Source: an uncultured Hyphomicrobiales bacterium | Lineage (GTDB): Bacteria; Bacteroidota; Ignavibacteria; Kapaibacteriales; UBA2268 | Direction of reading: 5' to 3' | DNA length: 64,000 bases | Assembly (NCBI GenBank): GCA_964577665.1 | Contig: CAZOBD010000004.1 | Span: 81-64,080, forward strand | Part shown: one piece after another, positions 1 through 64,000 of the stretch | Layout: each line of letters opens with the position of its first letter | How positions within the stretch are numbered: the first letter of the stretch is position 1 | Notes under the pieces: generated by a model | What the model was told of the DNA's origin: nothing | The model's database searches: none | Seen by the model: the letters and a program-made list of their open reading frames with translations, nothing else | Made by a program: the position numbers and the translations under genes

Positions 1-201
1 CATGTGCGGAGCTTTAGAAACTGCTTCGCCGCAGGCGCTCTACGCAATGACGGGAAGAATAGCCGGATTTCTTTAGTTATAGGTTTGATAAGGCATGGTC
101 ATTAGGAGAAGGAAATTCTCAATTACCAACATTCCGGCTAATAAGTTATCTATTATTTCCCTCGTTCTATCAGGGATTGGACAGTGCATATCCTATTACA
201 T

Positions 202-241
202 AAAAAAGCGCGGAGACTGATGCCGCCGCGCTAAAAAAAAT
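202..241. terminator. Bidirectional rho-independent terminator: hairpin AGCGCGG-N12-CCGCGCT flanked by A-runs on both sides, downstream of rplI
   Basis: Perfect 7-bp GC-rich inverted repeat at 207-232 with poly-A on + strand (poly-T on - strand) immediately after the rplI stop. Confidence 0.5.
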
Positions 242-257
242 CTGTTTCACAAAAAGA

Positions 258-704
258 CTATTCTTCGCTGATAACCCAAATTTTCAGGGAAGCCATCACT
301 TCCGGATGGAGTTTTATTTTTACGTCGAAAACACCGAGTGATTTGATAGGCTCCTCAATAATAATGTTCCTGCGGTCAATATCAAATCCGCGCACTTCAA
401 GTTCCTGCGCGATCATCTGACCCGTAACCGAGCCGTAAAGTTTTCCTTCCTCGCCTACTTTCATGGCAATGCTTATCTGCATTTCAGCAAGCTGTTTTGC
501 AAGCTCTTCCGCCATGGATTTTTCTTTTGCCATTTTCCTGACGTAGAGTTTCTTTTCAACTTCCAGCTTCTTCATGGCTCCGGAAGTTGCATTATATGCA
601 AGCTCTCTCGGTATCAGGTAATTTCTTGCATAACCGCTTTTTACGGTAACTATATCGCCCATTTCTCCAAGTTTTTCGACAGGGGCTCTTAAAACTACTT
701 TCAT
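258..704 (-). CDS. rplI: 50S ribosomal protein L9
   Basis: 148 aa; N-terminal MKVVLRAPVEKLGEMGDIVTVKSGYARNYLIP and overall length/charge pattern typical of bL9. Confidence 0.9.
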   Translation of the reverse strand: MKVVLRAPVEKLGEMGDIVTVKSGYARNYLIPRELAYNATSGAMKKLEVEKKLYVRKMAKEKSMAEELAKQLAEMQISIAMKVGEEGKLYGSVTGQMIAQELEVRGFDIDRRNIIIEEPIKSLGVFDVKIKLHPEVMASLKIWVISEE

Positions 705-746
705 TTCTGAAATCCTTTTATATTAATTTTTTTATTTCAATTTGAA

Positions 747-1268
747 TTATTCTGCCTTATCTGTTTCAGACTTTTCTTCTTCTTTTGTTATTTCCGTTTC
801 TTTTTCTGGTGCTTTTTCTGGTGCTTTTTCTGGTGCTTTTTCTGGTGCTTTTTCTGGTGCTGCTTTAATATTTTTATCTTTCTTGGATTTATCCTCACCT
901 TCAGGTACTCCGAAGAGCCCTCCGTATGCCATACCGTCCGCCAGACCTTTATTTTTGCGGTATTCGAAAAGTCTGTCGGGGAGTAAAAGTGTCAGATGTC
1001 TCAAAACAGTATCTTCAAGCACCAAAAAACGTTCGAGAATAGGAATTGTTGCGGGGGTAGAGTTAAATACGATATGGACGTAAAACCCGTTAAACTTTTT
1101 GTTAATGGGGTATGCCAGTCTCTTGCGTCCCCAGCGGTCCAGTTCGGAAATTTCTCCGCCATGGTTTTCAATGTAACCGGTCACTTTTTCTATAACAGAC
1201 TCAATGTCTGTATCTTCCAGAGCCGCATTTACAATGAAAGTCGTTTCGTATCGACGGCGTAAGCTCAT
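747..1268 (-). CDS. rpsF: 30S ribosomal protein S6 with C-terminal low-complexity (APEK)5/acidic extension
   Basis: 173 aa; N-terminal RRYETTFIVNAALEDTDIESVIEKV...GGEI...DRWGRKRLAYPI matches the bS6 fold signature; sits directly upstream of rplI. Confidence 0.85.
   Translation of the reverse strand: MSLRRRYETTFIVNAALEDTDIESVIEKVTGYIENHGGEISELDRWGRKRLAYPINKKFNGFYVHIVFNSTPATIPILERFLVLEDTVLRHLTLLLPDRLFEYRKNKGLADGMAYGGLFGVPEGEDKSKKDKNIKAAPEKAPEKAPEKAPEKAPEKETEITKEEEKSETDKAE
808..872. repeat. 5 tandem copies of a 15-bp unit (CTTTTTCTGGTGCTT) inside rpsF, encoding (APEK)5 on the - strand
   Basis: Direct reading of sequence 808-872; produces the spurious antisense ORF 742..1083 (FSGAFSGAF...). Confidence 0.8.
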
Positions 1269-1362
1269 TATTGTACTCCTGCTTAATTATGTTGTATTAA
1301 TATTACTTTTTTAACTAAACTTTTTAGTCAAAGAACAACAAATATAAGAGTTTATTTTCAAT

Positions 1363-1608
1363 CTACAAAATTATTTTTTTGAAAATATGCTGTAATTCAT
1401 ACTGTCCAGAAATTATTATTTTAGATACCGGCATGATATGGCTGTTATAGGGCTTACACAGATCAGCGGCTGTCAAAGTTCCGGTTTGGTACCTTTCCAG
1501 CAGAGATGCATTTATAATATCATCTGCAAAAGGCACGTCTGCCCCGAAACAAAAAATAAACAGCAGAAGTACTGCAGGAGGTATATATGGGAGGATTCTT
1601 TTCAGCAT
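1363..1608 (-). CDS. Hypothetical small protein with N-terminal hydrophobic segment
   Basis: 81-aa ORF, hydrophobic N-terminus (PPAVLLLFIFCFGA); no recognisable family. Confidence 0.3.
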   Translation of the reverse strand: MLKRILPYIPPAVLLLFIFCFGADVPFADDIINASLLERYQTGTLTAADLCKPYNSHIMPVSKIIISGQYELQHIFKKIIL

Positions 1609-1706
1609 TGTTTTATTTATTTATTCGTAAAATTTAACAAATTACTAAAATATTATTAATTTTGAATAAAATAAATTTCAGAGAAATTTTCGATTTTAAA
1701 GATATT

Positions 1707-4700
1707 ATGAAAAAAGTACTGATAGTAGAAGACCACAGGCATACTAAAGAAATGTTCCTCAGGAAACTTGAAAATACCGGTTTTGAAGTGCAGACAGCAG
1801 AAACCGGACAGGAAGCGTTTGACAAAGCCGCCGTGTTTTATCCGGACATTATACTGCTCGATTATTATCTGCCTGATTTCAACGGCAGGGAAGTGATAAA
1901 AAAATTGAGGGAAATGAATTTACATTTTCCGTTTATTGTCATCACAGCCATTGATGAGGTTCACACTGCCGTGGAAATGATGAAAATGGGAGCATCGGAT
2001 TATCTTGTCAAAGACAGACAGCTTATAGAACTTATCCCCTCTCAGATACATAAAGTATTGAAACAAAAAGCTAATGTCAGAAAGCTGAAGCACTCAGACG
2101 ACTATCTTTTGGAAAGCAACAGGCGGTTTTATGATCTTTTTCAAAATTCCATCGACCCTGTTTTTTATATTGATAAAAAGGGAGATTTCATCGAATTCAA
2201 CAATGCCTTTAAAAATATTTTTGAATTTGACAACCGGGATACACTGACGCAAAGCTTCAAAACATTTTTTGAAAACGAAGATGAATTTAATCTGCTGATG
2301 GAAGACCTGCAAAACCGTCAAATTAAAAACCGTCTTGTTACCCTGAAGACCTCCTCGAATAAAAAGATTGAATGCACTTTGAACATAATTCCCCGGCAGG
2401 ATTCAGGCGATGATTTTTATGATTATCTGGTAATAGCCCATAAAAGCGAAAAGGAAGCATACCCCTACGGCAAAAGTGATCTTGATGAAAATTTTGCAAA
2501 AAGCATCATTGAAATAGCCCAATCTATCGTCTTGGTGCTCAATAAAGAAGGGAAAATTCTGCATTATAATACCTATCTGGAAGGTCTCACCGGCAAACCG
2601 CTCTCCGAAACATCAGGCAGCGACTGGTTCGATACTTTTATTGAAAAGGATAAAAGCAGAGAGCTGCGCGAGTTTTTCCATAAAACTCTGCAGGAAAACA
2701 AAGTGGAGAGCATGGTTAACCCCATAGTTGCAAAAAACGGTGAAAAAATTGACATACAATGGTACGACCGTGTTTTGAAAAACGAAGAAGGTGAATCTGT
2801 GGGACTTTTGGCTATCGGGCATAATATTACGGAACGCACCCGCTATGAAGAAGAATTAAACCGAAGCCGCCGCCAAATGGAAAGCGTTTTCGACGGTATT
2901 CCGGATCTTATTTTTCATCTTTCACCTGATTTTAAAGTCAGCCGAACTAATAAAGCTGCTGCCGACCTGAAACCTGATTCCGAAGGCAGGGATATTTTCG
3001 ATGTATTACCGCAGCTAAATGATATTTCGATGTTTCTGCATAATGTGCAAACAAAAAGAGAGCGGCAAAAAACAGAAATAAAATCCCAAAGCTTAAGCAG
3101 ACAGCTTAAGGATAATTTCTGGGAAGTTACAGCCGTTCCCCTTATGCAAAGCGAGGGATGCGGTATAGTTCTTATATTAAGGAACATCACAGAAAGTAAA
3201 TTAGCCGGGCAGACCAAAAGTCTTCTTGCTTCTATCGTAGAATCTTCGGAAGATGCAATAATCGGGCTGTCCCTTGAAGGAGAAATACTAAGCTGGAATT
3301 TAGGCGCTGAAAAAACATACGGTTATTCACAATCGGAAATTATCGGCAGACATATTTCACTAATAGTTCCAAAAGATAGGCATACTGCCATTGAAAAAAC
3401 TCTCGAAAGGGTAAAAAACAAAGAGATTATAGAGCGATATGAAGCCTACCATATCAAAAAAAACGGAGAGAGAATTTTTGTTTCACTAACTGTCTCATAT
3501 TTTGAAGATGCTCAAAACAACGCTGTAGGCGTTTCTGTTATTTCCAGAGATATAACAAAGTCTAAAAAAGCAGAAAAAGCCTTGCAGGAAAGCAAAACCC
3601 GCTTTAAAGAGCTTTACGACAATATGAGCAGCGGAGTAATCTTTTATGAAGCTGCCCTTAACGGCGAAGATTTTATCATCAAGGATATGAATCCTGCCGC
3701 AGAGAAAATTGAAAAATTGAGTAAATCCGAGCTTATTCACAAAAGACTAAGTGAAATAGTGCCGAAAGACCTGAATAAGGGACTTTTCGACATATACAAG
3801 CAGGTTTGGCAAAGCGGCGAACCGCAGGAGTATCTGTTTACCTTTTATCAGGATGCTGATAAAATCAGCGGTTGGCGCAAAAATTATATCTACAAGCTGC
3901 CATCAGGAGAAATCGTTTCGATTTTTGACGATACATCCGAGAAAATTGCATCAGAAGAAGCTTTAAAAGAAAGCGAAGAGCGCTACCGCGGCTTCGTGCA
4001 GAATTTCAAGGGAATAGCATTCCGCTGGACCGTCGATTATATACCCCTGCTTTTTCACGGTTCTGTCAAGGAAATTACAGGATACCAAGAAGAAGACTTT
4101 ACCCAAAAAAGAATAAAATGGGGAGACATTATCCATCCCAAAGACATGGAATCAATCAAAGCCCAAAGTGAGCTCGTAGGTATCATGCCAAATTACGAAC
4201 ACGATTTCGAGTACCGCATTATCCGTCGTGACGGCGAAACGGTATGGGTGCACGAGCACCTTCAGAATATTTGTGATGAAGACGGTAATCTCCAATACAT
4301 ACAGGGTACGATATATAACATTACCGAACGGAAAAAAGCAGAATTTGACTTGAAACGCTCTCAGGAGCAGCTTCGAAATCTTGCCATGCACCTTGAAACT
4401 GCACGTGAAGAAGAGAAAAAGAGAATTGCCCTTGAAATACATGACGAACTAGGCCATGCTTTGACTGCTCTTAAGCTGGACCTGGCATGGCTGCTAAAGA
4501 AAAAATTTCTCCGAAGGGAAGCCCTTCTCGACAAGATCAGAACAATGTATGAAATAATAGAATCGACAATCCGTAAAGTGCGTTTAATCTCTACCGAACT
4601 GCGTCCCAGCGTTTTGGATCATTTCGGTTTGGTAGCGGCTATTGAATGGCAGGCGAAAGAATTTCAGAAACGTACTGCATGCAGAACCCGGCTTACTATA

Positions 4701-5015
4701 TCTCCACAGGAGATAAACGCCGACGAATACAGAAAAACAGCCCTGTTCAGGATTTTTCAGGAGATACTTACCAATGTAGCGCGTCATGCCAACGCTTCGA
4801 GGGTGGATGTCAATCTTGAAATGAAAAACGGTACTCTGGAATTAAAAGTCAGCGACAACGGAAAAGGTATTAAACAAGAGCAGATAAAAGACGTTAAGTC
4901 TTTCGGTCTTATCGGAATGTACGAAAGAACCAATGCCATGGGAGGACATCTGACAATTAGCGGTATCTCCGGCATCGGCACAACCGTAACAGTAAAGATT
5001 CCTATGGAGGAATAA
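1707..5015 (+). CDS. Hybrid sensor histidine kinase: N-terminal response-regulator receiver (REC) domain, multiple PAS/PAC domains, HisKA_3 dimerisation/phosphoacceptor domain and HATPase_c
   Basis: REC motifs (KVLIVEDH..., IILLDYYLPDFNG, acceptor Asp); repeated PAS-like blocks (NITERTRYEE, ISRDITKSKKAE, YNITERKKAE); H-box EEEKKRIALEIHDELGHALTALKLDL typical of NarX/DegS-type HisKA_3; C-terminal HATPase G-boxes (DNGKGI, GLIGMYER, GIGTTV). ORF opens at 1662 but MKKVLIVEDH at 1707 is the likely start. Confidence 0.8.
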   Translation: MKKVLIVEDHRHTKEMFLRKLENTGFEVQTAETGQEAFDKAAVFYPDIILLDYYLPDFNGREVIKKLREMNLHFPFIVITAIDEVHTAVEMMKMGASDYLVKDRQLIELIPSQIHKVLKQKANVRKLKHSDDYLLESNRRFYDLFQNSIDPVFYIDKKGDFIEFNNAFKNIFEFDNRDTLTQSFKTFFENEDEFNLLMEDLQNRQIKNRLVTLKTSSNKKIECTLNIIPRQDSGDDFYDYLVIAHKSEKEAYPYGKSDLDENFAKSIIEIAQSIVLVLNKEGKILHYNTYLEGLTGKPLSETSGSDWFDTFIEKDKSRELREFFHKTLQENKVESMVNPIVAKNGEKIDIQWYDRVLKNEEGESVGLLAIGHNITERTRYEEELNRSRRQMESVFDGIPDLIFHLSPDFKVSRTNKAAADLKPDSEGRDIFDVLPQLNDISMFLHNVQTKRERQKTEIKSQSLSRQLKDNFWEVTAVPLMQSEGCGIVLILRNITESKLAGQTKSLLASIVESSEDAIIGLSLEGEILSWNLGAEKTYGYSQSEIIGRHISLIVPKDRHTAIEKTLERVKNKEIIERYEAYHIKKNGERIFVSLTVSYFEDAQNNAVGVSVISRDITKSKKAEKALQESKTRFKELYDNMSSGVIFYEAALNGEDFIIKDMNPAAEKIEKLSKSELIHKRLSEIVPKDLNKGLFDIYKQVWQSGEPQEYLFTFYQDADKISGWRKNYIYKLPSGEIVSIFDDTSEKIASEEALKESEERYRGFVQNFKGIAFRWTVDYIPLLFHGSVKEITGYQEEDFTQKRIKWGDIIHPKDMESIKAQSELVGIMPNYEHDFEYRIIRRDGETVWVHEHLQNICDEDGNLQYIQGTIYNITERKKAEFDLKRSQEQLRNLAMHLETAREEEKKRIALEIHDELGHALTALKLDLAWLLKKKFLRREALLDKIRTMYEIIESTIRKVRLISTELRPSVLDHFGLVAAIEWQAKEFQKRTACRTRLTISPQEINADEYRKTALFRIFQEILTNVARHANASRVDVNLEMKNGTLELKVSDNGKGIKQEQIKDVKSFGLIGMYERTNAMGGHLTISGISGIGTTVTVKIPMEE

Positions 5016-5053
5016 AATAAAAGACAAAAAATATTTAAATAAACAGGATTTAT

Positions 5054-5473
5054 ATGACAGTAAAGCATCATTATATTGAAGTATCAACTCGGGGATTTAA
5101 TGATATTGTCGATATCAGCGCCTTAGTTTTTGAAAAAGTCAAAGAAAGCAAAATAAAAAACGGTAATGTACTGGTTTTTTGCCCCGGTTCGACTTGCGGT
5201 ATTACAACTATTGAATATGAATCAGGATGTATCAGCGATTTTAAAGATTTTTTCGAGCGGAATGCACCTCAAAACATTGAATACAAGCACAATCTTCGAT
5301 GGGGAGACGGTAACGGTTTCTCTCACGTCAGAGCTGCTCTGCTGAAGGCAAGCTTTGTTTTTCCTATCATTGAAAACGAACCCGTATTGGGCACTTGGCA
5401 GCAGATAGTATTAGTTGATTTCGACAACAATCCCCGAAACAGGAAAGTAATCGTTCAGATTACGGGAGAATAA
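5054..5473 (+). CDS. yjbQ: YjbQ/UPF0047 family protein (secondary thiamine-phosphate synthase-like)
   Basis: 139 aa, motifs ...VLVFCPGSTCGITTIEYESG... and ...GNGFSHVRAALL... typical of the YjbQ family. Confidence 0.65.
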   Translation: MTVKHHYIEVSTRGFNDIVDISALVFEKVKESKIKNGNVLVFCPGSTCGITTIEYESGCISDFKDFFERNAPQNIEYKHNLRWGDGNGFSHVRAALLKASFVFPIIENEPVLGTWQQIVLVDFDNNPRNRKVIVQITGE

Positions 5474-5477
5474 ACTT

Positions 5478-6584
5478 TTATTCAGAATTCTTTCTGACGG
5501 AAACTATATGGATGTCAGAGCCGCTTTGAGAAATCGCCTTAATCTCAAATGAAGGAGCTGAATCAATAGAATTGACTGACAGAGCCCGAAATGAGTGATA
5601 CCCCTGTCCAAATAGTTTCGGAGCAATAAAAGTATGTAATTCATCCACAAGACCGCTTTGAGCAAAAGAGGAGAAAACTTTCGCCCCCCCTTCGACTAAA
5701 AGAGCAGACATTCCCAGACTATTTCCTATTTTAGAAACTACGTCGTTAATTTCCAGTTTATCGGATTCATCAAGTATGCAGGGCACAAGATTAACCCCGG
5801 CAACGCTTAAGACACCTGCTTTTCTAGATGAAGCTGCTGCCTCTGAACAAAAAACATAAGTATTGCATCTGTCGAAATCACTTAGGACTTTTAAAGTAAG
5901 GGGCAGGGAAAGCTGAGTATCAAGAATCAGCCTTTTAGGACAGTGACCTTCCACATAGCGGGTTGTCAAGCTCGGGTCATCAGATGAAACAGTCTGATTG
6001 CCAACTAGTATGGCATCAACCGAGGCACGTAAAATATGTCCTCTGCGTCTGCTTTCTTCACCGGTAATCCATTTTGATTCACCATGTGCAGTGGCAATAT
6101 TTCCGTCAATAGTCTGCCCTGTTTTCAAAATTACATAAGGAAGACCGGTAGTGATATGCTTTATGAAGAATCTGTTAATCCATCTAGATTCATCTTCCAG
6201 AACTCCTTCCACTACTTCGATACCTGCTTCACGAAGCCTTTTGGCGCCACCTCCCTCAACTTTTGTATTAGGATCGCTCATCCCTATTACAACTTTGGAG
6301 ATTTTCTTTTCAATAATTGCATCCGTGCACGGCGGAGTCTTGCCGGTATGGTTGCAAGGTTCGAGATTGACATACAATACTGATCCTTCGAGTTCTGATT
6401 CCGGCGCTGAATTTATTGCCTCAATTTCCGCATGTGGTTTGCCGTATTCTTTGTGCCAGCCTTCGCTGATAATCTCTCCGTCCTTAACCAAAACTGCACC
6501 AACACGCGGATTAGGATTAACCTGCCCGCTACCTTTCAGCGCCAGCTCAAGCGCTCTTTTCATCAAAAGTTCATCGTTGTTCAT
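5478..6584 (-). CDS. ribD: Bifunctional riboflavin biosynthesis protein RibD (pyrimidine deaminase / reductase)
   Basis: 368 aa; CMP/dCMP-type zinc deaminase motifs HAEIEAI and PCNHTGKTPPC in N-terminal half, RibD C-terminal reductase half (GGAKVFSSF...). Confidence 0.85.
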   Translation of the reverse strand: MNNDELLMKRALELALKGSGQVNPNPRVGAVLVKDGEIISEGWHKEYGKPHAEIEAINSAPESELEGSVLYVNLEPCNHTGKTPPCTDAIIEKKISKVVIGMSDPNTKVEGGGAKRLREAGIEVVEGVLEDESRWINRFFIKHITTGLPYVILKTGQTIDGNIATAHGESKWITGEESRRRGHILRASVDAILVGNQTVSSDDPSLTTRYVEGHCPKRLILDTQLSLPLTLKVLSDFDRCNTYVFCSEAAASSRKAGVLSVAGVNLVPCILDESDKLEINDVVSKIGNSLGMSALLVEGGAKVFSSFAQSGLVDELHTFIAPKLFGQGYHSFRALSVNSIDSAPSFEIKAISQSGSDIHIVSVRKNSE

Positions 6585-7417
6585 TCTCTGTCCAGATTAA
6601 TTGATTTAGTGACTGTATAAGCCTCCGGTTTGGCAGGAATAATATATACTGCAATTGCTTCGCTTATTTTTTTTCCATCGCGGTCTCTGCCGTCCCATAC
6701 CAGTTCATAAGTATAAGTGTCACCAATTTTTTCGGGCTTCACAGGCATTACCATCTGCATAAAATTTTTGCCTTCCGACGAATCCCAGACCGGTGGTTTT
6801 CTAACCATTTTTGATACACCGTAAAGCTCAATTCTCAATGTTTCCGAGTCGGGTATATATTCGTTTTCTCTTTCTTTAAGCCTTGTTGCTTTCAGTGTGA
6901 ATTTATATTTATCTTCCGATATTTTTTTGAAACCGGGTTCAAGCAAAAGAAACTCTTTATTAAAAATTTCATTTGTACTTAGTTCTGAACAATTAACTCT
7001 GAAATATCTGGGAGTTTTATTCTCACCCCTCTCTTCAAAAATGAAATCGCAGAAGCAGCCTTCCTCACCCCAATTTTCAGGTTTTGGCATTTTTATATCG
7101 GCAGTAAATATTTCAACATTGTTTTTTGTTTCCTTTTTTATTCCGTACGATCTGACAAATCCGCTTTGCTTTGCTTTGACCGATTTTATATCTCTGCTAA
7201 AATCATAAACGATAACTATTAAATTTGAGATGGATTTATAGAAATCGTAAGATTCTTTCCCTAGGGCAGTATTTTTAACAATGTGAAAAACCAAAGAATC
7301 GCCTTTGTCGCTTACGCTTACCTCGGGTTTGTATCTGCTGTGAAGAATGATGGCATTTTGAGATCTGCATCCTGCAATAATCATTATAACAGCAAATATA
7401 AACAGAACTATTTTCAT
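6581..7417 (-). CDS. Hypothetical lipoprotein
   Basis: Signal peptide with lipobox (FAVIMIIAGC); 4-bp overlap with ribD start; no family recognised. Confidence 0.45.
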   Translation of the reverse strand: MKIVLFIFAVIMIIAGCRSQNAIILHSRYKPEVSVSDKGDSLVFHIVKNTALGKESYDFYKSISNLIVIVYDFSRDIKSVKAKQSGFVRSYGIKKETKNNVEIFTADIKMPKPENWGEEGCFCDFIFEERGENKTPRYFRVNCSELSTNEIFNKEFLLLEPGFKKISEDKYKFTLKATRLKERENEYIPDSETLRIELYGVSKMVRKPPVWDSSEGKNFMQMVMPVKPEKIGDTYTYELVWDGRDRDGKKISEAIAVYIIPAKPEAYTVTKSINLDRE

Positions 7418-7525
7418 TGAAAACCAAAATAAATTCTAAATTATTCTTAATTTGAAAAAGAAATTTAAGGTATTATTTTTAAAAAATAAAAATATTTTTT
7501 TTATTTAATTTTAGTAAATCTAAAA

Positions 7526-8305
7526 ATGAAAAATCTTTTAATAATAACCATCATTCTTTCTGCTTTTTCGAGCAGTTATATTCTTACTGCCCAAGGAAAA
7601 GGCTCATCAGGCGGCAGCTCATGCTACGAATCAAGATATATAGTGCAAATGCCGACTGCGGGAGTTATCGATAAAGGTCATTTCCTTGTGTATTCAGAAT
7701 ATTTTTCCGGCGGCGGTTTTCTGCTTCAAATAGGCGCCGCTCCGTTCCGGGATTTTAATTTCGGAATAAGCTTCAGCGGCACAAACTTTGTTGGAGCAGG
7801 TGAAATAGAAACTCAGAAATATCCGGGCATACAGATAAGCTATAGAATTATTAACGAAACTCTTTATTTTCCGGCTGTTCTGATAGGTGTAAACACTCAA
7901 GGCAGAGAAAAATATCTCTCAGAATACGAATCCTTTTTAATAATGTCTCCCGGTATCTTTCTTGCTTTGAGCAAAACTTTTAACTGGCAAATGGGAGAGT
8001 TTTCTCTTCACGGCGGTATTAATTATTCCATTGAAGGAGTTCCCTCGAGCCGTCTTCCGAATATCTATTTTGGAATTGAGCATTCTATAGGCTCTTCAAT
8101 GTCATTAAATCTGGAATATAATGCAGCATCTGCAATTATGGACGAAAGCTTAATGAAAAACAGGGGACTGCTTAATCTTGCATGGAGAATTTCAATATCG
8201 GAAGGATTTACAATAGAACTGCAGGCAGTTGACCTCCTTGAAAATCTTCAACCTGCAGGCGGCTTCAGAAGAAATATTGGTATGGAATTCATTAAAGCTT
8301 TTTGA
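7526..8305 (+). CDS. Hypothetical secreted protein, possible outer-membrane beta-barrel
   Basis: Signal peptide (MKNLLIITIILSAFSSSYILTAQG), alternating amphipathic strands, C-terminal aromatic residue (…FIKAF). Confidence 0.4.
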   Translation: MKNLLIITIILSAFSSSYILTAQGKGSSGGSSCYESRYIVQMPTAGVIDKGHFLVYSEYFSGGGFLLQIGAAPFRDFNFGISFSGTNFVGAGEIETQKYPGIQISYRIINETLYFPAVLIGVNTQGREKYLSEYESFLIMSPGIFLALSKTFNWQMGEFSLHGGINYSIEGVPSSRLPNIYFGIEHSIGSSMSLNLEYNAASAIMDESLMKNRGLLNLAWRISISEGFTIELQAVDLLENLQPAGGFRRNIGMEFIKAF

Positions 8306-8368
8306 ATATTACCCAAATTTCATTATCTTTTTAGCAAAGATTATTTTTAATAAACGATAAAAATTCTT

Positions 8369-9856
8369 ATGGAACAGACCGCTGACCTGACCATAGACGT
8401 AAACTCTTATACGCTGACAGCCTTCTTGCTCTATATGCTGATTATAGTAGGCATAGGCATATTCTCTTCAAAATTTTCCTCCAAAGGTATGGCAAACTTT
8501 TTTCTCGGGGGAAGGAAGCTAAACAGATACGTTGTTGCCCTGTCTGCGGTAGTATCAGGACGCAGCGCGTGGCTGCTTTTAGGTTTTACGGGAATGGCTT
8601 ACGTTAGGGGTATGTCGGCAATATGGGCTGCCGCCGGCTATATTGTCTCTGAGTTTCTCCTTTTCTTTTTTTACGCCCCCAGACTGAGAAATTTTACCGA
8701 AAAAAGAGACTGCATAACTCTCCCCGATTTCTTTGCAGAAAGGTTTAATGACAGAACCGGTTCTCTGCGCATAATATTGGTTTCCGTAATAGTTCTCTTT
8801 ATGGTTAGTTATGTATCGGCGCAGTTCGTCGGCGGCGGTAAGGCATTCGCTTCCAGTTTCGGATTAAGCAATACGGCAGGAGTTTTAATAACTGCCGGAA
8901 TAGTTTTGTTTTACACCGTAATAGGAGGATTCCTCGCAGTCAGCCTTACCGATATGCTGCAGGCAATTTTCATGATTATAGCTCTTTTAGTCCTGCCGGT
9001 TGTAGCTATTGTAAATTTCGGCGGCTGGGAGCTAATAACAGCCGAGCTTGCCCGCACGGACACATTATTCTTAGATCCTCTGGCACTTTCGGGAGGGGCG
9101 CTTATCGGATTTCTCGGTATCGGATTGGGTTCGCCGGGTAATCCTCACATTTTAATCCGGTATATGTCCATAGAAAATTCAAAACATCTGAAAGCATCAG
9201 CATATATAGGTACTATCTGGAATGTGCTGATGGCTGTCGGAGCTTTGTTTATCGGTATAGCAGGCAGAGCATATTTTCCTGATTCGGCTTTGCTGCCGGG
9301 TAATGATCCCGAAAACCTGTATCCTCTTCTTGCCGAGAACCAGCTTCATCCCATACTTTTCGGTATGATAATATCCTCAATTTTTGCTGCAATAATGTCC
9401 ACATGCGATTCACAGCTTCTGGTAGCCGCTTCCAGTATTGTAAGGGATATTTATCAAAAGGTTATCAAAAGAGGCAGAGTAGTTTCAGAAAAAACTCTAA
9501 TGATCCTAAGCAGAGTGATGGTAACTGTGCTGGTAGTAGCAGCGCTGATTCTTGGAATGCTTGCTCAAGAGCTGGTTTTCTGGCTCGTTTTATTTGCCTG
9601 GGCAGGTCTTGGAGCTGCTATAGGCCCCGTTTCCATTTTAGCACTGTTCTGGAAGAAGACAAGCTTGTCAGCAGTAACAGCCGGTATGCTGACAGGTACT
9701 TTTACCGTTATTATATGGTATTACATACCGTCTTTGAATGAACTGATGTATGAGCTGGTACCCGCATTTTTTCTAAGTACAGCCGTTACAATTATTGTCA
9801 GCTTGTTTACAAAGGCTCCTGAAAATTCCGAAGCAATGTTTAAGGATATGGAATAA
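8369..9856 (+). CDS. Sodium:solute symporter family (SSF; PutP/PanF-like) transporter
   Basis: 495 aa polytopic membrane protein with SSF-like blocks (GGRKLNRYVVALSAVVSGRSAWLLLG, GGFLAVSLTDMLQA). Confidence 0.75.
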   Translation: MEQTADLTIDVNSYTLTAFLLYMLIIVGIGIFSSKFSSKGMANFFLGGRKLNRYVVALSAVVSGRSAWLLLGFTGMAYVRGMSAIWAAAGYIVSEFLLFFFYAPRLRNFTEKRDCITLPDFFAERFNDRTGSLRIILVSVIVLFMVSYVSAQFVGGGKAFASSFGLSNTAGVLITAGIVLFYTVIGGFLAVSLTDMLQAIFMIIALLVLPVVAIVNFGGWELITAELARTDTLFLDPLALSGGALIGFLGIGLGSPGNPHILIRYMSIENSKHLKASAYIGTIWNVLMAVGALFIGIAGRAYFPDSALLPGNDPENLYPLLAENQLHPILFGMIISSIFAAIMSTCDSQLLVAASSIVRDIYQKVIKRGRVVSEKTLMILSRVMVTVLVVAALILGMLAQELVFWLVLFAWAGLGAAIGPVSILALFWKKTSLSAVTAGMLTGTFTVIIWYYIPSLNELMYELVPAFFLSTAVTIIVSLFTKAPENSEAMFKDME

Positions 9857-9861
9857 CCATG

Positions 9862-10030
9862 ATTTAGGAAAATCACACAAAGGGATGATTATTTTTAAGC
9901 AAGATGTCAGACACCTTTGAGGTGTCGGACATCTGATTATCAAAAAACATCCCCTCTTGAGAGCAATGACCTAACAATTGGAGGAAAAAGATGTCCAACA
10001 TCTGGCAGATGTCGGACATCTGAAGGGCAA
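9862..10030. repeat. Intergenic palindromic repeat cluster: one copy of module C (…CCATGATTTAGGAAAATCACACAAAGGGATGATTAT…, minus orientation) plus two GATGTCNNACATC-type hairpins (9903-9933, 9990-10020)
   Basis: Module C recurs at 12790-12835, 12955-12998, 13673-13715, 37506-37548 and 53140-53180; hairpin arms recur at 37287, 49363, 56667 and 60817. Confidence 0.7.
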
Positions 10031-10404
10031 AGTAAAAAATAAAAAGATAAAACAATATTTTAAATTATCTTAATCATTGGAATATTCTACTGAGATGATT
10101 CCGAGTCTAACTGATTTTTCTAATATTTAAAAGTTAAGAGCGTCTATAATTATTATTAGTTTAACCATAGACTTAAATATGAAGAAAAAGAATAAATGCT
10201 GTATGAAGGGATGCAAGAACTGTAAAATTTTTAAAAAACTGAAAAAAAAGAAGAAAAACAGTTGATTATTAAAAATCCTTACTAATATTTTAAAGTATTT
10301 CTTTTATCGTAAATTTTAAAAAAAATAATTCCTTGTAAAATCCAATATTTTTCCTTATATATGGATATTATAAATGTTAATTTTTTGTTAACGGAGGACT
10401 CCTT

Positions 10405-12549
10405 ATGAAAAAATTATTTACCTTCATTGCTGTTTTCATTCTTTTCTCGTTTAACGCATCATTTTCTCAGGATATTGTCAGCACTGATCCACAGCCGAGA
10501 AACGTAGTGCTCGAAGAATTCACGGGCATTTACTGCGGTTTTTGTCCCTACGGACATGAAATAGGTCAGGCAATACAGGACAATAATCCCGGCAGAGTAG
10601 TACTGATTAATATTCATGCAGGCAGTTATGCCAATCCGCAGCCCGGAAGCGGGCATCCTGACTTCAGAACACCCTATGGCGACGCGCTTGTGCAGATGTC
10701 TAATCTTGCCGGTTACCCGGCAGGTCAGGTCAACAGACAGCTTTTTTCAGGAGAAGAATATCAGCAGCAGCGAGCCGGAGCTCTTGCCCTAAGCAGAGGC
10801 GGATGGGAAGCTGCTTCTAACGTAATTCTGGCGGATGGTAATTCTCCCGTGAATATTGGAGCAAAAGTTGAAAGAAAATCCCTTACTACACTTGAAATCA
10901 CTGTTGAGCTGTACTACACATCTGATGTTTCCCAAAACAACAAACTTAATGTAGTCCTTCTGGAAAACGGCTTCGTAGGTTATCAGGGAGGCAGTAAAGG
11001 CGGCGATGATTATGTACATAATCATATTTTGAGAGACATGATTACAGGACAGTGGGGCGAAGTCATATCAGAGACTTCGCAGGGTTCCCTTGTTACAAAA
11101 ACATACACTTACGAACTTACCGACAGGGTCGATCCCTTGGGAAGCGAGCTTCAGCTTGCATTTTTCGTTACAGGAGCGGACAACAAATATATTTATACCG
11201 GTACCGGGATTGAAGTTCCCGGAATAGAACCTAATGCTAAACTTACTACAACCGATGAACCATTAAAAGCAATTTTCAGCGGAAGCACGGTGGAAAAGAC
11301 TGCTGCCCTTGAAAATATTTCCGATATGGAAATCACATTTGATATTACCTTGAGTGCAATTTCGGAAACTGCTGCCGGATGGCAAGCCGGACTAAAATAT
11401 CCTGACATTACTCCTCTTACTTTGGCACCGGGTGAATCCCGTGAAATATCTTATTACATTACATCAGATAATGAATACGGTAAAATGAGCGTAGAGCTGA
11501 ATGCCGCAGAGAAGGAAACTGAACTTATGCTTTCCTATTCCGACGGACTGAAAGTAATCTCAGCGGATGCAGAGAATTTCCTTGTGGCAGATAAAGCCGA
11601 AGAATCTTATTCCATCAAGCAGTTTATTCAGGATGCAGGATATTACGATTTTCTCGAAATATATCCTGAAGAATACGAATTTATAAGCAATCTTATGAGT
11701 AATGCAGAAACGATTGTATGGGACGCCGGCGTAAATTATTCTCTTACAACAAATGACATTAACTCACTTATTAATAAGATGAACAATGACGTTAATCTGC
11801 TGATTTTAGGAAACAGAATAATCGGCAATCTTAGCGGAGCAAATGCACTCGGATTTTTCGGAACGAATTATCTGGGTTATTCCACTCAGGGATACGGAAG
11901 CTCTCCCTGGCGGGTATGGCTGTCGGGAGTAAGCGGCGACCCCATAACAGGCTCTCTTGGGTTGAATTTTGAAGGAAACCTCATACAATGGCTTATTTCT
12001 ATAGTTGAAATAACCGATCCTCAAACTACAACACCAATACTGCATTTCACAAATACCGGCAAAAGAGTTATTTATAATTCACAAACTCAGACGAGAGATA
12101 CTTTTGATATTAAAGGGGAAGATGCCGTTTTCGGAGTGAAAATTGATAAAGGAGCTAGCAAACATGTGCTAATAGGTATTACTCCTTATGTTATCGTTGA
12201 TCAAAACAGAAGAGAAATAATTGTAAGAGAAGCCCTGAACTGGATAAACGGCGTAGTTGATGTAGAAGACAACTCTTTGAATGCATCATCAAATGTTTCT
12301 GCAAGTCCGAATCCTGCTGAGAATTTTCTTAATCTCCGTTATAATATAACCGGAACTAAATCTTCGCAGGTATCAATAAAAGTGGTTGATAATTTCGGCA
12401 GAATAGTTGCCTGCACTAAAACAATGCACCTTAATCCCGGAAATTATACGGAATATCTCGACCTGAGAAAAATTTCCGCCGGATCATATAATGTATTGGT
12501 CAGCATAAACGGCAAAACCGAGACAGAAAAGATAATTGTAATAAAATAA
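10405..12549 (+). CDS. Secreted protein with T9SS (Por) C-terminal sorting domain; N-terminal region with thioredoxin-like CxxC (EEFTGIYCGFCP), possibly Omp28-like
   Basis: Signal peptide; CGFC motif near N-terminus; C-terminal ~80 aa beta-sandwich tail (…SPNPAENFLNLRYNI…SYNVLVSINGKTETEKIIVIK) typical of T9SS CTDs. Confidence 0.55.
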   Translation: MKKLFTFIAVFILFSFNASFSQDIVSTDPQPRNVVLEEFTGIYCGFCPYGHEIGQAIQDNNPGRVVLINIHAGSYANPQPGSGHPDFRTPYGDALVQMSNLAGYPAGQVNRQLFSGEEYQQQRAGALALSRGGWEAASNVILADGNSPVNIGAKVERKSLTTLEITVELYYTSDVSQNNKLNVVLLENGFVGYQGGSKGGDDYVHNHILRDMITGQWGEVISETSQGSLVTKTYTYELTDRVDPLGSELQLAFFVTGADNKYIYTGTGIEVPGIEPNAKLTTTDEPLKAIFSGSTVEKTAALENISDMEITFDITLSAISETAAGWQAGLKYPDITPLTLAPGESREISYYITSDNEYGKMSVELNAAEKETELMLSYSDGLKVISADAENFLVADKAEESYSIKQFIQDAGYYDFLEIYPEEYEFISNLMSNAETIVWDAGVNYSLTTNDINSLINKMNNDVNLLILGNRIIGNLSGANALGFFGTNYLGYSTQGYGSSPWRVWLSGVSGDPITGSLGLNFEGNLIQWLISIVEITDPQTTTPILHFTNTGKRVIYNSQTQTRDTFDIKGEDAVFGVKIDKGASKHVLIGITPYVIVDQNRREIIVREALNWINGVVDVEDNSLNASSNVSASPNPAENFLNLRYNITGTKSSQVSIKVVDNFGRIVACTKTMHLNPGNYTEYLDLRKISAGSYNVLVSINGKTETEKIIVIK

Positions 12550-12589
12550 GTCAAGTATTACTCTTTAAAAATGGGGCTGTATTTAACTA

Positions 12590-12975
12590 CGGTCCCATTT
12601 TTTTTTCATCTGTTTATTTTATGCCCCACCCTAACCCTCCCCAAAGGGAGGGAATTCAATGATATTGCTCCCTCCCCTTGGGGAAAGCCGGGGTGGGGTC
12701 TCATACGGTTTTTCATCTCATTCCCAAACTCCGATTTGGGAATGTACTTTTCTTTCAAAACTCTGTTTTGCATTAACTCGTAAACAATCAACTCCTTGTG
12801 TGATTTTCCAAAATCATGGGCGTTTCATCTGTTTATATTCGATCCCTCCCCGGTACTCCCTTACAAGAAAAGGAAGGAGAAATATTATTGAAGCCCCTTA
12901 TTTATAAGGGGGTTTGGGGGATCTCTTCTATCGATTTCATTTTTTTTCCAAATATTCATCTCCTTGTGTGATTTC
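12590..12975. repeat. Mosaic of palindromic repeat modules: G/C-rich hairpin (CCCCACCC…GGGTGGGG with nested CCCTCCCC…GGGAGGG), module A (TCCCAAACTCCGATTTGGGA), two copies of module C
   Basis: 12700-12780 is the reverse complement of 53181-53260; modules shared with loci at 13522, 37160 and 53140; unusually G+C-rich for this AT-rich genome. Confidence 0.75.
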
Positions 12976-13521
12976 TTAAATCATGGGGGTTTCATATAGC
13001 ACACTCTGCCTTGTGCAGTTAATATTCAAACTGAGAATATCTGGACGAGAGTAATGTCCTGAAGGATCGAAATTTTGTCTTTCTCTTAAGACGGAGCTTA
13101 AATCCAGTTCAGCCGTGATAAATGCTTCTTTTTCACAAACAGGTTCGATTATCCATGATCCATCAGGGGCAGCAATGCAGGAACCGCCGCCGGCAGGCAT
13201 ACTTTTCATTTTAGATTTTATCAAAGATGCATGAGGCAGTTCGTCTGAAATATTTTTTGTAAAGAGTATTGAAGAAGCAGAAATAACAAAACTCCGCGAC
13301 TCTTTTGCAATAAAGCGGGCAATGTCATAAGTATTTTCCAGACTGCCGGGCCAGACAGCTATATGGACATTTATACCCTGAGCATACATTGCGCTTCTTG
13401 CCAGCGGCATCCAGTTTTCCCAGCAGTTAAGCCCCCAGAGAGTAAAACCGTCAAGCTTATGTGCCGCGATACCGCTGCCGTCACCTATCCCCCATACGAG
13501 TCTTTCTTCATAAGTAGGCAT
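12976..13521 (-). pseudogene. Truncated nitrilase / carbon-nitrogen hydrolase (C-terminal part only, catalytic Cys block [11 protein letters not shown] present, N-terminal Glu/Lys blocks missing)
   Basis: 181-aa ORF begins at conserved internal [12 protein letters not shown] block; the ATG lies exactly at the edge of repeat module B and the last 5 codons are encoded by repeat module C. Confidence 0.6.
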
Positions 13522-13724
13522 GGGGTTTCAGATGGACTCCACTTTTAAAGTGGAGTCCATCTACGAATAAATTTTTCACCATCCCCTTGGGGAGGGCTTG
13601 GGTGGGGTCTCTTACGGTTTTTCTTTTACAATACGATTTTTCCTTCAATATATGGCAAATCTACCAAAAATAATCATCCCCTTGTGTGATTTTCCCAAAT
13701 CATGGTTGTTTCATTTAAAGAAAT
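13522..13724. repeat. Mosaic repeat cluster: module B perfect palindrome AGATGGACTCCACTTTTAAAGTGGAGTCCATCT, G-rich module (CCCCTTGGGGAGGGCTTGGGTGGGG), module C
   Basis: Module B recurs at 37467-37499; G-rich module recurs at 12678 and (inverted) 53395-53440. Confidence 0.75.
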
Positions 13725-16700
13725 TTATTTTTTCATTATTTTTGCATAAAAAATATCGGTGCCGCTGCTTAGAATTACTAAGTAAGCTCCGTCAGGCTTT
13801 CCGCTGAGGTCTAATCGAGTTTCGGCACCGGATGATACGCGCTTCTCTAAAATCTGCCTGCCAAGCATATCCTTAACTGTTATTCGTAATTCACCCGTTA
13901 AATGATTCAATGGAGTAATATTGAAAACACCTTCTGAAGGATTGGGATAAATTTTGAAAGGCAATGCTTTTAGGCTGATTTCATCAACGCTTGAGACTAC
14001 ATTGTAAGGATTGGACATCTCCGAGCATCCCCACTCATTGAATATTTCTACGGTATAATTACCAAGCTTGTCAATCTCATAAGTTCTTTCATCCGCCCCG
14101 AAAATTCGCTTTCCGTCATAATACCATCTGTATCCTGCTGCTTTAACCGTTTCCAAAAGGCTGCCTTGTTTCTGCCACAGCGGAGGTTTTTCCGGCTTTT
14201 CTTTCTGCTCAACGGTTATCTCGTCATAAGCCTTGCAGTTATCAGCAGTAAAAGCGGTAACTGTATATTTACCGGGCTCTGTTATTTTTATTGAACGTGA
14301 GTCTCCTCCGTTTGACCATTCATATTTTGTAAAGCCGAAATTAACACTTAAGGTCAGTTCTTCGCCTTCGCAGAGCCAGCCTTCGCCGGAAGTGGAAATC
14401 TTTAAATCAGGTACTGAAAGCACTTCTACCGCAACACCTCGAGACTTGGCATTACACCCGCTTTCGTCTTCCACTATCAAAGAATAAACACCTTCTTTTT
14501 TTACAATGATTTCTTTTGAAGTCTCGCCGGTTGACCAGAAATAATTTTCATAATCGCCCATTGCTCTGATAATTACACTGTCTCCCCGGCAAAATTCCGT
14601 TTCTCCGATTACTTCTACTTCGGGCTGGGGCAGATTGCAGTCCAAAAGAGGTATTTCCCAAACTCCCCTGCCGTAAGTGCCTGCAATAAGTTTTTCAGAA
14701 TTTTCCTGAATTTTGAGCTCTGAAACAATAACGTTAGGCAAAGCAGCGCCATAACTCTCCCACCAGCCGGAGCCGTAATCGGAATAATAAACACCGACAT
14801 CAGTACCTATATAGAGCCTGTCGGGTGAATTTTTTTGATAAACTATAGTGTTTACAGGTATATTCGGCATATTGCCGCTCAGATTAACAGGGTTTTCATC
14901 ATCATACCGTACAACTTTATGATTCGGATCAAATCCAGAATAAGTAATCCAGACTCGTTTATTATTATTAGGATCAACTTCGATTGAACTTATTCCTGCT
15001 GCCGCTGTCTGTATCTTCTTCCATGTATCCCCGCCGTCATAAGTTACGTACAAATCACTTAAAGTACATGCGTAAATCGTTTTTGAATCCGATGGAGCTA
15101 CTTTAATATAGCGAAAAGCCGTACCATTCAGATTAGTAGTTTTTTTCCAGGAATCACCCCTGTTAGTTGACTTGTAAATATTTTGAAAACCAACATATAT
15201 TGTTCTGCCGTCGTTTGGATCTATAGCAATGGGAGTAACCCATGCGCTGTTTTCCTGTACTTGATAAACGGATATAATGGGTCCGTCAAAGTCTTTTCCG
15301 AAATTGGTTGATAAATAAAAAGAGCCGTATGGATTAGAAGAATAGCAGTACCTCGGGTTAGACGGATCAATGGCACACATCATGCCGTCGCCTGCGCCAA
15401 CATGCGTCCATTTTCCGTTTTGATATCTGCTGGTACCGTTATCCTGAGAACCTGCAATAATGTAATCATCTCCGCTTTGTGAAATATCCACTGAGTAAAA
15501 CTGCGTAATGGACATTCCGTCGCTGATAAAATGCCATGACGAACCGCCGTTTGTAGTGTAATCAATGCCGCCGTCGTGAGCTGCAAAAAGCTTAGTAGAA
15601 TTATTTTGGTATTCCATATCGTGAATATCAGCATGGACATAAGGCTTGCCATAATACCCAATCCAATGTGCGTTCATATCCCATGAATAACCAAAATTAC
15701 CCGATTTCCAAATATTAATGCCTCCGGTATGAATAGTATTGGTATTATTAGGGTGAACAGCGAGACAGAGATCATACCAGCCCTGCCCTGTTTGAGCGTC
15801 TCCGCCTGTGCCTTTGTATCTGCCGAGAAGATTAGGAGTACTATTATCTGTAACTTTCTGCCATGTCTTTCCCATATCCGTAGATATCTGAACAGAATGA
15901 AAAGATTTGGTGTTTATTATGGAACATAAAGCATACACATAATTTGAGTTTTTTCTTGTAACAGCCAGTGCAATCCTGATAACGTCGCTGAATTGCTTCA
16001 TTAACTCCCAGTTTCTGCCGTTATCGGAAGAGCGGTATATGGCAGTGCCTCCGGTATATGAAAATGTGGATGCATATACATAATTCGGATCACCGGGATG
16101 GAACTCCATGTCCTTAAAATATCCGCCGGGTGATACCTGATCCCAAAATTTCCCGCCGTCAGTTGTGCGGTATATTCCTTTTGCGGTTGCCGCAAGAACA
16201 ATATTCTCATTTTGGGGATGAACCAGGATACGTGTTATCTGATTTCCGCTTTCAAAATCGTAAGAAAGCCCTGTGGTCTCCCAAGCAGCTCCCCCGTTAG
16301 TAGTTTTTAAAAGACCTATGCTGTAGTAAGGCGAAGTAACGCTGAGAGAACCTACGGCATCACCGGTAGCTACATACACAATATTCGGATTAGTTTTTGC
16401 AATGGCAATATCAGAAACGCCGAGGGAGAGAAAATTGGTATATGGAAATACCGACCAGGTGCTGCCTCCGTCGGTAGATTTCCATACACCTCCCGAAGCA
16501 GCTCCTGCCCATAGTTCATTGAAATTTGCCGGATGAAATCTTATTACATTTACTCTGCCGATACCTTGATGCCTTACTGATGGCGTAACATCAGGCGTAT
16601 TAACCGGACCGAGAAGTTTCCACTCAAGGTCCTTAGCTGCAAGAGGCTGATCACCGTTTTTTTCATATAACATAAGTTCATTTTTCTTAAACTCAGTTAC

Positions 16701-17009
16701 TTCTTTAAGAATTTCACCGCCGTCGGGTATAGTGCCGTTTGGAAAAACTCTTGATTCCCAAAAGTACTCCCAGCGCTTAAACTGCTTCCAGCCCCGTTTC
16801 ATTTCATCGGGTAAGCCTTCCCACTGAACAGAGAAAGCATCCCTGATCTGATAAAAATCAGGCTTTTCGATTTTTTCAAGTTCTTTCAGCGGGCGGTTGT
16901 TTTTCTCAAGAAGTTCGTCGGAAATATTCTTCTCGGAAAGTACAGTTCCTCCGGCAATGATAAGTGAAAAAATAATTAATAAATATTTTTTAATTGTCGT
17001 CGTATGCAT
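13725..17009 (-). CDS. Large secreted BNR/Asp-box repeat beta-propeller protein (GH74/sortilin-Vps10-like) with T9SS C-terminal sorting domain
   Basis: 1094 aa; signal peptide; ≥8 S/T-x-D-x-G-x-T/S-W Asp-box motifs (STDGGSTW, TTNGGAAW, TTDGGKFW, SSDNGRNW, STDMGKTW, TYDGGDTW…); Ig-like Cys-containing region; CTD …IYPNPSEGVFNITPL…LVILSSGTDIFYAKIMKK. Confidence 0.7.
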   Translation of the reverse strand: MHTTTIKKYLLIIFSLIIAGGTVLSEKNISDELLEKNNRPLKELEKIEKPDFYQIRDAFSVQWEGLPDEMKRGWKQFKRWEYFWESRVFPNGTIPDGGEILKEVTEFKKNELMLYEKNGDQPLAAKDLEWKLLGPVNTPDVTPSVRHQGIGRVNVIRFHPANFNELWAGAASGGVWKSTDGGSTWSVFPYTNFLSLGVSDIAIAKTNPNIVYVATGDAVGSLSVTSPYYSIGLLKTTNGGAAWETTGLSYDFESGNQITRILVHPQNENIVLAATAKGIYRTTDGGKFWDQVSPGGYFKDMEFHPGDPNYVYASTFSYTGGTAIYRSSDNGRNWELMKQFSDVIRIALAVTRKNSNYVYALCSIINTKSFHSVQISTDMGKTWQKVTDNSTPNLLGRYKGTGGDAQTGQGWYDLCLAVHPNNTNTIHTGGINIWKSGNFGYSWDMNAHWIGYYGKPYVHADIHDMEYQNNSTKLFAAHDGGIDYTTNGGSSWHFISDGMSITQFYSVDISQSGDDYIIAGSQDNGTSRYQNGKWTHVGAGDGMMCAIDPSNPRYCYSSNPYGSFYLSTNFGKDFDGPIISVYQVQENSAWVTPIAIDPNDGRTIYVGFQNIYKSTNRGDSWKKTTNLNGTAFRYIKVAPSDSKTIYACTLSDLYVTYDGGDTWKKIQTAAAGISSIEVDPNNNKRVWITYSGFDPNHKVVRYDDENPVNLSGNMPNIPVNTIVYQKNSPDRLYIGTDVGVYYSDYGSGWWESYGAALPNVIVSELKIQENSEKLIAGTYGRGVWEIPLLDCNLPQPEVEVIGETEFCRGDSVIIRAMGDYENYFWSTGETSKEIIVKKEGVYSLIVEDESGCNAKSRGVAVEVLSVPDLKISTSGEGWLCEGEELTLSVNFGFTKYEWSNGGDSRSIKITEPGKYTVTAFTADNCKAYDEITVEQKEKPEKPPLWQKQGSLLETVKAAGYRWYYDGKRIFGADERTYEIDKLGNYTVEIFNEWGCSEMSNPYNVVSSVDEISLKALPFKIYPNPSEGVFNITPLNHLTGELRITVKDMLGRQILEKRVSSGAETRLDLSGKPDGAYLVILSSGTDIFYAKIMKK

Positions 17010-17109
17010 GATATTACCCTCTTATAAAAATCTTTTTTACTGCAAAAAGTCCGATAATGCGGTGCATTGAGCGATAGTCGAAATGCAGTGAAATATTTGA
17101 TAGAAAAAA

Positions 17110-20100
17110 TTAAATTTTAACAAATTTTAAAACATAATGCCTGCTTTCGTTTGTAACCGTCATATAATAAATACCGGTTGAAAGCAATGATATGTCGATT
17201 TCCCTTGAAATGAAACCTATGTTATGAGTAAATTCCCTTTCCCATTTTGTTTGTCCGAGTACGTCCCGTATTGTAATTAATAACGAAGAATTTGTGTAAA
17301 ATTTATTTTCGTATCTTAGACTAATCAAATCATAAGCTGGATTGGGTGTCAGGCTGAAAATTATTCCTTCAGCTTCTTCTTCTATTGATGAAATAACATC
17401 AAAAGGGTTCGACATAGATGAACAGCCGTATTCATTGAAAATCTCCACGCTGTAATTACCGTATTCTTCTACATTAAAATATCTGCCTTCAGCATCTTCA
17501 ATGACTTCTCCGTCAGAATACCAGATGTGCTTTTCGGCAGGAGGAGCTGTCAATGTTGAACGGTATTGTGAAATTACGGGCTTTTCCGGTACAGGATAAA
17601 ATTCAGCGCTAAAAGGTTCGCTTTCTCCTCTGCATCCGTCGGCTGTAAATCCATAAATTCTGTATATACCCGGTTCTTTTATCCAAATCATTCTGCCGCC
17701 GGAGCCCGTGTTCCAGGTAAGATCTTTAAATCCGAAACCTACCATCAATTTTACGCTGTCGCCTACACATACAGGATAATCACCAATAGGATTAATAACC
17801 AGCTCAGGAACATAATTAGAGCGTACCTTTATTTCTTCTGATCTTGCCCTGCAGCCCTGCTGGTCATAGACCGTAAGATTGTAAGTACCTGACTTTTTTA
17901 CGGTAATGGAACTGCCCGTTTCACCGGTTGACCACTCATAGCGGTAATAACCGTCGGGAGCCTGCAAAATAACACTGTCTCCTTCGCAAAATTCCAATTC
18001 TCCTTTTATTGTAAGCTCGGGCGTTTCAATATCGCAGTTTATTATCTTTGTTTCCCACAATCCTCTGCCGAAAGTTGCCGCCCTGAGTTTTCCGCTGGGA
18101 TAATGTATTTCCAGTTCGTTTACGATCACATTAGGCAGTCCCTTACTAAAGGAAACCCATCCGCCTGTCTCTTCATCCCTGTAAAAAACTCCGATGTCCG
18201 TACCGATAAAAACACGTCCGGGACTGTTTTTCTGATGTATCACACAGTTAACGGGTACATTGGGCAAGGAGCCCGTTATGTTCACAGGGTTTTTATCAAT
18301 TATTTCAATTACTTTATCGTCGGGATTATATCCTGATTGAGAAATCCAGATATGCGACGGATCTTCGGTGTCAACTGATATATATGTTATATATGAAGAA
18401 CTTGTATAAATATTTTCCCATTCTTCGCCCCCGTTTGTCGTTCTCCAAAGTGTACTTCTTGAAGAAGCGTAAATATAATCAGGATTTTTTGAAGATACTG
18501 CTAAAGCGTTCAGCGAGTAACTGCTCCCGAAATTTGATATTTTCTCGGCATTATTCCTGCTTCCGTTTACTTTCCATACATTTCTGTATCCGATATGAAT
18601 AATACCGGGATTTTCCGGGTCAATTACATAAGGTGTAACCCAGCTTCCATATTCATTGGCGTCTGAACTGTTAAAAAAGGAAGAAAAATTATTGCCGCCA
18701 TCTTTGGATTTGTATATATCTCCGTTGTAAAGCGAGCAGTAAACAGTATTTTTATCCGAATAATCAACAAGACATTCCATGCCGTCGCCTCCTCTTACGT
18801 GGAACCAGCCGGGAATGTCTCTTTTTTGAGTGCCGTTGTCCTGACTGCCTCCGAAGACGACCTTAGAGTCTTCTTCCGAACATGCAAGTCTGTAAAACTG
18901 CATGATAGACATACCGTTTGTAATGTCCGTCCAGTTTTTCCCCTCATCGGTTGAGTAGTAAATACCTCCGTCGTTTCCTGCAAAGATAAAACCGTTCAGT
19001 GGATTAAAGATTAAATCGTGCTGATCGGCATGCAGGTAATCTACTCCGTAAGAGCCTGTCCAATGTCCGTTAAGTTTCCATGTGCTTCCTCCGTTAACAG
19101 ATTTCCAGAGATTAATCCCTCCTGCATAGATTTCGTCCTTATCAAAAGGGTTTACAGCAGCGGCTAAATCGTAATTTCCTTGACCGCCCTGATCGCCGCC
19201 GTTTCCGTCTCTGCCTAAAATATTCGGTGAATATGAAACACGCTGCCAGTCCTTTCCTTCGTTTACGGAAACGTAAAAACCTCCGAACCCGTTTGATGAT
19301 GCTTCGGAAACAAGGGCATATACATTTTCGGGAGCGTCGGGGGTTACTTCAAGGACTATTCTGTTTGCATTTGAAAAACTTTTCACTATGTTCCACTTTT
19401 CACCCGTGTCAGTGCTTTTCAAAATAGAGATATTTCCGTTCCTGTTGTAAGTGGAAACATACATAACTTCGGGATTGCCGGGTTTAAACTCCATATCGCG
19501 TGCAAAAAAAGAGGATGAAACCGAATACCAGTTTTCTCCGCCGTCGGTAGTTTTGTAAATGCCATCTCTTGCAGCCGCTATAACCACATCTCCGTTGTCG
19601 GGATGCACAAGAAGCCTGCTTACCAGATGCTGATGAGACATACTTTTGTTCAAAGAAGTTATTTCCCAGCTGCCGCCGCCGTCTGTGGATTTAATAACTC
19701 CTATGCTGTAGTTTCCGGAGCCGTAATAATAGTTCACATCGCCTGTTGCGGCATACACAATATCCGGATTTTTCGGAAAAACGGCTATATCGGAAATACC
19801 AATTGAAAGAAACTGCGTAAAAGGATGTGTTTTCCAGCTCTGCCCGAAGTCTGTTGTTTTCCATATACCGCCGGTTGCCGCACCAACCCAAAAAGTGTTT
19901 TCGTCTGTCGGATGAAAACGAATACAGCTTACTCTTCCCAGTCCTGATGATTCGTAATAAAGCTGATTTTTTGGTACGACCGAGGGGCCTAATTCAATCC
20001 ACTCTGCTTCCATAAGAGGAGAGTCGAAGTTTTGCTGCTTTTCAACGAAAGACTGCATTTCATTATAAATTTTCACGGCATTAGGAAAAGTATCTTTTCC

Positions 20101-20346
20101 GAAAAGGCGCTGCTCCCAAAAATATTCATACCGCTTGAACTGCTTCCAGCCCTGACCGCTCTTTATTTCCCTGCCGTCCCAGTAATCATAAAAAGCTTCT
20201 TGGGATTCACGGAAGCTAATAATCTTATCATTATTAAAATCATACTTATCTGCATTATACAGGAACTGCTGAGGAAATGCCTGCGCTGAAAATACAATAA
20301 AAATAACTGAGATAATAAATCCTCTCGCTGTCGTAACAATGTGCAT
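17110..20346 (-). CDS. Paralog of the upstream BNR/Asp-box beta-propeller T9SS cargo protein
   Basis: 1078 aa; same architecture and shared N-terminal motif GWKQFKRYEYFWEQR; Asp-boxes (TTDFGQSW, STDGGGSW, TTDGGENW, STDTGEKW, STDEGKNW, TTNGGEEW); T9SS CTD (…TPNPAYDLISL…YYMTVTNESRHYVLKFVKI). Confidence 0.7.
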   Translation of the reverse strand: MHIVTTARGFIISVIFIVFSAQAFPQQFLYNADKYDFNNDKIISFRESQEAFYDYWDGREIKSGQGWKQFKRYEYFWEQRLFGKDTFPNAVKIYNEMQSFVEKQQNFDSPLMEAEWIELGPSVVPKNQLYYESSGLGRVSCIRFHPTDENTFWVGAATGGIWKTTDFGQSWKTHPFTQFLSIGISDIAVFPKNPDIVYAATGDVNYYYGSGNYSIGVIKSTDGGGSWEITSLNKSMSHQHLVSRLLVHPDNGDVVIAAARDGIYKTTDGGENWYSVSSSFFARDMEFKPGNPEVMYVSTYNRNGNISILKSTDTGEKWNIVKSFSNANRIVLEVTPDAPENVYALVSEASSNGFGGFYVSVNEGKDWQRVSYSPNILGRDGNGGDQGGQGNYDLAAAVNPFDKDEIYAGGINLWKSVNGGSTWKLNGHWTGSYGVDYLHADQHDLIFNPLNGFIFAGNDGGIYYSTDEGKNWTDITNGMSIMQFYRLACSEEDSKVVFGGSQDNGTQKRDIPGWFHVRGGDGMECLVDYSDKNTVYCSLYNGDIYKSKDGGNNFSSFFNSSDANEYGSWVTPYVIDPENPGIIHIGYRNVWKVNGSRNNAEKISNFGSSYSLNALAVSSKNPDYIYASSRSTLWRTTNGGEEWENIYTSSSYITYISVDTEDPSHIWISQSGYNPDDKVIEIIDKNPVNITGSLPNVPVNCVIHQKNSPGRVFIGTDIGVFYRDEETGGWVSFSKGLPNVIVNELEIHYPSGKLRAATFGRGLWETKIINCDIETPELTIKGELEFCEGDSVILQAPDGYYRYEWSTGETGSSITVKKSGTYNLTVYDQQGCRARSEEIKVRSNYVPELVINPIGDYPVCVGDSVKLMVGFGFKDLTWNTGSGGRMIWIKEPGIYRIYGFTADGCRGESEPFSAEFYPVPEKPVISQYRSTLTAPPAEKHIWYSDGEVIEDAEGRYFNVEEYGNYSVEIFNEYGCSSMSNPFDVISSIEEEAEGIIFSLTPNPAYDLISLRYENKFYTNSSLLITIRDVLGQTKWEREFTHNIGFISREIDISLLSTGIYYMTVTNESRHYVLKFVKI

Positions 20347-20523
20347 CGCTAAATCTCATTAAATGAACAATAAATCTTTTTAATTATTAAAGAATTTCAA
20401 CAAATTTTATTTTTTAAAACTCTTTTTTAATACATATAACTTCAACAATCCTAAAAGACACAAAAACAGGCAAAAAGTTACAAATTTTCCCTTATCTTTG
20501 TTTTTTTAAATATTGGACTATTT

Positions 20524-21042
20524 ATGAAAAGTTATTTATTCATTATACTAATACTAAGCATATTGGCTTTAAGTTCCTGCGGGGACGGATTTTCCGGCTT
20601 CCACACGGTAAATTCCTTTACCGACAGCAGCAGTCTGGGAAAAATTTATTTTGCTTTTGTAGAAACAGAAAAGTTTGACACCACCGGCATGCGGCGTTTC
20701 GGAAAATATATTTTGGAAAAAGAAAATACTATTGATTTTAAAAAGAAAAATCTTCCGGTAGGTGTCGTAATTCACTTCTATAACCTTCAGGATACAGCAC
20801 AATTTGATACGAAAATGCAGGAAATAATAAAAATAAAATATCCAAATCTTACAAACGCCGAAAGCAAGCTCTATTATGTCAAAAAAGCATACATTTATTC
20901 TACTTTTTCACGAAAACTTCAGGGAGTAAATATTCCTCAAGACGTCATTCATACAACGGATGGTGTCATTCCGAGGGAAGGAGTTGATTTGAAAAAGATT
21001 ATGAAAAGACAAAATACAACAGGAAAGGATTCGCTGATATGA
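20524..21042 (+). CDS. Hypothetical lipoprotein
   Basis: Signal peptide + lipobox (ILALSSCGDG); 4-bp overlap with ltaE start. Confidence 0.4.
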   Translation: MKSYLFIILILSILALSSCGDGFSGFHTVNSFTDSSSLGKIYFAFVETEKFDTTGMRRFGKYILEKENTIDFKKKNLPVGVVIHFYNLQDTAQFDTKMQEIIKIKYPNLTNAESKLYYVKKAYIYSTFSRKLQGVNIPQDVIHTTDGVIPREGVDLKKIMKRQNTTGKDSLI

Positions 21043-22076
21043 TTGATTTGAGAAGCGACACTATGACCCTGCCCACTCGGGAAATGCGCCGCGTTATGTC
21101 TGAAGCTCCCGTAGGCGACGACGTTTTCGGAGAAGACCCTTCCGTGAATGAACTCCAGGAATATGCAGCAGACTTTTTAGGCAAAGAAGCCGCACTTTTT
21201 GTTCCTTCGGGCACTATGGGCAATCAGATTTGCGTAAACATACACACACAGCCGGGCGATGAAGTAATAATTGAAGAAGAGGCTCACATTTTCTATTACG
21301 AAACAGGTGCGCCCGCCCTGCTTTCCGGGCTTCTGCTCAGAACACTGCCCTCGGACAAAGGCGCCATGAACCCCGATTCCGTCAGAAAAGCTGTAAGACC
21401 GGATATTTACTATTTTCCGAGAACAGCTCTTATCTGCATTGAAAATACACACAACAGGCACAGCGGAGCAGTTATTCCGATGGAAAACATTATCGAACTA
21501 AAAAAAATTGCCGATGAGCGCTGTATAAAATATCACTGCGACGGAGCAAGAATATGGAATGCCGCCACAGCATTGAATATTGAACCGAATGAAATAGCAA
21601 AACATTTCGACACGCTTTCGGTATGTCTTTCAAAAGCACTGGGCGCTCCTGTCGGCTCTTTGATTGCCGGCAGTAAAGAACACATAAAAAAAGCGCTAAA
21701 GTTCCGAAAAATTCTCGGAGGAGGAATGAGGCAGGCGGGCATTATAGCTGCGGCAGGACTTTACGCCTTCAAGAATCATTATAAACTTTTGGAAGAAGAC
21801 CACCGCCAAGCCAAAGAATTTTCAAAACTTATCTCCGAATCAGATTATATTGACATAAATCCGGAAACTATTCAGACTAATATTGTTGTTTTCAGCCATT
21901 CCGAAAAATTTTCTTCAGAAGTACTTTTTGAAGAATGTAAAAGAAAAGGCGTTCTGATAATTCCTGTCGGAAAATTTTCTATCAGGTGCGTTTTTTATTT
22001 TCAAATTTCCCGGAAAGACATGCTGAAAGCAGCTCAGGTAATAAAAGATTCCGTTTCAAAACTTATGAAAAAATAG
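21039..22076 (+). CDS. ltaE: Low-specificity L-threonine aldolase
   Basis: 345 aa; N-terminus MIDLRSDTMTLPTREM…APVGDDVFGEDPSVNELQEYAA nearly colinear with E. coli LtaE; PLP-lysine region …CLSKALGAPVGSLIAG…. Confidence 0.8.
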   Translation: MIDLRSDTMTLPTREMRRVMSEAPVGDDVFGEDPSVNELQEYAADFLGKEAALFVPSGTMGNQICVNIHTQPGDEVIIEEEAHIFYYETGAPALLSGLLLRTLPSDKGAMNPDSVRKAVRPDIYYFPRTALICIENTHNRHSGAVIPMENIIELKKIADERCIKYHCDGARIWNAATALNIEPNEIAKHFDTLSVCLSKALGAPVGSLIAGSKEHIKKALKFRKILGGGMRQAGIIAAAGLYAFKNHYKLLEEDHRQAKEFSKLISESDYIDINPETIQTNIVVFSHSEKFSSEVLFEECKRKGVLIIPVGKFSIRCVFYFQISRKDMLKAAQVIKDSVSKLMKK

Positions 22077-22077
22077 C

Positions 22078-22551
22078 ATGGAAAAAAAAGAACTTTTAAA
22101 AAAGCTAAACGAAGAAACAAAACTTTTCAGGCACATAGTAAGTTCGCGGGTAAAATTCGCGGAAGTTGACTCTTTCGGAGTTACTCATAACATACAGTAT
22201 CTTTACTGGCTTGAATGGGCGCGGGTGGAATACCTGCAGAATCTCGGCGTCAAGCTTACATCAGAAACTTTTTTAACTGAGCTGCCACTCATGGTAGTCC
22301 ATACCCGGATAGATTACTTCTCACCCTGCACTTTCAATGATGAATACGAAGTTCTCTCACGTACTGCCCTTATGAAAAAATCCTCAATCCGCTTTGATAA
22401 TATCATCCGCCTGAAAAACGGACCTTTGCTCACGAAAGCATCTGCCGTGCTAGTGCATCTCAATCCCAAAACAAAGCGCCCCGCAGATATTCCTGACTTC
22501 TTCAAGGAAAAGGTTCTTTCTTTTGAAAAGGACAATGTGAAAATTCTTTGA
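22078..22551 (+). CDS. Hotdog-fold acyl-CoA thioesterase (YbgC/4HBT family)
   Basis: 157 aa; …FAEVDSFGVTHNIQYLYWLEWARVEYL… matches the 4HBT thioesterase core. Confidence 0.65.
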   Translation: MEKKELLKKLNEETKLFRHIVSSRVKFAEVDSFGVTHNIQYLYWLEWARVEYLQNLGVKLTSETFLTELPLMVVHTRIDYFSPCTFNDEYEVLSRTALMKKSSIRFDNIIRLKNGPLLTKASAVLVHLNPKTKRPADIPDFFKEKVLSFEKDNVKIL

Positions 22552-22643
22552 TATTATTCTCTCAAATTAACTCTATTTCACAGCATCATCTATTTAACAA
22601 TGATTCAAGTTTCAAAATTTTGTCTGATTTATGATTTATGGAA

Positions 22644-22883
22644 TTAAAGGATTATAAAATTCTCTTCAATTCGTAATTGGTCATTCGTAATTCTAAGGAA
22701 GCGGTACCATTGCCAGCCTAACATGAACTCAGTTTGCTGAAATTTATCCAAATCAAACGGTTCCGTATATGTTGAACTATTCGCATAGTAAGTAAATGTG
22801 AGAGAAGAAGGTTCTATATCCTGGGCATTCAAATTATAAGCACAGCAAAAAATAACTACTGCAAAAATCATCATCTTTTTCAT
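22644..22883 (-). CDS. Hypothetical small secreted protein
   Basis: 79-aa ORF with signal peptide (MKKMMIFAVVIFCCAYNLNAQ). Confidence 0.3.
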   Translation of the reverse strand: MKKMMIFAVVIFCCAYNLNAQDIEPSSLTFTYYANSSTYTEPFDLDKFQQTEFMLGWQWYRFLRITNDQLRIEENFIIL

Positions 22884-22887
22884 TGCT

Positions 22888-24255
22888 TTAACCCTCCTTC
22901 ACCACTTTGTAAGTTGTTACATTGCCACCACATATAAGTCTTATAAAGTAAATGCCGTTAGGGTATAAGGAAAGATTAATTGTTAAAGAACTACTGTCTA
23001 TTAAATCTTCCAATAAAATAGTCCCATTGTTATTGATTATTTCATAATATTGATTAGTGCTACTGCAGTTAACTTCAATATTAATTGTTCCATTAGTTGG
23101 ATTGGGATAAAAAGTACTATCAACAATAGAATCATCATTAATGCTACTAGGTTCCCATCGAGCTTTTACAACAGCGCAGATATCATACTTACCCGCTCCA
23201 ATATATTTATTGTTTTTTGAAACATCTAAGGACTTTGCTGAAGTAATAATATTATTGTACTGATATGTAATTATCTCATTTAATATGTCATATACAAATA
23301 CATCTCTATAAGCAGAAATACCAATAACTAAATATCTATCATCAATTGAATATGCAATCGATCTAAAGCAGGTATCTTTTTTAGTTATGGTCTGTTTTAA
23401 TTCTCTTTTTTCAAAATCCCATATTTTTACGGGTCCACCTGCAGATGCCAGATATTTTCCGTCGTGGGAAAAACAGATGTCCCTGATAGCGTAATCGTGT
23501 GTGCCGAGAATACCTTCGTATTTCATTGGGTTTGTATTAAAAATGTGAATTGGGCTATTTGAACCATTTTGATAAAATGTGCTAACAACAAAGTGTTCCT
23601 CGTCAGGTGAGAATTTTATTTTTCCATACTCCGTATCGGTTGATTGATATGCAATTTCATCAGTTCCTAAATCCCAAATACATATTTTACATTTTAATTG
23701 CCCGATACGTGCAACAACAGCTAAGTATTTGCTACTCGGTGAAATATCTATTGATTTAAAGGAAACCGAATCTTCATCAATAGTGAATGTTTTAACTAAT
23801 TTACCTGTTTCCGTTTCAAATAAATATGCAGAGTTATTTTTATAGCTGCCGTCATAATAGTAGAAGTTACCTCCTGCAACTGCAATAATGCTGCCGTCAG
23901 AATTAAAGTCAACACAATTGGTATAATTTGGCTGCTCAAATTCTCTAATCGAGTCTCCTGTCTCAACATCAAAAAGCTTCGGGTTCCTGTAATCAGCCGC
24001 AACCGCAAGATACCTGCTGTCGGGAGAAAACTTTACGCGGTTTATTTGTACACCTAATTCCTTTACCCACAGCACATCGGGGTCATCCTGTGCAAAAGCA
24101 GGAAGAGAAAGAAGAAGTAAAAGCGCCGCCGCCAGAAGAAGGGATGATCCCCCCAGCCCCCTTATAAATAAGAGTGTGTTTGAATTGCTGTGCTCTGATT
24201 TTGTTTTCAGAGCTGCCTTCTCCACCTTTACCAGAAAACTTTTTTTTGTAAACAT
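22888..24255 (-). CDS. WD40-like/beta-propeller repeat protein with T9SS C-terminal sorting domain (paralog A)
   Basis: Repeated …(K)FSPD(S/E)RYLA…/…FSHDGKYLASAGG…KIWDFEKRELK blocks; CTD …FYPNPTNGTINIEV…IYFIRLICGGNVTTYKVVKEG; start placed at MFTKKSF (conserved with paralog B) rather than ORF-track 24285. Confidence 0.6.
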   Translation of the reverse strand: MFTKKSFLVKVEKAALKTKSEHSNSNTLLFIRGLGGSSLLLAAALLLLLSLPAFAQDDPDVLWVKELGVQINRVKFSPDSRYLAVAADYRNPKLFDVETGDSIREFEQPNYTNCVDFNSDGSIIAVAGGNFYYYDGSYKNNSAYLFETETGKLVKTFTIDEDSVSFKSIDISPSSKYLAVVARIGQLKCKICIWDLGTDEIAYQSTDTEYGKIKFSPDEEHFVVSTFYQNGSNSPIHIFNTNPMKYEGILGTHDYAIRDICFSHDGKYLASAGGPVKIWDFEKRELKQTITKKDTCFRSIAYSIDDRYLVIGISAYRDVFVYDILNEIITYQYNNIITSAKSLDVSKNNKYIGAGKYDICAVVKARWEPSSINDDSIVDSTFYPNPTNGTINIEVNCSSTNQYYEIINNNGTILLEDLIDSSSLTINLSLYPNGIYFIRLICGGNVTTYKVVKEG

Positions 24256-24382
24256 AGTTTTTCCTTTTATTTTTTCAAAAAACACACCAATTATAAATAT
24301 AATAAAAAATAAGATAAATAGTTACAAAATAAAAAACATAAAGAATCGTAAAATTATTAAAGCTACAAAATAAGGAATTTTT

Positions 24383-24637
24383 ATGACGGAGTATAAAGAG
24401 ATAAACAAAGTATTATACAGAAGCGGCAAGCCTATTGCATTACTGCTTGATATTTCAGAATTTAAGTTGTTTTTAAAAGATAAGGAAAATTTTAATATCA
24501 TAAGCAGACCTGTCGAAGAAAAAGGTAAAAGCATCAGTGATTTTGTCGGGGCTTTAAACCATTATGCAAATCCTGAACTGATTGAGAAAGAAAAAGATGC
24601 ATGGAAAAATGCAGTGAAGGAAAAATATGCTTGCTGA
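24383..24637 (+). CDS. Putative antitoxin of a VapBC-like toxin-antitoxin pair
   Basis: 84-aa ORF overlapping the downstream PIN-domain gene by 11 bp; no family recognised by eye. Confidence 0.5.
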   Translation: MTEYKEINKVLYRSGKPIALLLDISEFKLFLKDKENFNIISRPVEEKGKSISDFVGALNHYANPELIEKEKDAWKNAVKEKYAC

Positions 24638-24983
24638 TGCAAATGCCATACTTCGTATATTTTTGAACGACATACCCGATCAAAAAGAAACAGCCCTTGA
24701 ACGGATAAAACAGCAGAAAACTAAAATTCCCAATGAAGTAATTGCAGAAGTCGTTTATGTGCTTACCACTGTTTATCACGTTACAAGGGAAGAAATAGCT
24801 TTAAATTTAGAAGGCTTGCTTAAGTCCCGTGACATTATTGCTGAACCTTTGCAAATTCTTGCCGTGAATTTCTTCAGGAATGAGGCTCTTGACATAGTAG
24901 ATTGTTTTCTTCTGGCGGGCAATTATCTTTTCAACGAGGATGTTCTGACCTTTGACAAACGGCTTTTAAGCAAATTGAGATAA
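24627..24983 (+). CDS. vapC: PIN-domain ribonuclease toxin (VapC-like)
   Basis: 118 aa; acidic PIN residues in expected positions (MLADANAIL…, …VVYVLTT…, …DCFLLA…, …TFDKRL…). Confidence 0.7.
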   Translation: MLADANAILRIFLNDIPDQKETALERIKQQKTKIPNEVIAEVVYVLTTVYHVTREEIALNLEGLLKSRDIIAEPLQILAVNFFRNEALDIVDCFLLAGNYLFNEDVLTFDKRLLSKLR

Positions 24984-25018
24984 ATCATTATACTTCCGGT
25001 ATTATAAATTGTTTTTCC

Positions 25019-25060
25019 GGCGGTTAGAATTGTGCTTCTGGCGGTTAGAATTGTGCTTCT
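25019..25060. repeat. Perfect 2x21-bp tandem direct repeat GGCGGTTAGAATTGTGCTTCT
   Basis: Direct reading; lies just downstream of vapC. Confidence 0.8.
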
Positions 25061-25203
25061 AAGGGCTTAGTTGAACGATTCTGTCTATTTATCATATATT
25101 TTTCTTCCTTTATCAAGCAATTCTCTTAGTTTATCATTCAATTCTATCTGTTTATCAAACAATCCATGGCAATATAATTTTTTTTATTTTCGGAAGAAGG
25201 CTC

Positions 25204-26565
25204 TTATCTCTTCACAATAATTTTAATTGTTTTAAAAAAATCGCTGCAAGAAATATTACAGAAGTAAGTGCCTGATGATAATCCGTCTGCATTTATGTTC
25301 ATTGTATTTAAACCTGCTTCAAGATACCCCTCAAATACTTTTTTAACTAATTGACCGTTGATATTATTTAAATCAATATTAGTTATGCCGTTATGTGGAA
25401 GGTTGAAACTTATAACAGCTTCATTTGTTATTGGGTTAGGATAAATAATGCTGTTGTTTTCATTAAAAGGTTCCTCAATAATACTTGGTACCCATTTTGC
25501 ATTTAATAATAATACTCTATATCCATAACCGGAACCAATATATTGATTATCTGATGAAACATCTAACGATAGTGGTGTACCTTTTACAGAATTAAGATGA
25601 TAAACATATTCAGTATTATTTATATCATATATAAAAACATCTCTATAAAATAAAAAACCCATAACAAGAAAATTGTCATCCATAGAATATGCAATCGATC
25701 CAAAGCCGGTATCTTTTTTAGTTATAGTCTGTTTTAATTCTCTTTTTTCAAAATCCCAAATCTTAACATCTCCCGCTGCAGATGCCAGATATTTCCCGTC
25801 GTGGGAAAAACAGATGTCGGCGATAGCATAATCATGTGAGCCGAGAATACCTTCGTTTTTCATTGGGTTTGTAGAAAATACATAGATATAGTTGGTTTTT
25901 GATTCTGGATATGGGTAGGTTTGGCATATAACGAAATGCTGATCATCAGGTGAAAATACAACTTTACTTATATACTGATAATTGCTTTGATATATTATTT
26001 CATTTGAAATTAAATTCCAAATTTTTATTAAATACCTATTTGTTCCACTTTTAAAAACAGCCGCTAATAATTCACCATTGTGTGAAATATCAATTGAAGT
26101 AACATAAACTGAATCTTCATTCAGATCAATTTTTTTTAATTCATCTCCAGTTTCCACACTATATATATTGATGTAATCATTATATCCGGCGCTTGCTAAA
26201 AGAGAGCCGTCATCAGTAAAATCAAGTGTATTTGTTCCTCCACCAATAAATTCTCTAATCAAATCACCTGTTTCTACATCGAAAAGCTTCGGATTCCTGT
26301 AATCAGCCGCAACCGCAAGATACCTGCTGTCGGGAGAAAATTTCACGCAGTTGATTTTCACACCTAATTCCTTTACCCACACCACATCGGGGTCATCCTG
26401 TGCAAAAGCAGGAAGAGAAAGAAGAAGTAAAAGCGCCGCCGCCAGAAGAAGGGATGATCCCCCCAGCCCCCTTATAAATAAGAGTGTGTTTGAATTGCTG
26501 TGCTCTGATTTTGTTTTCAGAGCTGCCTTCTCCACCTTTACCAGAAAACTTTTTTTTGTAAACAT
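25204..26565 (-). CDS. WD40-like/beta-propeller repeat protein with T9SS C-terminal sorting domain (paralog B)
   Basis: First ~75 codons and ~210 bp of 5' region essentially identical at DNA level to paralog A (23975-24262 vs 26275-26572); second near-identical tract 23380-23530 vs 25695-25845; CTD …IYPNPITNEAVISFNL…TYFCNISCSDFFKTIKIIVKR. Confidence 0.6.
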   Translation of the reverse strand: MFTKKSFLVKVEKAALKTKSEHSNSNTLLFIRGLGGSSLLLAAALLLLLSLPAFAQDDPDVVWVKELGVKINCVKFSPDSRYLAVAADYRNPKLFDVETGDLIREFIGGGTNTLDFTDDGSLLASAGYNDYINIYSVETGDELKKIDLNEDSVYVTSIDISHNGELLAAVFKSGTNRYLIKIWNLISNEIIYQSNYQYISKVVFSPDDQHFVICQTYPYPESKTNYIYVFSTNPMKNEGILGSHDYAIADICFSHDGKYLASAAGDVKIWDFEKRELKQTITKKDTGFGSIAYSMDDNFLVMGFLFYRDVFIYDINNTEYVYHLNSVKGTPLSLDVSSDNQYIGSGYGYRVLLLNAKWVPSIIEEPFNENNSIIYPNPITNEAVISFNLPHNGITNIDLNNINGQLVKKVFEGYLEAGLNTMNINADGLSSGTYFCNISCSDFFKTIKIIVKR

Positions 26566-26639
26566 ATAAACCTCCACGGGATAAATTTTCAATTTTGCAA
26601 TTTACAATTTTCAATCAATTTAACAATGATTCAATTTTC

Positions 26640-26720
26640 AATGATACCGCGTCAGCGGTTAAATATTTGTAGCAAATTGTTTTAAAAGAATATCTTACCG
26701 CATCAGCGGTTAATTATTTA
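26640..26720. promoter_or_regulatory. Two copies of an ACCGC(G/A)TCAGCGGTTAA(A/T)TATTT palindrome-containing site upstream of paralog B (candidate operator)
   Basis: Copies at ~26646-26668 and ~26700-26722; each contains inverted repeat ACCGC…GCGGT; location is 5' of the minus-strand gene start at 26565. Confidence 0.3.
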
Positions 26721-26855
26721 ATCCCTGACTAGATAACTCTAACTTTTCTTTGCACTTATTACTTCTCAAAATCTCATATCTTAATATCACACGTACTAAT
26801 AAGACACATGAAACGCAAAAACATCTCAGGATTTATTTGAATTTATCTGTTTATT

Positions 26856-27155
26856 TTACTTCTCAACGAAATATTTATACTCGGGCTGCGAGCCCGGATT
26901 GCTAAGCGGAGAAAGCCACATTCTAATGATTTCTACAAGCTGTTCAGGAGATTTTGTCCGCATTTTTTTGTTGAATTCCTTAATAAGAGCCTCAAGATAA
27001 GCGTGGCGCTTCGAGTAAAAAAGATTTTTTTTTCGGAGGGACATAAGGGCATAATTGTCAATACGCTCCCTTCCCTTTCCCGGCACTTCGGGAGGTATTT
27101 TTTTGTAGATGTCTATTGTATCATTTCTAAACTTGTAATAGCGGACTTTCGCCAT
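26856..27155 (-). CDS. Hypothetical protein
   Basis: 99-aa basic ORF, no family recognised. Confidence 0.35.
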   Translation of the reverse strand: MAKVRYYKFRNDTIDIYKKIPPEVPGKGRERIDNYALMSLRKKNLFYSKRHAYLEALIKEFNKKMRTKSPEQLVEIIRMWLSPLSNPGSQPEYKYFVEK

Positions 27156-27159
27156 TTTT

Positions 27160-27395
27160 CGACCCCTCCCCGTCCCTCCCTTACAAGTAAGGGAGGTAGC
27201 ATTAATTTTTAATTTTTCAATTATCTTATAAAATAGTTAATATTTTTTTAAAATCAAAATAATATAATCTGATACATACGAACAAAAGCCGCACTCAGCA
27301 AAGAATGCGGCTTTCTAACTATCAGTTTAGGGGAGTTCTAAATATTGCTAAACTGTCATTCCTGCATTCGCAGGAATGACAGTTTTTAGAACCCG
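27160..27395. repeat. Intergenic hairpins: CCTCCCTTACAAGTAAGGGAGG (27170-27200) and a ~60-bp imperfect palindrome GTTCTAAATATTGCTAAACTGTCATTCCTGC-ATTC-GCAGGAATGACAGTTTTTAGAAC (27330-27392)
   Basis: Direct reading; G/C-rich CCCTCCC motif shared with the other mosaic loci; sits between two minus-strand genes, so may act as terminator/insulator. Confidence 0.6.
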
Positions 27396-27415
27396 CGTTT
27401 ATTCAGATGAAATTC

Positions 27416-28774
27416 TTAGCTGCGGAGAGACTGTCTTGCTTTAACATCCATTGATTCCTTCAGAGAGATAATAATTTTCTCTGCCAGCTGCTCTCCGACC
27501 ACACTTTCAAGATTTTCAGTGTTAGAAATAAATTCTGTAACTGCGTCTTCAATTCTTTTGCGTACTATTTCGGAAGCCTGTCCGACCAAAGCCGTAACGA
27601 GCAGATGAATGTCATGCTGCTGGCCGCGCAGAGCCTCGAGCTGGCTGCGGTTTGCATCTTCCATCTTCTTGAGCATCTTGTCCATGCGCTCCTCTTCTTC
27701 GGTATAAATAAGAGTAATGGCAAGCAGTGCCAGCATAGTAAACTCAAGGAAAATAGCCAAAAGAATAAAAGAAGGTTTCGAAGCCGGGATAAACTTCAAC
27801 CCGCGGATACCCACAGCAACGATAAGGAAAGCTGCGCCGCCGTATGCCAGACCTGTTACGTTGTTCGCATATTTTTCAGTAAAGTGATGCGCCATGTATA
27901 TTCTCAAGCCTGCAAAGATGAGTAAATGATTTCTTCTCCAGAGAAGGCTGGATTTTGTATCTTCGATTTCTTTAAGCACGAAGTCAGAGAAGAACTCCTG
28001 TATTCTATTGTAAAGCGCTCTGTTTCGAAACGCAACCAAATCTACATTTTCGTCATAAAGATCATCAAAAGTAATTGCCTGACGGGAAGAGGCAGATTCA
28101 TCCGAGCCTGTTCTGTCCCAAACAGTACGGAAGTATCTTTCTACATCCATGGGATCTTTTTCTCTTAGTTTGTCGTCGGGCATGGTAAGAAGTTCGACAA
28201 TGGTATCCGTAAAGCCTGTCTGCAGCCTGATTTTAACCTTGGTATGGTCTATCTGCTTGTCGAACAGCACGGACATAAAACCTATGCTGGTAGGCAGAAT
28301 CATCGTAACCAGAGCTGTAACAAAAACTGCCAGCACAAGCGCAAGCCACCATAGCCCTACCCATGGCTCCAAAATAATAGCATGCTCGCCGAGCACTTCC
28401 GACTTTGCATAAAACTCCTGGGCGCCCTTGACATAACCGTGTTTTGGTTCGGTTCTTTCTTCAAAAGAAAAGTCGAAGATAAAGTCGCCGTTAATATACT
28501 CTTTTTTGATTTCAACGTCTCTGCCCTGATAAAGGTTTTCTTTGTCCTTTGATACCGAAGCCCATACCAGACCCTCAAACTCAACGAAACCTATTTTCGT
28601 AAGCTGCTCGCCTGAAGGCTGGAACAAAGGAACAACGAAACCGGCTATGCCGGCGGGAATTACCTTCAATTGGAAGACCACAAATAAGACCACAACCATT
28701 ACAATTGCAATGATTATCTGCTGCGGGCCAAGTTTCTGACTCTTGGACTTTTCGCTATAGGGTGAATTAGCCAT
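27416..28774 (-). CDS. Hypothetical polytopic membrane protein with C-terminal coiled-coil
   Basis: 452 aa; ~5 predicted TM helices; C-terminal ~100 aa heptad-like charged segment (…EEERMDKMLKKMEDANRSQLEALRGQQ…). Confidence 0.45.
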   Translation of the reverse strand: MANSPYSEKSKSQKLGPQQIIIAIVMVVVLFVVFQLKVIPAGIAGFVVPLFQPSGEQLTKIGFVEFEGLVWASVSKDKENLYQGRDVEIKKEYINGDFIFDFSFEERTEPKHGYVKGAQEFYAKSEVLGEHAIILEPWVGLWWLALVLAVFVTALVTMILPTSIGFMSVLFDKQIDHTKVKIRLQTGFTDTIVELLTMPDDKLREKDPMDVERYFRTVWDRTGSDESASSRQAITFDDLYDENVDLVAFRNRALYNRIQEFFSDFVLKEIEDTKSSLLWRRNHLLIFAGLRIYMAHHFTEKYANNVTGLAYGGAAFLIVAVGIRGLKFIPASKPSFILLAIFLEFTMLALLAITLIYTEEEERMDKMLKKMEDANRSQLEALRGQQHDIHLLVTALVGQASEIVRKRIEDAVTEFISNTENLESVVGEQLAEKIIISLKESMDVKARQSLRS

Positions 28775-29083
28775 TTTTGTTTCAATCTCCTTAAAATTTA
28801 TAAATTATGACTTAGATTTCCTTTTTCAATGTGCAAATATACAAAACTTATGTGTTTTGTACTTTGTGAAAATTTCTAAACACAATATAAAAATATATTT
28901 TTTCAGCGCCAATAACGGTTTGTATGATTTTTTTGTAGAAATTTCCCATACACTTTGTAGTTATTTTTACTACATAATTTTTCCAAAATAAATTTTTCAG
29001 AAAAAACTAACAGAAATATTATTTTGTTTGTGTGCAAATTATTAAATTGTAAAGAAACAGTTTAGCGAATATCGGCGTTAGGT

Positions 29084-29959
29084 ATGAAAGAACCAAAAGA
29101 AAATATAATAACGGTCAAAGGATTGCATAAATATTACGGCGACGAGCATATCTTAAAGGGAGTTGACCTTACTGTTCAAAAAGGCGAACTTGTTTCAATC
29201 ATAGGTGGTTCCGGCTGCGGGAAGACTACTTTTCTGCGCTGTCTTAACTGCCTCGAGCTTTTCGACGAAGGCACCGTAAGGATAGCAGGCATCACTCTTA
29301 CAAGGCAGAACCCCAAGGAAAGATTTGATAAAAAGTTTCTGAAAAAAGCAGGCGACCTGAGAAAGATGGTCGGTATGCCAGTGCAGGATCAAAAAAAGAA
29401 GGACGGCGCTGACGGACTTGACGAAGATTTTCTGCTGAAGGCACATACTTTACGCACAAGAGTAGGAATGCTCTTTCAGAATCTGAACCTGTTTCCAAAC
29501 AAAACCGTGTTAGAAAATGTAATTTCGGCACCGATGATTGTTAAAAAAGAGAGCAGACACAGAGCAAAAAGCAAGGCTGTAGAATTGCTTGAAAAAGTCG
29601 GTCTGTCTGATTTTGTCGAACGTTTTCCGTCGGAACTTTCCGGCGGACAGGCTCAGAGAGTAGCAATAGCCCGCGCCCTTGCCATGTCCCCTCAGGTAAT
29701 GCTTTACGACGAGCCTACTTCCGCACTCGACCCCGAACTGGTGCAGGAAGTTCTGGAAGTTATGGAAAACCTTCATAAAGAAGGCATGACCCAGATTGTA
29801 GTTACTCATGCCATGCACTTTGCAAGAGAAGCTTCCGACAAAGTTGCTTTCATGGACGAGGGTATTATTTTGGAAGAAGGCACCCCCGACGAGATATTTA
29901 ATAATCCGAAATTAGAACGAACTCGTGAATACTTGCATATTTTCCGGGAATCGAGATGA
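29084..29959 (+). CDS. Polar amino acid ABC transporter ATP-binding protein (GlnQ/HisP-like) with a ~50-aa insertion
   Basis: Walker [10 protein letters not shown], signature [15 protein letters not shown], Walker [13 protein letters not shown]-loop VVTHAM; insertion [41 protein letters not shown] between Q-loop region and signature. Confidence 0.85.
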
Positions 29960-31560
29960 GATATTTAAAAAATATTTACACTGCTGCAGCGATGGCTGCC
30001 TTTCTGCTGTTTTTGTATGCAGGCAGTCTTTTTTCAAAAAATGACAATGAATTCCGATGGGCAGCCGATGCTGAAGGAAACGCCCCTTATATCTTCAAAG
30101 ACCCGAGGAATCCTGCCGGACCTCTTATGGGATTTGAAGTTGACATTGCAAATGCCATAGCCGAAGAACTCGGCAAAAAGCCTGTTTTCGTTCAGAATCA
30201 ATGGGACGGGCTTATTCCCGGCTTAGGACGTATGGACTATGACGCAGCCATAAACGGTTTGGAAATTACCGAAGACCGAAAACAGGTAGTCAATTTTTCC
30301 ATACCTTACTACATTACTTACGAGCAGATCGTTGTGATGAACGAAACCAACGATATTAACACTCTTTCAGACTGTGTGGGTAAAACAGTCGGCGCTCTGA
30401 AAAACTCACTTGCCGAAAGAATTTTAATTGCAAAAGGCGGCATAAAAGTAAAGAGTTACGAAGGCGAAGTAAATGCTTTCACCGATATGAAAAACGGCAG
30501 GCTTGACGCTGTGCTTGTAGATGCTCCGATTGCTCTTTATTACGCCGAACCCGACCCGAAAATGAAACTTGTCGGACAGCCTATCGGAGAAGTTTCTTAC
30601 GGGGTTGTTACCCGCAAAAACGATACTCTCCTGCTGAACAAAATCAATTCGGCAATACTGTCCATGAGAGATTCCGGCAGACTCCGCGAAATATACGAGC
30701 AGTGGAATCTGTGGAATTACATGATGGCGCTGTATTTTAATGACAAAACAGAAACAAACATAAAGCCTGAGAAATACCAGTATTTCATAGAGTCGATGGG
30801 AGTTAAACGCGACTTCGACTACATGCTGAAGCTGTATATAAGTTTTCTGCCGCGTCTCGGCGAAGCGGCAATAGTTACATTGGAGCTGTCAATACTGGCA
30901 ATGATACTTGCCATACTCCTCGGGCTTATTATTGCCATAGTACGTATGTATGCTCCCGCTCCTTTTGCGTGGCTGGCAACTGGATTTGTGGAAGTAATCC
31001 GCGGTACACCTCTTTTGATTCAGCTTCTCTTCATATATTATGCTCTTCCCGGATTCGGAATAAAACTTTCGGAATTTGTAGCGGCAGTCATAGGACTAGG
31101 TCTTAATTATGCCGCTTACGAAGCTGAAAACTACCGTGCCGGATTAATGGCGGTGCCAAAGGGACAGATGGAAGCCGCAATTTCATTAGGAATGACCAAA
31201 GCTCAGGCTTTGCGCCACATTATTCTTCCGCAGGCAGTCAGAATTGTTATCCCGCCTATTACAAACGATTTTATCTCCCTTTTGAAGGATTCTTCACTTG
31301 TGTCGGTAATTGCAATGGTCGAGCTGACAAAGACGTACAATCAGCTTGCCGCTACGTATTACGACTTTTTTGGAACGGGACTGCTCGTTGCGGGTATTTA
31401 TCTGCTCATAGGTCTGCCTTTCGTAAAACTTGCAAAATGGGCAGAAAGAAGATTTTCTACTAATCCGCGTTTGAAAAAGAAAGGAAAGAAAGCACCCACT
31501 TATCTTTCCACTTTTTTGTTCGTAGTCGGATTGATATTGTTGTCATCTATTTTGCAGTGA
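29956..31560 (+). CDS. Fused periplasmic substrate-binding domain (SBP_bac_3) + polar-amino-acid ABC permease
   Basis: 534 aa; N-terminal signal/TM then SBP-like ~230 aa, followed by 5-TM permease with EAA loop ([22 protein letters not shown]); 4-bp overlap with ATPase gene. Confidence 0.75.
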
Positions 31561-32816
31561 GGTCCGCTTTCTTCTTCATCGTGCATCTCTTCTAAAAGTT
31601 CGCGGCGGATTTCCAATTCGTTATATTCTGCCCTTATTTCCTTTCTGTTTTTTGTTCTCAGAAGGGCTATCATCATTATCAGATTAGTGGATAATATCAC
31701 AAAAAATAATATTCCTTCGCTGAACTGCTTCATCTGATAAGCCGCAGGTATCGAATAAAACAACAGAATTGTAATTAAACCTCTCGGCGCAAGGAAAATT
31801 TCGGGAAAACAGTCTTTTTTAATGAAAATCTTGTAATGAATGTATCTTATAGTGTAAAGTATTAAGATAATTATTAAACCTATACCAAAAACATTTGGGT
31901 CCATCAGACTTTTAAGCTTTATTGACATGCCGAAAGTAACAAAGAAAAATGTCCTCACAACAAAAGCAGATTCATTGATAATAATCCTGAAATCTTTTGT
32001 TACGTTTTCCACTGCCTTAAAGCTTATCAGCTGCGAAAGATTTCCAAAAAAGAAAATCTTCGGGTTATTAAGAAAAATACCGAATATTAAAATTATCAGC
32101 AAAGAAGACAAATGCAGTTTTTTTGCAACGGAATAAAGAAGCGCGAGCATCGCCATCATCATAAAGAGCTTTACCTTTGACTTTATCTTGCTGAAGAAAA
32201 ACACAAGCAGATAAGACAAAACAAAAGACACTGCTACGGTGATTATTATCATCCAGACGCCCTGCAGCGAAATCATTCCCGGCACTTCATTAAGCACTAT
32301 AAAATTAAAAAACATAATGCCGATAATATCCGAGAATGTGGACTCATAGATGAGAAATTCCTGTTTTCTGTGAGACAGGTTCTTAATGCTGGGGATTACC
32401 ACAGCGCTGCTGATTACCGACATTGGGATTGCATAAACAAGAGATGTAAAAAAGGGTTCTTTCAGAAAATACATTATCGGCAGGGCAATAATAACCGACG
32501 TAATCAAAAGCACAGCTAGTGCCATGAATGAAGACAACCCGATTATCGGCATCTTTTCCCGGTTAAGCTCCAAATCTACCGCCGCCTCGAGCACTATCAT
32601 TATCAGCCCTATAATGCCAAGTAACTCAAGTATCCGAAATATAGTGTCTTCGTAAAACTGAGTATTATCCATAAAGAAATAATTGACTGCAATGCCTGTA
32701 CCTATTAAAAAAAGGACTGAGGGTATCTTGAACTTGTGTGAAAGCTTGTCATAAAAATAAGACAAACCGACCATTACACACAATGCAATTATTATTATAT
32801 ATGGATCAACCTTCAT
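31500..32816 (-). CDS. Cation:proton antiporter (Na+/H+ exchanger family)
   Basis: 438 aa, ~11 TM helices, N-terminal …KFKIPSVLFLIGTGIAVN… typical of CPA1 exchangers; 3' end overlaps convergent permease gene by ~60 bp. Confidence 0.5.
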   Translation of the reverse strand: MKVDPYIIIIALCVMVGLSYFYDKLSHKFKIPSVLFLIGTGIAVNYFFMDNTQFYEDTIFRILELLGIIGLIMIVLEAAVDLELNREKMPIIGLSSFMALAVLLITSVIIALPIMYFLKEPFFTSLVYAIPMSVISSAVVIPSIKNLSHRKQEFLIYESTFSDIIGIMFFNFIVLNEVPGMISLQGVWMIIITVAVSFVLSYLLVFFFSKIKSKVKLFMMMAMLALLYSVAKKLHLSSLLIILIFGIFLNNPKIFFFGNLSQLISFKAVENVTKDFRIIINESAFVVRTFFFVTFGMSIKLKSLMDPNVFGIGLIIILILYTIRYIHYKIFIKKDCFPEIFLAPRGLITILLFYSIPAAYQMKQFSEGILFFVILSTNLIMMIALLRTKNRKEIRAEYNELEIRRELLEEMHDEEESGPHCKIDDNNINPTTNKKVER

Positions 32817-32887
32817 TTTACCAAATGATTTCTCAAATTTAATTTTTTAATAAATACTACACAGGCAAATATAACAAAATTATTTTT

Positions 32888-32975
32888 ATTGAGTCTGCCT
32901 AATATGGGCGAACACATAGGTTCGCCCATACAGAACAACGTAGGGGCAGACCGGCTTGTCTGCCCTGAAAACTTT
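32888..32975. repeat. Repeat module E: hairpins GGGCGAACACATAGGTTCGCCC and GGGGCAGACCGGCTTGTCTGCCC
   Basis: Near-identical copy (with an extra GGGCGAACACGCAGGTTCGC unit) at 37172-37280. Confidence 0.7.
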
Positions 32976-33088
32976 CAATAACGCTGTTTTCTCCTTCTTT
33001 TGGCAGGCAGCTATTTTTTTGCTATATTGTCTGAATAAAAAATAATTACGTTGCTTTTTGCGTTTATTTAATAAAAAATGGAATTTTT

Positions 33089-33283
33089 ATGAGCGAATTA
33101 CCCATTCCCGAAGAAAAAATCAAAGAGATTGTTAAAGAATCACTTTCAGAAATTCTAAGCAGCAACAAATCCTTTTTTGGTGAAATACTTGCAAGAGCAA
33201 TCGAAGACATAGATTTAGCAAAAGAACTCCGGCGCGCCCAGCAAAGTAAAGAAATTCAGCAGATTGAATCACTTGAATCATAG
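33089..33283 (+). CDS. Hypothetical small acidic protein
   Basis: 64-aa ORF; no family recognised. Confidence 0.3.
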   Translation: MSELPIPEEKIKEIVKESLSEILSSNKSFFGEILARAIEDIDLAKELRRAQQSKEIQQIESLES

Positions 33284-33300
33284 AGATGATACAGAAATAT

Positions 33301-34485
33301 CTATCGGATAATAATAAAACTTTCCCTGACAATAAATCTCTTACAGGAAACACATAAATAATATAATCCTGAGGGTAGATTCGTTATATCCAATTTAATA
33401 TTATCCTGCTTGTAACCCGCATCATGTTTTTTGATGTAAAGCGTTTCTCCTAAATGATTTATTATTTTAACAGAACAAGTTTTTTCAAAAAAAGCAGGCA
33501 ATTTGAAACTTAATTCATCCTCAGCAGGATTTGGAAAAACAATCATTGCTGATTCGGCTGTTTGGTGTTTTAATCCCGAGCCGCTTTCCGTTACAGTAAT
33601 ATTCAAAGAAATTGTGTCATTATCGTTATATTCGTCGGCATTCCCGTTAGGATCGCTTACCCAGAAAGAAATATTATATAATCCTTTTTCGGCAAAATTT
33701 ATTTTTTCAGGTAAATCTATTCTTAACCTGCCGAAAGTTTCAACCTCAAGACCGCTTATTACATGAGAATATATCTGCTGTTCATCATTAATCCGCCAAC
33801 TGATATTGAATTGATTCAGCTTATCAATGCCAAAATTACTAATTTCTATCTGAGCGGTATAATCTCCCGGAGTCAGAAAAGCCGGCAGATTGACATCATC
33901 AAGGGAAATATCATTTTGATGCAGCTCGACTATCTCAATATCATCCAGAAACAGCATCCATCCGTCCCTGCCCACTCCTCTAAATGCAAAATGTATTTCT
34001 TCGCCTGCATAAATACTAAGATCTATCTTTGGATATTCGAAGTTACAAGGGGGGATACTTTCGTAAAGCATCTCGAAATCACATTCTATATCGGCGCCAT
34101 TGTTTGAAACCAAAAATTGATATTTTTCCCAATTATCTTCTTTATTGCTCGAATTTCCTGCCCGCCAGAGAATGTAATTATTTTGAGTAAGCTCTATCTT
34201 CGGAGATATCAGCCAGTCATCAGCCTGCTTTTCAACTTCATATTTGGAAGAAGTAATCACAAAATTGTTATTTGGTTCGTGAGGAATCTCTCCGACAACC
34301 CATGCCTCTTCACTGCCCTTAAAATACTCAAGTACCGAATTATGCCCGTCGTTGTTTATTGTAAGATAAATTGGAGACAAGGTATCTGCCGACTCAAAAT
34401 CTTCATTAAATATCAGTTTTTGTGCTTTAATGTCATGAAAGAAAAGTAAAAACAATACTGAAATGAAAATTAGTTTCATGTTCAT
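33301..34485 (-). CDS. Hypothetical secreted protein with T9SS C-terminal sorting domain
   Basis: Signal peptide MNMKLIFISVLFLLFFHDIKAQ; CTD …VFPNPAEDELSFKLP…YYLCVSCKRFIVRESFIIIR. Confidence 0.5.
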   Translation of the reverse strand: MNMKLIFISVLFLLFFHDIKAQKLIFNEDFESADTLSPIYLTINNDGHNSVLEYFKGSEEAWVVGEIPHEPNNNFVITSSKYEVEKQADDWLISPKIELTQNNYILWRAGNSSNKEDNWEKYQFLVSNNGADIECDFEMLYESIPPCNFEYPKIDLSIYAGEEIHFAFRGVGRDGWMLFLDDIEIVELHQNDISLDDVNLPAFLTPGDYTAQIEISNFGIDKLNQFNISWRINDEQQIYSHVISGLEVETFGRLRIDLPEKINFAEKGLYNISFWVSDPNGNADEYNDNDTISLNITVTESGSGLKHQTAESAMIVFPNPAEDELSFKLPAFFEKTCSVKIINHLGETLYIKKHDAGYKQDNIKLDITNLPSGLYYLCVSCKRFIVRESFIIIR

Positions 34486-34626
34486 TTTCCCGCTGAATGT
34501 CAAAATATAAACGCTGCCCTTAACCAGATACACTCATATTCATTAATTGTTAGCGTAAATATTACAATATTCGGCATTTTAATAGAGCTTATGATATTAA
34601 TATATCATCATTAAGCACAACTTCTC

Positions 34627-35652
34627 TCAATAGCTCATAGCATCAAGTTTTACTTTGCCTCGGAAAATCCAGTAAATGCTTATGGTATATGCCAGAACGA
34701 AGGGCATACCTATTATTGCTATGATCAGCATGATGTTAAGAGTTCTCTGCGAAGAGGCAGCATTGTAAACATTCAGACTATGCTCGGGATTTGGACTTGA
34801 AAGCACAATATTTGGGAACATTCCTATTGCAAAAATTGCAAGCAGAAACAGTATGCTTGCACAAGAGCTTAAGAATGCCCTGAAATAGCGCTCATGATGT
34901 ATTTCCCTCGGTATGTTGGCTATTGCAAGCATGTTCAGCAAAGCTATGAAAAATATAGCCGGGAAATCGCGGAAATGCTCTGTCATGTGAGGCACGTATA
35001 GGAGAGTTGCCATTGTAACTGCTACGTAACATATCACAAAAAATATTATTGTATTGTTTACCCAGCCTTTTACTGTCTGCTGTATATCGCCTTCGGTTTT
35101 CATAACAAGGTATATTGCGCCGTGCATCATAAAAAGAGCAACAGTTGTTATGCCCACCAGAAGTGAATAGGGATTGATAAGGTCCCACAAGCCTATGTAA
35201 GCTTCTAAGTCGGCGCTGATGGGTATTCCTAAAATTATATTTCCTAAAGCTACACCCATAAGCAAAGCTATTACAATGCTTGAAACGCTGAAAGCTATAT
35301 CCCAGGCATTGCGCCATTTCTGAGAGTCTCTCTTGCTGCGGAATTCAATCGAAACTGCCCGGAAAATCAGTACGAACAAAAGTAATATAAAAGCTGTGTA
35401 AAACCCCGAAAAGACTGTGGCATAAACGTGTGGAAATGCCGCAAAAAGCGCTCCGCCGCCCGTTACAAGCCAAACTTCATTTCCGTCCCAAACAGGACCT
35501 ATCGAGTTTAAAAAAATACGTCTGTTTTTATCGCCTTTTATCAGAAGGTGCAGGGATCCTACGCCCAAATCAAAACCGTCTAAGATGGCATAACCCGTTA
35601 GAAGCACCCCTACTAATATAAACCAGGTAATATTTAAATCTATTCCAAACAT
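34627..35652 (-). CDS. cydB: Cytochrome bd ubiquinol oxidase subunit II
   Basis: 341 aa; N-terminus MFGIDLNITWFILVGVLLTGYAILDGFDLGVG characteristic of CydB. Confidence 0.85.
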   Translation of the reverse strand: MFGIDLNITWFILVGVLLTGYAILDGFDLGVGSLHLLIKGDKNRRIFLNSIGPVWDGNEVWLVTGGGALFAAFPHVYATVFSGFYTAFILLLFVLIFRAVSIEFRSKRDSQKWRNAWDIAFSVSSIVIALLMGVALGNIILGIPISADLEAYIGLWDLINPYSLLVGITTVALFMMHGAIYLVMKTEGDIQQTVKGWVNNTIIFFVICYVAVTMATLLYVPHMTEHFRDFPAIFFIALLNMLAIANIPREIHHERYFRAFLSSCASILFLLAIFAIGMFPNIVLSSPNPEHSLNVYNAASSQRTLNIMLIIAIIGMPFVLAYTISIYWIFRGKVKLDAMSY

Positions 35653-35664
35653 GGCTCCTCCCTT

Positions 35665-37041
35665 TTATTGATTTCCCAAAATGGTTTTTTGACTGGTATA
35701 TTCCGATTGTATTTCTTCAACTGCGTCAGGTCCGTGCTTGATTTTCCTATCGAGCAAAAATAAAAACAGAAAAAGAAGCAGCAGGTATATCAGTGTAAAA
35801 AGTATCAGGGAGAATAGAACTTCTCCATAAGTAACGGATTTTGAAACAGCGTCGCTCGTTCTAAGCAAGCCGTAAACTATCCAGGGCTGCCTGCCTATTT
35901 CCGCAGAAGCCCAGCCGAGCTGGTTTGCGGCATGAGGAAGCAGTATAGAAAAAATAAGAATTACCCAGTACCATTTAGCCTTGAAAAGTTTTCCCGTAAT
36001 CCAGAGCAGAATACCCAGAAAAGCTATTGCAATGATTGCCATCCCGATTGCCACCATTATGTGATAAGTTTGAAAAACTACGTTTACAGGCGGCCTTTCG
36101 TCTTCGGGAAAAGCATTCAATCCCGTTATTGGAGCTTCCCAGTCCCAGTGGGTTAAAAAGCTCAGCATCCCGGGGATTTTTAGACCTCCTATTACTTCCT
36201 GCTTTTCTTCATCTACCCATCCCCATAAATACATGTCTCCTACTCCGCTTGAGTCATAGTGCGCTTCAAAAGCGGCAAGTTTTGCAGGCTGTGTTTCGGC
36301 TACCTGCACTGCGCCTGCATGGCCTGTTGTAAGCTGCGACAGCGAAGCAAAAGCAACAATTATCAAAGCAATCTTCAATGACTGTTTTGCAAAATCGAGG
36401 TGTTTGTTTTTCAAAAGATAGTAGGCGCTTACGCTGAGAACCAGAAAGCCTCCTGCAAGCCAGCAGCCTGAAAGAGTGTGCGTAAGTCTCTCCATAGTGG
36501 AAGGATTAAAAACAACTTCCCAGAAATCCAGTATTTCTGCCCTTTGCATCAAGCCTTCGCCAACAATGTGATGACCGGCGGGGGTCTGCTGCCAAGAGTT
36601 TGCAACAATTATCCACACTGCGCTGAGATGCGCTCCGAAAGTAACCATAATAGTCGCGAAAAAGTGCATTCCGGGCTTTACTTTATCCCAGCCGAAAACC
36701 AGAATGGCAAGAAATCCGGACTCAAGGAAAAAGGCGAATATTCCTTCTGCGGCAAGCGCGCTGCCGAAAACGTCACCCACATAGCGGGAATATACCGACC
36801 AGTTCGTGCCGAACTCAAATTCCATCACTATGCCTGATGCCACTCCTACGGCAAAAGTGAGTGCAAAGACCTTTACCCAGAATTTGGTCATTGTTTCGTA
36901 GAGTTTATTTTTAGTTACCATATACATGCCTTCCATTATTACCATTATTATGCCGAGCCCGATGCTCATTGGCGGGTAAATGTAATGAAAGCCTATGGTT
37001 ACGGCAAATTGTATTCGGGCGAGCATTTCTGCATCTAACAT
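35665..37041 (-). CDS. cydA: Cytochrome bd ubiquinol oxidase subunit I
   Basis: 458 aa; MLDAEMLARIQFAVTIGFHYIYPPMSIGLG… and Q-loop region typical of CydA. Confidence 0.85.
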   Translation of the reverse strand: MLDAEMLARIQFAVTIGFHYIYPPMSIGLGIIMVIMEGMYMVTKNKLYETMTKFWVKVFALTFAVGVASGIVMEFEFGTNWSVYSRYVGDVFGSALAAEGIFAFFLESGFLAILVFGWDKVKPGMHFFATIMVTFGAHLSAVWIIVANSWQQTPAGHHIVGEGLMQRAEILDFWEVVFNPSTMERLTHTLSGCWLAGGFLVLSVSAYYLLKNKHLDFAKQSLKIALIIVAFASLSQLTTGHAGAVQVAETQPAKLAAFEAHYDSSGVGDMYLWGWVDEEKQEVIGGLKIPGMLSFLTHWDWEAPITGLNAFPEDERPPVNVVFQTYHIMVAIGMAIIAIAFLGILLWITGKLFKAKWYWVILIFSILLPHAANQLGWASAEIGRQPWIVYGLLRTSDAVSKSVTYGEVLFSLILFTLIYLLLLFLFLFLLDRKIKHGPDAVEEIQSEYTSQKTILGNQ

Positions 37042-37159
37042 AACCTGCTCCTCTTTTAGATGTGAATGATAACGATGTTTTCACGAAACAGCGTTTTCCA
37101 TTATTTTGAACAAAAATAGCTTTTTTCAGCACAATATGCAAATTTTTTTAGGGAGAGAG

Positions 37160-37580
37160 TTCAATGGGTGAACACGAAGGTTCGCCACTACATGCCAAAC
37201 AGAACAACGTAGGGGCAGACCTGCGTGTCTGCCCTGAAAAAGAACACGCAGTTCTATGGGCGAACACGCAGGTTCGCTACATTAAAGATGTCCAACATCT
37301 TTTTCCTCCATACTGTGCATCCCCTCCCCAAGAGGGGATTAAAGGGTGTGTTCCTTATACGTGAGATTCTGAAACAAGTTCAGAATGACATCCATGATTT
37401 CTTTTTGCATCTCATTCACAAACTCCGATTTGGGAATGTACTTTTCTTTCAAAACTCTGGGTTTTTAGATGGACTCCACTTTAAAAGTGGAGTCCATCTA
37501 CGAATAATCATCCCTTTGAGTGATTTTCCCGAATCATGGATGTTTTGTCTGAATTTTAAGTCTAAATGCCGAAGCTGCAG
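37160..37580. repeat. Largest mosaic repeat cluster (~420 bp): modules E, GATGTCCAACATC hairpin, G/C-rich CCCCTCCCCAAGAGGGGA, F (CTGAAACAAGTTCAG), A, B, C concatenated
   Basis: 37310-37395 is the reverse complement of 53395-53490; module B identical to 13530-13563; module E to 32905-32970; module C to 13673 etc. Confidence 0.8.
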
Positions 37581-37746
37581 CAAAATTTCTGAGATTACTT
37601 TCTTTTATCAAAGACGGATATACATTTCTTAAGGAAAAATCCGTTGCTACTGCTTTACAAACTTTTCACAAATAAAAAATAAACAATTATTCTGCAAAAT
37701 TCGTAAAAAAATAGTGAAAAACAGCCTGCCGAAAAGAAACAAATCG

Positions 37747-40700
37747 TTAATAGCCTGCTATTATAAGTTTTTTACTTAAACTGCCGCTTTTTGTTTTCAG
37801 AACTGCTATGTAAACTCCGTCGGACAAATGGGATAAATCTGTCTGAAAAGTATTGAATCCGGCTTTGGAGTAATGATTTTCCAATAAAGTTGAAACTTTA
37901 TTACCAATAGTATTAAACAACTCTAAAGTTATTTCGCCCGGAGAGGGCAGATAATACTGCATAGAAACTATGTTTTCTGCCGGATTGGGATACATCTCAA
38001 ATTTAATATTACTGTCGAAAAATTGGTTTATTCCTGAAACCTCTCCGTCCAGCACTGCAAGGTAACTTCCGAGTCCGTTCATAATAGTGCTTACGTAGTT
38101 TCCCGCAGTATCTACCCTGCCGCCTAAATTTTCCCATGCTCTTTTACCGGTATTCCACATAAAAACACATATATTTTCTTCATTTTTATCATCAGGTATG
38201 ATATCGTCATATTTAATCTTGATGATATTTTTTCCGGTTAAACCGTTCATAGAAAGCGGGAATGCAGAAATGGAATATAAAGGGCTGACTTTCAGAAAAC
38301 CATCGTTGAAACCTTCGGGAATTGTCGAAAATTGGGATGATGCAATACCGAATTTGTCAATCACTTTATTTTCACTGCTTATGTAAAGAGTGCATAAACC
38401 GCTGTTTTCAAATATTTTCTGCTGCTTCGGATAAAATCCGTAATCAAACGGAACTTTAAACTCGTTCTCCTCGTTGTCTTTTGCGCTGATGAACATTTTT
38501 CCTTCATCCATATAATTTTTATTCACCTCGGCGGTATAATAGTTTTCCTTTTGGGCAGCCATTTTTATGTCAAAGGAAGATTTTTCCAAGACAGAAGTAA
38601 GAGTTCCGCCGCCGGGGTACATATTCTCCATATAAAAATCAATGATCAGGGAGCCGTCTGCCTGAATATCCCACTGGGGCACTATTCCGAATTCCCCGGC
38701 AACTTTTTTCAATGTCTGTTTCTTCTCTAAAATTTGATTATCTTTTTTCATTTTACTTACAGCATCAATGTAAAGGGTTGAAAATTCATCTTCACCCGTC
38801 CATGGGTTCTGGTATAAAACCCATATTACATCGCCGATGGCAGCGCCGACCACTTTTATTTTGCCGTCTTCTCTTGTTTTACCCTGATCCTTGAAAAGAG
38901 CTTCGCTGTCGCTAATCATTTTTACATGAGAGACCATTGCTCTGTGTGCGAGAGAGCCTGATTCACTATAAATTGTAAGGTCTAAATCACCCGTTTCAAC
39001 ATCATCAATAAAATCGTGAATTTCAAAATCGAGAAGATGGTCAACTTCAAAACCGTATCCTCTTGATGATCTTCCGTCTCCGGGTCCCCTTTCGGGAGCA
39101 CTTCTGCCGTCTTCTTCGGGAGTTCTTATGGGGCAGGGTATCCCCTCGTAAGTTCCTTCCCGCTCCTGATTCCACTGCGACCAGCAGTCCATTCCGTTTA
39201 CCGACCATTGCTCGGTTATTTTATATGAGTTATCGGGATAGCGGTCGGGGGTGGACATTTCGCTGCTCCAATTGTCGCAATAGCTTCTGTCGCAGTCCAT
39301 AAAGCCGAAATTGTAATGCCTGAACACTGAATTCCCCTCATCATCTTCATATTCGTCTTTGAATCCCATCATGTAATGTCCCAGCTCATGCCCTATCATT
39401 CTGGGATTTTCCGGAGCATCTCGGAGGTACCAGTCATCTTCAGATAAAATGTAAATGGTATTTGCTTTGCTGTCAAAAAATCTTCTCGGAAGATGAACAT
39501 GACCTTCATCAGGATCAAAAATACCGTTTACCCGGGCGCAGGGCCATTGTGTGTTGTTTGCATAAAATCTAATGTCACAGTCGTCCCAGTGCTGTTTATT
39601 ATCGTAAACGACCACTTTGTTGAAAAAAAGATGTCCGTCGGTTACATCAAAAAGATAGTTCGATGCATCTTTGAACCAGTCCTCTATAGCCTCAAGCACT
39701 TCCCTTTTGGCATCCCACTCGACGGATACAATCAAATTATACTCGTAAGTTCCTGAAATCATATAAATATCCTGAGGTCTGTCTTCATAGTAAATATGAT
39801 AGAAGGGAATAGATTTGCGAAAATCAAGATTATTCAAAGAAACTTTGTACATAACATTGTCAACGGCTGAATGTCCCGGTTTGGCAGCGGGTTCCTCATG
39901 CAGGTACTCATCCAGATATATCCTCAGAAAATGCCCCCGTTCAATATCACTTTTCCTGAGAGCAAAAGCACCCTCGCTGCTTGTATAATATTCGCCAAGA
40001 TATTCCTGAGGAAATCCATAATGAATATGTTTCCAAACTCTGAAAGGTCTGCCGGGTATCCTGATGCTGTCTATATCATGGATACGTATTGACCAGAACA
40101 TATCGGAAAAAGGGGCAGCCGCAGCCAATAGACCCGACTGCGTAGAAATCAATATTCTTTCTATATCAATAAACATATCGCTGATGTCTGCATTAATGCC
40201 TGAGTTGTCGGCATCTATCCAGCTTGCGCCATACTTAGAATGAGACACTTTGTCTTTCCCGAAAGCATACAATCCTTTATCTTTCTTAAATGTTATCTTC
40301 TTCAGTCCTGCGTCTTTATTGCCCGTAAGAGAAATTTTACCGTCCTTAATTTTGTAAACACCCTTGTCTGAAGCCGCAAACAAAGCATCATCAGATTCTG
40401 TTATGTCTTTAAAGACGGCATCTTCTTCGGTAAATTCTTCATACCAGCTCTTCCCGCCGGATTCACCCTGATATAATCCTTTTTTTCCGACGGGTACTGC
40501 CCAGATTATATCTTTCTTATCAACGAAAATCTTTTCAAAATTGTTAGACCAAGTATTTATTTCCTGCCATTTTGCTCCATTGTCCATACTGTAGAAAAGT
40601 TTGTTCATTTTGGCATCTTCAAGCAAAGCATAAATGTATCCTTTTGAATCTTTATCCAATGAGATATATTTGTGATAATCCTTCCTGATGTTTTTCCAAA

Positions 40701-42051
40701 CCATATCCTTTTCATCGTATTTGTATAATCCCCGGTTCGTGCCGGCAAAAAATCCCGGATTGTCGTAAGATTTGAAAAACTGGACTGATATATCGCTCTT
40801 TATCTCTTCGCCGAATGTTTTTGGAAGCGAGCTCTGCCATGAAATTCCGCCGTCTTCAGACTTGAAAATGCCGTCCATGTTTTTAAAGCCGGCATAAATA
40901 ATGTCTTTATAAACAGCGACGGCGCTCAGGTTGTCATTTGCAATACAGCGGTTAATAATGCTCCACCCTGCACCTTTACTGTCAGAAAAGATAATGCCTC
41001 TTTTTTCTTCGGGGCAGGCTGCTATGCTATTATCATCATCCGCTGAAAAATTATTTTCGTTCAATTCAAAATCCGCGGTTTTCTTCCATGATTTCCCAAA
41101 ATCATCACTGTATTGAGTCTCTCCCCCTTTACTCATAAAAATATCGTTGTTTCCAAGCATAAAGGCATAATTAATTTCTTCCTGTCCTCCATAAACTATC
41201 CTTCTGTCAGCTCCGCCGTTTAAGGAAAGTATTAACATTCTGCCGTTAGACCCCTTTTGCAGATAAAACAGATTTCCGAAGCGGTAAAAGATTTTTTCAA
41301 AAATATCTCCGCCCTGAGTTTGATAGACAATTTCCCAGTTTTGTTTCTGCGGATTGTACTTCACGTGTTTAGATGAAATTTTTTCAGTGAGCTTGTATTC
41401 CGAAAAGATGAGATGAGCAGCTTTTTTTTCATCAAGGTAGAAAAAATCGGCTTTTTGAAGTTTTTCAGCTTCCCACAGTTTATTCCATTTTTTTCCTTCG
41501 TTTCCGGAATGAGCAAGTTCATTAACGGCACATACGAATAAATCCGAACCCGAAACTTCCATTCCAAGTATTTCCAGACGGTTGAAATATATCTCCGTCC
41601 AGCTTTTGCCTGAGTCTTCAGTTTTATAAACATACCAGCCCCTAATATTGGGGTTAATATTATTATCAAAAACGATGATATAAAAAACACTGCTGTTTTG
41701 AAAAATCAGGTCTTTAACATCATCACCATAAATCTGAGTCCATTTTTGCCCGTTTTCCGATGAAAGATACGGTATGATTTTTCCATCTTTATTTTTTATA
41801 CCACACACAACCGTTTCGTCCTTACCCCAGAATTTCATCACCGCTCCGGGCAGACCTCCAAGTAAAATATCCCAATGAGGTTTCCCCTCGGCTTTTTTGC
41901 AAATCTCGCCTTTTGCTGTGCCTGCAAATAAACCTTTATGAAATTGAACTGACGTAAAATTTCCTTTTACGCCCGGCTTTTGCCAAGTGTCCTCAGCCTG
42001 TGAAAATGAAAAGATAATCAAAAAGAGAGTAAAAGAAGTAAAGATTTTCAT
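37747..42051 (-). CDS. Giant secreted T9SS cargo protein: N-terminal BNR/Asp-box beta-propeller region, central HEXXH zinc-metalloprotease-like domain, C-terminal T9SS sorting domain
   Basis: 1434 aa; signal peptide; Asp-boxes (TEDSGKSW, SDDFGKSW, SEDGGISW, SMDNGAKW); zinc-binding-type motif RMIGHELGHYMMGFKDEYEDD; CTD …MYPNPAENIVSMQYYL…VYIAVLKTKSGSLSKKLIIAGY. Confidence 0.65.
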   Translation of the reverse strand: MKIFTSFTLFLIIFSFSQAEDTWQKPGVKGNFTSVQFHKGLFAGTAKGEICKKAEGKPHWDILLGGLPGAVMKFWGKDETVVCGIKNKDGKIIPYLSSENGQKWTQIYGDDVKDLIFQNSSVFYIIVFDNNINPNIRGWYVYKTEDSGKSWTEIYFNRLEILGMEVSGSDLFVCAVNELAHSGNEGKKWNKLWEAEKLQKADFFYLDEKKAAHLIFSEYKLTEKISSKHVKYNPQKQNWEIVYQTQGGDIFEKIFYRFGNLFYLQKGSNGRMLILSLNGGADRRIVYGGQEEINYAFMLGNNDIFMSKGGETQYSDDFGKSWKKTADFELNENNFSADDDNSIAACPEEKRGIIFSDSKGAGWSIINRCIANDNLSAVAVYKDIIYAGFKNMDGIFKSEDGGISWQSSLPKTFGEEIKSDISVQFFKSYDNPGFFAGTNRGLYKYDEKDMVWKNIRKDYHKYISLDKDSKGYIYALLEDAKMNKLFYSMDNGAKWQEINTWSNNFEKIFVDKKDIIWAVPVGKKGLYQGESGGKSWYEEFTEEDAVFKDITESDDALFAASDKGVYKIKDGKISLTGNKDAGLKKITFKKDKGLYAFGKDKVSHSKYGASWIDADNSGINADISDMFIDIERILISTQSGLLAAAAPFSDMFWSIRIHDIDSIRIPGRPFRVWKHIHYGFPQEYLGEYYTSSEGAFALRKSDIERGHFLRIYLDEYLHEEPAAKPGHSAVDNVMYKVSLNNLDFRKSIPFYHIYYEDRPQDIYMISGTYEYNLIVSVEWDAKREVLEAIEDWFKDASNYLFDVTDGHLFFNKVVVYDNKQHWDDCDIRFYANNTQWPCARVNGIFDPDEGHVHLPRRFFDSKANTIYILSEDDWYLRDAPENPRMIGHELGHYMMGFKDEYEDDEGNSVFRHYNFGFMDCDRSYCDNWSSEMSTPDRYPDNSYKITEQWSVNGMDCWSQWNQEREGTYEGIPCPIRTPEEDGRSAPERGPGDGRSSRGYGFEVDHLLDFEIHDFIDDVETGDLDLTIYSESGSLAHRAMVSHVKMISDSEALFKDQGKTREDGKIKVVGAAIGDVIWVLYQNPWTGEDEFSTLYIDAVSKMKKDNQILEKKQTLKKVAGEFGIVPQWDIQADGSLIIDFYMENMYPGGGTLTSVLEKSSFDIKMAAQKENYYTAEVNKNYMDEGKMFISAKDNEENEFKVPFDYGFYPKQQKIFENSGLCTLYISSENKVIDKFGIASSQFSTIPEGFNDGFLKVSPLYSISAFPLSMNGLTGKNIIKIKYDDIIPDDKNEENICVFMWNTGKRAWENLGGRVDTAGNYVSTIMNGLGSYLAVLDGEVSGINQFFDSNIKFEMYPNPAENIVSMQYYLPSPGEITLELFNTIGNKVSTLLENHYSKAGFNTFQTDLSHLSDGVYIAVLKTKSGSLSKKLIIAGY

Positions 42052-42857
42052 GGCAGTCTCCCCGTTGTATATAAAAGGAACAATTAAAATGCAGCTTATT
42101 TCTCTTGGTCAGTCTTTTTTTTCAAGAAGTTTGCAATTGTGATTTTCTTATTTCAAAAATTTTTATTATTCAAAATTTGAGTTTTATAATTTGCAAAAGA
42201 AATCTAAGATTTACAAAATTATTTTCAGATGAATCAAATATTTCACTCACCTTTACAAGTAAACAAGATATAAATGAGACTTGTGAAAAATCAATATTTT
42301 TTCTAAGATTTGAGATTCCTTTAAAGACAGGAATCTAAATAATGTTTGATAAAATCTACTTGAGATTCCGCAATAAGATTCCTCTGATGAATACAGCAGC
42401 TTCTTTTGTCTCTCCGGCAAGCTGCCGGCTATTCCGAACATTTTTACCAGCAGATGACTCTTGTTTGGTCTGTACATTTTTTACTGATTTTTTTGCGTAA
42501 CAGTTTAACCCTTGGAATATTTCTGATTTACGAAAATGTTATTCTTTTTTATAATTATCCAATATTTTATATTACCTTTTAAAGTGAACTCATTATTAAA
42601 ATAAAATAACGAGTCATGCTGTGTTGAATTAAAGCCAATAAATTAAAAAAATTCGCAGAATTGTGAAAATTGCATAAATTACTGAATAATGTTCAAATTA
42701 GGCTTTAGAATGTAAATTTTTTCGATAGTTATATTGAGATTATTTTTCTTTTTTCATTTTTTTTCTTAATTTAATTAAGGATTCAATACTAAAATATATT
42801 TGGAGGCAGAATAAGCATAAATACCGAATTTTTCTAATGACTTTTTAAGGAATAATT

Positions 42858-45572
42858 ATGCGTTTACTTTCTGCAGGTATTTTGCTTCTTTTTGCATTTC
42901 TTCCAATGCAAAGCGAAAATGTTTTCAATTCTTTCTTAGGAAATTACAACTCACATACTCTTGAATCACAAAAATTGATACTCCACTGCCAGGGCGGACG
43001 TATTGAACTTACTCCCTTTACTGAGGAGATTATAAAAGTGGAGGTTTTTGAGGATGCAGATACCCAGAAGAGGCGTTCTTTTGCTGTTTTCCGCAATCCT
43101 GAAAAAGTCCAGACTAAACTTACAAATAATCCTGATTTTCTTGTTTATTCATCAGGCACAATAAAGACAATGATTCGAAAATATCCATTAAAGCTTTCTT
43201 TCATCAAAGACGGAGATACGCTTCTTAAGGAAAAATTCGGTACATATCACATGGGCTGGGGTTTCGGAAACACTTTTGAAAAAGAACCCGGCGAAATGTT
43301 CTTCGGCACTGGAGAGCGCGCTCTGCCGCAGGATAGAAACAATTATTTTTTAAGAAACAATAACTCCCACAGATTCAGATATACATGTGATCACGGCTGG
43401 ATGTCCATAGGAATACCATTCTACATATCCTCAAAAATGTATGGTTTATTTATGGACAATCATGAAGTAGGGATTATGGACTTTGGAACTGTATTTCAGG
43501 ATGCTGTAATAATTAATGCTTACAGCAATCATTTAAGATATTATGTAATATTTGGAGATTCATACGGTGATATTCTAAAAAGATACACTAAGCTCACCGG
43601 ATTCCAGAGATTTTTGCCAAGATGGGCTTTAGGCTATATGCAGTCAAGAATGATATATTTTACTTCAGACCAAACAAGAGAAATAGTAAGCAACATGCAA
43701 AATGATAGTATTCCTTTAGATGTAATATTGCTTGATGTCGGTTGGTTCGGAGCGCATGACAGTCTTGGAAGTAATACATGGAAAGGCGGATTTCAAGACG
43801 GCACTGTCCTTGTTGATGACTTATTAAAAAAATCAATAAAAACAATTCCAATTTTTAATCCTTACTTTTTAGTCAATAATGAAAATTTTGACAAAGGGAT
43901 GGAATATGATTGTTTTGTTAAAAATGAGAATGATATGCCATATGAAATTGATATTCTTGAAAAGCCCAGCGTTTTAGCAGATGTTTCTCATCCTGCCTCT
44001 GAAGAATTTTTATGGAACTTATATGATCCATTGGTCAGAGACGGTATTGCCGGATTTTGGCTTGACTATGGAGAGCCTCAGCACCACGAAGAAGATATGA
44101 AACATTATTTAGGCAGCGCTGCATATGTTCACAACATTTTCAATCTTTTTTGGATGAAAATGATTTTTAAGAAATCTAAAGAAATTTATCCTGATAAAAG
44201 AATGTTAATGATTTCCAGATCAGGATGGGTTGGAATGGGAAAATATGGTGTCTGCAATTGGTCTGGCGATGTTGACAGATCATATCTTGGAATGAAATTT
44301 CAAATTCCCTTAATGATTGGAGCCGGCATAAGCGGTGTACCTTATTTACATTCTGACATCGGCGGCTTCTCCGGTTCTCCTTCTTTTCCCATAAGATTTA
44401 TTCGATGGATGCAGTTAGGAGCTTTCTCACCGATAATGCGTACTCATAATGCGGAAATTCCTGCAGAACCATTCAGATATGAAGAACCCTACAAAAGCAT
44501 TCTTAGAAAATTCATTAACCTGAGGTATAAGTTAATTCCTTATAATTATACACTTATGTGGGAGAACCACAAAACGGGTATCCCTTTAATGAGGCAGATG
44601 GACTTTTATGAAAATGACAATCCGAATCTCTATAGAATTGATGATCAATATTTTTGGGGGGAGAATTTTATTTCGGCACCGGTGATAGATTCTCTGGCTT
44701 TAGAGAGAAATGTAATACTACCCGAAGGCAGGTGGTTTTCTTACTGGGATCACAGCATATATGACGGAAGCGCAACTGTTACTGTTCCTGCTCCCCTGGA
44801 TGAAATGCCTCTGCTGGTTCGCTCGGGAAGCATAATTCCGACAGCTCCGGTTTATCAGTCTTTAGATTATTACAACAGCGACAGTTTAATTGTAGAGTAC
44901 TATTATGACGAAAAGGTATCATCCTCTTCGTTTTCGATGTACAACGACGACGGCATAACCGACGAAGCATATAAGCGCAGCCGGTACGAAGTCATCGAGT
45001 TCAAAGCTGATAATTCACAAAAAGGAATAAATTTCAATATCGATTCCAAGGGTCCCGGTTTTCAAACAAAACCATTTATAAGAGGGATGCTGATTAAAAT
45101 GATAAATGTTACAAAGGATCAGTATTCGATAGAGCTGAACGGAAGTTCTTTGAAATTTTATTCAAATAAAGATGATTTTACTCAAAATGACTCGTGTGTA
45201 TGGTGGGACCGTAAGAATTCAATTCTTTACGTCAAATTCACGTGGAGAAATGATCCATCCTCAATTGAAGTAACTTACGGCACAAGCAGTGTTTCTTCAT
45301 TTGAAGGAAAATGCAAATTACTTGATAACCCCTATCCCAATCCATTTTCAAAAACTGTTTTCATAACTGTAAACATAAAAAAATCCGGTATTTATAAGCT
45401 GCGAGTTTTCGATGTTAACGGCAAATCAGTATTTGAACAAAACAACTATTATCTACCGGGAAAATACGTAACTGCATGGAGTCCTGATGAAATCTCTACG
45501 GGTTTATATAAAGCAGTAATCTCTTCCGAAGAAATTTTGGAAAACAGAAATCTGATTTTTATTAATGAATAA
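42858..45572 (+). CDS. Glycoside hydrolase family 31 (alpha-glucosidase/alpha-xylosidase-like) with T9SS C-terminal sorting domain
   Basis: 904 aa; signal peptide; GH31 nucleophile region GFWLDYGEP (cf. WIDMNE) and acid/base region CNWSGDVDRSY (cf. HWTGDV); CTD …NPYPNPFSKTVFITVNIK…. Confidence 0.75.
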   Translation: MRLLSAGILLLFAFLPMQSENVFNSFLGNYNSHTLESQKLILHCQGGRIELTPFTEEIIKVEVFEDADTQKRRSFAVFRNPEKVQTKLTNNPDFLVYSSGTIKTMIRKYPLKLSFIKDGDTLLKEKFGTYHMGWGFGNTFEKEPGEMFFGTGERALPQDRNNYFLRNNNSHRFRYTCDHGWMSIGIPFYISSKMYGLFMDNHEVGIMDFGTVFQDAVIINAYSNHLRYYVIFGDSYGDILKRYTKLTGFQRFLPRWALGYMQSRMIYFTSDQTREIVSNMQNDSIPLDVILLDVGWFGAHDSLGSNTWKGGFQDGTVLVDDLLKKSIKTIPIFNPYFLVNNENFDKGMEYDCFVKNENDMPYEIDILEKPSVLADVSHPASEEFLWNLYDPLVRDGIAGFWLDYGEPQHHEEDMKHYLGSAAYVHNIFNLFWMKMIFKKSKEIYPDKRMLMISRSGWVGMGKYGVCNWSGDVDRSYLGMKFQIPLMIGAGISGVPYLHSDIGGFSGSPSFPIRFIRWMQLGAFSPIMRTHNAEIPAEPFRYEEPYKSILRKFINLRYKLIPYNYTLMWENHKTGIPLMRQMDFYENDNPNLYRIDDQYFWGENFISAPVIDSLALERNVILPEGRWFSYWDHSIYDGSATVTVPAPLDEMPLLVRSGSIIPTAPVYQSLDYYNSDSLIVEYYYDEKVSSSSFSMYNDDGITDEAYKRSRYEVIEFKADNSQKGINFNIDSKGPGFQTKPFIRGMLIKMINVTKDQYSIELNGSSLKFYSNKDDFTQNDSCVWWDRKNSILYVKFTWRNDPSSIEVTYGTSSVSSFEGKCKLLDNPYPNPFSKTVFITVNIKKSGIYKLRVFDVNGKSVFEQNNYYLPGKYVTAWSPDEISTGLYKAVISSEEILENRNLIFINE

Positions 45573-45681
45573 TCGTCCAACTTTTCAAAATCATTACACT
45601 TAATAACGAATTACAACGTTTTAATATCCTATAAATGAATTTTAGCATGAAATTTGTTGCAACAATCATTTAAAGGAGCCT

Positions 45682-46983
45682 ATGAAAGCAGAGAAACTCG
45701 AACTGCCCCTGCTGCAGGACGCAAACATCAAAGGAAAAACAATTCTGATGAGAGTTGACCACAACGTGGTTAAAAAAGGCGAGATAATAGACCCTTACCG
45801 AATAGATGCCACAATCGGCACAATTTTCCACATATATGCCCGCGGCGGTAAAGTCATTCTTATGACTCATGTAGGAAGACCCCGCAATAAAAAAACCGGT
45901 GAGATAAAAATATCCGATCATACTTCCATTGAGCCTATTGTTGAATACTTGAACAAAAAACTCAATATAAATCTTGTTGCTGCTGAACCGGGAGAATATG
46001 GCAGCGAAGGTATTGAGCATCTCGATGATTCAATTAAAACACTTCTAAGGGATATGGATGAAGGGACAATTGACGGCATCTATCTGCCAAATACCCGCTG
46101 GTTCAAAGGCGAGGAAAGCAAGGATGATGCGGCTCAAAAATTTGCAGAAGAGCTTGCAGAACTTGCCGATATTTATGTAAATGACGCCTTTGGAAGCTGG
46201 CAGCCACATGTATCAACTTATCATATTGCAAAACAGCTTCCATCATACGCAGGACATTTAATGCAGAAAGAATTAATCAACTTAGAAAGAATATACGATC
46301 CGAAAAAACCTTTCATTGCAGTTGTAGCCGGTTCAAAATTTGACACAAAAATAGATTCACTTTATGAATTGATAAAAAAAGCCGATAAGCTTATTCTCGG
46401 CGGGGTTATGTATAATGCCTGGCTTTCCGCAAAGTACAACTTCGACATAAAAGGCATTAGCGACGAAGATATGAAACATGCGCGGGATTTCGTAGAGTTT
46501 TCCAAAAAATACGAAGGCAAACTTATTGAATTGCCATATATCGTTGAGTCCGATACACTCGAAGGAAAATTTGAAGGAAAGCACAGAACACACAATATAA
46601 AAGAACTCAAGCCCGGCACTAAATTAAATTATGTCTTAGATGTAGCGCCGGAGTCTTTCGACAATGAGGAAATAAAAGATGTTTTCCATGAAGCAAAAAC
46701 CGTTTTTGTCAATGCGGTAATGGGATTCACCCCGCACTTTAACGAGGGAACAATAGCTCTCGACCAGACCATTGACGAAAACCGAGAAGCATCAAAACTA
46801 TATGGCGGCGGCGACACCATGCAGGAGCTGAAAAGATTGCTGCCGGGGCTTTACATTGTTGCCATTGACAGCCCGAAATATTATATATTTACAGGAGGCG
46901 GTGCAGTTCTCCGCGCTATCCAAGACGGAACATATCTCGGCTTGGAACCGGTAAAAGCTTTACATGAGCAGTATTCCAAATAA
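45682..46983 (+). CDS. Divergent phosphoglycerate kinase-like paralog
   Basis: 433 aa; PGK-like blocks with substitutions (RVDHNVV vs RVDFNVP; MTHVGRP vs SHLGRP; C-terminal GGGDTMQEL vs GGGDSAAA); AGGAG RBS 6 bp upstream. Confidence 0.6.
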   Translation: MKAEKLELPLLQDANIKGKTILMRVDHNVVKKGEIIDPYRIDATIGTIFHIYARGGKVILMTHVGRPRNKKTGEIKISDHTSIEPIVEYLNKKLNINLVAAEPGEYGSEGIEHLDDSIKTLLRDMDEGTIDGIYLPNTRWFKGEESKDDAAQKFAEELAELADIYVNDAFGSWQPHVSTYHIAKQLPSYAGHLMQKELINLERIYDPKKPFIAVVAGSKFDTKIDSLYELIKKADKLILGGVMYNAWLSAKYNFDIKGISDEDMKHARDFVEFSKKYEGKLIELPYIVESDTLEGKFEGKHRTHNIKELKPGTKLNYVLDVAPESFDNEEIKDVFHEAKTVFVNAVMGFTPHFNEGTIALDQTIDENREASKLYGGGDTMQELKRLLPGLYIVAIDSPKYYIFTGGGAVLRAIQDGTYLGLEPVKALHEQYSK

Positions 46984-47017
46984 GTATTTGTAATTGTTTA
47001 ATCATTGGAGCAGATAT

Positions 47018-48205
47018 ATGCAGAGTATGGACAATGGAAATTTTAAATTCAAACATGTATTAATCCGCGTGGATTTCAATGTTCCCTTAGATTCAAAGCT
47101 AAACGTTGTAGATGATATGAGAATTACCGAATCTCTTCCATCCATAGACCAGATAATTGATGACGGAGGCATTCCCATAATTATATCCCATCTCGGGAGG
47201 CCCGGAGGAAGTCAGGAGAGAAAGTTCTCATTAGCTCCCGTTGCCAAGTATATGCATCAAAAATGGGGCTACAATGTAATTTTTGCCGAAGACTGCATAG
47301 GTCATCATCCTGAAAGAGCAGTTCAGCAGGCAAAACCCGGGGATGTAGTATTATGTGAAAATTTACGTTTCCATGAAGGAGAAAAGAAAAACGATATCGA
47401 ATTCGCAAAGCAGCTTGCAAAGCTCGGAGACTGTTACGTAAATGATGCTTTCGGTACTGTTCATCGCTATCATGCCAGCATACATGCACTACCGGGGCTT
47501 TTTGAAAAGAGATATATGGGCAAATCCGTGCAGTTTGAACTTGAATACTTAAAAAACGCTTTAAACAATCCTGCTTCTCCTTATGTAGCCGTTATAGGCG
47601 GAGCTAAAATCTCAGGAAAAATTGAAGTTATCCGCACTCTTATCGATCAATGCGACAAAGTACTTATTGGCGGCGGCATGATATTCACCTTTTTTAAAGC
47701 CATGGGTTATAATATCGGCAGATCAATTTTTGAAGAAGATAAAATATCTCTTGCTAAAGAACTAATAGAGCTATCAAACGAAAAAGGCAAGTCACTGATG
47801 CTTCCCGAGGATATTGTAATTGCCGATAATTTTTCTCCCGATGCCGAAGACCAGACCGTTGCCGTGGATCAAATCCCATCGGACTGGATGGGAATGGACT
47901 TAGGTGATAACACAATAAATAAATATAAAGAAGTCATCTTAAATGCCAACACAATCACATGGAACGGACCCATGGGTGTTTTTGAATTCAGAAAATTTGC
48001 CCGCGGCACAAAACAAATAGGCAATGCCCTTGCAAACGCAACTTCAAAAGGCGCAATAACCATTCTCGGCGGCGGTGATTCCGCTGCGGCAATGAAAAAA
48101 ATGCACCTTATTAACAAGGTAACGCATCTGTGCCCCGGAGGAGGAGCTTGGCTGAAATATATGGAAGGCGGAGAACTCCCCGGAATAGAGGCTTTGAAAA
48201 AATAA
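47018..48205 (+). CDS. pgk: Phosphoglycerate kinase
   Basis: Canonical PGK blocks (LIRVDFNVPLD, ISHLGRPGG, …ILGGGDSAAAMKK…); ATG at 47018 with GGAG RBS preferred over TTG at 46994. Confidence 0.85.
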   Translation: MQSMDNGNFKFKHVLIRVDFNVPLDSKLNVVDDMRITESLPSIDQIIDDGGIPIIISHLGRPGGSQERKFSLAPVAKYMHQKWGYNVIFAEDCIGHHPERAVQQAKPGDVVLCENLRFHEGEKKNDIEFAKQLAKLGDCYVNDAFGTVHRYHASIHALPGLFEKRYMGKSVQFELEYLKNALNNPASPYVAVIGGAKISGKIEVIRTLIDQCDKVLIGGGMIFTFFKAMGYNIGRSIFEEDKISLAKELIELSNEKGKSLMLPEDIVIADNFSPDAEDQTVAVDQIPSDWMGMDLGDNTINKYKEVILNANTITWNGPMGVFEFRKFARGTKQIGNALANATSKGAITILGGGDSAAAMKKMHLINKVTHLCPGGGAWLKYMEGGELPGIEALKK

Positions 48206-48278
48206 CTCTACTACGGTAAAGAATTTCTATATCCGGAAAAATAATTACATACTGTTCTTTGGGTTATAAATAAAATAA

Positions 48279-49337
<1,059 letters not shown>

Positions 49338-49362
49338 AAACTATCTGAAAAGAATAATTAAA

Positions 49363-49410
49363 ATGTCCGGTATAATTACATGCCGGACATTTTTTTATTT
49401 TTTATTTATT
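49363..49410 (+). terminator. Rho-independent terminator after gap: ATGTCCGG-N12-CCGGACAT hairpin + T-run
   Basis: Perfect 8-bp stem followed by TTTTTTTATTTTTTATTT; stem belongs to the GATGTCCGGCATC palindrome family. Confidence 0.7.
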
Positions 49411-49547
49411 TAGTAAGTTTTCCACACAATTTTGTGGACAAAATGTGGAAAAGCATATCCTCATGTTGAAATATTTTACTTTGCCGTTCAAGAAAATTTA
49501 TTTTACTTGCCTGCATCTATTTGTCAAAAAAATAATCTGAATAATAA

Positions 49548-52500
49548 ATGAGAGATTTTGTACATCTTCATAATCATACGCATTTTTCCCTGCTGGATTC
49601 CATAACCGAACCAAAACAGCTGATTGAAGCCGCTCTAAAAGATGAGCAAAAAGCCATTGCTCTTACAGATCACGGAGTTATGTTCGGTTGTTTTCAATTT
49701 AATAAAATTGCGGGTAAACTTGGTATTAAGCCCATCTTAGGCATGGAAGCTTACGTCGCAAACGGGAGCAGGTTCGATAAGATTTCAGGAAAAGATAAAA
49801 ATAAAAAGAAACGCAATTATTTTCATCTGGTTCTGCTTGCAAAAGATATGCAGGGCTACAAAAATTTGATGAAGCTCACATCTCTCGGTCACACAGAAGG
49901 TTTTTACTATAAACCGCGGATTGACCGCGAGCTGCTTGAAAAATATCACGATGGCTTGATTGCAACAGGAGCCTGCATGGCAGGTGAAATAAATCACTGG
50001 CTTATTCAAAATGATATGGAAAAAGCTCGCGAAGCCGCAGTTTTTTATAGAGATCTTTTTGGTGATGATTTTTACATCGAGCTTCAGAACCATAACCTTA
50101 AAGAAGATGTATTTATATTAAACAGAGGTCCGAAACTTGCGGCAGAGCTTGGAATTAAAACGGTATGTACTAATGACGTACACTATCTGGAAAAAGAACA
50201 TGCCATTGCCCATAATGTTTATCTACTAATAAAAGATGTTAAGGGCAATGCAGAAAATATTGACATTAACAAACTTCGGTACCGTACTCCTGAGATGTAC
50301 TTTAAAACCCGAGAGGAAATGAACAAGCTCTTTGGGGATTATCCTGAAGCACTGGACAGTACGGTAGAAATTGCAGAAAAATGTAATCTCACATTTGAAA
50401 GCAAGCTTTTTATGCCTGAGTTTCCCATACCGAAAGAATCTTCTTCCACTACACTCGAAGAATATCTTGAAGAACTGACATTCAACGGCTTGCGAAAAAA
50501 ATACAAAGAAATAACTCCCGAAATAGAAGAACGCGCCCGTATGGAGCTTGATATAATCAAAAAAATGAAATTCCCGGGATATTTTCTTATTGTGCAGGAT
50601 TTTATCCGTGCCGCCAAGGAAATGGGAGTTCGCGTCGGTCCCGGACGCGGTTCCGCAGCAGGAAGTATTGTAGCTTATGCGCTGGATATTACAAATGTGG
50701 ACCCTCTGCCCTACAATCTTCTCTTCGAGCGCTTCCTTAATCCGGAAAGAGTAACTATGCCCGATATTGACATCGACTTCAACGATGAAAAACGGGATCT
50801 GGTAATCAATTACGTGAAAAGACTTTACGGAGAAAATGCCGTAGCCATGATTATTACTTTCAATAAACTTTCCACAAAAGCTGTTTTAAAAGATGTAGGC
50901 AGAGTGCTCGGCATTCATCACAGCGAGATCAATGACATAACTAAAAAAATTCCTGTGGTGCAGGGCAAAGTCACCCCTCTTGAGGATGCCCTTGAGCTTC
51001 CCGAACTTCAACATCTGAAAGACAGCAAAGATAAAAAAATCAGAGATTTAATAAGATACGGAATCCTTCTTGAAAATAAAAACAGAAATCCTGGCACTCA
51101 TGCAGCGGGAGTTGTCATTGCGCCCGATGAAATCACGAAATTTGTTCCCCTTTACCAAAACAGCAAGTCAAAAACTCAAAGCATTCCCGTTGCCACTCAA
51201 TACACCATGGAAGAAGTGGAAGGTTCCGGTCTTCTGAAAATGGATTTTCTGGGACTGCAAACACTTTCCATCATAGATCACACTCTGCAATTAATCGAAA
51301 AAAATTATGACAAGAAAATAGACCTTGACGCTATAGATTTCCACGACCCCAAGACTTATCAGCTTCTTTCGGAAGGCAGAACCCTTTCGGTATTTCAGTT
51401 CGAATCAAAGGGTATGCAGGAGTATCTTAAGCAGCTTAAGCCGCATAATCTGGAAGAAATCACGGCTATGAACGCACTTTACAGACCGGGACCAATGGAA
51501 AATATTCCTGAGTTTATTGCGAGAAAACACGGCAAAAACAAAATAGAATATCTCCATCCTATCATGGAGAAAGCATTAAAAACTACTTACGGAATAATAG
51601 TCTATCAAGAGCAGGTAATGCAGCTTGCACGGGACATTGCAGGTTTTTCCCTTGGAGGTGCTGATATTTTACGGCGCGCTATGGGTAAGAAAAAAGTTGC
51701 CGTTATGGAGCAGCAAAAACCGGTTTTCATAGAAGGAGCAGCAAAAAACGGCATAGATAAAAAAACTGCAGAAGAGATTTTCCATTTGATAGAAAAATTT
51801 GCCAAATACGGTTTCAATAAATCTCACTCTCTGGCTTATTCATATCTTGCATTCCAGACTGCATGGCTAAAAACTCATTATCCCGGTGAGTTTTTAGCTG
51901 CAAATATGAGCGCCGAAATCTCCGATCAGGATAAAATCGTAATGCTGATTGACGAAGCAAAGCATTTTGGAATTGAAGTAGTACATCCGGATGTCAACAA
52001 ATCTCTCGGTCAGTTCTATTCCAAAGATAAGAAAATCTTCTTCGGACTTACCGGCATAAAGAATGTGGGTACTCCTGCCGTAAACAGCATTATCAAAGCC
52101 AGAAACGAAAAGACATTTGAATCATTCTTTGATTTTGTTTCCAGGGTCGATACAAAACTTGTTAACAAAAAATCTTTAGAAGCGCTTGTATGCTCAGGAG
52201 CTTTTGACAGTCTGCATGAAGGAAGACGGGCAGCCTTATTCGCTTCTGTTGAATCTGCACTGGATTATGCCAGAGCGGTTTCTCAAAATGAAATGATACA
52301 GATGGACAGTCTTTTCGGCGAAAGCGCCGAAGCTGACCTCAGCGAACCGGAACTGCCGGAAATTGAGGAATGGCCTGAAATGATACGTCTGGAACATGAA
52401 AAAGAGTATCTGAATTTTTATATAAGCGGACATCCCCTGATGAATTTTTCTCCCTATGTAAACTCACTTTCTACGTGTAAAATATCAAAGTTTCCACCTG

Positions 52501-53021
52501 AGCTAAGCGGCGGTAAAATTTCGATATGCGGAATTGTTACCGGCATATCAAGAAAAATTGATAAAAACAACAATTCTATCGCATTTGTAACAATCGAGGA
52601 TTTCGACGGAAAAGCCGAATGTAAGTTCTGGAGCGAGACTTATAAAAAATTTGGATGGATGCTGGAAGAAGACAAAGTTCTTCTTATTGAAGGAACGGCT
52701 GAGTATGACGGTGAAAAGCTGAGTCTTACTGCAAGCAATGTAGCAGAGCCGGTGGAAGCCGCAAAAGATAGAGTAGAAGGATATGATATTTGGATAAACC
52801 TGAACGGCGACAGCGATGCCGAGAAAATCAAGAGTTTTCAGAAGCTGTGTAACAGTCCGGACACAACAGGCACTGTTATGTTTCACCTTCGCAATAAAGA
52901 AAATAATTTCTCCAAAGATTATATAGCTTATGATATTAATATAGATTTTGAAGAGAAAACGGTAAAAGCAATTGTCGATATTTTCGGAAAGAATTTTGTA
53001 CGATTCTTAAAACATGTTTAA
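49548..53021 (+). CDS. dnaE: DNA polymerase III alpha subunit
   Basis: 1157 aa; PHP domain start FVHLHNHTHFSLLDS; polymerase core and C-terminal OB-fold region of expected length. Confidence 0.9.
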   Translation: MRDFVHLHNHTHFSLLDSITEPKQLIEAALKDEQKAIALTDHGVMFGCFQFNKIAGKLGIKPILGMEAYVANGSRFDKISGKDKNKKKRNYFHLVLLAKDMQGYKNLMKLTSLGHTEGFYYKPRIDRELLEKYHDGLIATGACMAGEINHWLIQNDMEKAREAAVFYRDLFGDDFYIELQNHNLKEDVFILNRGPKLAAELGIKTVCTNDVHYLEKEHAIAHNVYLLIKDVKGNAENIDINKLRYRTPEMYFKTREEMNKLFGDYPEALDSTVEIAEKCNLTFESKLFMPEFPIPKESSSTTLEEYLEELTFNGLRKKYKEITPEIEERARMELDIIKKMKFPGYFLIVQDFIRAAKEMGVRVGPGRGSAAGSIVAYALDITNVDPLPYNLLFERFLNPERVTMPDIDIDFNDEKRDLVINYVKRLYGENAVAMIITFNKLSTKAVLKDVGRVLGIHHSEINDITKKIPVVQGKVTPLEDALELPELQHLKDSKDKKIRDLIRYGILLENKNRNPGTHAAGVVIAPDEITKFVPLYQNSKSKTQSIPVATQYTMEEVEGSGLLKMDFLGLQTLSIIDHTLQLIEKNYDKKIDLDAIDFHDPKTYQLLSEGRTLSVFQFESKGMQEYLKQLKPHNLEEITAMNALYRPGPMENIPEFIARKHGKNKIEYLHPIMEKALKTTYGIIVYQEQVMQLARDIAGFSLGGADILRRAMGKKKVAVMEQQKPVFIEGAAKNGIDKKTAEEIFHLIEKFAKYGFNKSHSLAYSYLAFQTAWLKTHYPGEFLAANMSAEISDQDKIVMLIDEAKHFGIEVVHPDVNKSLGQFYSKDKKIFFGLTGIKNVGTPAVNSIIKARNEKTFESFFDFVSRVDTKLVNKKSLEALVCSGAFDSLHEGRRAALFASVESALDYARAVSQNEMIQMDSLFGESAEADLSEPELPEIEEWPEMIRLEHEKEYLNFYISGHPLMNFSPYVNSLSTCKISKFPPELSGGKISICGIVTGISRKIDKNNNSIAFVTIEDFDGKAECKFWSETYKKFGWMLEEDKVLLIEGTAEYDGEKLSLTASNVAEPVEAAKDRVEGYDIWINLNGDSDAEKIKSFQKLCNSPDTTGTVMFHLRNKENNFSKDYIAYDINIDFEEKTVKAIVDIFGKNFVRFLKHV

Positions 53022-53139
53022 ATTTACACTTTTGAAAAGGCAAAAACGTAATATTTTATAGAAACTTCCATTTTTCAGGAAGATTTACGATATTTATAAA
53101 GCGGCTGATATCTTGAAATAAATAGATTAATAATAAATC

Positions 53140-53490
53140 AGCCATGATTAGGGAAATCACACAAGGAGATGATTATTTTAGAGTTAATGCAAAACAGAGT
53201 TTTGAAAGAAAAGTACATTCCCAAATCGGAGTTTGGGAATGAGATGTAAAATGTCATTCAAAGTACATTCCCAAATCGGAGTTTGGGAATGAGATGTAAA
53301 ATGTCATTCAAAGTACATTCCCAAATCGGAGTTCGGGAATGAGATGTAAAATGTCATTCTGTCCCTGTGATGAACTTGTTTCAGTATTGTTTCAGAATCT
53401 CACGGATGAGAGGGACACACCCCTTAATCACCTCTTGGGGAGGGGATATTCTTAACTTGAGATGCTGAAACAAGTTCAGCATGACAGCCA
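53140..53490. repeat. Mosaic repeat cluster incl. module C (inverted), 3x50-bp perfect tandem array (53211-53360) each with module A palindrome TCCCAAATCGGAGTTTGGGA, G-rich module, module F
   Basis: Direct reading; 53181-53260 = reverse complement of 12700-12780; 53395-53490 = reverse complement of 37310-37395. Confidence 0.8.
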
Positions 53491-53526
53491 AACGATTTTC
53501 AAAGGTAAAATACAAAAAATAAACAG

Positions 53527-53745
53527 ATGAAACAAAAAAATATTATTGATGATAAAATGAGCAATACAATGAAAAATATATTATCTGCCGTTTTCGCCAT
53601 TATCGTCGCACTTATTTTTCTTTATTTATTAGGCTTTTTGCTAAAAGTGGCATTTCAAGTTTTTTTTAGTGTTCTTGGTGTTATCATAGTGGTTCTAATA
53701 GCTCTGCCGGTTTATGTAATCTTAAGAAAAAAATTATTCAGATAA
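53527..53745 (+). CDS. Hypothetical small membrane protein
   Basis: 72 aa with two hydrophobic helices. Confidence 0.3.
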   Translation: MKQKNIIDDKMSNTMKNILSAVFAIIVALIFLYLLGFLLKVAFQVFFSVLGVIIVVLIALPVYVILRKKLFR

Positions 53746-53758
53746 TCGGATTTATTAT

Positions 53759-55015
53759 ATGAAAAGGTATATTCTGCTGGTTTTAATAGCTTTATCGCCT
53801 TTGGGCATAAAAGCCGAATATAACGAAACTACCGTAGAGCTTGCCCGCACTTTCGGAAAAGACATTTTTGACCTCAATGGAGTCCCCTACCTGCAGCCAA
53901 TGGTCGAAGCCGTTAATGCCACATCTAATTCCCGTTTTTTCAATCAGGCTTATGTGCCCAAAAAAGTTGACAAACCCTATTACCGCGTCAGTCTGCACGG
54001 CATGTTAGGCTTTACCCCTGACAGTAAAAAAACTTATTCGCCTAAGCTTCCTGCCGAGCCTTATAACGTAGATGAATTATCAAAATACTTAATAATTGAT
54101 GAAACAGGTATCAATATTATCAATCAGGATACCGCTGCGCTGCTGAATTATTTTTTTAAGACTGTACTTTACAACGGACTGGAGAGCGGCGCCATACCTC
54201 CTGAGCCGGATAAAGCCGCTACCGTGATGGGATATCAGCCGAACACAAAATTTACATTTTCGAGGGATTCCCTCAATAAACTTGTCAAAGAGCATCCGCT
54301 CTACAGCTTAATCAACGCAATAAACCCTGAATACAGCCAGATTATTCTCGATGCCATATCAGATTTCCCCGAATCTTTTTCTTTAGCAGACGGTGGGAAT
54401 GTAAACTCTGTTTTCGCTTTTGTTCCCCAGTTTGAAATAGGATCTTTGTGGGGAACTGAGCTTTTAATTCGTTTTGTGCCGCCTGTTTATCTTGGAGAAA
54501 ATATAGGCGATTTTGCCTTCTGGGGTATTGGTCTGAAGCACAGTATTTCACAGTACTTTTATGAAGATGAAACCGACAGACCCTTCGATCTGGCAGTGCA
54601 GGCTGTTTATCAAGGCACTCATCTGGAAAATACAATAGGTGTTACAAATGCAGAACTGACGGCAGATGCTGCTATATTAAACTTTAATATCCACGGAAGC
54701 AAACATTTTGAAGGTATTGTTGACATATATACAGGTATATCTGCAGATTACATAAGTATCGATTCGGAATATAAATATTATATACCAATCGAGCAGCAAA
54801 AACAGCTCGGCTTGGTCGATCCCGTTACTTTAGAGCCCAATCCCCCGGAATATCCGGGCGATACCAAGCCTCAGCATGCAAATATATTATTAGATGATTT
54901 TAATGTTAAATGGATAATCGGTTTAGCAAAGCAAATCGGTCCGATTGCTGTTTATGCAGATTTTAACTTGAGCAAATTCAATATTTTCACAGGGGGAATA
55001 GAATACAGATTTTAA
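53759..55015 (+). CDS. Hypothetical secreted protein, possible outer-membrane beta-barrel
   Basis: Signal peptide MKRYILLVLIALSPLGIKA; C-terminal …GGIEYRF (terminal Phe). Confidence 0.4.
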   Translation: MKRYILLVLIALSPLGIKAEYNETTVELARTFGKDIFDLNGVPYLQPMVEAVNATSNSRFFNQAYVPKKVDKPYYRVSLHGMLGFTPDSKKTYSPKLPAEPYNVDELSKYLIIDETGINIINQDTAALLNYFFKTVLYNGLESGAIPPEPDKAATVMGYQPNTKFTFSRDSLNKLVKEHPLYSLINAINPEYSQIILDAISDFPESFSLADGGNVNSVFAFVPQFEIGSLWGTELLIRFVPPVYLGENIGDFAFWGIGLKHSISQYFYEDETDRPFDLAVQAVYQGTHLENTIGVTNAELTADAAILNFNIHGSKHFEGIVDIYTGISADYISIDSEYKYYIPIEQQKQLGLVDPVTLEPNPPEYPGDTKPQHANILLDDFNVKWIIGLAKQIGPIAVYADFNLSKFNIFTGGIEYRF

Positions 55016-55024
55016 GGTTTTATT

Positions 55025-55315
55025 ATGTCAGTTACAGATTATCAAATAAATGCTGCCGTAGAACTTGCAAAAAAATACGGCATAAACAAATTGCTGCTTT
55101 TTGGCAGCGCATTAACTGATCCTGAAAATGCTAAAGATCTTGACCTCGGCATCGAAGGTTTGGAAGGAATGAAATTTTTTGAATTTGGTGGTATTTTGGA
55201 AAATTTAATAAAAATTCCTGTTGATATCGTCGATTTGACCTTTGAAGACAGATTCATCAGATATATAAAAAAAACAGGTAAATTCATATATGACTCATCG
55301 GGAAAAACTAATTGA
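55025..55315 (+). CDS. Minimal nucleotidyltransferase (MNT/HI0073-like antitoxin)
   Basis: 96 aa; NTase fold motif LLFGSALTDPENAKDLDLGIE (GS…D.D). Confidence 0.65.
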   Translation: MSVTDYQINAAVELAKKYGINKLLLFGSALTDPENAKDLDLGIEGLEGMKFFEFGGILENLIKIPVDIVDLTFEDRFIRYIKKTGKFIYDSSGKTN

Positions 55316-55751
55316 AGAAATTGAAACAGAACTTGAATATTTAAGCCAAACTGTTCAGGCAGTTAACGATTTACTGATTTCGATAGAGAGTAGAAAACCG
55401 TCAAACATAGAAATAGCAGCCTCAGCACAGTTTCTATCTCAGTTTTATAATGGATTGGAAAACATTTTTATTAGAATTATCAAATTTAAAAATATTCCTT
55501 TACCTAAATCTGATATTTGGCATTCAGAGCTTCTAAATTTATTTTATATCGACAGTGATGTAGTTAAAATACCTATTATAAAGACAGAAGAGTTTACAAT
55601 TCTAATTTCCTATAAAAAAATAAGACATGTTATTCGGCAGGGCTATCATTATCATTTACATTGGGATAGAATTAGAATAGCCTTGATGAACATGCCTGAA
55701 TTTTATGAAAATATGAAAAAAAAATTTTTGAATTATATAAAATCAATTTAA
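55290..55751 (+). CDS. HEPN-domain partner protein (HI0074/nucleotidyltransferase substrate-binding-like)
   Basis: 153 aa; overlaps MNT gene by 26 bp; candidate Rx4-6H motif in IRQGYHYH; size and arrangement typical of MNT-HEPN pairs. Confidence 0.5.
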   Translation: MTHREKLIEEIETELEYLSQTVQAVNDLLISIESRKPSNIEIAASAQFLSQFYNGLENIFIRIIKFKNIPLPKSDIWHSELLNLFYIDSDVVKIPIIKTEEFTILISYKKIRHVIRQGYHYHLHWDRIRIALMNMPEFYENMKKKFLNYIKSI

Positions 55752-55755
55752 AATT

Positions 55756-56640
55756 ATGGCAACAATTATCGATGGAAAAGTAATTTCAAAAGAAATTAAA
55801 GAAGAAATCAAAGAAAAGACAAAACTTTTGCTGGAAGAAAAGGGTATCCGCCCCGGTCTGGCAGTTCTGCTTGTCGGGGAAAATCCGGCATCTCAGGTGT
55901 ATGTACGTTCAAAAGAAAAGACAGCTTCCGAGCTCGGCTTTTATTCTCTGGTTGAAAGAGTGCCGGATACAATTTCAGAAAAAGAAGTCCTGGACTATGT
56001 GCAGAAATGGAACAAGGATGAAAAAATTCACGGCATTTTGGTACAGCTCCCGCTGCCGAAGCATATCAACGAAAGCAAGGTAGTTAACTCCATCAAGCCA
56101 TCTAAAGACGTTGACGGTTTTCATCCCGAAAATATCGGCAGGCTGGTAATAGGTCTTCCCGGTTTTATTCCCTGCACCCCCCGCGGCATTATGGAAATGC
56201 TGAAACGCACTGAAATCGAAACTTCCGGCAAGCATGTGGTGGTTGCAGGCAGAAGCAACATTGTCGGCAAGCCGATTGCAAATCTGCTCTATCAAAAAAA
56301 TGAAAATGCAAACTCTATTGTAACAATAGTTCATACCGGCGCAAGAGACATACGCCCCTATACTTTGCAGGCAGATATATTAATTGCGGCTATGGGTGTA
56401 CCCGAAAGAATAAAGGCTGAAGATGTAAGAAAAGGCACAGTCGTAATAGACGTCGGCATAAACCGCGTGGAAGACCCGACCCGCGAAAAAGGCTACCGGC
56501 TCACCGGCGACGTTGCATACAAAGAAGTATGCAAAAAGGCATCTGCAATTACACCCGTGCCGGGAGGAGTAGGCGTAATGACCGTGGCTATGCTCATGCA
56601 GAACACTTATGACGCCGCGGCAGGTCTTTTGGAGTATTGA
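55756..56640 (+). CDS. folD: Bifunctional methylenetetrahydrofolate dehydrogenase/cyclohydrolase
   Basis: 294 aa; MATIIDGKVISKEIKEEIKE…PGLAVLLVGENPASQVYVRSK… and GRSNIVGKP NADP-binding region. Confidence 0.9.
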   Translation: MATIIDGKVISKEIKEEIKEKTKLLLEEKGIRPGLAVLLVGENPASQVYVRSKEKTASELGFYSLVERVPDTISEKEVLDYVQKWNKDEKIHGILVQLPLPKHINESKVVNSIKPSKDVDGFHPENIGRLVIGLPGFIPCTPRGIMEMLKRTEIETSGKHVVVAGRSNIVGKPIANLLYQKNENANSIVTIVHTGARDIRPYTLQADILIAAMGVPERIKAEDVRKGTVVIDVGINRVEDPTREKGYRLTGDVAYKEVCKKASAITPVPGGVGVMTVAMLMQNTYDAAAGLLEY

Positions 56641-56666
56641 TTTTGTACAATTACAGATTGATTGCA

Positions 56667-56708
56667 GATGTCCGGCATCACTTAGATGTCGGGCATCTTT
56701 TTTTTTCA
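56667..56708 (+). terminator. Rho-independent terminator after folD: GATGTCCGGCATC-ACTTA-GATGTCGGGCATC + T9
   Basis: Near-perfect 13-bp stem followed by TTTTTTTTT. Confidence 0.7.
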
Positions 56709-56806
56709 ATTTGCTTTTAAAATCCAATTATGATTATTTCGTTAAAACAAATGGAGTAAGAAAATAATAGAACAGAGATTTAATATATTGTAAAGGAGGT
56801 GATACC

Positions 56807-57523
56807 ATGAACAATGAACTAAATCAGAATTTTTATGTAAATCAAACAGTAACGGCAGATATTGAAGAGGCGCAGAAAGCTTTTCTTTCAAAGGTTTATG
56901 CCTGGATGACCGGCGGACTGCTCATTACCGGCTTAACCGCGTGGTACACTGCTTCCAGCGGTTTAGTAAATTCAATTCTGCAAAGCGGCTTGTTTTTCCC
57001 GCTACTGCTTGTCCAGCTTGCATTTGTTTTCGGATTATCCGGTTTTATTCACAAAATAAGCAGTTCCCTTGCAGGAATATTGTTTCTGGTATATTCACTC
57101 CTGACAGGTTTGACATTTTCTACAATATTTCTGGCATATACCGCACAGTCCATCCAAACAGTATTTTTTATCTCAGCGGGAATGTTTGCGGCTCTAAGTT
57201 TTTACGGTTACGTAACAAAGAAGAACCTTTCGGCTGTGGGCAGTTTTATGTTCATGGGGCTTATAGGAATAATAATAGCTATGATTGTTAACATCTTTAT
57301 TCAAAGCTCCATGCTGTATTTTGTAATAAGTGTAATCGGCGTTATTGTGTTTGCCGGACTTACGGCTTATGATACTCAGAAGCTGAAGGAAGTTGCAGTA
57401 ATGCAGCTTGGCGAAGGGGAAGAAATAGCTGCAAAAGGTGCAATAATAGGCGCTTTGAAATTATATTTGGATTTTATCAATTTATTCCTTTTCTTGCTGA
57501 GAATTTTTGGCGGCAGAAGATAA
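56807..57523 (+). CDS. Bax inhibitor-1/YccA family membrane protein
   Basis: 238 aa, 7 TM; N-terminal …FLSKVYAWMTGGLLITG… typical of BI-1/YccA. Confidence 0.7.
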   Translation: MNNELNQNFYVNQTVTADIEEAQKAFLSKVYAWMTGGLLITGLTAWYTASSGLVNSILQSGLFFPLLLVQLAFVFGLSGFIHKISSSLAGILFLVYSLLTGLTFSTIFLAYTAQSIQTVFFISAGMFAALSFYGYVTKKNLSAVGSFMFMGLIGIIIAMIVNIFIQSSMLYFVISVIGVIVFAGLTAYDTQKLKEVAVMQLGEGEEIAAKGAIIGALKLYLDFINLFLFLLRIFGGRR

Positions 57524-57542
57524 TTTTTGCGGAGCGTTTATT

Positions 57543-58769
57543 ATGGAAGATGTTAATATATTATTTGCGGTAGAAGCGGAACACTTGATTTTGAACGGCT
57601 TCTTTGATGAAGCCGTTTCCCTTTTAAAGAAAGGTATTGAGAAATATCCCGATTACCCTGCTGCTTATGCTATTTTGGCAAAAGCCTACGATAAATCCGG
57701 TGATTCAGGGTCAGCAGAAGAAACCATAAATGAAGGCATAGGGAAATTCCCTGATAACACTTCTATCGTAAAAACAAAAGAAAGACTGGAATCATCTAAA
57801 CAAAATGAATTTGAAGAAGAACATACACCGGAAGATTCAACCGAATGGCAAGAAATTCCCGAAAATGAAGATTCCGGAAAACACTCTGAATCCGATGAAG
57901 AAGAAATTTCCGGCAATGAAGAATTATCAGAGCCTGACAGCTATCCCGAATCAGATGAAATTGAACATCCTTCTGCCGACAGCAGCGAAACTCCGGAAAT
58001 TTTAGTAGAAGAAACAGCCTCTGATGCGGAAACAATAGAAACAGAATTTGAAAAAATCGATGACGAAGATTCCGGAGCTGATGATGAAGACACACAAAGT
58101 ATTGATGAGCCTGAGCAAGAGGAATTAATTTCAGATGAACAAATTGAATTCGATGATTCGATTTTAAATGATATTATGGAAGAAGAATCTGAGGAAGCAG
58201 GTGAAATTTTACCGGAAGAGAATACGGATTTTGATGAACCATCACTTGTTGAGCAGATAAATGAAGAAACAGATACCGATAGTATATTTCTTCCGGCAGG
58301 TTTCTTGCTTGAATATCAGGAATTTGACAAAAAGCCGGACACTGACCGTCCTTACAATTCCCGAAATATTGATACTATTCCCGGATTTGAATTCTTAGCC
58401 GGAGAGATAGAATCATTCCAAACGGCAGCGCCTGCCAATTCTTTTGCAAACGCTGATATAACTGAAAAAGACTATGATAATATGGACGAAAAAGCAAAAG
58501 AATTAACAACCCTTTCTAAAGAAATAAATGAAAGCAGGAAAAAGATTGAAGAAAGTAATACGGAAGAATATGACAGCATACAAGAAGAAAACAATGTAAA
58601 GAAAGAAAAGCCGCCTGAAATAGCTACCGAAACTATGGCTAAGATACTGGTGGAGCAGGGAGCTTTTGAAAAAGCAGTCGAAATTTACCAAAAGCTGATT
58701 GACAAAACGCCGGAAAAAGCTGAAGAATACGACAGCAGAATTCAAGAACTTCTTTATAAGAGAGAATAA
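57543..58769 (+). CDS. Hypothetical TPR-like protein with ~200-aa highly acidic low-complexity middle region
   Basis: TPR-like helices at both ends (…YPAAYAILAKAYDKSGD…, …GAFEKAVEIYQKLIDKTPEKAEEYDSRIQELL); D/E-rich core. Confidence 0.45.
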   Translation: MEDVNILFAVEAEHLILNGFFDEAVSLLKKGIEKYPDYPAAYAILAKAYDKSGDSGSAEETINEGIGKFPDNTSIVKTKERLESSKQNEFEEEHTPEDSTEWQEIPENEDSGKHSESDEEEISGNEELSEPDSYPESDEIEHPSADSSETPEILVEETASDAETIETEFEKIDDEDSGADDEDTQSIDEPEQEELISDEQIEFDDSILNDIMEEESEEAGEILPEENTDFDEPSLVEQINEETDTDSIFLPAGFLLEYQEFDKKPDTDRPYNSRNIDTIPGFEFLAGEIESFQTAAPANSFANADITEKDYDNMDEKAKELTTLSKEINESRKKIEESNTEEYDSIQEENNVKKEKPPEIATETMAKILVEQGAFEKAVEIYQKLIDKTPEKAEEYDSRIQELLYKRE

Positions 58770-58927
58770 TCGCATACGGCAAAAATTGATAAACCGTTTA
58801 TTTTTAATGAATATAATTAAATAAAATTAATTGTTAGTTAAAAATAATTGTATAAATTATATTTTTCGTATTTACGAATATTTAAATTATTTTAACATAA
58901 CAGTTTTATTTCAGGGCTTTATTAACA

Positions 58928-59311
58928 ATGAATTTTAGCTTTTTAAAAAAGAAAAAAAGAAACCATATAAATTATCTTGAGCTTACTCCCTTTAGAAAAC
59001 TTGAACACATCGAAAGAGATGACGGCTTGGTGGATGTGCTGGTGCCTAAGTTTAAAAATGAATTTTTCATAGGTCTGATACCACCAGGCAAGAGCAGGCA
59101 TATACGCGCTAATCTGGATGAAATCGGCACATCTGTTTGGCTTTTAATTAACGGAGAGAATAAAGTCCTTAATATTTCTAAAACATTACAGGAAAAGTTC
59201 GGCGACCGCGTCGAGCCGGTAAACGACAGAGTGACTAATTTTTTAACGCAATTATATCAAAATGGTTTTATTTCATTCAACGAATTTACGAAAGGATCAA
59301 AAAATGGGTAA
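58928..59311 (+). CDS. PqqD-like / RiPP-recognition-element (RRE) family small protein
   Basis: 127 aa; pattern …ANLDEIGTSVWLLINGENKVLNISKTLQEKFGD…VNDRVTNFLTQLYQNGFI… matches the PqqD fold signature (NETA.ILELIDG…DV..FL..L…G.I). Confidence 0.45.
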   Translation: MNFSFLKKKKRNHINYLELTPFRKLEHIERDDGLVDVLVPKFKNEFFIGLIPPGKSRHIRANLDEIGTSVWLLINGENKVLNISKTLQEKFGDRVEPVNDRVTNFLTQLYQNGFISFNEFTKGSKNG

Positions 59312-60764
59312 AGTACTCGGCGGACTGGAACCGCAAAAAGTATGGGATTATTTCGAAGAAATCTGCCAGATACCAAGGCCTTCCAAAAAGGAAGATAAAA
59401 TTGCAGCCTATATGTTAGACTGGGCGCGCAAGCACAATTTTGAAACACAAAAAGATAAACTCGGAAATATAGTTATACGGAAAAAAGCCACTGTCGGCAT
59501 GGAAAACCGTAAATCTGTCTGCATACAAGGGCACATTGATATGGTCTGCGAAAAAAATGCAGATGTTGAATTTGATTTCGATAATGATCCGATACAACCT
59601 TATATTGACGGCGACTGGGTAAAAGCTAAAGGCACAACCCTCGGCGCCGATAACGGCATCGGTGTAGCTATGGGTATGGCTATTCTTGATTCGGATAACA
59701 TCCCCCACCCTGCCATGGAACTGCTTTGCACTCTTGACGAAGAAACAGGACTTACAGGCGCCATGCAGCTCGGTTCAAATCTGCTGGATTCTGATATCTT
59801 GATAAATCTGGATTCGGAAGAAGACGGACATTTCACTATCGGCTGCGCAGGCGGACTTAACACTTCAGGTTCATTCAAATATGATTCTGATTTCGTACCG
59901 GAAAACACTGCCTCTTATCAATTATCTGTGAAAGGACTTAAAGGCGGACATTCCGGCATTGAGATACACGACGGCAGAGGAAACGCCATTAAGATGATGA
60001 ACCGTCTCTTAAAAAATCTGACACATGAGTTTAACATCAGTCTTTCTTCTATTAACAGCGGCAGCAAGCACAATGCTATCCCCCGTGAAGCTTTTGCAAC
60101 TGTTGTTGTCCCGACTGTTACTGAAAAGGATTTTAATGAATTTATCAAAAGCTTTGATAAAACTTTAAAAAACGAATGGAAAACGAAAGAACCCAACATT
60201 AACGTTTCGGCAGAAAAAACAGACATGCCCAAGCGTGTAATGACCGAAGATTTTCAGACAAGGCTGCTCAATTCCTTTTATGCAATGCCTCACGGCGTTA
60301 TCCGCATGAGCCCTGACATCGCAGGTCTCGTACAGACTTCGACTAACTTTGCCATTGTCGAAACCCGCGAAGACGAAGTTTATGTTCTCACAAGTCAGAG
60401 AAGCTCCATCGAATCCGAAAAAGCCGACATCGCCAGTATGGTAAAAGCATCTTTGGAACTCGGAGGCGCTCAGGTAAAACTTGGCGACGGCTATCCTGCG
60501 TGGACTCCGGATGTAGAATCACCAATTCTGAAAACAGCCGTTAAAGTTTACAAAGACCTGTTCGGCAAAGAACCTGTCATCGAAGCAATTCACGCCGGTT
60601 TGGAATGCGGTTTGATAGGCGAGAAATATCCTCACATGGATATGCTGTCCTTTGGACCAAATCTGGAAGAAGTACATTCACCCGACGAAAGAGTGCAGAT
60701 TTCCACAGTCGATAAAGCTTGGAAACTCCTGCTTGCCGTATTAAAAAGCGTGCCGGAGAAATGA
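59304..60764 (+). CDS. pepD: Aminoacyl-histidine (Xaa-His) dipeptidase, M20 family
   Basis: Near-colinear with E. coli PepD (…GTTLGADNGIG…, …LKGLKGGHSG…, …AIPREAFATV…, …IHAGLECGL…); ATG at 59304 preferred. Confidence 0.85.
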   Translation: MGKVLGGLEPQKVWDYFEEICQIPRPSKKEDKIAAYMLDWARKHNFETQKDKLGNIVIRKKATVGMENRKSVCIQGHIDMVCEKNADVEFDFDNDPIQPYIDGDWVKAKGTTLGADNGIGVAMGMAILDSDNIPHPAMELLCTLDEETGLTGAMQLGSNLLDSDILINLDSEEDGHFTIGCAGGLNTSGSFKYDSDFVPENTASYQLSVKGLKGGHSGIEIHDGRGNAIKMMNRLLKNLTHEFNISLSSINSGSKHNAIPREAFATVVVPTVTEKDFNEFIKSFDKTLKNEWKTKEPNINVSAEKTDMPKRVMTEDFQTRLLNSFYAMPHGVIRMSPDIAGLVQTSTNFAIVETREDEVYVLTSQRSSIESEKADIASMVKASLELGGAQVKLGDGYPAWTPDVESPILKTAVKVYKDLFGKEPVIEAIHAGLECGLIGEKYPHMDMLSFGPNLEEVHSPDERVQISTVDKAWKLLLAVLKSVPEK

Positions 60765-60816
60765 TATTATGATGAATTTCTCTTCCGAATTTGATTTGGA
60801 GGATATTAGTTTATGT

Positions 60817-60855
60817 GATGTCCAACATCTTTCTGGTGTTGGACATCTTTTTTTC
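60817..60855. terminator. Bidirectional rho-independent terminator between convergent pepD and mutS2: GATGTCCAACATC-TTTCTG-GTGTTGGACATC + T8
   Basis: 12-bp stem, T-run on + strand; same palindrome family as 56667 and 49363. Confidence 0.65.
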
Positions 60856-60864
60856 TATTAAAAA

Positions 60865-63240
60865 TTAGAACTCAACTAAGGTAATGCCGTCGCCGCCCTC
60901 TTCTATTGTTCCGAGGCGGAAGTTTTGAACGGAAGGGTGATGCTGTAAGAAATCATGAACTGCTTTTCGCAATGCGCCCGTTCCTTTGCCGTGAATGATA
61001 TTTAAAAAACTTATACTTCCAAGAAGAGCATCGGATATATAGGTATCAAGCTCTTGCAGTGCTTCGTTTGCTCTCATGCCTCTTAAATCCACCTGCGAGC
61101 GGGCTCCGTAGTTCATATAATCAAGTGCTGACGATTTTTTATCACGTTTTCTTTCCACTTCATGAAGTTTGCTCAGTTTAGTCCTGAACTTCATTCCGCC
61201 GAAATCAACAAGTGCAGTTTTACCGTTGCTGTCGAGTTCGATTATTGTGCCTACATTCGAACTGTCTTCCATTGCTACGCTGTCTCCTTCGTGGAATTCT
61301 TTTTTCTCATGCATTTTCTGCTTTTTATCAAGGCGTTCGGCAATAGATTCAATTTCTTTCTTGCGTTCTTCATATTCTTTTTTTATATCTCTTATAGGAC
61401 GTTTCTGTTCATTTATTTCGCTGATAGCATTTTCGATTAATTTATTTGCTCCGTCAACAATTTCTCTTGCTTCGTCGCGTGCCTCGTCCATTATTTTGCT
61501 TCGCTTTTGCTTTATTTCGCTGAATTTTTCTTCGAATTTCTTTCTTTCTTCTTCGGCTTTTAGTTTTTCTCTGCGGGCTTCGGTGTGATAGCGCCCGGCT
61601 TCGGCTTTGTATTTTTGTAAAATAGAAATACTTTCTTCAAGCTCAGATTGCTTTTTACCGAGATAAGACTTAGCTCTTTCAATAATATGCTTTGGAAGCC
61701 CTAAGCTTTCCGCAAGAATAAAAGCATAGCTGTTTCCGGGTACTCCCGCTAAGAAATTATAGGTCGGCACAAGATTTTTATCGTCAAACTCAAGTGAAGC
61801 ATTTTCGATTACGTCTTTCGTAAGGGCATAGCTTTTCAAAGAAGACTGGTGCGTAGTGGCTACAAAGAAGACTTTCCTCTCTATCAGGCTGTCCAATATG
61901 CCCGAAGCAAGCGCCGAGCCTTCCTGAGGATCTGTTCCAGAGCCGATTTCGTCTATTAAAACAAGCGCATCGCCCGCACATTCATTTAAAATGTTATTCA
62001 GCTTAATTATTTGTGAGCTGAACGTACTCAAATCATTTTCAATTGACTGATGATCTCCAATGTAAGAGAATACAGTCCTGATATTTGTTCTGCACTGGCC
62101 CAAAGGAAAAATTCCGCTTAAGGCAAGAGCTAAATTTAGCCCGATACTCTTCAATGCAACCGTTTTCCCGCCGGCATTCGGTCCCGAAATAAGATGTCCG
62201 CGCTTGTCCGAAGTGAAATCTATCGTCAGCGGAATCACATTTTTCATGCCCTTACTGTGGACAAGCAGGGGATGGCGCGCATTTAACAGCGAAACTTCGT
62301 TTTCTTCCGTTATCTCAGGCTTTATGCCCCCGTACTCGAGGGCATATTGCGCTTTTGCAATCACTGAATCATAGTGCGAAAGAATATCCACCGACCTCAA
62401 AAACTCATGCGCCTCCTGCCCGATCTCTTGCGTTATCTGCTGTAATATTTTAAATATCTCCCGCTTCTCTTCATTCAGCAGCAAAGAGATTTCATTGTTC
62501 TTTTCAATGATTTCCGACGGCTCCAAAAAGACTGTTGCCCCCGTTTGACTGACTCCGTGGATGATCCCATGGATATGACGCTTATGCTCGGCTTTTACCG
62601 GCAGCACAAAACGCCCTTCCCGCATCGTTACGAAGTCTTCCTGCGTCATATCGTCCTCACTTACCTGCTTCAAAAGCTTTTGAAGCCGGCTTCGTAGGCT
62701 TTGAGACTTCTCAAAAAGTGATCGCCGTATCTTCTGAAGCTCCCGCGTGGCATTATCGCGCACTTGACCGTTCTCATCGATGGCATCTGTTATGTGCTTC
62801 TCAAGTATTCTGTTCTCATGCAGCTCTAATGCCTCCTCCGCAAGCAGCGGATACTTCTCCTCTCGCTGTAAAAAATACTTTTTAACCAGCCGAGACACCC
62901 TTACAGCATCAAAAACCGTCAGCGCATCGGTTGAAGAAAGCACCGCATTCTCTATCAGGCTCTTATGAAGCTTCGGTTTCACCTCCCCGACGCCTTCTAA
63001 CGGTATCTCATCATCTTCCGTCATTAGCTGTGTCATTTCAAACGTCATTTCATGCTCCTGCCGCAGCCAATAAACCTCTTTTTGCGGCTCCGAACGCAGT
63101 ATTAAATGCTGCCCGCCGCCTGTACGGCAGTACTTACCGATTTTTTCCAGCACCGAATAAAATTCCAGCTCCTTCAAAGTCTCTTCCGCCAGCATCTGTT
63201 CGCTTTTTTTCCTCTCCTCAGCCAATTTTTCCAATTCCAT
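60865..63240 (-). CDS. mutS2: Endonuclease MutS2 (MutS domain + C-terminal Smr domain)
   Basis: 791 aa; Walker A GPNAGGKT; C-terminal Smr (…LNIIHGKGTGALRKAVHDFL…). Confidence 0.9.
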   Translation of the reverse strand: MELEKLAEERKKSEQMLAEETLKELEFYSVLEKIGKYCRTGGGQHLILRSEPQKEVYWLRQEHEMTFEMTQLMTEDDEIPLEGVGEVKPKLHKSLIENAVLSSTDALTVFDAVRVSRLVKKYFLQREEKYPLLAEEALELHENRILEKHITDAIDENGQVRDNATRELQKIRRSLFEKSQSLRSRLQKLLKQVSEDDMTQEDFVTMREGRFVLPVKAEHKRHIHGIIHGVSQTGATVFLEPSEIIEKNNEISLLLNEEKREIFKILQQITQEIGQEAHEFLRSVDILSHYDSVIAKAQYALEYGGIKPEITEENEVSLLNARHPLLVHSKGMKNVIPLTIDFTSDKRGHLISGPNAGGKTVALKSIGLNLALALSGIFPLGQCRTNIRTVFSYIGDHQSIENDLSTFSSQIIKLNNILNECAGDALVLIDEIGSGTDPQEGSALASGILDSLIERKVFFVATTHQSSLKSYALTKDVIENASLEFDDKNLVPTYNFLAGVPGNSYAFILAESLGLPKHIIERAKSYLGKKQSELEESISILQKYKAEAGRYHTEARREKLKAEEERKKFEEKFSEIKQKRSKIMDEARDEAREIVDGANKLIENAISEINEQKRPIRDIKKEYEERKKEIESIAERLDKKQKMHEKKEFHEGDSVAMEDSSNVGTIIELDSNGKTALVDFGGMKFRTKLSKLHEVERKRDKKSSALDYMNYGARSQVDLRGMRANEALQELDTYISDALLGSISFLNIIHGKGTGALRKAVHDFLQHHPSVQNFRLGTIEEGGDGITLVEF

Positions 63241-63247
63241 AAACCAT

Positions 63248-63694
63248 TTATCCCAGTAATTCTTTCACAATTTCCTGTACTTTCTTCCCATCGGCACGTC
63301 CTTTCAGCTCTTTCATTGCCGCTCCCATCACTTTTCCCATATCTTTCATCGACGAAGCACCTTCTGACGCGATTTTTTCCTTCACTAACGCTCTAATTTC
63401 TTCATCTGTCAGTTGTTTCGGAAAAAATTCCTCAATCAATTCCAGTTCTTCACGCTCTTTTTCATACAATTCAAATCTTTCCGCCTTTTCGTACAGCTCC
63501 ATTGCTTCTTTTCGCTTCTTTGCCGCAGAATTTAAAATCATCAATTCATCATCTTCATTCATTTCCCTGTCTGCGCCGCTCTTATTAAACTCTATTATCG
63601 CCGCCCGAAGCATCCGTAACGCATTCAAACGATTCTTTGCACCGCTTTTCATAGCAGCTTTCATCTCTTTATTAACCTTTAACTCAAGTTCCAT
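63248..63694 (-). CDS. yqeY: GatB/YqeY domain protein
   Basis: 148 aa; …EMKAAMKSGAKNRLNALRMLRAAI… typical YqeY. Confidence 0.8.
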   Translation of the reverse strand: MELELKVNKEMKAAMKSGAKNRLNALRMLRAAIIEFNKSGADREMNEDDELMILNSAAKKRKEAMELYEKAERFELYEKEREELELIEEFFPKQLTDEEIRALVKEKIASEGASSMKDMGKVMGAAMKELKGRADGKKVQEIVKELLG

Positions 63695-63887
63695 AGTATT
63701 TGACCCGATTTATTCTTAATATTAACAAATTTCTACACAAAAAAACACTGTTTGAATTAGATATACTATCAAAGCGGCTAAACATTGTATTATCGCATGA
63801 AAATTTTAAACCTTCTGTAACTTTACTTAACAAAATATTTTTACCGCAAAACGTATTTTATGTAAAAATTTCTTATATTTACGTCTT

Positions 63888-64000
63888 ATGAATGAAAAAG
63901 TAAAATATTGGGTCGAACTCGCAGAATATGATTTGCGAACCGCAGATGCAATGCACTCTACCGGAAGATATTTATACGTCGGTTTTATGTGTCATCAAAC
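63888..64000 (+). CDS. HEPN-domain protein (5' partial, continues beyond window)
   Basis: MNEKVKYWVELAEYDLRTADAMHSTGRYLYVGFMCHQ… matches HEPN N-terminal helix pattern (A.YDL..A…….RYLY..F..HQ). Confidence 0.45.
   Translation, partial: MNEKVKYWVELAEYDLRTADAMHSTGRYLYVGFMCHQ

Follow-up and report, generated by a model that had tools for sequence, protein, structure and literature searches.

In the literature, most REPs are located 3′ of ORFs, and many of them are probably transcribed. A superfamily of REPs tagged CGTC, TGTC or CCTC is known from earlier reports on Chlorobi and Bacteroidetes, and the Neisseria repeat dRS3 has itself been classed as CGTC-1. We analyzed a 64-kb stretch of DNA (the window) on a MAG-type contig of an Ignavibacteria-like uncultured bacterium, in which the first-pass annotation had seen a single family of palindromic, REP- or MITE-like modules with an undescribed vocabulary at seven or more loci. 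All seven loci could be read in the sequence, and the similarity was well beyond chance at each of them (self-BLAST E-values down to ~1e-38). With dinucleotide shuffles as the null (n = 100), no shuffle contained any match to the core of module A, which is present five times in the window, or to that of module C, which is found four times when up to three mismatches are allowed and six times by alignment. Further members occur beyond the seven loci, namely GATGTCC hairpins at 56666–56698 and 60817–60847 and D-like segments at 24146–24172 and 26456–26482.

One similarity is an inverted pair, 12709–12806 against 53251–53154 (95% identity, E = 8e-38 by self-BLAST; 104 nt at 93% with the repeat finder). 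Self-BLAST and the repeat finder also paired 12709–12765 with 37403–37459 (96%), 13521–13570 with 37458–37507 (94%), 32930–32971 with 37199–37240 (95%) and 9855–9896 with 13707–13666 (95%). A second pair of blocks, 37310–37395 and 53395–53490, had likewise been called reverse complements but proved to be mixed: by self-BLAST, 37319–37377 is inverted relative to 53447–53387 (88%), whereas 37362–37390 matches 53458–53486 in direct orientation (93%). The description as intergenic mosaics of the REP/BIME kind was borne out: short modules, most of which form hairpins, stand in varying combinations and orientations. The MITE label was not, as the modules lack terminal inverted repeats and a consistent target-site duplication. 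Nor did the loci preferentially border T9SS cargo genes, which occupy 4 of 14 flanking positions and account for ~8 of the ~43 genes in the window.

Not all modules are palindromic. As DNA, modules A, B, E, G (at 27350) and H (the GATGTCC type) form strong hairpins (fold z between −3.9 and −11), weaker ones are formed by F and by some copies of D (z −1.9 to −3.4), and module C is non-palindromic (z = −0.7; 43 of 200 shuffles fold equally well). The order of modules varies between loci (D-A-C; B-D-C; E-E-E-H-D'-F-A-B-C; C-A-A-A-F-D'-F). In other genomes, loci selected for A share only A, F and G as recurring modules, and those selected for E share only two E types; no occurrence of C or B was found outside the window. 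Given the varying order and the different sets that recur with A and with E, the vocabulary comprises at least six independent families of small repeats, not one.

Module E has a GTAG head and a GGG/CCC stem base and occurs both head-to-head and in alternating orientation. A head-to-head heterodimer of GTAG-type REPs lies at 32903–32968, with one unit on the minus strand (32903–32931, GTAT-GGGCGAACC..GTTCGCCC) and one on the plus strand (32940–32968, GTAG-GGGCAGACC..GTCTGCCC), and three units alternate within 37164–37280 (37164–37191, minus; 37209–37237, plus; 37257–37280, minus). Both E sequences were found in at least 120 metagenome contigs (GC 31–74%) and in 39 viral contigs, and in three contigs of other organisms E lies beside or within genes for RAYT, a Y1 transposase. 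Four RAYT candidates all matched NCBIfam REP_Tyr_transpos (E = 1e-13 to 1e-17), and three of the four matched Pfam Y1_Tnp (E = 1e-4 to 1e-7), the candidate at locus L053 giving no Pfam match. This arrangement of E and RAYT is a published hallmark of RAYT subclass 2.4, and module E is a canonical GTAG-tagged REP of the type associated with that subclass. Motif scan and Pfam revealed neither a Y1 nor any other transposase in the 64-kb window. Module B, a perfect hairpin of 15–16 bp at 13521–13570 (minus strand, GTAG followed by ATGGACTCCACTT..AAGTGGAGTCCAT; z −9.2) with a 94% copy at 37458–37507 (minus), also looks GTAG-tagged and is probably a RAYT substrate.

Modules A, F and G share another layout, in which a tag leads into a stem that opens with AT and closes on a short loop, and a tail of 3 nt follows. 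The A unit at 12709–12765 (plus) has a TCTC tag and a 10-bp hairpin (12719–12744) with the loop CTCCGA, followed 3′ by GTACTTTTC and then by a second, small hairpin, CAAAACtctgTTTTG. It forms part of a 104-nt A-C composite (12709–12812) with an inverted copy at 53148–53251. Another unit at 37403–37459 (plus) has one stem mismatch (ATTCACAAA), and three units lie at 53195–53359 (minus), where 53210–53359 is a tandem array of 3 × 50 nt with 98–100% identity, its first unit belonging to the inverted composite. Module F lies at 37363–37390 (minus; TGTC-ATTCTGAAC-ttg-TTTCAGAAT-CTC), and the segment 53371–53490 holds a broken copy (53371–53400) and an intact variant (53459–53486, minus; TGTC-ATGCTGAAC-ttg-TTTCAGCAT-CTC). 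Hairpin G, at 27350–27385, is a perfect 16-bp palindrome (cTGTC-ATTCCTGC-attc-GCAGGAAT-GACag; z −11). Published CGTC-tagged REPs, including dRS3, have the same tag-AT-stem-loop-tail layout, from whose definition A departs in its 6-nt loop and YCTC tag; on these features A, F and G appear to belong to the CGTC-type superfamily, and H perhaps does.

The modules are not confined to the window: A and E are present in many other genomes. Exact copies of module A occur in one phage type and in six further MAGs of the FCB group. In the six MAGs we counted at least 54 exact copies at 45 loci, and 52 of the 54 (96%) are intergenic, next to ordinary housekeeping genes. The repeat, identical over 24–61 nt, is the sole nucleotide similarity between these genomes and the window. 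Orientation relative to the upstream gene was unbiased (21 against 25 in 46 scorable cases), which makes a strand-specific RNA role of A less likely. No transposase was detected by motif scan and Pfam in 360 kb around the A copies elsewhere. To assess covariation, we compared 55 distinct A-family copies with 500 shuffles and with slid controls. Stem cells were paired in 98.4% of cases, against 87.5% in shuffles, and 4 of 10 pairs showed compensatory changes (43 cells), a level reached in none of the 500 shuffles; in the slid controls the pairing signal collapsed. Variants keep the loop YTCCGA and swap the stem (e.g., GTTACTAAA/TTTAGTAAC, CTTACCAAA/TTTGGTAAG and ATTGCGAAA/TTTCGCAAT). Module A is thus under structural constraint, with strong stem covariation, and behaves like a dispersed DNA element.

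Module C, ~45 nt long, is found at 9848–9896 (plus), beginning where an SSF transporter gene (8369–9856) ends, in its last codons and stop codon; at 12782–12828 (minus); at 12950–12996 (minus), where it supplies the final codons and stop codon of a truncated CN_hydrolase ORF; at 13666–13714 (minus), 11 nt past the stop codon of the gene at 13725–17009; at 37502–37548 (minus), sharing 5 nt (AATAA) with the end of B; and at 53133–53179 (plus), 112 nt past the dnaE stop codon. All six copies are co-directional with the gene upstream. Since C is also not a hairpin, an RNA or 3′-UTR role fits it better than the REP model. Indels of 1 nt distinguish the copies, which therefore keep no common reading frame.

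The remaining modules carry no strand assignment unless stated. Module D is a compound G/C-rich hairpin at 12620–12700 (CCCCACCC..CCCTCCCC..GGGGTGGGG; −24.1 kcal/mol, z −4.8), whose right half (12662–12714) is 83% identical to 13571–13623. The repeat finder and folding identified a D-like G/C-rich segment at 12838–12925, of which 12838–12892 is 76% identical to the D-like segment at 27158–27212 (hairpin CCTCCCTTAcaagTAAGGGAGG) and 12897–12923 is complementary at 93% to both 24146–24172 and 26456–26482. The D' module at 37319–37355 (ATCCCCTCCCCAAGAGGGGATTAAAGGGTGTG) is inverted relative to 53411–53447, which lies between the broken and the intact F. Two H hairpins (9901–9936 and 9988–10023; z −7.0 and −5.7) combine TGTC with a CRRCATCT stem, and a short one lies at 37284–37302 (AAAGATGTCCAACATCTTT). 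H hairpins appear to be partly terminator-like: those at 56666–56698 (plus, T9), 26 nt past a folD-like gene, and 60817–60847 (plus, T7), with convergent genes on either side, carry T-runs directly 3′ of genes and may have acquired a secondary role.

Several junctions bear on how the mosaics change. A CN_hydrolase 3′ fragment (12976–13521, minus; Pfam profile positions 120–251 of 256) has module C at one edge and B at the other, indicating that the gene was truncated at the mosaic. B and C, which overlap at 37503–37507, are 98 nt apart at 13571–13668; this segment, made up of the D copy at 13571–13623 and another 45 nt, has AATAA at both flanks and may be an insertion between them. Beside the mosaic at 37598–37643 (plus) lies a captured scrap of the GH31 gene, 46 nt copied from 43194–43239 (89% identity, with 12 of 14 residues identical). 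Among foreign loci, L037 carries a 24-nt insertion in the hairpin loop relative to L004 and L035. In the nearest relative, DnaE is just 77% identical and the genes are ordered differently.

That chimeric joins at repeats produced these patterns during assembly or binning is barely credible. The window is a MAG-type contig, and short-read assemblies do break at the modules: Logan contigs end at 9995, 12608/12633, 27336, 37336 and 53197, within or beside modules, one of these ends lying 14 nt ahead of hairpin G and another inside D' (37319–37355). Two independent Logan assemblies nevertheless match the window at 99.96–100% over 9995–12633, 27336–37336 and 48548–53197, including whole modules and module–gene junctions, and many unrelated assemblies contain these modules too. 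Copies within the window could by themselves cause such breaks, which are therefore no proof of further genomic copies. It is also very improbable that the modules are relics left by the decay of small genes or a single larger mobile element (a toxin–antitoxin gene or an IS end, for example). Real gene fragments abut the mosaics, and the inverted A-C composite translates as a 32-codon ORF (53143–53241), but in other genomes that frame runs into a stop codon ahead of the A hairpin, the 135-aa ORF at 37225–37632 has no Pfam match, no frame survives the indels in C, and the modules occur independently of each other.

A role as functional RNA or transcription signals, with hairpins serving as intrinsic terminators and 3′ mRNA stabilizers, C as a 3′-UTR element, and resemblance arising without transposition from copying or convergence of useful terminators, is unlikely. 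The canonical terminators formed by the H copies at 56666 and 60817, a conserved TTTT at +5 to +8 after A, which scored terminator-like, the placement of all C copies and the position of published REPs are consistent with it. However, one spacer stacks up to nine modules, a normal terminator (12567–12602) already precedes the mosaic at 12.6 kb, and several of the hairpins are without a T-run or do not face a gene (9988–10023). The identity of A across otherwise dissimilar genomes, its unbiased orientation and the linkage of E to RAYT genes also count against this role, and no Rfam family matched the modules, whether at the gathering score or with E values up to 5 allowed. Quite unlikely, too, is a NIME-like recombination substrate, in which the intervening sequences are spacers and arrays promote exchange or rearrangement of adjoining genes. 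A (ATTCCC-N12-GGGAAT) resembles dRS3 (ATTCCC-N8-GGGAAT), other repeat families are interleaved with hairpins as in NIME arrays, array edges show gene truncation and capture, two phage contigs carry A-type hairpins, and foreign loci show half-hairpin arrays and the loop insertion. Yet A forms a regular array only at 53210–53359 and is single elsewhere, no recombinase was found in the window or beside the 54 foreign A copies, and the flanks are not enriched in surface-protein genes. The half-hairpin array junctions vary by 0–5 nt, as slippage would explain more readily than crossover at a fixed point.

We favor, with a probability of about 0.62, the reading that the loci are intergenic nests of at least six unrelated, non-autonomous REP-type families whose elements act as single-strand hairpins. 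Each family would be a 25–60-nt unit recognized as a folded single strand, and the families would have accumulated side by side, in places overlapping or interrupting one another. GTAG-tagged members (E, probably B) would be acted on by a REP-associated tyrosine (HUH/Y1) transposase, normally a single-copy gene and presumably encoded elsewhere in the genome; by cutting and rejoining the hairpin during passage of the replication fork, this enzyme would give rise to new copies. Members with a YCTC or TGTC tag and the pattern "ATTC...GAAT" (A, F, G and perhaps H) would be part of the CGTC-type superfamily and moved by a putative enzyme. Copies would survive only where harmless and hence gather in the few spacers that tolerate them, most of these 3′ of genes; there, slippage and illegitimate recombination at hairpins could yield tandem amplification, truncated neighbors and captured gene scraps. 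We infer that transposition and nest growth by insertion operate in this genome; any effect on transcription would be secondary, some copies having become useful as terminators or 3′ mRNA hairpins. Most families in the pile-up belong to two REP superfamilies described before, the GTAG-tagged and the CGTC-tagged one, and small repeats are packed between genes in a similar way in the BIME mosaics of E. coli and the NIME mosaics of Neisseria.

Reading of the seven intergenic loci at which the first-pass annotation had placed a shared set of short repeats (9862-10030, 12590-12975, 13522-13724, 27160-27395, 32888-32975, 37160-37580 and 53140-53490), together with repeat searches and self-alignment of the window, confirmed that shared repeats are present at all of them. 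In the self-alignment, 12709-12806 matched 53251-53154 at 95% identity (E 8e-38), within a 104-nt composite of modules A and C that lies at 12709-12812 and, inverted, at 53148-53251. Further matches joined 12709-12765 to 37403-37459 (96% identity), 13521-13570 to 37458-37507 (94%), 32930-32971 to 37199-37240 (95%) and 9855-9896 to 13707-13666 (95%), and 53210-53359 proved to be a tandem array of 3 x 50 nt carrying three A units. The core pattern of module A was matched five times in the window and that of module C four times, and none of 100 dinucleotide-preserving shuffles contained any match, indicating that the similarity is above chance. Copies also occurred outside the seven loci, namely GATGTCC hairpins (module H) at 56666-56698 and 60817-60847 and D-like copies at 24146-24172 and 26456-26482. 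Computed from the coordinates of all parts, the repeats cover about 1.7 kb and so make up some 2.7% of the window and about one-fifth of its non-coding DNA (coding, about 87%).

The surroundings of these repeats are ordinary chromosomal genes, including dnaE, cytochrome bd, two phosphoglycerate kinase paralogues, folD, mutS2 and transporters, together with at least eight proteins bearing a T9SS tail and some toxin-antitoxin genes. The named relatives of the DnaE protein were Ignavibacteria, Kapabacteria or Bacteroidota MAGs at no more than 63% identity, and a single sequence was closer (L050, 77%). The gene order of L050 is different and the modules are absent from it, which made a comparison of filled with empty sites impossible. 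The suggestion that the loci tend to border T9SS cargo genes was unsupported, since T9SS genes, which number about 8 among the window's roughly 43 genes, occupied 4 of the 14 mosaic-flanking positions. The two phosphoglycerate kinase paralogues are adjacent (45682-46983 and 46994-48205), the first being the more divergent (Pfam PGK E 8e-84 vs 6e-143). Two WD40 beta-propeller T9SS paralogues, at 22888-24285 and 25204-26592, are 95% identical over their 5′ 300 nt (23938-24237 and 26248-26547); a D-like G/C-rich motif precedes each, and a PIN-domain gene (24627-24983) separates them. Elsewhere, 55025-55751 carries the overlapping genes of a nucleotidyltransferase/HepT-like toxin-antitoxin pair, and a 12-nt tandem repeat (CTTTTTCTGGTG, about six units) at 776-861, within an ORF on the minus strand (747-1268), would encode a short peptide repeat.

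The modules had been described as palindromic. Folding as DNA bore this out for A (z −5.8), B (−9.2), the two E types (−7.2 and −3.9), the hairpin at 27350 (module G, −11), the H hairpins (−5.7 to −7.0) and the long D structure (−4.8), but not for C (−0.7). The window has 26 perfect hairpins whose stems reach 8 bp or more, and 17 of them fell in its non-coding 13%. Module order differed at each locus: D-A-C-D′-C at 12.6 kb, B-D-C at 13.5 kb, E-E-E-H-D′-F-A-B-C at 37.2 kb and C-A-A-A-F*-D′-F at 53.1 kb, where D′ marks D-like modules and F* a broken copy of F. Contig loci from other genomes had A, F and G alone in common with the window when they were retrieved for A, and the two E types alone when they were retrieved for E. 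Module C had no exact match in viral or metagenome contigs, and module B had no match in viral contigs. With an order that varies by locus and families that separate in other genomes, the modules are independent repeat families and not, as had been supposed, a single vocabulary.

Five copies of module E were found in the 64-kb window, all of them intergenic. A tag-and-stem scan resolved them into a head-to-head pair, 32903-32931 (−) and 32940-32968 (+), and a triple of alternating orientation at 37164 (−), 37209 (+) and 37257 (−), within 37164-37280. Their heads read GTAG at 32940, 37209, 37191 (−) and 37280 (−, overlapping the stem), and GTAT at 32931 (−). The two hairpin types, GGGCAGACC..GTCTGCCC (z −3.9) and GGGCGAAC..GTTCGCCC (z −7.2), have stems of 8-11 bp. 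GTAG-tagged REPs are defined as short G/C-rich imperfect palindromes with a stem of 5-13 bp (PMC6006769), and E shows the GT[AG]G foot, the short G/C-rich imperfect palindrome and the head-to-head or alternating arrangement of this class. A lone RelB-like antitoxin gene (33089-33283) adjoins the E-type pair.

The E pattern GTAGGGGCAGACCNNNNTGTCTGCCC was matched in at least 120 metagenome contigs, with GC contents of 31 to 74% among the matches listed, and in 39 viral contigs. A motif scan of the 120 E loci listed revealed four RAYT-like ORFs (RAYT, REP-associated tyrosine transposase), at L053:340-945, L059:9567-10145, L059:8721-9404 and L130:11-535, which carry the motifs MPNH[IML]H, WQ(R/N)NY(Y/W)EH and Y[IV]xxNP. 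Pfam Y1_Tnp matched three of the four (E 3e-4 to 1.5e-7), and the NCBIfam model "REP-associated tyrosine transposase" matched all four, below its equivalog cut-off (E 3e-13 to 2e-17). Each ORF either lies within about 300 nt of a REP or contains REPs in frame; the types found beside or inside the ORFs of L053, L059 and L130 were GGGCAGAC and GGGCGAAC, both of which are present in L130. In L059:8400-10300, on the 750-kb metagenome contig Ga0315298_1000003, two RAYT genes stand in tandem, each with a double-foot REP of its own (GTAGGGGCAATTCATGAATTGCCCCTAC and GTAGGGGCGACCGGCCGGTCGCCCCTAC) both within it and at its flanks, and the window's E-type REP lies immediately upstream of them. In these other organisms, the association of E with RAYTs is the published signature of TnpA_REP subclass 2.4, which is RAYT group 4 of Bertels and in which the stem base consists of three G-C pairs (Quentin 2018, PMC6006769). 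The window itself encodes no transposase, integrase or Y1 protein recognizable by Pfam on its genes or by a HuH...Y regular expression. RAYTs, for which the first-pass annotation had proposed a search, were found with E-type REPs in other organisms but not in the window. Module B may belong to the same superfamily. Both of its copies, on the minus strand, read GTAG followed by a 13-bp stem that GTAG overlaps by 2 nt, and B would therefore possibly be a long REP of the GTAG type.

A second REP superfamily is characterized by CGTC, TGTC or CCTC tags that are unpaired, stems of 8-9 bp starting with A then T, loops of 4-5 nt and a 3-nt tail with the consensus CCA; it is without a dedicated transposase, is known from Proteobacteria, Chlorobi, Bacteroidetes, Spirochaetes and Thermotogae, and includes Neisseria dRS3 and Rickettsia RPE-4 and RPE-6 (Di Nocera et al. 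2013, PMC3733652). In the tag-and-stem scan, G read cTGTC-ATTCCTGC-attc-GCAGGAAT-GAC, F read TGTC-ATTCTGAA-cttgt-TTCAGAAT-CTC and A read TCTC-ATTCCCAAA-ctccga-TTTGGGAAT-GTA. All stems of this set start with AT (ATTCCTGC, ATTCTGAA and ATGCTGAA, 8 bp each; ATTCCCAAA, 9 bp). The loops of G (4 nt) and F (5 nt, or 3) are within the described range, and the invariant 6-nt YTCCGA loop of A is outside it. The tails are GAC, CTC and GTA/GCA, none being CCA, and the TGTC tag of G pairs with its tail (GACAG). Among 69 copies of A, the tag was TCTC in 26, CCTC in 13 and another sequence in 30. G and F thus seem to fit the CGTC-type definition, and A shares its architecture with a (Y)CTC tag. As in the superfamily at large, no adjacent transposase was found: no recurrent transposase family was represented in the 102 ORFs flanking 54 A copies (best 25 of 106 Pfam families, a listing that could miss a singleton), and the HuH...Y expression, which found the RAYTs in the 120 E loci, found none near A in the window and 49 A-associated loci.

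Neither A nor E is confined to the window. The exact A 24-mer occurred at no fewer than 45 loci in six MAGs (by label, one Bacteroidetes, one Cloacimonadales and four low-GC TPA MAGs of Hyphomicrobiales) and in two related IMG/VR phage contigs. The four TPA MAGs are titled "uncultured Hyphomicrobiales" (among records L004-L048), a label that looks doubtful. Among the matches listed, 52 of 54 A copies were intergenic, and the flanking ORFs were housekeeping genes; of the 102 ORFs scanned there, 4 had T9SS sorting domains, a figure for all MAG loci pooled that does not separate the loci of origin. The only nucleotide similarity between these loci and the window was the repeat itself, 38-61 nt at 85-97%. 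Homologous 412-aa genes beside A in L011 and L032 were considered as a gene tied to the repeat; they encode succinyl-CoA-synthetase-like ATP-grasp enzymes, and their common position is therefore coincidental.

The A hairpin is under constraint. In variants, both arms of the stem change and the loop is kept; across 55 distinct sequences 98.4% of cells were paired, and compensatory changes affected 4 of the 10 stem pairs (43 cells), a result that shuffles and slid controls came nowhere near. Outside the stem, CT at −3 and −2 was invariant in 68 of 69 copies, and the T-run at +5 to +8 was conserved. Folding was stronger downstream of A than upstream when 40 nt were compared on each side (mean −3.2 vs −1.5 kcal/mol, p 1.4e-4), and when downstream sequences were folded individually they usually contained a second small hairpin of subfamily-specific sequence, which RNAalifold on a MAFFT alignment missed. 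The phage contigs (L051:560-1300 and L052:1-700) carry two variants of the A-type hairpin, ATTCCCAAA.. and GTTCCCAAA.., separated by about 440 nt and situated between small ORFs; the following small ORF has its ATG in the right arm, 7 nt past the loop GGAG. Phages of this type are a possible vehicle for the horizontal spread of A.

Several loci bear signs of turnover. The modules B and C share 5 nt at 37503-37507 and are 98 nt apart at 13571-13668, where the intervening segment includes a D copy and has AATAA on both sides. This AATAA was the sole candidate duplication, no terminal inverted repeats were found in the 104-nt A-C composite or the other units, and no parent IS was seen, all of which speaks against the MITEs initially suggested. 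The CN_hydrolase ORF at 12976-13521 (−) is truncated, retaining only the domain's 3′ half (positions 120-251 of the 256-position profile), with its start abutting B and its stop codon within C. At the edge of the 37-kb mosaic, 37598-37643 is a non-coding 46-nt direct copy of part of the GH31/T9SS gene, 43194-43239 (89% identity; 12 of 14 aa identical). In other genomes, the loop of a CATTGCGAAA..TTTCGCAATG hairpin in L037:1-185 is the precise site of a 24-nt insertion (ACCTGTGCTGAGCGTCGTCGAAGT), and two paralogous copies from that MAG (L004:215-380 and L035:3085-3250) have the hairpin intact. Half-hairpin arrays, in which a left A arm plus 11-19 nt is repeated one to five times before one complete hairpin, were found at ten or more foreign loci (L005, L013, L014, L016, L017, L031, L034, L036, L040, L041 and L042). 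Their junctions lie in or just past the loop and vary by 0-5 nt, from after YTCC to after YTCCGATTT. On this account a fixed cleavage point was dropped, and the arrays are read here as products of slippage induced by the hairpin; they could have arisen by slippage at a stalled hairpin or by loop-directed processing.

The account with most support treats the mosaics as nests in which non-autonomous REP-type elements of several families lie together. A RAYT-type Y1 transposase would mobilize E, and perhaps B, in trans; A, F and G would belong to the CGTC-type group; and copies would pile up in permissive spacers, where slippage or illegitimate recombination would then reshape the nests. The data themselves establish that the repeats recur, that their hairpins are constrained, that the families are independent, that copies are restricted to intergenic DNA and spread over genomes, and that E is linked to RAYTs in other organisms; we infer both the activity of a RAYT-type enzyme in this genome and the growth of nests through insertion. 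Other explanations of the mosaics have been weighed against this account. One is an assembly artefact, but two independent public assemblies, from runs SRR7048224 and SRR7048225, match the window at 99.96-100%, and the sequence is therefore not artefactual. The repeats do disrupt short-read assembly: the breakpoints of those two assemblies (9995, 12608/12633, 27336, 37336 and 53197) are inside or beside modules. Another is decayed genes, and a 32-codon ORF does run across the inverted A-C composite; however, C copies vary by 1-nt indels and a stop codon interrupts that frame in other genomes, so that the coding relic was rejected, along with a possible resemblance to GxxExxY or four-helix-bundle proteins. 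The ORF at 37225-37632 had no Pfam match.

The modules might instead be selected as terminators or 3′ RNA elements. The H hairpins at 56666 and 60817 directly follow genes and are succeeded by T9 and T7, respectively, and each of the six C copies runs in the direction of its upstream gene. Two of these copies follow the same gene, which leaves five independent contexts and makes the co-direction only suggestive. H at 9988-10023 faces no gene, and among the matches listed A took the two orientations relative to the upstream gene 21 and 25 times. A structured RNA of a described kind, as had been considered, received no backing from Rfam: no module in the window matched at the gathering score, and at E up to 5 the only matches at mosaic loci were two sub-threshold ones to ordinary terminator hairpins (12523-12610 and 27254-27314), with nothing relevant to a known RNA family. 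A promoter in C was likewise discarded, as a sigma-70 scan flagged no C copy and a hand match to the Bacteroidetes TTTG/TAnnTTTG pattern existed in one copy only.

Taken as nests of REP-type elements, the mosaics extend REP/BIME/NIME-type arrangements to an uncultured Ignavibacteria-like lineage and suggest that REPs of the GTAG and CGTC types can share spacers and mix within them. In practice, such repeats break short-read MAG assemblies, yield spurious small ORFs and mark sites of gene truncation. The single item worth following up is the cross-lineage A unit, a CGTC-like hairpin unit of 24-61 nt that is near-exact across several FCB-group lineages and one phage type. Because the CGTC superfamily has no known mobilizing enzyme, a search for one could start in the genomes that carry A. 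A bolder proposal, which we consider improbable, is that A forms the core of an undescribed two-hairpin element (YCTC tag, 9-10 bp ATTCCCAAA stem, YTCCGA loop, TTTTC and a variable second hairpin) that would move horizontally between FCB-group phyla (Ignavibacteria-like, the Bacteroidetes MAG and Cloacimonadales) and phages and be processed by a hairpin-loop-specific enzyme, the half-hairpin arrays and the loop insertion being its footprints. Were this true, orphan CGTC-type REPs, including Neisseria dRS3 and Rickettsia RPEs, would gain a tractable mechanism of mobilization.

The first-pass annotation had not recognized the repeat vocabulary as a described family. Exact module sequences gave only unrelated shRNA and primer matches in the searchable literature, and no paper on such repeats in Ignavibacteria was found; the vocabulary is nevertheless not wholly new, in that E is a GTAG REP and A, F and G have the CGTC-type layout. 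In Nostoc and Anabaena, families of 20-30 nt repeats are reportedly inserted beside or into each other to give intergenic mosaics (Elhai et al. 2008), and the nests described here seem comparable to these small dispersed repeats in their layered insertion, with different sequences and a different host phylum. Neisseria NIMEs consist of a 20-bp dRS3 (ATTCCC-N8-GGGAAT) flanking 50-150 bp RS elements in arrays (Bentley 2007, PMC1797815; Parkhill 2000), and the mosaics resemble them in the interleaving of ATTCCC...GGGAAT hairpins with many short repeat families, the long intergenic arrays and the gene fragments close by. They nonetheless fall outside the strict definition: the A hairpin has 24 bp (ATTCCC-N12-GGGAAT) rather than 20 bp, hairpin-spacer-hairpin periodicity is seen only at 53210-53359, A being single at the other loci, and variable surface-protein genes are not enriched nearby (T9SS-tailed genes, 4/14 flanks vs ~8/~43). 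No recombinase was found in the window, and a NIME-like recombination substrate is a less likely reading than REP-type nests. The host phylum also differs, and according to Bentley et al. 2007 (PMC1797815), NIME arrays were at that time unseen outside Neisseria. E. coli BIMEs share with the mosaics the alternating orientation of REPs with short conserved linkers between them (37164-37280; 32903-32968), the location in spacers at gene ends and the mosaic of motifs. The mosaics differ in that a single spacer can contain several hairpin families unrelated to one another as well as a repeat that is not palindromic.

The closest resemblance of E is to the REPs of subclass 2.4, with which it shares a GT[AG]G head, a base of three G-C pairs and a loop of 4-6 nt. 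As in GTAG REPs and REPINs, two sequence types stand head-to-head and alternate in extragenic DNA, and identical REPs flank, or sit in frame within, RAYT genes of other organisms, as in the REP/RAYT system (Nunvar 2010; Bertels & Rainey 2011; Di Nocera 2013, PMC3733652; Quentin 2018, PMC6006769). GTAG families for Bacteroidetes/Chlorobi are absent from the list of Di Nocera et al. 2013 (PMC3733652), and B departs from GTAG REPs in its unusually long stem (13-16 bp), which overlaps its GTAG. F and G resemble CGTC REPs in their TGTC tag, 8-bp AT-starting stem, 4-5 nt loop and 3-nt tail; A differs in its invariant loop, its YCTC tag and the conserved GCAnTTTTC and second small hairpin downstream. 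Overall, the nearest known systems are the GTAG REP/RAYT system of subclass 2.4, CGTC-tagged REPs, Neisseria NIMEs and E. coli BIMEs.

Follow-up and report, generated by a model that had tools for sequence, protein, structure and literature searches.

Hairpin repeats past gene ends in a Kapaibacteriales genome as probable REP elements of a RAYT transposase subclade

The intergenic DNA of the window (the whole 64-kb stretch analysed here, from an uncultured bacterium of the Kapaibacteriales lineage) carries a dispersed family of short hairpins, which are very probably REP elements cognate to one subclade of RAYT (TnpA_REP) transposases of the HUH-Y1 type. The hairpins form a repeat family with covarying stems, they are extragenic and sit near gene 3′ ends, and in other genomes they are associated with RAYT genes. 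Since they lie inside and beside the RAYT genes of one subclade and sister RAYTs carry different hairpins, the family is taken to be the REP element of that RAYT clade. The REP/RAYT kind of system is already well known; the hairpin family itself is new. Ancestrally the unit is a perfect hairpin of 33 nt, composed of AGATGTCCAACATCT, a 3-nt loop and AGATGTTGGACATCT, with a stem of 15 bp.

Six family sites were identified in the window: four full hairpins, one half unit and one degenerate relative, which have an AGATGTC-N-GACATCT core in common. All six fall in the intergenic part of the window (8.4 kb); its coding part (55.6 kb) has none. A previous sequence-only reading had located hairpins at these six places and named the neighbouring genes (a symporter gene, gap, folD, pepD and mutS2), and on both points we agree with it; the symporter is putP-like. 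Two full copies, given without a strand, follow the symporter gene. The one at 9902-9934 (AGATGTCAGACACC-TTTGA-GGTGTCGGACATCT) begins 46 nt past the stop codon, scores 50.9 bits with a covariance model trained on 60 family members and folds as RNA at -20.9 kcal/mol (z -4.8). The one at 9989-10021 (AGATGTCCAACATCT-GGC-AGATGTCGGACATCT; 54.3 bits, -19.0 kcal/mol) has a T-rich tail on the - strand only, where no gene ends. The third full copy (56666-56698, + strand; 44 bits, -23.1 kcal/mol, z -7.3), with G-U pairs and a 5-nt loop, has a terminator-like form and lies 25 nt past the folD stop codon. The fourth (60816-60848, + strand; 44.1 bits) separates the convergent genes pepD and mutS2, the mutS2 stop codon being 16 nt away, and folds at -21.3 kcal/mol on the + strand and -16.9 on the - strand. 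Scores of the four full copies thus span 44-54 bits (E 1e-9 to 1e-12). The half unit or singlet at 37285-37301 (no strand given), a single 15-nt unit, AAAGATGTCCAACATCTTT, sits within a mosaic in which GTAG-type REPs are mixed with other repeat modules (16.8 bits, E 0.04, -5.8 kcal/mol). The degenerate relative at 49360-49393 (+ strand), AAAATGTCCGGTAT-AATTAC-ATGCCGGACATTTT, is again terminator-like, 22 nt past the gap stop codon (17.9 bits, E 0.02, -21.1 kcal/mol), and its membership of the REP family is only probable. Pairwise identity among the window copies is only 69-81%, which may mean that they are old and have lost their mobility. A scan of the whole window at Rfam 15 gathering scores matched no family. 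The motif is far above chance frequency in the window: GATGTCNNACATC has 5 exact matches, with 0.00 expected, and 17 matches on both strands when one mismatch is allowed, with 0.65 expected, a number reached in none of 100 shuffles.

It had also been claimed that this palindrome family supplies most intrinsic terminators, which is overstated. T-runs do follow the last three hairpins, after 49393 (T7), 56698 (T9) and 60848 (T7, on the + strand, the pepD side), yet this makes three of six sites, and none follows 9934 or 10021. Of the strong sites with hairpin and T-run in the window, 4-5 are correctly oriented, and 2-3 of these belong to the family; about 30 gene ends in the window have no strong terminator-like hairpin. 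Across genomes, at least 5 T in the 8 nt beside the stem, on either side, were counted for 40/71 copies, and copies with a true T-run are far fewer. Judged from their sequence, the T-run copies after gap, folD and pepD probably act as intrinsic terminators; those without a T-run are more likely only 3′-end stabilisers, or neutral. It is conceivable, though we consider it unlikely, that in this Bacteroidota/FCB lineage the RAYT-REP system was domesticated as a supplier of terminators, with copies abutting T-tracts being selectively retained and replacing ordinary terminators at many housekeeping genes such as these three. If this is true, mobile hairpins would make up a substantial, evolvable share of the genome's termination signals, and the diverged copies, with their 5-nt loops, G-U pairs and T-runs, would be exapted survivors of a decaying REP population.

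The structure of the family is conserved by pairing between the arms. Across the family 98.2% of cells are paired, and double-sided stem changes number 48, against 15.6±2.9 in shuffles (none of 500 reaches the observed value), with three covarying stem positions; RNA folds have z-scores from -4.6 to -7.9. These changes bear on whether the site is an operator, at which a dimeric regulator of double-stranded DNA or a nucleoid protein would bind two adjacent 15-bp palindromes as part of a regulon or a structuring site. Some arms are indeed 15-bp palindromes (AGATGTCGGACATCT), and their 18-bp spacing is typical of helix-turn-helix dimer geometry. However, arm covariation keeps the pairing between arms while the self-symmetry of each arm is often lost, as in the pair CCAACACC/GGTGTTGG, and the sites lie past stop codons and are depleted in divergent, promoter-containing spacers. 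We therefore regard a double-stranded operator as highly improbable, the stem changes being compensatory. Of the earlier suggestion of a protein-binding site there remains a likely binder, the RAYT itself, acting on folded single-stranded DNA. The description of each arm as a mini-palindrome holds strictly for GATGTCGGACATC only; GATGT-CCA-ACATC arms are partial palindromes and GATGTCAGACACC is not palindromic.

The assignment to RAYT comes from other genomes. At locus L077, a RAYT-like ORF (NF047646, E 4.6e-16) has one family hairpin 100 nt upstream, a second past the HUH motif in the reading frame of the gene, and a tandem row of five at its 3′ end. In fact, a hairpin lies inside the RAYT gene at all seven subclade loci examined (L077, L068, L098, L099, L100, L101 and L104), in frame just past the HUH motif and matching model R1 at E 3e-14 to 1e-10, and the number of copies within the gene varies. 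R1-type hairpins stand on both sides of the gene at five of the seven loci and on one side at a sixth; matches are weak in L068 and downstream in L098, and L100 has, upstream of the true start, no more than a weak and partial one (15.7 bits). Moreover, the assembly of one RAYT (P0123, CAZCLJ01) also holds six hairpin loci. The idea of a dispersed, co-opted REP-like element, raised by the sequence-only reading, is thereby supported: the family is a multi-copy extragenic palindrome whose exact type is found inside and mostly flanking RAYT genes elsewhere. The RAYT subclade, which occurs in Ignavibacteriota, Kapabacteria, Bacteroidota and some Chloroflexota, carries the label 'ISRAMQTLQSSYTKAINKR'. 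Among the RAYT homologues the motifs HFHFL and YIHQNP are invariant (alignment A2), and the JGI label is 'REP element-mobilizing transposase RayT'. Their sole NCBIfam match is NF047646, at 53-67 bits and under its curated cutoff of 80, and the sole match in the PDB is a weak one to TnpA_REP (4ER8, E 0.0036), which makes the clade divergent from the E. coli TnpA_REP.

Sister RAYTs are flanked by other hairpin types of their own, likewise of 33 nt and with an AGA…TCT foot (AGTCATCCGATGACT, AGACTTCCGAAGTCT, AGACCTCCGAGGTCT and AGATGGACTCCACCT), which is the pattern of cognate RAYT-REP pairs. A sister family of the same architecture is present in the window as well (no strand given). Its hairpin at 13530-13562, AGATGGACTCCAC-TTTTAAA-GTGGAGTCCATCT, folds as RNA at -26.1 kcal/mol and is of a type that also flanks RAYT genes in L094 and L103; the second copy (D13), at 37467-37499 within the intergenic mosaic of 37041-37747, is 94% identical to 13521-13570. 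No RAYT was found among the small ORFs of the window in Pfam and NCBIfam scans, and tblastn of 120 RAYT homologues against the 64 kb detected no RAYT gene, only translated hairpins being matched. In JAERMQ01, the MAG with the most copies, the single RAYT retrieved (P0178) has hairpins of another family on its flanks, and a RAYT cognate to the window hairpins was not found. We infer that the window's own genome has, or once had, a cognate RAYT.

A MITE derived from a DDE-type insertion sequence and reduced to its two terminal inverted repeats, unrelated to RAYT, would also be a short, dispersed, perfect inverted repeat, and some copies are indeed arranged in tandem arrays (L077, L099). Nevertheless, no target-site duplications were seen flanking the window copies, and no DDE transposase recurs beside copies at the first 84 loci. 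The only recurrent neighbour is the HUH-Y1 RAYT, which leaves a MITE origin highly unlikely. The same tandem arrays were considered as CRISPR arrays and rejected, their spacers being identical. An integron attC site, suggested by the likeness of GTCCAAC/GTTGGAC to RYYYAAC/GTTRRRY, was rejected too: the variants GTCGGAC and GTCTGAC break the consensus, and attC sites are much longer than this element.

As a REP family, the 33-nt hairpin is widely spread. The pattern used to scan the genome collection did not demand complementarity of the arms; in low-GC FCB-type and some Chloroflexota MAGs nearly every match is nonetheless perfectly complementary, and the hairpin recurs with compensatory stem changes in many MAGs of Ignavibacteriota, Bacteroidota and Chloroflexota, phyla of 26-68% G+C (all among the matches listed). 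High-GC single-strand matches in Duganella, Hydrogenophaga and others were excluded as coding-sequence matches without hairpin complementarity, and GATGTCGGCTCATC, a conserved 23S rRNA stretch resembling the hairpin, was set aside as what we take to be a coincidence. Copies in other genomes are intergenic in 58 cases and in coding sequence in 5, most lying 3-50 nt past stop codons (median distance to the facing stop codon, 26 nt). The enrichment at convergent gene pairs proposed before was found in these genomes: 18/45 copies lie in convergent spacers, against 19% expected, and 4/45 in divergent ones (chi-square p ~0.001). Relatives with an 80% identical FolD have no family copies in about 55 kb, and synteny of the folD locus is not conserved; the distribution is thus patchy, as expected of a REP/RAYT system. 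Among the proteins encoded near the hairpins (first 84 loci, clustered), only common secreted or T9SS-type families recur, and no transposase. The same pattern had 0 matches in 2.9 million viral contigs, so there is no evidence of phage carriage, and a literature search with the literal arm sequences returned only unrelated PCR primers.

This spread also bears on the two remaining explanations. Ordinary Rho-independent terminators that arose independently, with stems alike by chance and without any repeat family or mobile origin, would fit the stable hairpins with T-runs directly past stop codons at 49360, 56666 and 60816; however, chance alone predicts 0 occurrences of the motif, two copies have no T-run at all, and the 33-nt sequence recurs in many unrelated MAGs, inside and mostly flanking RAYT genes. 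The identity across genomes and the association with RAYT already refute this as a full explanation, and we hold it to be very improbable. Least probable of all is a DNA uptake sequence of the kind known from Neisseria or Pasteurellaceae, an over-represented short motif often found as inverted pairs doubling as terminators: inverted pairs of one short motif do form terminator-like hairpins downstream of genes here, some with T-runs, yet uptake signals belong to one competent family, occur commonly within genes and come with no transposase, whereas this motif crosses phyla, is nearly absent from coding DNA, is lacking in the roughly 55 kb of close relatives, and lies beside and within a transposase gene in a manner specific to the clade.

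As REP elements, the hairpins can be compared with described systems. Like the REP/BIME elements of E. coli with their TnpA_REP (RAYT; PDB 4ER8), they are short, multi-copy extragenic palindromes at gene 3′ ends and in convergent spacers, they occur in mosaics with other repeat modules, and their cognate palindromes flank a single-copy HUH-Y1 transposase gene. Unlike E. coli REPs, whose stem is imperfect and GC-rich, they have a perfect 15-bp stem, a 3-nt loop, an AGA…TCT foot and no 5′ GT[AG]G tag. The foot here is AGATG…CATCT instead of the GT[AG]G 5′ foot of canonical REPs, the internal tetranucleotide of the window copies is GTCG or GTTG, and GTAG was found only in a rare CCTAC/GTAGG variant (3/60 family sequences). 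It is worth noting that some TnpA_REP classes have non-GTAG REPs (PMC6006769), and that transcription attenuation and stabilisation of upstream mRNA have been reported for REPs (PMC3733652, PMC6006769). REPtrons of TnpA_REP subclass 2.4 are abundant in Cyanobacteria and Bacteroidetes, and in-frame REPs inside RAYT genes have already been described (Quentin et al. 2018, PMC6006769). The seven loci above resemble subclass 2.4 in these intragenic REPs, a likeness by description only that would allow 2.4, 2.6 or another subclass, whereas subclass 2.4 REPs are GTAG-tagged, 'canonical long' or 'double foot' (PMC6006769). Both family arms and two sister-family arms are absent as REPs from two supplementary text files of that study. 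In the REPINs of Pseudomonas fluorescens (Bertels & Rainey 2011, PMC3116915), an inverted doublet likewise forms one long hairpin, and singlets are decay products, to which the half unit at 37285-37301 may be compared; REPINs differ in their longer inter-arm spacer, in their GTAG-type REPs and in being mainly vertical within one lineage, while the present family is spread across phyla (among the matches listed).

By analogy with E. coli TnpA_REP and IS200/IS605, we infer that the hairpin is mobilised by the RAYT, which would recognise it folded in single-stranded DNA and then cut and rejoin it. This would seed copies into intergenic DNA, survivors being found mainly just downstream of stop codons, and a copy that is transcribed would fold, as RNA, at -17 to -23 kcal/mol. 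The patchy presence of the family and the varying number of copies within RAYT genes speak for such mobility only indirectly. Near-identical hairpins ending unrelated housekeeping genes would then be explained by a REP/RAYT system and not by a special terminator code. The 33-nt hairpins with an AGA…TCT foot and no GTAG tag also make up a coherent set of REP families in Ignavibacteriota, Bacteroidota and Chloroflexota, in which every family goes with a RAYT subclade of its own. These families would escape annotation pipelines and REP finders that depend on GTAG. In annotation such hairpins should be labelled as REP repeats, and taken alone they should not count as signs of a terminator, a small ORF or a regulatory site.

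The window harbours full copies of the main 33-nt hairpin family at 9902-9934, 9989-10021, 56666-56698 and 60816-60848, together with a single 15-nt unit at 37285-37301 and a degenerate look-alike at 49360-49393. All six sites had been claimed by a sequence-only reading and lie where it placed them, and the gene names it gave (a putP-like symporter, gap, folD, pepD and mutS2) are likewise correct. The string GATGTCNNACATC has five exact matches in the window against 0.00 expected and, with one mismatch allowed, 17 on both strands against 0.65. R1, a covariance model built from 60 family members, gives the four full copies 44-54 bits and the two weak sites about 17 bits. All six fall within the 8.4 kb of intergenic DNA of the window, which has 39% G+C, matches no Rfam family and encodes several T9SS-sorted proteins, which place it in a Bacteroidota/FCB-type organism; a literature search with the literal hairpin sequences returned primers only. 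The window also has two minus-strand genes (22888-24285 and 25204-26592) for WD40 beta-propeller paralogues that carry T9SS sorting tails; stretches of 85-95% nucleotide identity between them point to a recent event of duplication or gene conversion.

GTDB was scanned, at one genome per species, with a pattern of the shared letters only, complementarity not being required, and at least 84 loci were found. High-GC matches to a single strand (Duganella, Hydrogenophaga and others) were discarded as coincidences within coding sequence. Almost all of the remaining matches are perfectly self-complementary 33-mers, AGATGTCCAACATCT-NNN-AGATGTTGGACATCT, from Ignavibacteria MAGs (including at least 19 loci in one MAG, JAERMQ01), Bacteroidetes MAGs, low-GC MAGs labelled Hyphomicrobiales and a few Chloroflexota MAGs of 62-68% G+C. 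Variants have both arms altered together, as in CCAACATC/GATGTTGG, CCGACACC/GGTGTCGG, CAGACACC/GGTGTCTG and CCTAC/GTAGG. In the alignment of 60 copies, paired cells amount to 98.2% and double-sided changes number 48, compared with 15.6±2.9 after shuffling, a value that none of 500 shuffles reached. The family is absent from about 55 kb of relatives with an 80% identical FolD, so its distribution is patchy, and these relatives yielded no pair of filled and empty sites; the same pattern had no match in 2.9 million viral contigs. Nine loci (L006, L010, L012, L020, L031, L047, L054, L055 and L059) are labelled "uncultured Hyphomicrobiales" at 26-38% G+C. Since MAGs with this label combine low G+C with the main hairpin family and a RAYT (REP-associated tyrosine transposase; P0123) resembling those of Ignavibacteria and Kapabacteria, the label looks wrong.

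The nature of the family is indicated by RAYT genes that carry its hairpins. In L077, a 4.5-Mb metagenome chromosome of 31% G+C, we have identified an ORF that encodes two motifs of IS200-like Y1 enzymes, HUH (CLMPTNFHFLV) and tyrosine (YIHQNPVR); its sole match in NCBIfam, at E 4.6e-16, is to NF047646 (REP-associated tyrosine transposase). One main-family hairpin lies 100 nt upstream of this ORF, another directly after the HUH motif, in frame and translated as KDVQHFESVGHL, and five stand in tandem at the 3′ end. At E ≤ 1e-10 the ORF has 574 homologues, whose sources are Kapabacteria, Ignavibacteria, Bacteroidota and Delongbacteria; several bear the JGI name "REP element-mobilizing transposase RayT", and many have translated hairpins in the corresponding place. 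In this clade, the RAYT gene contains 1-4 cognate 33-nt hairpins, each in frame and equal to 11 codons, immediately downstream of the HUH motif (L077 6868-7470; L068 4906-5535; L098-L101 and L104; proteins P0122-P0192). The peptide so encoded varies by RAYT subclade and correlates with the protein sequence downstream of it: DVQHLxDVGHL pairs with ISRAMQTLQSSYTKAINKR, MDSTxEVESIY with ISDKIGILLSSYTKAINKR and SSDDFxSSDxY with ISxQIAILLRSYxRAFN.

In the DVQH subclade, represented by seven loci (L077, L068, L098/P0133, L099/P0123, L100/P0124, L101/P0172 and L104), R1 matches were found inside the RAYT gene in every case, and R1-type hairpins on both gene flanks in five (weak in L068, and weak downstream in L098); in L100 the only flanking match is weak and partial, and it lies upstream of the true start. 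P0123 shares its assembly, CAZCLJ01, with six loci of the main hairpin family. The RAYT genes of L077 and L068, each with a stop codon in frame, are probable pseudogenes. In L077 (7449-7695) and L099 (3698-4100 and 4736-4977), RAYT genes directly adjoin tandem arrays in which 5-8 hairpins follow one another with a period of 52-53 nt; these arrays have a CRISPR-like look, but their spacers of about 19 nt are identical, and this identification was rejected. The 64-kb window itself contains no RAYT gene, and the single RAYT retrieved from JAERMQ01 is cognate to a different hairpin family. The match of one RAYT to one palindrome is the defining REPtron pattern, and hence the main hairpins are a REP family of the REP/RAYT kind.

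Sister RAYTs have 33-nt hairpins of their own with the same build (15-bp stem, 3-nt loop, AGA…TCT foot), for example AGTCATCCGATGACT in L091, AGACTTCCGAAGTCT and AGACCTCCGAGGTCT in many JGI loci, AGACATCGGATGTTT in L102 and AGATGGACTCCACCT in L094 and L103. The last is the second family of the window, AGATGGACTCCAC-TTTWAAA-GTGGAGTCCATCT, present at 13530-13562 and 37467-37499 (R1 about 14 bits; -26 kcal/mol), which shares its build and AGATG…CATCT foot with the main family; hairpins of identical type flank the RAYT genes of L094 (Kapabacteria, P0126) and L103. Moreover, because canonical GTAG-tagged REPs (GTAGGGGCAGACCTGCGTGTCTGCCC; GGGCGAACACGCAGGTTCGC…TAC) are present at 32903-32971 and 37165-37280, the window, and with it the genome, holds at least three REP families; the GTAG-tagged REPs form a BIME-like mosaic with the other families.

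Other repeats were also observed. After dnaE, at 53210-53359, a 50-nt unit containing the hairpin CATTCCCAAATCGGAGTTTGGGAATG is repeated three times in tandem, and the same 57-nt module recurs with 96% identity in intergenic mosaics at 12709-12765 and 37403-37459. The module AATAATCATCCCCTTGTGTGATTTTCCCAAATCATGG has four intergenic copies (12782-12828, 12950-12996, 13668-13714 and 37502-37548), always adjoining other repeat modules. A lone perfect 16-bp hairpin at 27350-27385, AAACTGTCATTCCTGC-ATTC-GCAGGAATGACAGTTT, may be a further REP family; its AACTGTC foot is similar to that of hairpins flanking the RAYT in L127. In the minus-strand gene for ribosomal protein S6, the 3′ portion contains a 12-nt tandem repeat, CTTTTTCTGGTG (about five copies; 776-861), which codes for a repetitive C-terminal tail.

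REP/BIME elements, RAYTs and REPINs are already well described (PMC3116915, PMC3733652). Atypical REPs without GTAG occur in some classes, class 2 genes are discontinuous across taxa and in-frame REP insertion is known for subclass 2.4 (Quentin et al. 2018, PMC6006769). Both main-family arms and two sister-family arms are not among the REPs in the text-format supplementary tables of that study; thus the main family itself appears undescribed, while the kind of element is known. Canonical REPs carry a GT[AG]G tag, whereas the main-family copies of the window lack it; as the RAYT clade also scores 53-67 bits against NF047646, under the cutoff of 80, and matches PDB 4ER8 weakly, we file the system as a divergent rather than canonical member.

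Among the matches listed, main-family copies in loci below 50% G+C are intergenic in 58 cases and within called ORFs in 5, at a median of 26 nt from the nearest facing stop codon. An enrichment test downstream of convergent gene pairs, proposed in the sequence-only reading, was positive: of the 45 copies that could be classified, 18 lie in convergent spacers, which make up 19% of spacers, and four in divergent ones (chi-square p ~0.001). Yet such a convergent, 3′-end distribution is typical of REP elements generally and does not by itself show termination.

That reading had proposed that one REP-like or protein-binding palindrome supplies most intrinsic terminators. This proposal is supported in part. 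Its REP-like element is upheld by the RAYT association, but T-runs follow only three sites (T7 after 49393, T9 after 56698 and T7 after 60848), and the full copies at 9902-9934 and 9989-10021 have none. Main-family copies of the window fold as RNA at -17 to -23 kcal/mol. Across 71 copies, 40 have at least 5 T in the 8 nt adjoining the stem on at least one side, compared with 8.9% of random 8-mers, and true T-runs are in the minority. Correctly oriented strong hairpins with T-runs are found in the main family at 56666 and 60816 and probably at 49360, and outside it at 12567 and 12719. The nine strongest hairpins between genes, all with at least 14 pairs, include 4-5 of the main family and 2 of the sister family; the main family is therefore a major source of strong hairpins in the window, although about 30 gene ends have no strong hairpin. 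REPs are reported to attenuate transcription and to stabilise upstream mRNA (reviewed in PMC3733652). Judging from their sequence, it is plausible that the three T-run copies are used as terminators. These copies (49360, 56666 and 60816) are the furthest from consensus, with loops of 5 to 6 nt; a mismatch or G-U pairs also occur in those at 56666 and 60816. Perhaps, speculatively, such high divergence reflects old copies that have been retained.

Follow-up and report, generated by a model that had tools for sequence, protein, structure and literature searches.

A nitrilase gene remnant lacking its 5′ half at the terminus of a REP/MITE-like palindromic element: a probable deletion pseudogene

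Introduction

Is a short nitrilase-like open reading frame (ORF) between two blocks of repeats a gene in its own right, or what was left of a longer one after the repeats had been at work? The question is raised by an ORF of 181 aa at 12976..13521 on the minus strand of a 64-kb stretch of genomic DNA, the whole of which was analysed here and is referred to as the window. The ORF is located in a spacer of 1,175 bp between two convergent genes, gene A (10405..12549, plus strand; Omp28 domain and T9SS tail) and gene B (13725..17009, minus strand; Sortilin/BNR repeats and T9SS tail). Enzymes of the nitrilase superfamily use a Glu-Lys-Cys triad and form one alpha-beta-beta-alpha sandwich to which both halves of the protein contribute. 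According to the original prediction, which was made from the letters of the window, the ORF carries the catalytic Cys block of the carbon-nitrogen hydrolases, lacks the N-terminal 120-150 residues with the catalytic Glu and Lys, and is truncated at both ends at the boundaries of repeat modules. The arrangement was regarded as direct evidence that repeats had been inserted into, or had replaced, coding sequence. In the present study, homology searches, alignments, repeat searches and hairpin folding were used for the analysis of the ORF, of its two junctions and of the surrounding repeats, which are designated modules A to E.

Results

Identity and extent of the remnant

The ORF matched the Pfam family CN_hydrolase (PF00795) with E=2.6e-10 and a score of 40.5 bits, above the gathering cut-off of 23.2, which bears out the assignment of its Cys block to the carbon-nitrogen hydrolases. 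Only profile positions 120-251 of 256 were covered; the N-terminal segment is absent, and the ORF does not hold a complete CN_hydrolase domain, which extends end to end over about 260-315 aa. By tblastn, alignment and the partial Pfam and NCBIfam matches, the nitrilase remnant proper comprises 175 codons (12997..13521, minus strand), equivalent to about residues 138-312 of a 313-aa branch-1 nitrilase, i.e. its C-terminal 57%. The remainder of the ORF, as seen from the ORF list and the alignment of module C, consists of six module-encoded codons (YETPMI) and TAA.

A search of 5.8 billion proteins resulted in 7,554 homologues, of which the best match apart from the protein itself was P0002, a protein of 313 aa with 71% identity to the remnant. 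When nine full-length homologues were compared to the window in all six frames by tblastn, one match was obtained, at 13521..12997, with 71% identity to P0002 and E=5e-86. P0002 aligned end to end with nitrilases and cyanide dihydratases of solved structure (PDB 8uxu, 3wuy, 8p4i and 8c5i; E=1e-47 to 1e-35). The remnant is colinear with the C-terminal 175 residues of these structures, among them Nit6803 (3wuy) and the cyanide dihydratases 8p4i and 8c5i, and has the NCWEN motif in common with them, including the catalytic Cys (residue 33) and the adjacent Glu; in contrast to them, it is without residues 1-137, hence without the catalytic Glu and Lys and about half of the sandwich.

The model TIGR04048, the equivalog of the Nit6803 family with a curated cut-off of 502.6 bits, was matched by the ORF at positions 128-297 of 301 with 110.6 bits and by the intact homologues P0002 and P0009 with 183 and 179 bits, so that neither the remnant nor these intact homologues reached the equivalog cut-off. 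Since even an intact homologue scores only about 180 bits, the ancestral gene was a branch-1 nitrilase of a subfamily distinct from Nit6803 and not the Nit6803 equivalog.

The missing 5′ half

In the alignment with the nine homologues, Met1 of the remnant falls in column 139, two residues past the invariant Lys of HRKL, and 137-138 N-terminal residues are absent, a number within the predicted range. Both the catalytic Glu (FGE, residue ~45, column 46) and the catalytic Lys (HRKL, residue ~136, column 137) belong to the missing part, and Cys33 is the only member of the triad present. As Glu and Lys are missing, the remnant would be non-catalytic, in agreement with the earlier expectation; judged from the fold of the family, a protein without residues 1-137 could not be catalytic and is unlikely to fold. 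It is a fragment of a nitrilase family member and not a functional member.

Two observations had been named beforehand as contrary to a truncation, namely relatives of likewise about 180 aa and N-terminal blocks in another frame upstream, and neither was made. About 190 relatives over two samples have lengths of 310-330 aa: among the best 120 of the 7,554 database homologues, about 110 are 300-335 aa long, with 304-317 aa for nearly all of the set, and at 80 of the 80 species-representative genome loci listed P0002 aligned in a single frame from residue 15 or earlier to residue 300 or later, with ORFs mostly of 312-331 aa. Nitrilase N-terminal homology was not detected by tblastn with the nine full-length homologues in any frame of the 64-kb window. 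An extension of the alignment to 13599, seen with four of the queries, was rejected as a residual N-terminus because it consists of repeat DNA with three in-frame stops.

Just 203 bp lie between the ATG of the remnant and the stop codon of gene B, and therefore the 414-bp 5′ part is physically absent from this position and not just pushed aside by an insertion. A simple insertion of repeats into the gene is excluded, because the 414-bp 5′ part was not found beyond the inserted modules. Of the earlier statement that repeats had been inserted into or had replaced coding sequence, only the replacement is thus retained, and only for the 5′ end.

The 3′ end and module C

The 3′ junction of the remnant is located at 12996/12997, within 1 nt. 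Nitrilase homology reaches the last conserved motif (…SGHYSRPD…NxxRQSVL) and continues to 12997, and the repeat similarity of module C starts with (T)ATGAAAC… at 12995/12996, as deduced from six aligned copies. The copy concerned, C2 (12950..12996, minus strand; sense strand (T)ATGAAACCCCCATGATTTAAGAAATCACACAAGGAGATGAATATTT), gives the ORF its last codons, (Y)ETPMI, and its stop codon, as had been noticed from the sequence. Behind RQ the remnant has a tail of 9 aa, 3 native and 6 from module C, compared to usually 6-8 aa in 111 homologues (range 4-12, one outlier of 28). The alignment indicates that the 3′ end is essentially complete and that module C took the place of no more than the ~3-5 final, variable codons and the stop codon. 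Of the two truncations originally proposed, that of the 5′ end is confirmed by the length of the relatives, while that of the 3′ end is not, given homology up to NxxRQ and SVL and a tail of ordinary length.

Module C occurs in a similar position, over or just past the stop codon, at two intact neighbouring genes. In the same sense, it overlaps the last codons and the stop codon of an intact SSF (sodium:solute symporter) gene at 9857 (…ATGGAATAA|CCATGATT), and copy C3 (about 13666..13714, minus strand) begins 10 nt past the stop codon of gene B. Because module C is found likewise at the ends of the SSF gene and of gene B, the 3′ end of the nitrilase is a normal gene end in the host genome. A further copy, C1, was found together with the linker TTTCATCTGTTTAT at 12782..12836 (minus strand). 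The copies at 9857 and 53142 are in inverted orientation to those at 12782, 12950 and about 13668. The hairpin of module C is weak (z=-1.5).

The 5′ junction and module B

The 5′ junction is located at 13520/13521, again within 1 nt. Upstream of it lies an extended module B unit of 50 nt (13521..13570), delimited by repeat search, folding and JGI contigs and 94% identical to 37458-37507. In the closest homologue the Met codon is preceded by CACAGAAAACTA, i.e. CACAGAAAACTA|ATG (H-R-K-L-M), whereas in the window the sequence is CCATCTGAAACCCC|ATG, matching the module B copy at 37458 and that on L098, a JGI contig of another organism. The left extension of the module, TGGGkTT…AGATGG, is present in L098 as well; repeat similarity to both copies begins at 13521, and the ATG does adjoin module B as predicted. 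The corresponding alignment column is Met in 74 of the 111 homologues, and the start codon of the remnant is most likely the native internal Met codon. A TGA is located three codons 5′ of the ATG, within the repeat, and the ORF call starts at that Met as a result.

The core of module B is a perfect palindrome of 33 nt (13530-13562; AGATGGACTCCACTTT-T-AAAGTGGAGTCCATCT) with a folding energy of -25.3 kcal/mol (z=-6.3), situated 8 nt upstream of the remnant ATG. This palindrome was recovered on 40 JGI metagenome contigs with GC contents of 32-46%. Conserved among the 40 copies is only RRAT-GGACTCCACTTT-N-AAAGTGGAGTCC-ATYY; the flanks are unrelated and contain an extension of the palindrome (RRAT…ATYY) with no separate direct repeat. 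Intergenic positions were observed for 39 of the 40 copies, most of them 2-26 nt from the 3′ end of an ORF, and one copy (L126) is an in-frame part of a T9SS tail domain. The location of this class of palindromes just after stop codons suggests transcriptional insulation rather than a promoter at the remnant. A sigma-70 promoter scan of the minus strand upstream of the remnant gave no site, the scan not covering Bacteroidota-type promoters. GTAG stands beside both window copies of module B (minus strand GTAG-ATGGACTCC; plus strand …ATCTACGAA) and is absent from most of the 40 JGI copies.

The repeat array and the 9-nt direct repeat

The array to the left of the remnant begins with module A (12618..12706), a G+C-rich REPIN-like double hairpin of 89 nt (-51.1 kcal/mol, z=-6.4), and includes the module D hairpin unit CATTCCCAAACTCCGATTTGGGAATG (12709..12765, plus strand; z=-4.2) and module E with the hairpin GCCCCTTATTTATAAGGGGG (12838..12925, plus strand), of which a copy is present at 27158-27212. 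Further copies of module D are present at 37403-37459 and, in a tandem of three perfect units of 50 nt, at 53210-53359, and module copies are clustered also at 37403-37548 and 53142-53359. On the right side, module B is followed by an orphan right half of module A (13571..13623, plus strand; 83% identical to 12662-14), which has no partner arm and no fold (z=+0.45) and therefore speaks for recombination or deletion events inside the array.

The modules are genuine repeats, with 2-3 matches per search pattern in the window and 0 in shuffled sequences. Repeated stable hairpins, as demanded of REP/REPIN sequences, are formed by modules A, B and D, and the location is extragenic, all module copies in the window lying outside large ORFs as do the intergenic module B copies of the JGI contigs. 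On the basis of sequence, the modules appear to behave as REP/REPIN/MITE-type repeats and are called REP/MITE-like here. Rfam at gathering thresholds recognised no family in the window. Of 133 fetched loci (1.65 Mb), only a Logan contig covering this locus contained modules A, C, D or E.

By exact-match search, the 9-nt sequence GGGGTTTCA was found only twice in 64 kb, at the 3′ junction (12986..12994, plus strand) and at the 5′ junction (13522..13530, plus strand), so that it brackets the remnant, and not a module, as a direct repeat; a rough estimate of the chance of this is 3e-4. Module C normally has it at its right end (C1, C2 and C3 read CATGGnnGTTTCAT) and module B in its left extension (37458 and L098 read TGGGkTTTyAGATGG), and a target-site duplication is therefore not needed for its explanation. 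Two further interpretations of the flanks were dropped. GTTTCAT as a site-specific target was given up, as 5 of its 17 copies are intergenic compared to an expected 17.6%, which is no enrichment. An integron gene cassette, which would show attC core sites of the type RYYYAAC … GTTRRRY around a promoterless ORF, was rejected because GTTTCAT/GTTTCAG do not fit GTTRRRY and the hairpins on the two sides are not related.

State of the remnant and comparison of loci

Across its 175 codons the remnant has no stop and no frameshift. Its GC content is 44%, and its GC3 of 37.7% is close to that of the host (38.2 +/- 5.9%); for both reasons, intact frame and host-like GC3, the gene is regarded as native and recently truncated. 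At 60 columns which are at least 98% conserved in the family, 57 residues are retained and three deviate: L18I, G29W (directly before the catalytic-Cys motif) and L45M. In 111 intact homologues the mean at the same columns is 0.31 deviations and the maximum 2. The composition and substitutions would fit a native gene that was cut fairly recently and is now under mildly relaxed constraint; a divergent lineage is another possible source of the surplus deviations at these conserved columns.

The comparison with orthologous loci, which had been proposed along with the prediction, was performed for gene A and yielded no informative counterpart: at its orthologues P0123 and P0124 (53-54% identical) there is no synteny and no adjacent nitrilase, and the spacers are short, AT-rich and without modules. 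None of the neighbours of the closest nitrilase (L001) is present in the window, and a scan of JGI metagenomes with a 30-mer of the lineage's own nitrilase gave 0 matches. For the 181-aa protein itself, an exact look-up returned no recorded contig. Logan contigs of the same organism (at least 99.96% identical) break off within the repeats on either side, at 12608, 12633 and 13676, and none spans the remnant; the one ending at 13676, the independent contig L004, stops inside copy C3.

Discussion

Origin of the truncated gene

The explanation that accounts best for these results, to which we assign a probability of roughly 0.7, is that the ORF is a 5′-deleted pseudogene of a chromosomal branch-1 nitrilase of ~315 codons, one endpoint of the deletion being tied to a REP/MITE-like element terminus. 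The missing 5′ half, the position of both junctions at nucleotide level, the repeat flanks and the intact 3′ end can be read directly at the locus. We infer from these features how the deletion arose, in what order the steps took place and that the remnant is not expressed. In the sequence of events proposed, the ancestral nitrilase would have followed gene B on the minus strand and, like other genes of this genome, would have carried a copy of module C where it ends. A deletion would then have taken the promoter and the first ~138 codons, with one end exactly at the terminus of the small palindromic module B unit. Most likely, a copy of the element inserted itself at codon 138 or beside it, and the loss came about afterwards, either when this copy recombined with one farther upstream or through an adjacent deletion anchored at the element end. 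That an ORF still persists would be due only to the recency of the event and to the position of the break, which coincides with a native internal Met codon. The gene is presumed to have once been intact at this site, the nearest relatives sharing no synteny with the locus.

Adjacent deletions associated with IS elements or MITEs and recombination mediated by repeats are known to yield truncated genes. Such events would constitute ordinary gene decay in a repeat-rich bacterial genome. MITEs have also been described as recombination hotspots (PMC10969869). The junction demonstrates an association with the module terminus and not the causal event, and to call it direct evidence of insertion into coding sequence, as was done originally, was too strong. 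On its two sides the remnant adjoins unlike modules, C and B, and a simple recombination between identical copies can therefore not be seen directly.

The exact end at a module terminus would also be expected if one module copy had been situated within the nitrilase and an inversion or translocation involving a second copy had split the gene, carrying its 5′ half, likewise adjoining a module, to another place. Inverted module copies (e.g. of module C) are present in the window, and the space searched for the other half was 64 kb of the genome. A split is nevertheless improbable, since N-terminal homology is lacking in the window and, when residues 1-137 of P0002 were compared with the database, no sequence exceeded 61% identity, compared to ~70% expected for this lineage, a weak negative from 59 scored candidates. 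L133 (SRR7048222), the one match from the same run series, was examined as the missing half and rejected, being a complete gene with an in-frame TAG and a GC content of 51%. The two copies of GGGGTTTCA, one per remnant end, and the position inside a module array between convergent genes might further suggest that a 522-bp piece of a nitrilase was carried into an existing array with GGGGTTTCA as the target-site duplication, the more so as DNA flanked by MITEs can be mobilised (PMC10969869). Such a capture has little to recommend it, as the 9-nt repeat is accounted for by the normal ends of modules C and B without any duplication, the flanking modules differ in kind and GC3 is host-like; moreover, the 3′ end is a natural gene end with module C placed as at intact genes, which is not expected of a random fragment.

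The window derives from a contig of a T9SS-bearing MAG of the FCB group, and the breaks of the independent Logan assemblies in the flanking repeats would be compatible with a short-read assembler having threaded a nitrilase segment between multi-copy repeats while the real gene is intact. This is very improbable in view of the 5′ junction, where nitrilase and repeat share at most 1-3 nt, far below an assembly k-mer, so that the junction must exist in the reads; a wrong path between repeats could shift the place of the remnant and not its join to repeat DNA at codon 138. The smallest probability is given to a naturally short or two-piece nitrilase, in which the C-terminal half functions alone or together with a separate N-terminal half. 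The intact ORF with its native Met start and its 57 of 60 near-invariant residues would suit such a protein, as would adjacent ORFs of 135 and 185 aa which are found on 20 contigs of another organism (L130) and of which the second starts at the same Met. Those two halves are, however, only 12 nt apart in the same frame with a single TAG between them, which points to a point mutation or recoding and not to a stand-alone half. The absence of an N-terminal half from the window and of the catalytic Glu and Lys, the full-length genes at all 80 listed loci, and a palindrome 8 nt upstream of the ATG of the class sited after stop codons, suggesting insulation over a promoter, likewise argue against it. 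The only other stand-alone C-terminal ORF examined, P0111 (210 aa), breaks at a different residue, 116, and was rejected as a natural short form in favour of an independent truncation; P0272 and P0262 were rejected as short forms because they are complete genes with one in-frame TAG.

Significance and relation to known repeat systems

For annotation, the deletion pseudogene favoured here means that the ORF should be flagged as a pseudogene with missing N-terminus and not be counted as nitrilase capacity of the organism. It provides a clean case, at nucleotide resolution, of gene loss tied to the end of a small palindromic repeat. The lineage is rich in repeats and little studied, and its repeats sit routinely on gene 3′ ends and interrupt short-read assemblies. 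The current understanding of nitrilases and of REP/MITE biology is not changed by it; it offers a modest lead into an undescribed repeat system. A bolder proposal, rather unlikely as it stands, is that the modules are non-autonomous elements, possibly not described before, of an uncultured bacterium of the FCB group, which join end to end via a shared terminal linker (GGGGTTTCA / TTTCATCTGTTTAT), settle on gene 3′ ends and cause element-anchored deletions; the remnant, with one GGGGTTTCA at either end and no third in 64 kb, would then be a fresh footprint. As a separate point, the module B palindrome is kept base for base, just after stop codons, in several organisms with GC contents of 32-46%, which would suggest that they have a trans-acting factor in common, be it a transposase or a terminator/RNA-binding protein.

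Several known systems resemble the modules in part. In Coxiella burnetii, QMITEs overlap gene 3′ ends by 1-50 bp without real truncation (PMC5896051). QMITE1 and QMITE2 are small hairpin repeats which give a protein its last residues and stop codon and barely alter its length, as does module C at the remnant and the SSF gene (at gene B it starts past the stop), and truncated QMITE copies resemble REPs (PMC5896051). In contrast to QMITEs, the window modules are stacked in mixed arrays and have no sequence similarity to them, and no combination of terminal inverted repeats with direct repeats was seen at the modules. REP, BIME and REPIN sequences, which occur with RAYT (Y1) transposases, are short extragenic palindromes arranged as singlets, inverted doublets and mosaic clusters, often past gene 3′ ends (PMC3116915, PMC3337134). 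Module A resembles a REPIN and its orphan half a REP singlet. The differences are that a GTAG head is found beside the window copies of module B and not beside most of the 40 JGI copies, and that the known examples are mostly from Proteobacteria. With deletions associated with IS elements or MITEs the locus shares one endpoint at an element terminus, another in neighbouring DNA, and a gene fragment adjoining an intact element end; in contrast to them, the deletion is here deduced from one present-day sequence, and no transposase is known for the modules. The palindromic elements of Rickettsia are reportedly small palindromic elements inserted in frame within coding regions (Ogata et al. 2000). 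The module B palindrome in the T9SS tail domain of L126, 1 of the 40 copies, is in frame likewise, whereas module B in the window is located outside the remaining coding sequence and is tied to a loss of coding sequence rather than to an in-frame addition.

Repeat modules at the borders of coding sequences

The 14-nt linker TTTCATCTGTTTAT is present in three copies in the window (12604-12617, 12823-12836 and 53519-53532), all of which border a G+C-rich hairpin module, and truncated versions of it, GTTTCAT and GTTTCAG, are found at the two junctions of the nitrilase remnant. Module C directly adjoins the stop codon of an intact sodium:solute symporter gene (8369..9856). Since the last codons and the stop of this gene (ATGGAATAA) align with the extended end of module C (module C and gene end together at 9838-9896), the C-terminus of the symporter may also be repeat-derived.

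The hairpin unit of module D forms three perfect or near-perfect tandem copies of 50 nt at 53210-53359, bordered by module C (53142-53179) and by further G+C-rich hairpins up to approximately position 53540. A 27-nt hairpin of the nitrilase-flanking array (12897-12923) has 93% matches at 24146-24172 and 26456-26482. These matches fall within a pair of paralogous genes (22888-24285 and 25204-26592), each coding for a WD40 beta-propeller with a T9SS tail; the two genes are 95% identical over 300 nt and 85% identical over 258 nt. The ORF 747..1268 (-) additionally contains, at 776-861, about 5-7 copies in tandem of the 12-nt unit CTTTTTCTGGTG.

Three Logan contigs that represent the same organism in independent short-read assemblies (L002, L003 and L004) end within repeat modules at 9995, 12608/12633 and 13676; therefore, the modules are multi-copy and fragment the assemblies.

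Distribution of the module B palindrome

The 33-nt palindrome of module B, RRAT-GGACTCCACTTT-N-AAAGTGGAGTCC-ATYY, occurs in the window at 13530-13562 and 37467-37499, where no Rfam family matches it. Every base of it is kept in 40 JGI metagenome contigs (L090-L129) of 32-46% GC, and the flanking sequences are unrelated among these contigs. The copies in the JGI contigs are intergenic in 39 of 40 cases, most of them 2-26 nt past the 3′-end of an ORF. The palindrome looks like a REP-like or terminator-like element common to several organisms.

In the JGI contig L126 the palindrome (3635-3667) lies in frame in the T9SS C-terminal sorting domain (…EINLERWTPLSKWSPSEEIRIF…) encoded by the ORF 2321-3847. 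Because 78 residues of this domain cover 65 profile positions, its sequence is consistent with a gain of 11 codons by in-frame insertion.

Nitrilase homologues with an in-frame TAG or a 5′-truncation in other organisms

Nitrilase homologues of two other organisms carry a single in-frame TAG just ahead of the catalytic HRKL motif (L130 3001-3978, also L131 and L132; L133 3001-3960). One of the two forms, …IKS*HRKLMPTYEE…, recurs on 20 contigs from several samples, and the TAG is a nonsense mutation that has become fixed, or else a stop that is recoded. Another organism has, on a contig of 2.55 Mb (L089 3001-3633), a 5′-truncated nitrilase remnant of 210 aa with homology only from residue 116 onward; as this remnant is independent, decay within the nitrilase family recurs.

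Follow-up and report, generated by a model that had tools for sequence, protein, structure and literature searches.

Concerted evolution of bacterial paralogs by ectopic gene conversion is known from the tufA/tufB duplicates and from the opa surface-protein family of Neisseria. In the invertible shufflons of the Bacteroides type, promoters or 5' ends are swapped among paralogs of outer-membrane proteins, a process that needs inverted repeats and a site-specific recombinase. Toxin-antitoxin loci among the directly repeated cassettes of the Vibrio superintegron prevent large deletions (PMC5543033), and the described stabilising cassettes include relBE1/parDE1 of that superintegron and mosAT of SXT (PMC5543033).

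The window analysed here is a stretch of 64,000 nucleotides, which holds two paralogous genes, A and B, and a toxin-antitoxin module between them (Table 1). The first-pass annotation had reported both genes on one strand and had described them as beta-propeller genes of the type IX secretion system (T9SS). Indeed, both reading frames are found on the minus strand and both products combine WD40 repeats with a Por_Secre_tail/TIGR04183 domain. PF00400 (WD40) scored 59 bits in A and 68.7 bits in B (cut-off 27), whereas PF18962 and TIGR04183 (cut-offs 27 and 23) scored 42.7 and 44.4 bits in A and 40.3 and 42.6 bits in B. The AlphaFold2 model of A (pLDDT 84.9, and above 90 over residues 61-364) contains 28 strands and thus seven blades, as well as a beta-sandwich at residues 383-453; Foldseek matched it to the seven-bladed WD40 propellers 5yzv, 7big and 3ow8 with TM 0.86-0.89. 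Inspection of the common N-terminus revealed an unusually long n-region of 30 aa, the h-region LLLAAALLLLLSL and a cleavage motif, and the assignment of the ATG is backed by the edge of the identity between the genes and by the start of the homologue on contig L085. The products of A and B are predicted to be WD40 propellers with seven blades, exported via the T9SS and either secreted or attached to the surface. Further reading frames with sorting domains occur in the window, for instance at 17110..20346 and 33301..34533.

Table 1. Features of the A/B locus (positions in the window)
Feature	Position	Strand	Description	Basis
Low-GC accessory block	22552..26850	.	~33% GC vs 39.6% in the rest of the window	
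28-nt direct repeat, left copy	22588..22615	+	26/28 identical to right copy	
Small ORF	22644..22883	-	79 aa, signal-like N-terminus, starts 5 nt past the gene A stop	
Gene A	22888..24255	-	455-aa predicted secreted protein: leader/signal peptide 56 aa (AFA|Q), seven-bladed WD40 propeller at residues ~61-364, linker, T9SS type A C-terminal domain at 383-454	ORF
Internal tract	23339..23536 (A) / 25676-25873 (B)	-	codons ~239-318, blades 5-6, offset 2337	
Older 5' tract	23938..24072 (A) / 26248-26382 (B)	-	codons 62-~106, blade 1	
Leader repeat, copy 1	24073..24256	-	1 nt upstream, ATG and codons 1-61 of gene A	
Divergent intergenic region	24257..24382	.	126 bp, AT-rich, from gene A start to toxin-antitoxin operon	
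Putative antitoxin	24383..24637	+	84 aa, overlaps toxin gene by 11 nt	
PIN-domain toxin, VapC-like	24627..24983	+	118 aa	PF01850, E=4.7e-8
21-bp tandem repeat	25007..25060	+	2.6 copies, just 3' of the toxin stop codon	TRF
Heptad-repeat mini-ORF	25085..25162	-	25 aa, MFDKQIELNDKLRELLDKGRKIYDK	
Gene B	25204..26565	-	453-aa paralog of A, identical layout	ORF and domain profiles
Leader repeat, copy 2	26383..26566	-	in gene B, exact match to copy 1	
28-nt direct repeat, right copy	26614..26641	+	49-76 nt upstream of the gene B ATG	

Overall, A and B share 56% of their amino acids. In a search of 5.8 billion clusters each was the nearest relative of the other, followed by the L085 homologue (hereafter C) at 41% and by the rest at less than 30%. 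The C-terminal sorting domain of B, however, resembles that of C and not that of A. The small reading frame behind A matched no family and has no counterpart at B.

The most conspicuous link between the genes is the leader repeat, which is 100% identical over 184 bp in direct orientation at an offset of 2310. Codons 1-61 show neither synonymous nor non-synonymous differences (pS=0 and pN=0 over 46 synonymous sites) against a pS of 0.59-0.63 in the gene bodies, which excludes chance as the source of the identity. The first-pass annotation had given about 290 bp of essentially identical 5' DNA; the identity is real, but only 184 bp of it (24073-24256 = 26383-26566) are perfect, within an extended match of 95.6% across 319 bp (23938-24256 vs 26248-26566). 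It had also included the 5' UTR and suggested a cassette-like exchange of the promoter. Neither of these was borne out: the match starts 1 nt ahead of the ATG and the sequences further upstream are unrelated (30-53% identity in 30-nt blocks), so that the 5' UTR and the promoter are not common to A and B.

Two other tracts are similar to a lesser degree. The older 5' tract (codons 62-105) has 89% nucleotide identity, a pS of 0.35 and a pN of 0.04, and 22 sites in it group A with B, versus 3 and 2 for the other pairings. The internal tract, which had been called near-identical (23380-23530 vs 25695-25845, the second pair being about 20 nt out of register), is 89.4% identical with a longest exact run of 32 nt (pS 0.27, pN 0.11). 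It is kept at the protein level in C, which is nevertheless further from A and from B there than these are from one another. Outside the tracts pS is 0.59-0.63 and pN 0.42-0.48. A phylogenetic check for conversion tracts was made as a three-sequence test of A, B and C, in which the single outgroup C comes from another metagenome and is partial and frameshifted. The segments were incongruent, as the closest pair switches along the gene (chi2=141.7, df 28, p=4e-17; 0 of 2000 permutations reached the observed value; third positions alone p=0.0017). Alignment columns 31-90 and 241-330 are rich in sites that unite A with B, columns 211-240 and 391-480 in sites that unite B with C.

The absence of synonymous divergence at codons 1-61, the graded divergence of the other tracts and the incongruence with a third homologue support the gene conversion that had been proposed from the first reading. 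As far as can be read from the sequences, ectopic gene conversion between the tandem paralogs, and not purifying selection alone, made the pattern, and the leader repeat appears to be their most recent conversion tract. Since the amino acids of blade 1 and of blades 5-6 are also conserved in C, purifying selection contributes to the tracts at codons 62-105 and 239-318. The pattern is like that of tufA/tufB and opa in that tracts with little or no synonymous divergence lie within diverged paralogs of the same genome, have their edges where homology ends and produce a mosaic ancestry. Unlike in those systems, it is mainly the export leader and the first blade of T9SS cargo genes that are homogenised, in a lineage of the FCB group; furthermore, there are two visible copies only and there is no archive of silent cassettes. 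With the Bacteroides shufflons the pair has in common that paralogous genes for surface or secreted proteins have conserved 5' ends. However, the repeats run in the same direction, the common sequence leaves out the promoter, and a recombinase was not matched among the reading frames in 22552-27340; direct repeats and a block that lacks a recombinase exclude a shufflon-type switch at A/B.

The genes are situated in a block of deviating composition, where the GC3 of the gene bodies is 0.17-0.30 versus 0.39-0.47 in core genes. The block is flanked by a conserved threonine aldolase-thioesterase pair and by core-like genes; relatives have kept the pair and nothing downstream of it. The 28-nt direct repeats (E=0.003 in a self-search of the window) bracket the small reading frame, A, the toxin-antitoxin pair and B. 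Among the signs of a genomic island, low GC and the direct repeat are thus present, whereas the window has no tRNA, an integrase is lacking as well, and no close relative was found that could show an empty site. Within the spacer, the region between A and the module is not related to the DNA that precedes B, and from 24326 onward it moves together with the module, as judged by homology to contig L111. Behind vapC the perfect 2x21-bp tandem at 25019-25060 was recovered as annotated; it has no significant RNA structure (z=-1.05). A second array with 21-bp periodicity (25088-25163) is accounted for by the mini-ORF, which is probably a gene remnant.

The reading frame with the PIN domain and its overlapping upstream partner were likewise found where they had been reported. 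Both are read from the plus strand, against the direction of A and B; A is their divergent and B their convergent neighbour. The module resembles VapBC systems in having a PIN toxin with four conserved acidic residues and a small overlapping gene upstream in one operon, and in being mobile across phyla. PF01850 scored 34.1 bits (cut-off 23.6) and the residues D4, E41, D92 and D110 do not vary among 14 homologues; the protein is therefore a predicted toxin. Unlike in VapBC, the 84-aa partner carries no recognised DNA-binding fold (AbrB/MazE, RHH, Phd/YefM or HTH). It had no Pfam match at E<=10, no NCBIfam match and no PDB match below E=1, and its relatives gave only weak, sub-threshold matches to RelB or DUF2281. 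In 24 relatives (from 1.84 billion representatives) conservation is limited to the C-terminal half, which has a motif, G.L..YA..L..EK.AW..AV..KY, that is common to the partners of related PIN toxins. The designation VapBC thus holds for the toxin; the partner could be assigned neither to VapB nor to any other known antitoxin family. The overlapping two-gene layout recurs, as 84+118 aa in L111 and as 90+124 aa in L112-L114. The closest relative of the module, in L111, has 72% nucleotide identity over positions 24326-24961 and a different upstream neighbour, and other relatives are found in Firmicutes and Actinobacteria. Considering these different contexts and phyla, the module is mobile. The different neighbour of the L111 module and the occurrence of HicB/HicA-like genes downstream of the B-like gene of L085, which is from a related organism, lend slight support to the earlier suggestion of an insertion hot spot. 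Elsewhere in this genome, too, toxin-antitoxin genes often lie beside other genes, the RelB-like reading frame 33089..33283 being one example.

Taken as a whole, the locus is probably explained by an old tandem duplication, repeated gene conversion and a toxin-antitoxin module that was acquired independently. In this reading, an uncultured bacterium of the FCB group carries, in an AT-rich accessory block, a lineage-specific tandem pair, the duplication of which is old, given that the bodies and the sorting domains are synonymously saturated and that the sorting domain of B groups with a homologue from another organism. A and B would repeatedly trade sequence via ectopic gene conversion of the RecA type, a mechanism that we infer, as we do its direction. 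The latest event may have homogenised the start codon and codons 1-61 (184 bp), ending 1 nt upstream of the ATG because the homology ends there; earlier events may have covered codons 62-105 and 239-318 and have since partly decayed. The type II module would have entered the spacer on the opposite strand, together with some 57 nt of its own upstream region.

This history leaves room for a role of the module, as the 184-bp direct repeats would be substrates for a deletion that removes the intervening 2,310 bp with the module and the body of B. Since the segment holds the module, its loss could penalise a collapse of the duplication via post-segregational toxicity. In this respect the module is like the superintegron and SXT cassettes: it lies inside a segment bounded by direct repeats that could recombine and delete it. 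Unlike a superintegron, the locus is one 2.3-kb unit with two coding repeats, without attC sites and without an integrase. A stabilising role, which the first-pass annotation had suggested by calling the segment an addiction module, is therefore geometrically consistent and plausible, and we conjecture that the module might be a selected stabiliser, shielding B and the spacer from repeat-mediated deletion, instead of a neutral selfish insertion. We nevertheless consider such selection unlikely. The superintegron offers a precedent (PMC5543033), and L085 appears to have a HicB/HicA-like pair between its B-like gene and the apparent start of a second paralog; against this, that second paralog is weakly supported, by a local alignment score of 37 with runners-up of 33-34 elsewhere in the window, toxin-antitoxin genes are frequent near other genes as well, and a more distant WD40 homologue with a sorting domain (P0040) is single-copy and without such a module. 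The HicAB-like pair of L085, apparently at a position equivalent to that of the PIN module, is no more than suggestive. It is quite doubtful that leader-sharing paralogs with a toxin-antitoxin spacer form a selected, recurrent architecture, for which two lineages would have recruited PIN and HicAB-like modules to this spacer independently.

The preferred history presupposes that the assembly is correct. A chimeric contig at the repeat, or similar leaders homogenised by the assembler, could have created the identity or the adjacency of A, module and B, and the source is indeed a metagenome-assembled contig, the only record of full-length A or B, while in unitig-style Logan assemblies the stretch from 22769 to 27336 is broken into pieces. 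However, a Logan contig from an independent assembly (L001, run SRR7048228) is 100% identical to 24227-25260 and runs from the leader into the toxin-antitoxin module. Its first 30 nt, exactly k-1, belong to the leader and mark a true graph branch at the 5' edge of the repeat, which means that the repeat is real in the reads. Further breaks of Logan contigs are seen at 22769 and 25260, positions without a repeat in the window. Moreover, the divergence steps from 0% via 11% to 45% over intact reading frames, unlike in a collapse, and a collapsed repeat would leave one copy, not two. An artefact is thus highly improbable, although bubble-popping could slightly overstate the perfect identity.

There is an equally slim chance that selection at the nucleotide level keeps the leader identical, whether for mRNA structure and translational control or as a DNA site for recombination or regulation, possibly derived from interspersed repeats. 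In line with this, 26 nt of the leader (24146-24171, 26456-26481) recur with 24/26 matches at 12898-12923 in a repeat-rich intergenic insert, CTTCTGGCGG occurs 4x in the window with every copy inside the accessory block, and the GC3 of the leader (0.41-0.45) is that of core genes and unlike that of the gene bodies. The leader RNA folds slightly better than its shuffles (z=-1.86), but this is marginal, as 5 of 200 shuffles fold equally well, and no Rfam match was found for the leader. In addition, the tract is an intact reading frame with a canonical h-region and AFA|Q motif, and the identity ends at the ATG instead of extending into the UTR, where regulatory RNAs usually lie. Finally, an explanation without any conversion, in which the signal peptide and some of the blades came under stronger purifying selection once a single old duplication had occurred, is hardly credible despite the low pN of the tracts and the protein-level conservation of blade 1 and blades 5-6 in C, considering that selection on protein cannot keep 46 synonymous sites free of any difference where the background pS is ~0.6 (for codons 1-61 this explanation is already contradicted), that the A-B pS of the tracts (0.20-0.35) is far under the A-C and B-C values (0.5-1.1), and that the closest pair switches between segments.

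Gene conversion and mobile toxin-antitoxin modules are both well known; every component of the locus is a known phenomenon and the whole a clear but ordinary example. It nevertheless provides a clean and quantifiable case of concerted evolution acting on an export leader and first blade in a poorly sampled lineage, with a toxin-antitoxin module exactly where repeat-mediated deletion would remove DNA. If the recurrent architecture were real, the module would penalise the repeat-mediated collapse and gene conversion would maintain the identity of the export leader, a small-scale counterpart of superintegron stabilisation that works without an integrase and helps to preserve young duplicates. More generally, if the occupancy of such spacers by toxin-antitoxin modules proved to be general, selfish modules would help tandem duplicates to persist until they have diverged.

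Genes A and B, the two minus-strand paralogs of the AT-rich accessory block (22552-~26850), both exceeded the curated cut-offs for WD40 repeats and the T9SS type A sorting domain, and the whole proteins are 56% identical. More specifically, the AlphaFold2 model of A (mean pLDDT 84.9) predicts a helical leader (residues 1-55) and a propeller of seven blades built from 28 strands (residues 61-364), then a disordered linker and a C-terminal beta-sandwich, and matches seven-bladed WD40 propellers with a TM of up to 0.89 (Foldseek). Exact-protein look-ups for A, its predicted C-terminal fragment, a 79-aa ORF, a 99-aa ORF and P0005 returned no record. A protein search with the leader alone retrieved no protein, missing even A and B, and therefore carries no weight. 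The 99-aa ORF (26856-27155, minus strand) has a core-like GC and no family match, and is not among the called genes on record. Immediately upstream of it is a palindromic element of the GGGAGG type (27174-27197).

Features of the locus and of the surrounding window, with the Logan contigs that match it
Feature	Coordinates	Strand	Remark
Gene A	22888..24255	minus	ORF call
Gene B	25204..26565	minus	ORF call
84-aa ORF, putative antitoxin	24383..24637	plus	11-nt overlap with PIN ORF
118-aa PIN-domain ORF	24627..24983	plus	between A and B
Perfect 2x21-bp tandem	25019-25060		follows PIN ORF
28-nt direct repeat bracketing the block	22588-22615 and 26614-26641		26/28 identical
Interspersed repeat family	9855-9896, 12598-12975, 13521-13714, 37319-37545, 53142-53486		
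Logan contigs L002, L003	end at 22769		
Logan contig L001	24227-25260		
Logan contig L084	starts at 27336		

A and B are perfectly identical over 184 bp (24073-24256 = 26383-26566, with the first mismatch at 24072), and their 5' similarity over 319 bp amounts to 95.6%. An internal tract (23339-23536 vs 25676-25873) is 89.4% identical, and outside the tracts the DNA identity is 35-65%. The shared tracts reported in the first-pass annotation are real, but the coordinates it gave them had to be corrected. It had also included the 5' UTR and offered, as an alternative to gene conversion, an exchange of promoter and leader. However, the identity includes only 1 nt ahead of the ATG, and further upstream the sequences are unrelated, so that 5' UTR and promoter lie outside the repeat and the promoter exchange has to be abandoned. 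A shufflon or promoter swap is ruled out, as the repeats are direct, the block has no recombinase and the two genes have no promoter in common.

By the Nei-Gojobori method, the A/B codon alignment gave a pS and a pN of 0 for codons 1-61 of A (46 synonymous sites), the leader, whereas the values were 0.35 and 0.04 for codons 62-105, 0.27 and 0.11 for codons 239-318, and 0.59-0.63 and 0.42-0.48 for the remaining bodies, where dS is above 1 and saturated. Since protein-level selection could not remove all synonymous change, codons 1-61 were homogenised recently. The GC3 of the leader and blade 1 is core-like (0.41-0.45, with core genes at 0.39-0.47 and the gene bodies at 0.17-0.30), which would fit either GC-biased conversion or a 5' module of different origin. 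RNA folding of the leader was not significant (z=-1.86), and in scans for Sigma-70 and terminator signals the block scored no better than shuffles.

The window derives from a 65 kb NCBI MAG contig, and 100%-identical pieces of it were found in independent Logan assemblies of three runs. In one of these pieces, L001, the first 30 nt (exactly k-1) are leader sequence and the toxin-antitoxin module follows, which implies a de Bruijn branch precisely at the 5' edge of identity. Thus the edge of the repeat is present in the reads of another assembly, although the assembler may have slightly over-homogenised the leader identity. The Logan breaks at 22769 and 25260 (two or three runs), where the window holds no repeat of at least 31 nt, hint at strain-level variants, extra copies elsewhere in the genome or drops in coverage.

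A three-sequence test was enabled by a third homologue, C, located on Logan contig L085 of a different metagenome (run SRR6924042). C shares 66% nucleotide identity with B and carries a frameshift near nt 302 (L085:240-310), inside an A-rich run; either the gene is a pseudogene or the split is an error of the assembly. In columns 211-240 and 391-450 (the sorting domain) the amino-acid identity is 50-73% for B/C versus 23-36% for A/B. For columns 61-90 and 241-330 the nearest pair is A/B, with a pS lower than that of either versus C, and in columns 151-180 C is nearest to A. Along the gene, the informative sites show strong clustering (Chi2 141.7, df 28, p=4e-17; reached in 0/2000 permutations; p=0.0017 for third positions alone), and the family of A, B and C is therefore a true mosaic. 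On this reading the duplication is old, and A and B have since exchanged sequence several times, at different dates. The gene conversion proposed in the first-pass annotation is well supported by the pS of 0 in the leader and by this mosaic. RecA-type ectopic gene conversion between A and B is in fact the best-supported reading; it would have acted on the two genes as tandem paralogs, with the newest tract truncated at the ATG because the homology ends there.

Between the two genes lies a putative antitoxin followed by a PIN-domain toxin. The PIN ORF retains D4, E41, D92 and D110, all four of them invariant across 14 homologues. Its nearest relative (74% identical) is encoded, with the same 84+118-aa pair, on a 723-bp ENA contig, the DNA of which is homologous to window positions 24326-24961, including ~57 nt ahead of the start of the antitoxin gene, and further upstream is unrelated to gene A. 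The remaining relatives (<=50% identical) come from Firmicutes and Actinobacteria and have a 90-aa partner with a weak RelB match. The 84-aa partner matched nothing in Pfam, NCBIfam or PDB, and only 24 relatives were found at E<=1e-3 among 1.84 billion representatives. Their similarity is confined to the C-terminal half, which holds a motif common to the partners of related PIN toxins. By these comparisons the module is a mobile PIN-type type II system with an antitoxin of no curated family. The earlier designation VapBC thus holds in that the module is real and mobile and keeps its PIN residues, but not for the antitoxin, which no curated family matches. At 33089-33283 (plus) a 64-aa RelB-like antitoxin ORF stands alone, lacking an obvious toxin partner; it is convergent with another T9SS sorting-domain cargo gene (33301-34533, minus).

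The perfect 21-bp tandem after the toxin gene is present exactly as first described. Its position downstream of the operon led to rejection of a role as toxin-antitoxin operator. A second 21-bp periodicity (25088-25163) matches a minus-strand heptad mini-ORF of 25 aa, and RNA folding of the spacer between toxin and B was not significant (z=-1.05). Four copies of the 10-mer CTTCTGGCGG are present in the 64-kb window (0.12 expected), each of them inside the block: in the two leaders (24129 and 26439), the PIN toxin gene (24909) and the 21-bp tandem (25035).

The host is a deep FCB-group lineage. In the genome-contig search the threonine aldolase adjacent to the block found its best relative (56% identical) in a 'Bacteroidetes/Chlorobi group' MAG, and synteny with the relatives, in the search seeded on this gene, stops at a thioesterase that is 46-51% identical to those of that same MAG, Kapabacteria, bacterium HR20 and a Chlorobiota MAG. 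A profile of A, B and C retrieved only generic WD40 proteins from the metagenome contigs (22-32% identity). The 28-nt repeat that brackets the block is a candidate att site. However, the block contains no tRNA genes, integrase or known RNA families (Rfam gave nothing at or near the gathering score), and the genome- and metagenome-contig searches yielded no close relative with an empty site for comparison. Upstream of B, a 24-nt hairpin motif (TACCGCrTCAGCGGTTAAwTATTT) occurs twice, 51 nt apart (26645-26668 and 26696-26719), and one copy has a terminator-like score on the plus strand. A palindrome with a perfect 16-bp stem and a 4-nt loop (27350-27385) lies downstream of gene 27416..28774 (minus); contig L084 stops 14 nt short of it.

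Elsewhere, the window contains short intergenic interspersed repeats (40-100 nt, 88-100% identical, in both orientations), including a tandem of 50-nt units (53210-53359), which look like REP- or MITE-type elements. In addition, the nitrilase-like gene 12976..13521 (minus; region 12784-12996) has at its 3' end an insert of ~130 nt (12829-12956), bordered by an imperfect duplication of ~40 nt of the gene end. This insert matches the A/B leader in 24/26 nt at 12898-12923; in its first half it is similar to 27157-27200 (motif CCCCTCCCC..CCCTTACAAGnAAGGGAGG).

A parallel arrangement is suggested by L085, where HicB-like and HicA-like ORFs come after the B-like gene. They are succeeded by a stretch with TTGCAAAATTGAAAA, which is also present upstream of B, and by an ATG; 17 of the first 22 nt from this ATG agree with the A/B start, and here the contig ends. 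The best match of the L085 tail to the whole window was the region upstream of B (score 37; shuffles 18.2 +/- 2.7, 0/500 reaching 37). Other AT-rich places in the window scored 33-34, so that the match, and with it the possible start of a second paralog after the HicAB-like genes, is only suggestive. Both ends of L085 fall inside leader regions, as would be expected if that organism carried an exact leader repeat. Another WD40 homologue with the sorting domain, more distantly related, occurs as a single copy and is not accompanied by a toxin-antitoxin module.

All components of the locus are of known kinds. Recombination of the same 184-bp direct repeats could delete 2,310 bp comprising the module and the body of B, and the module is placed such that a collapse of the duplication would bring its loss. 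Toxin-antitoxin loci amid the directly repeated cassettes of superintegrons prevent such deletions (PMC5543033). By analogy, it is plausible that the module stabilises the A/B duplication.
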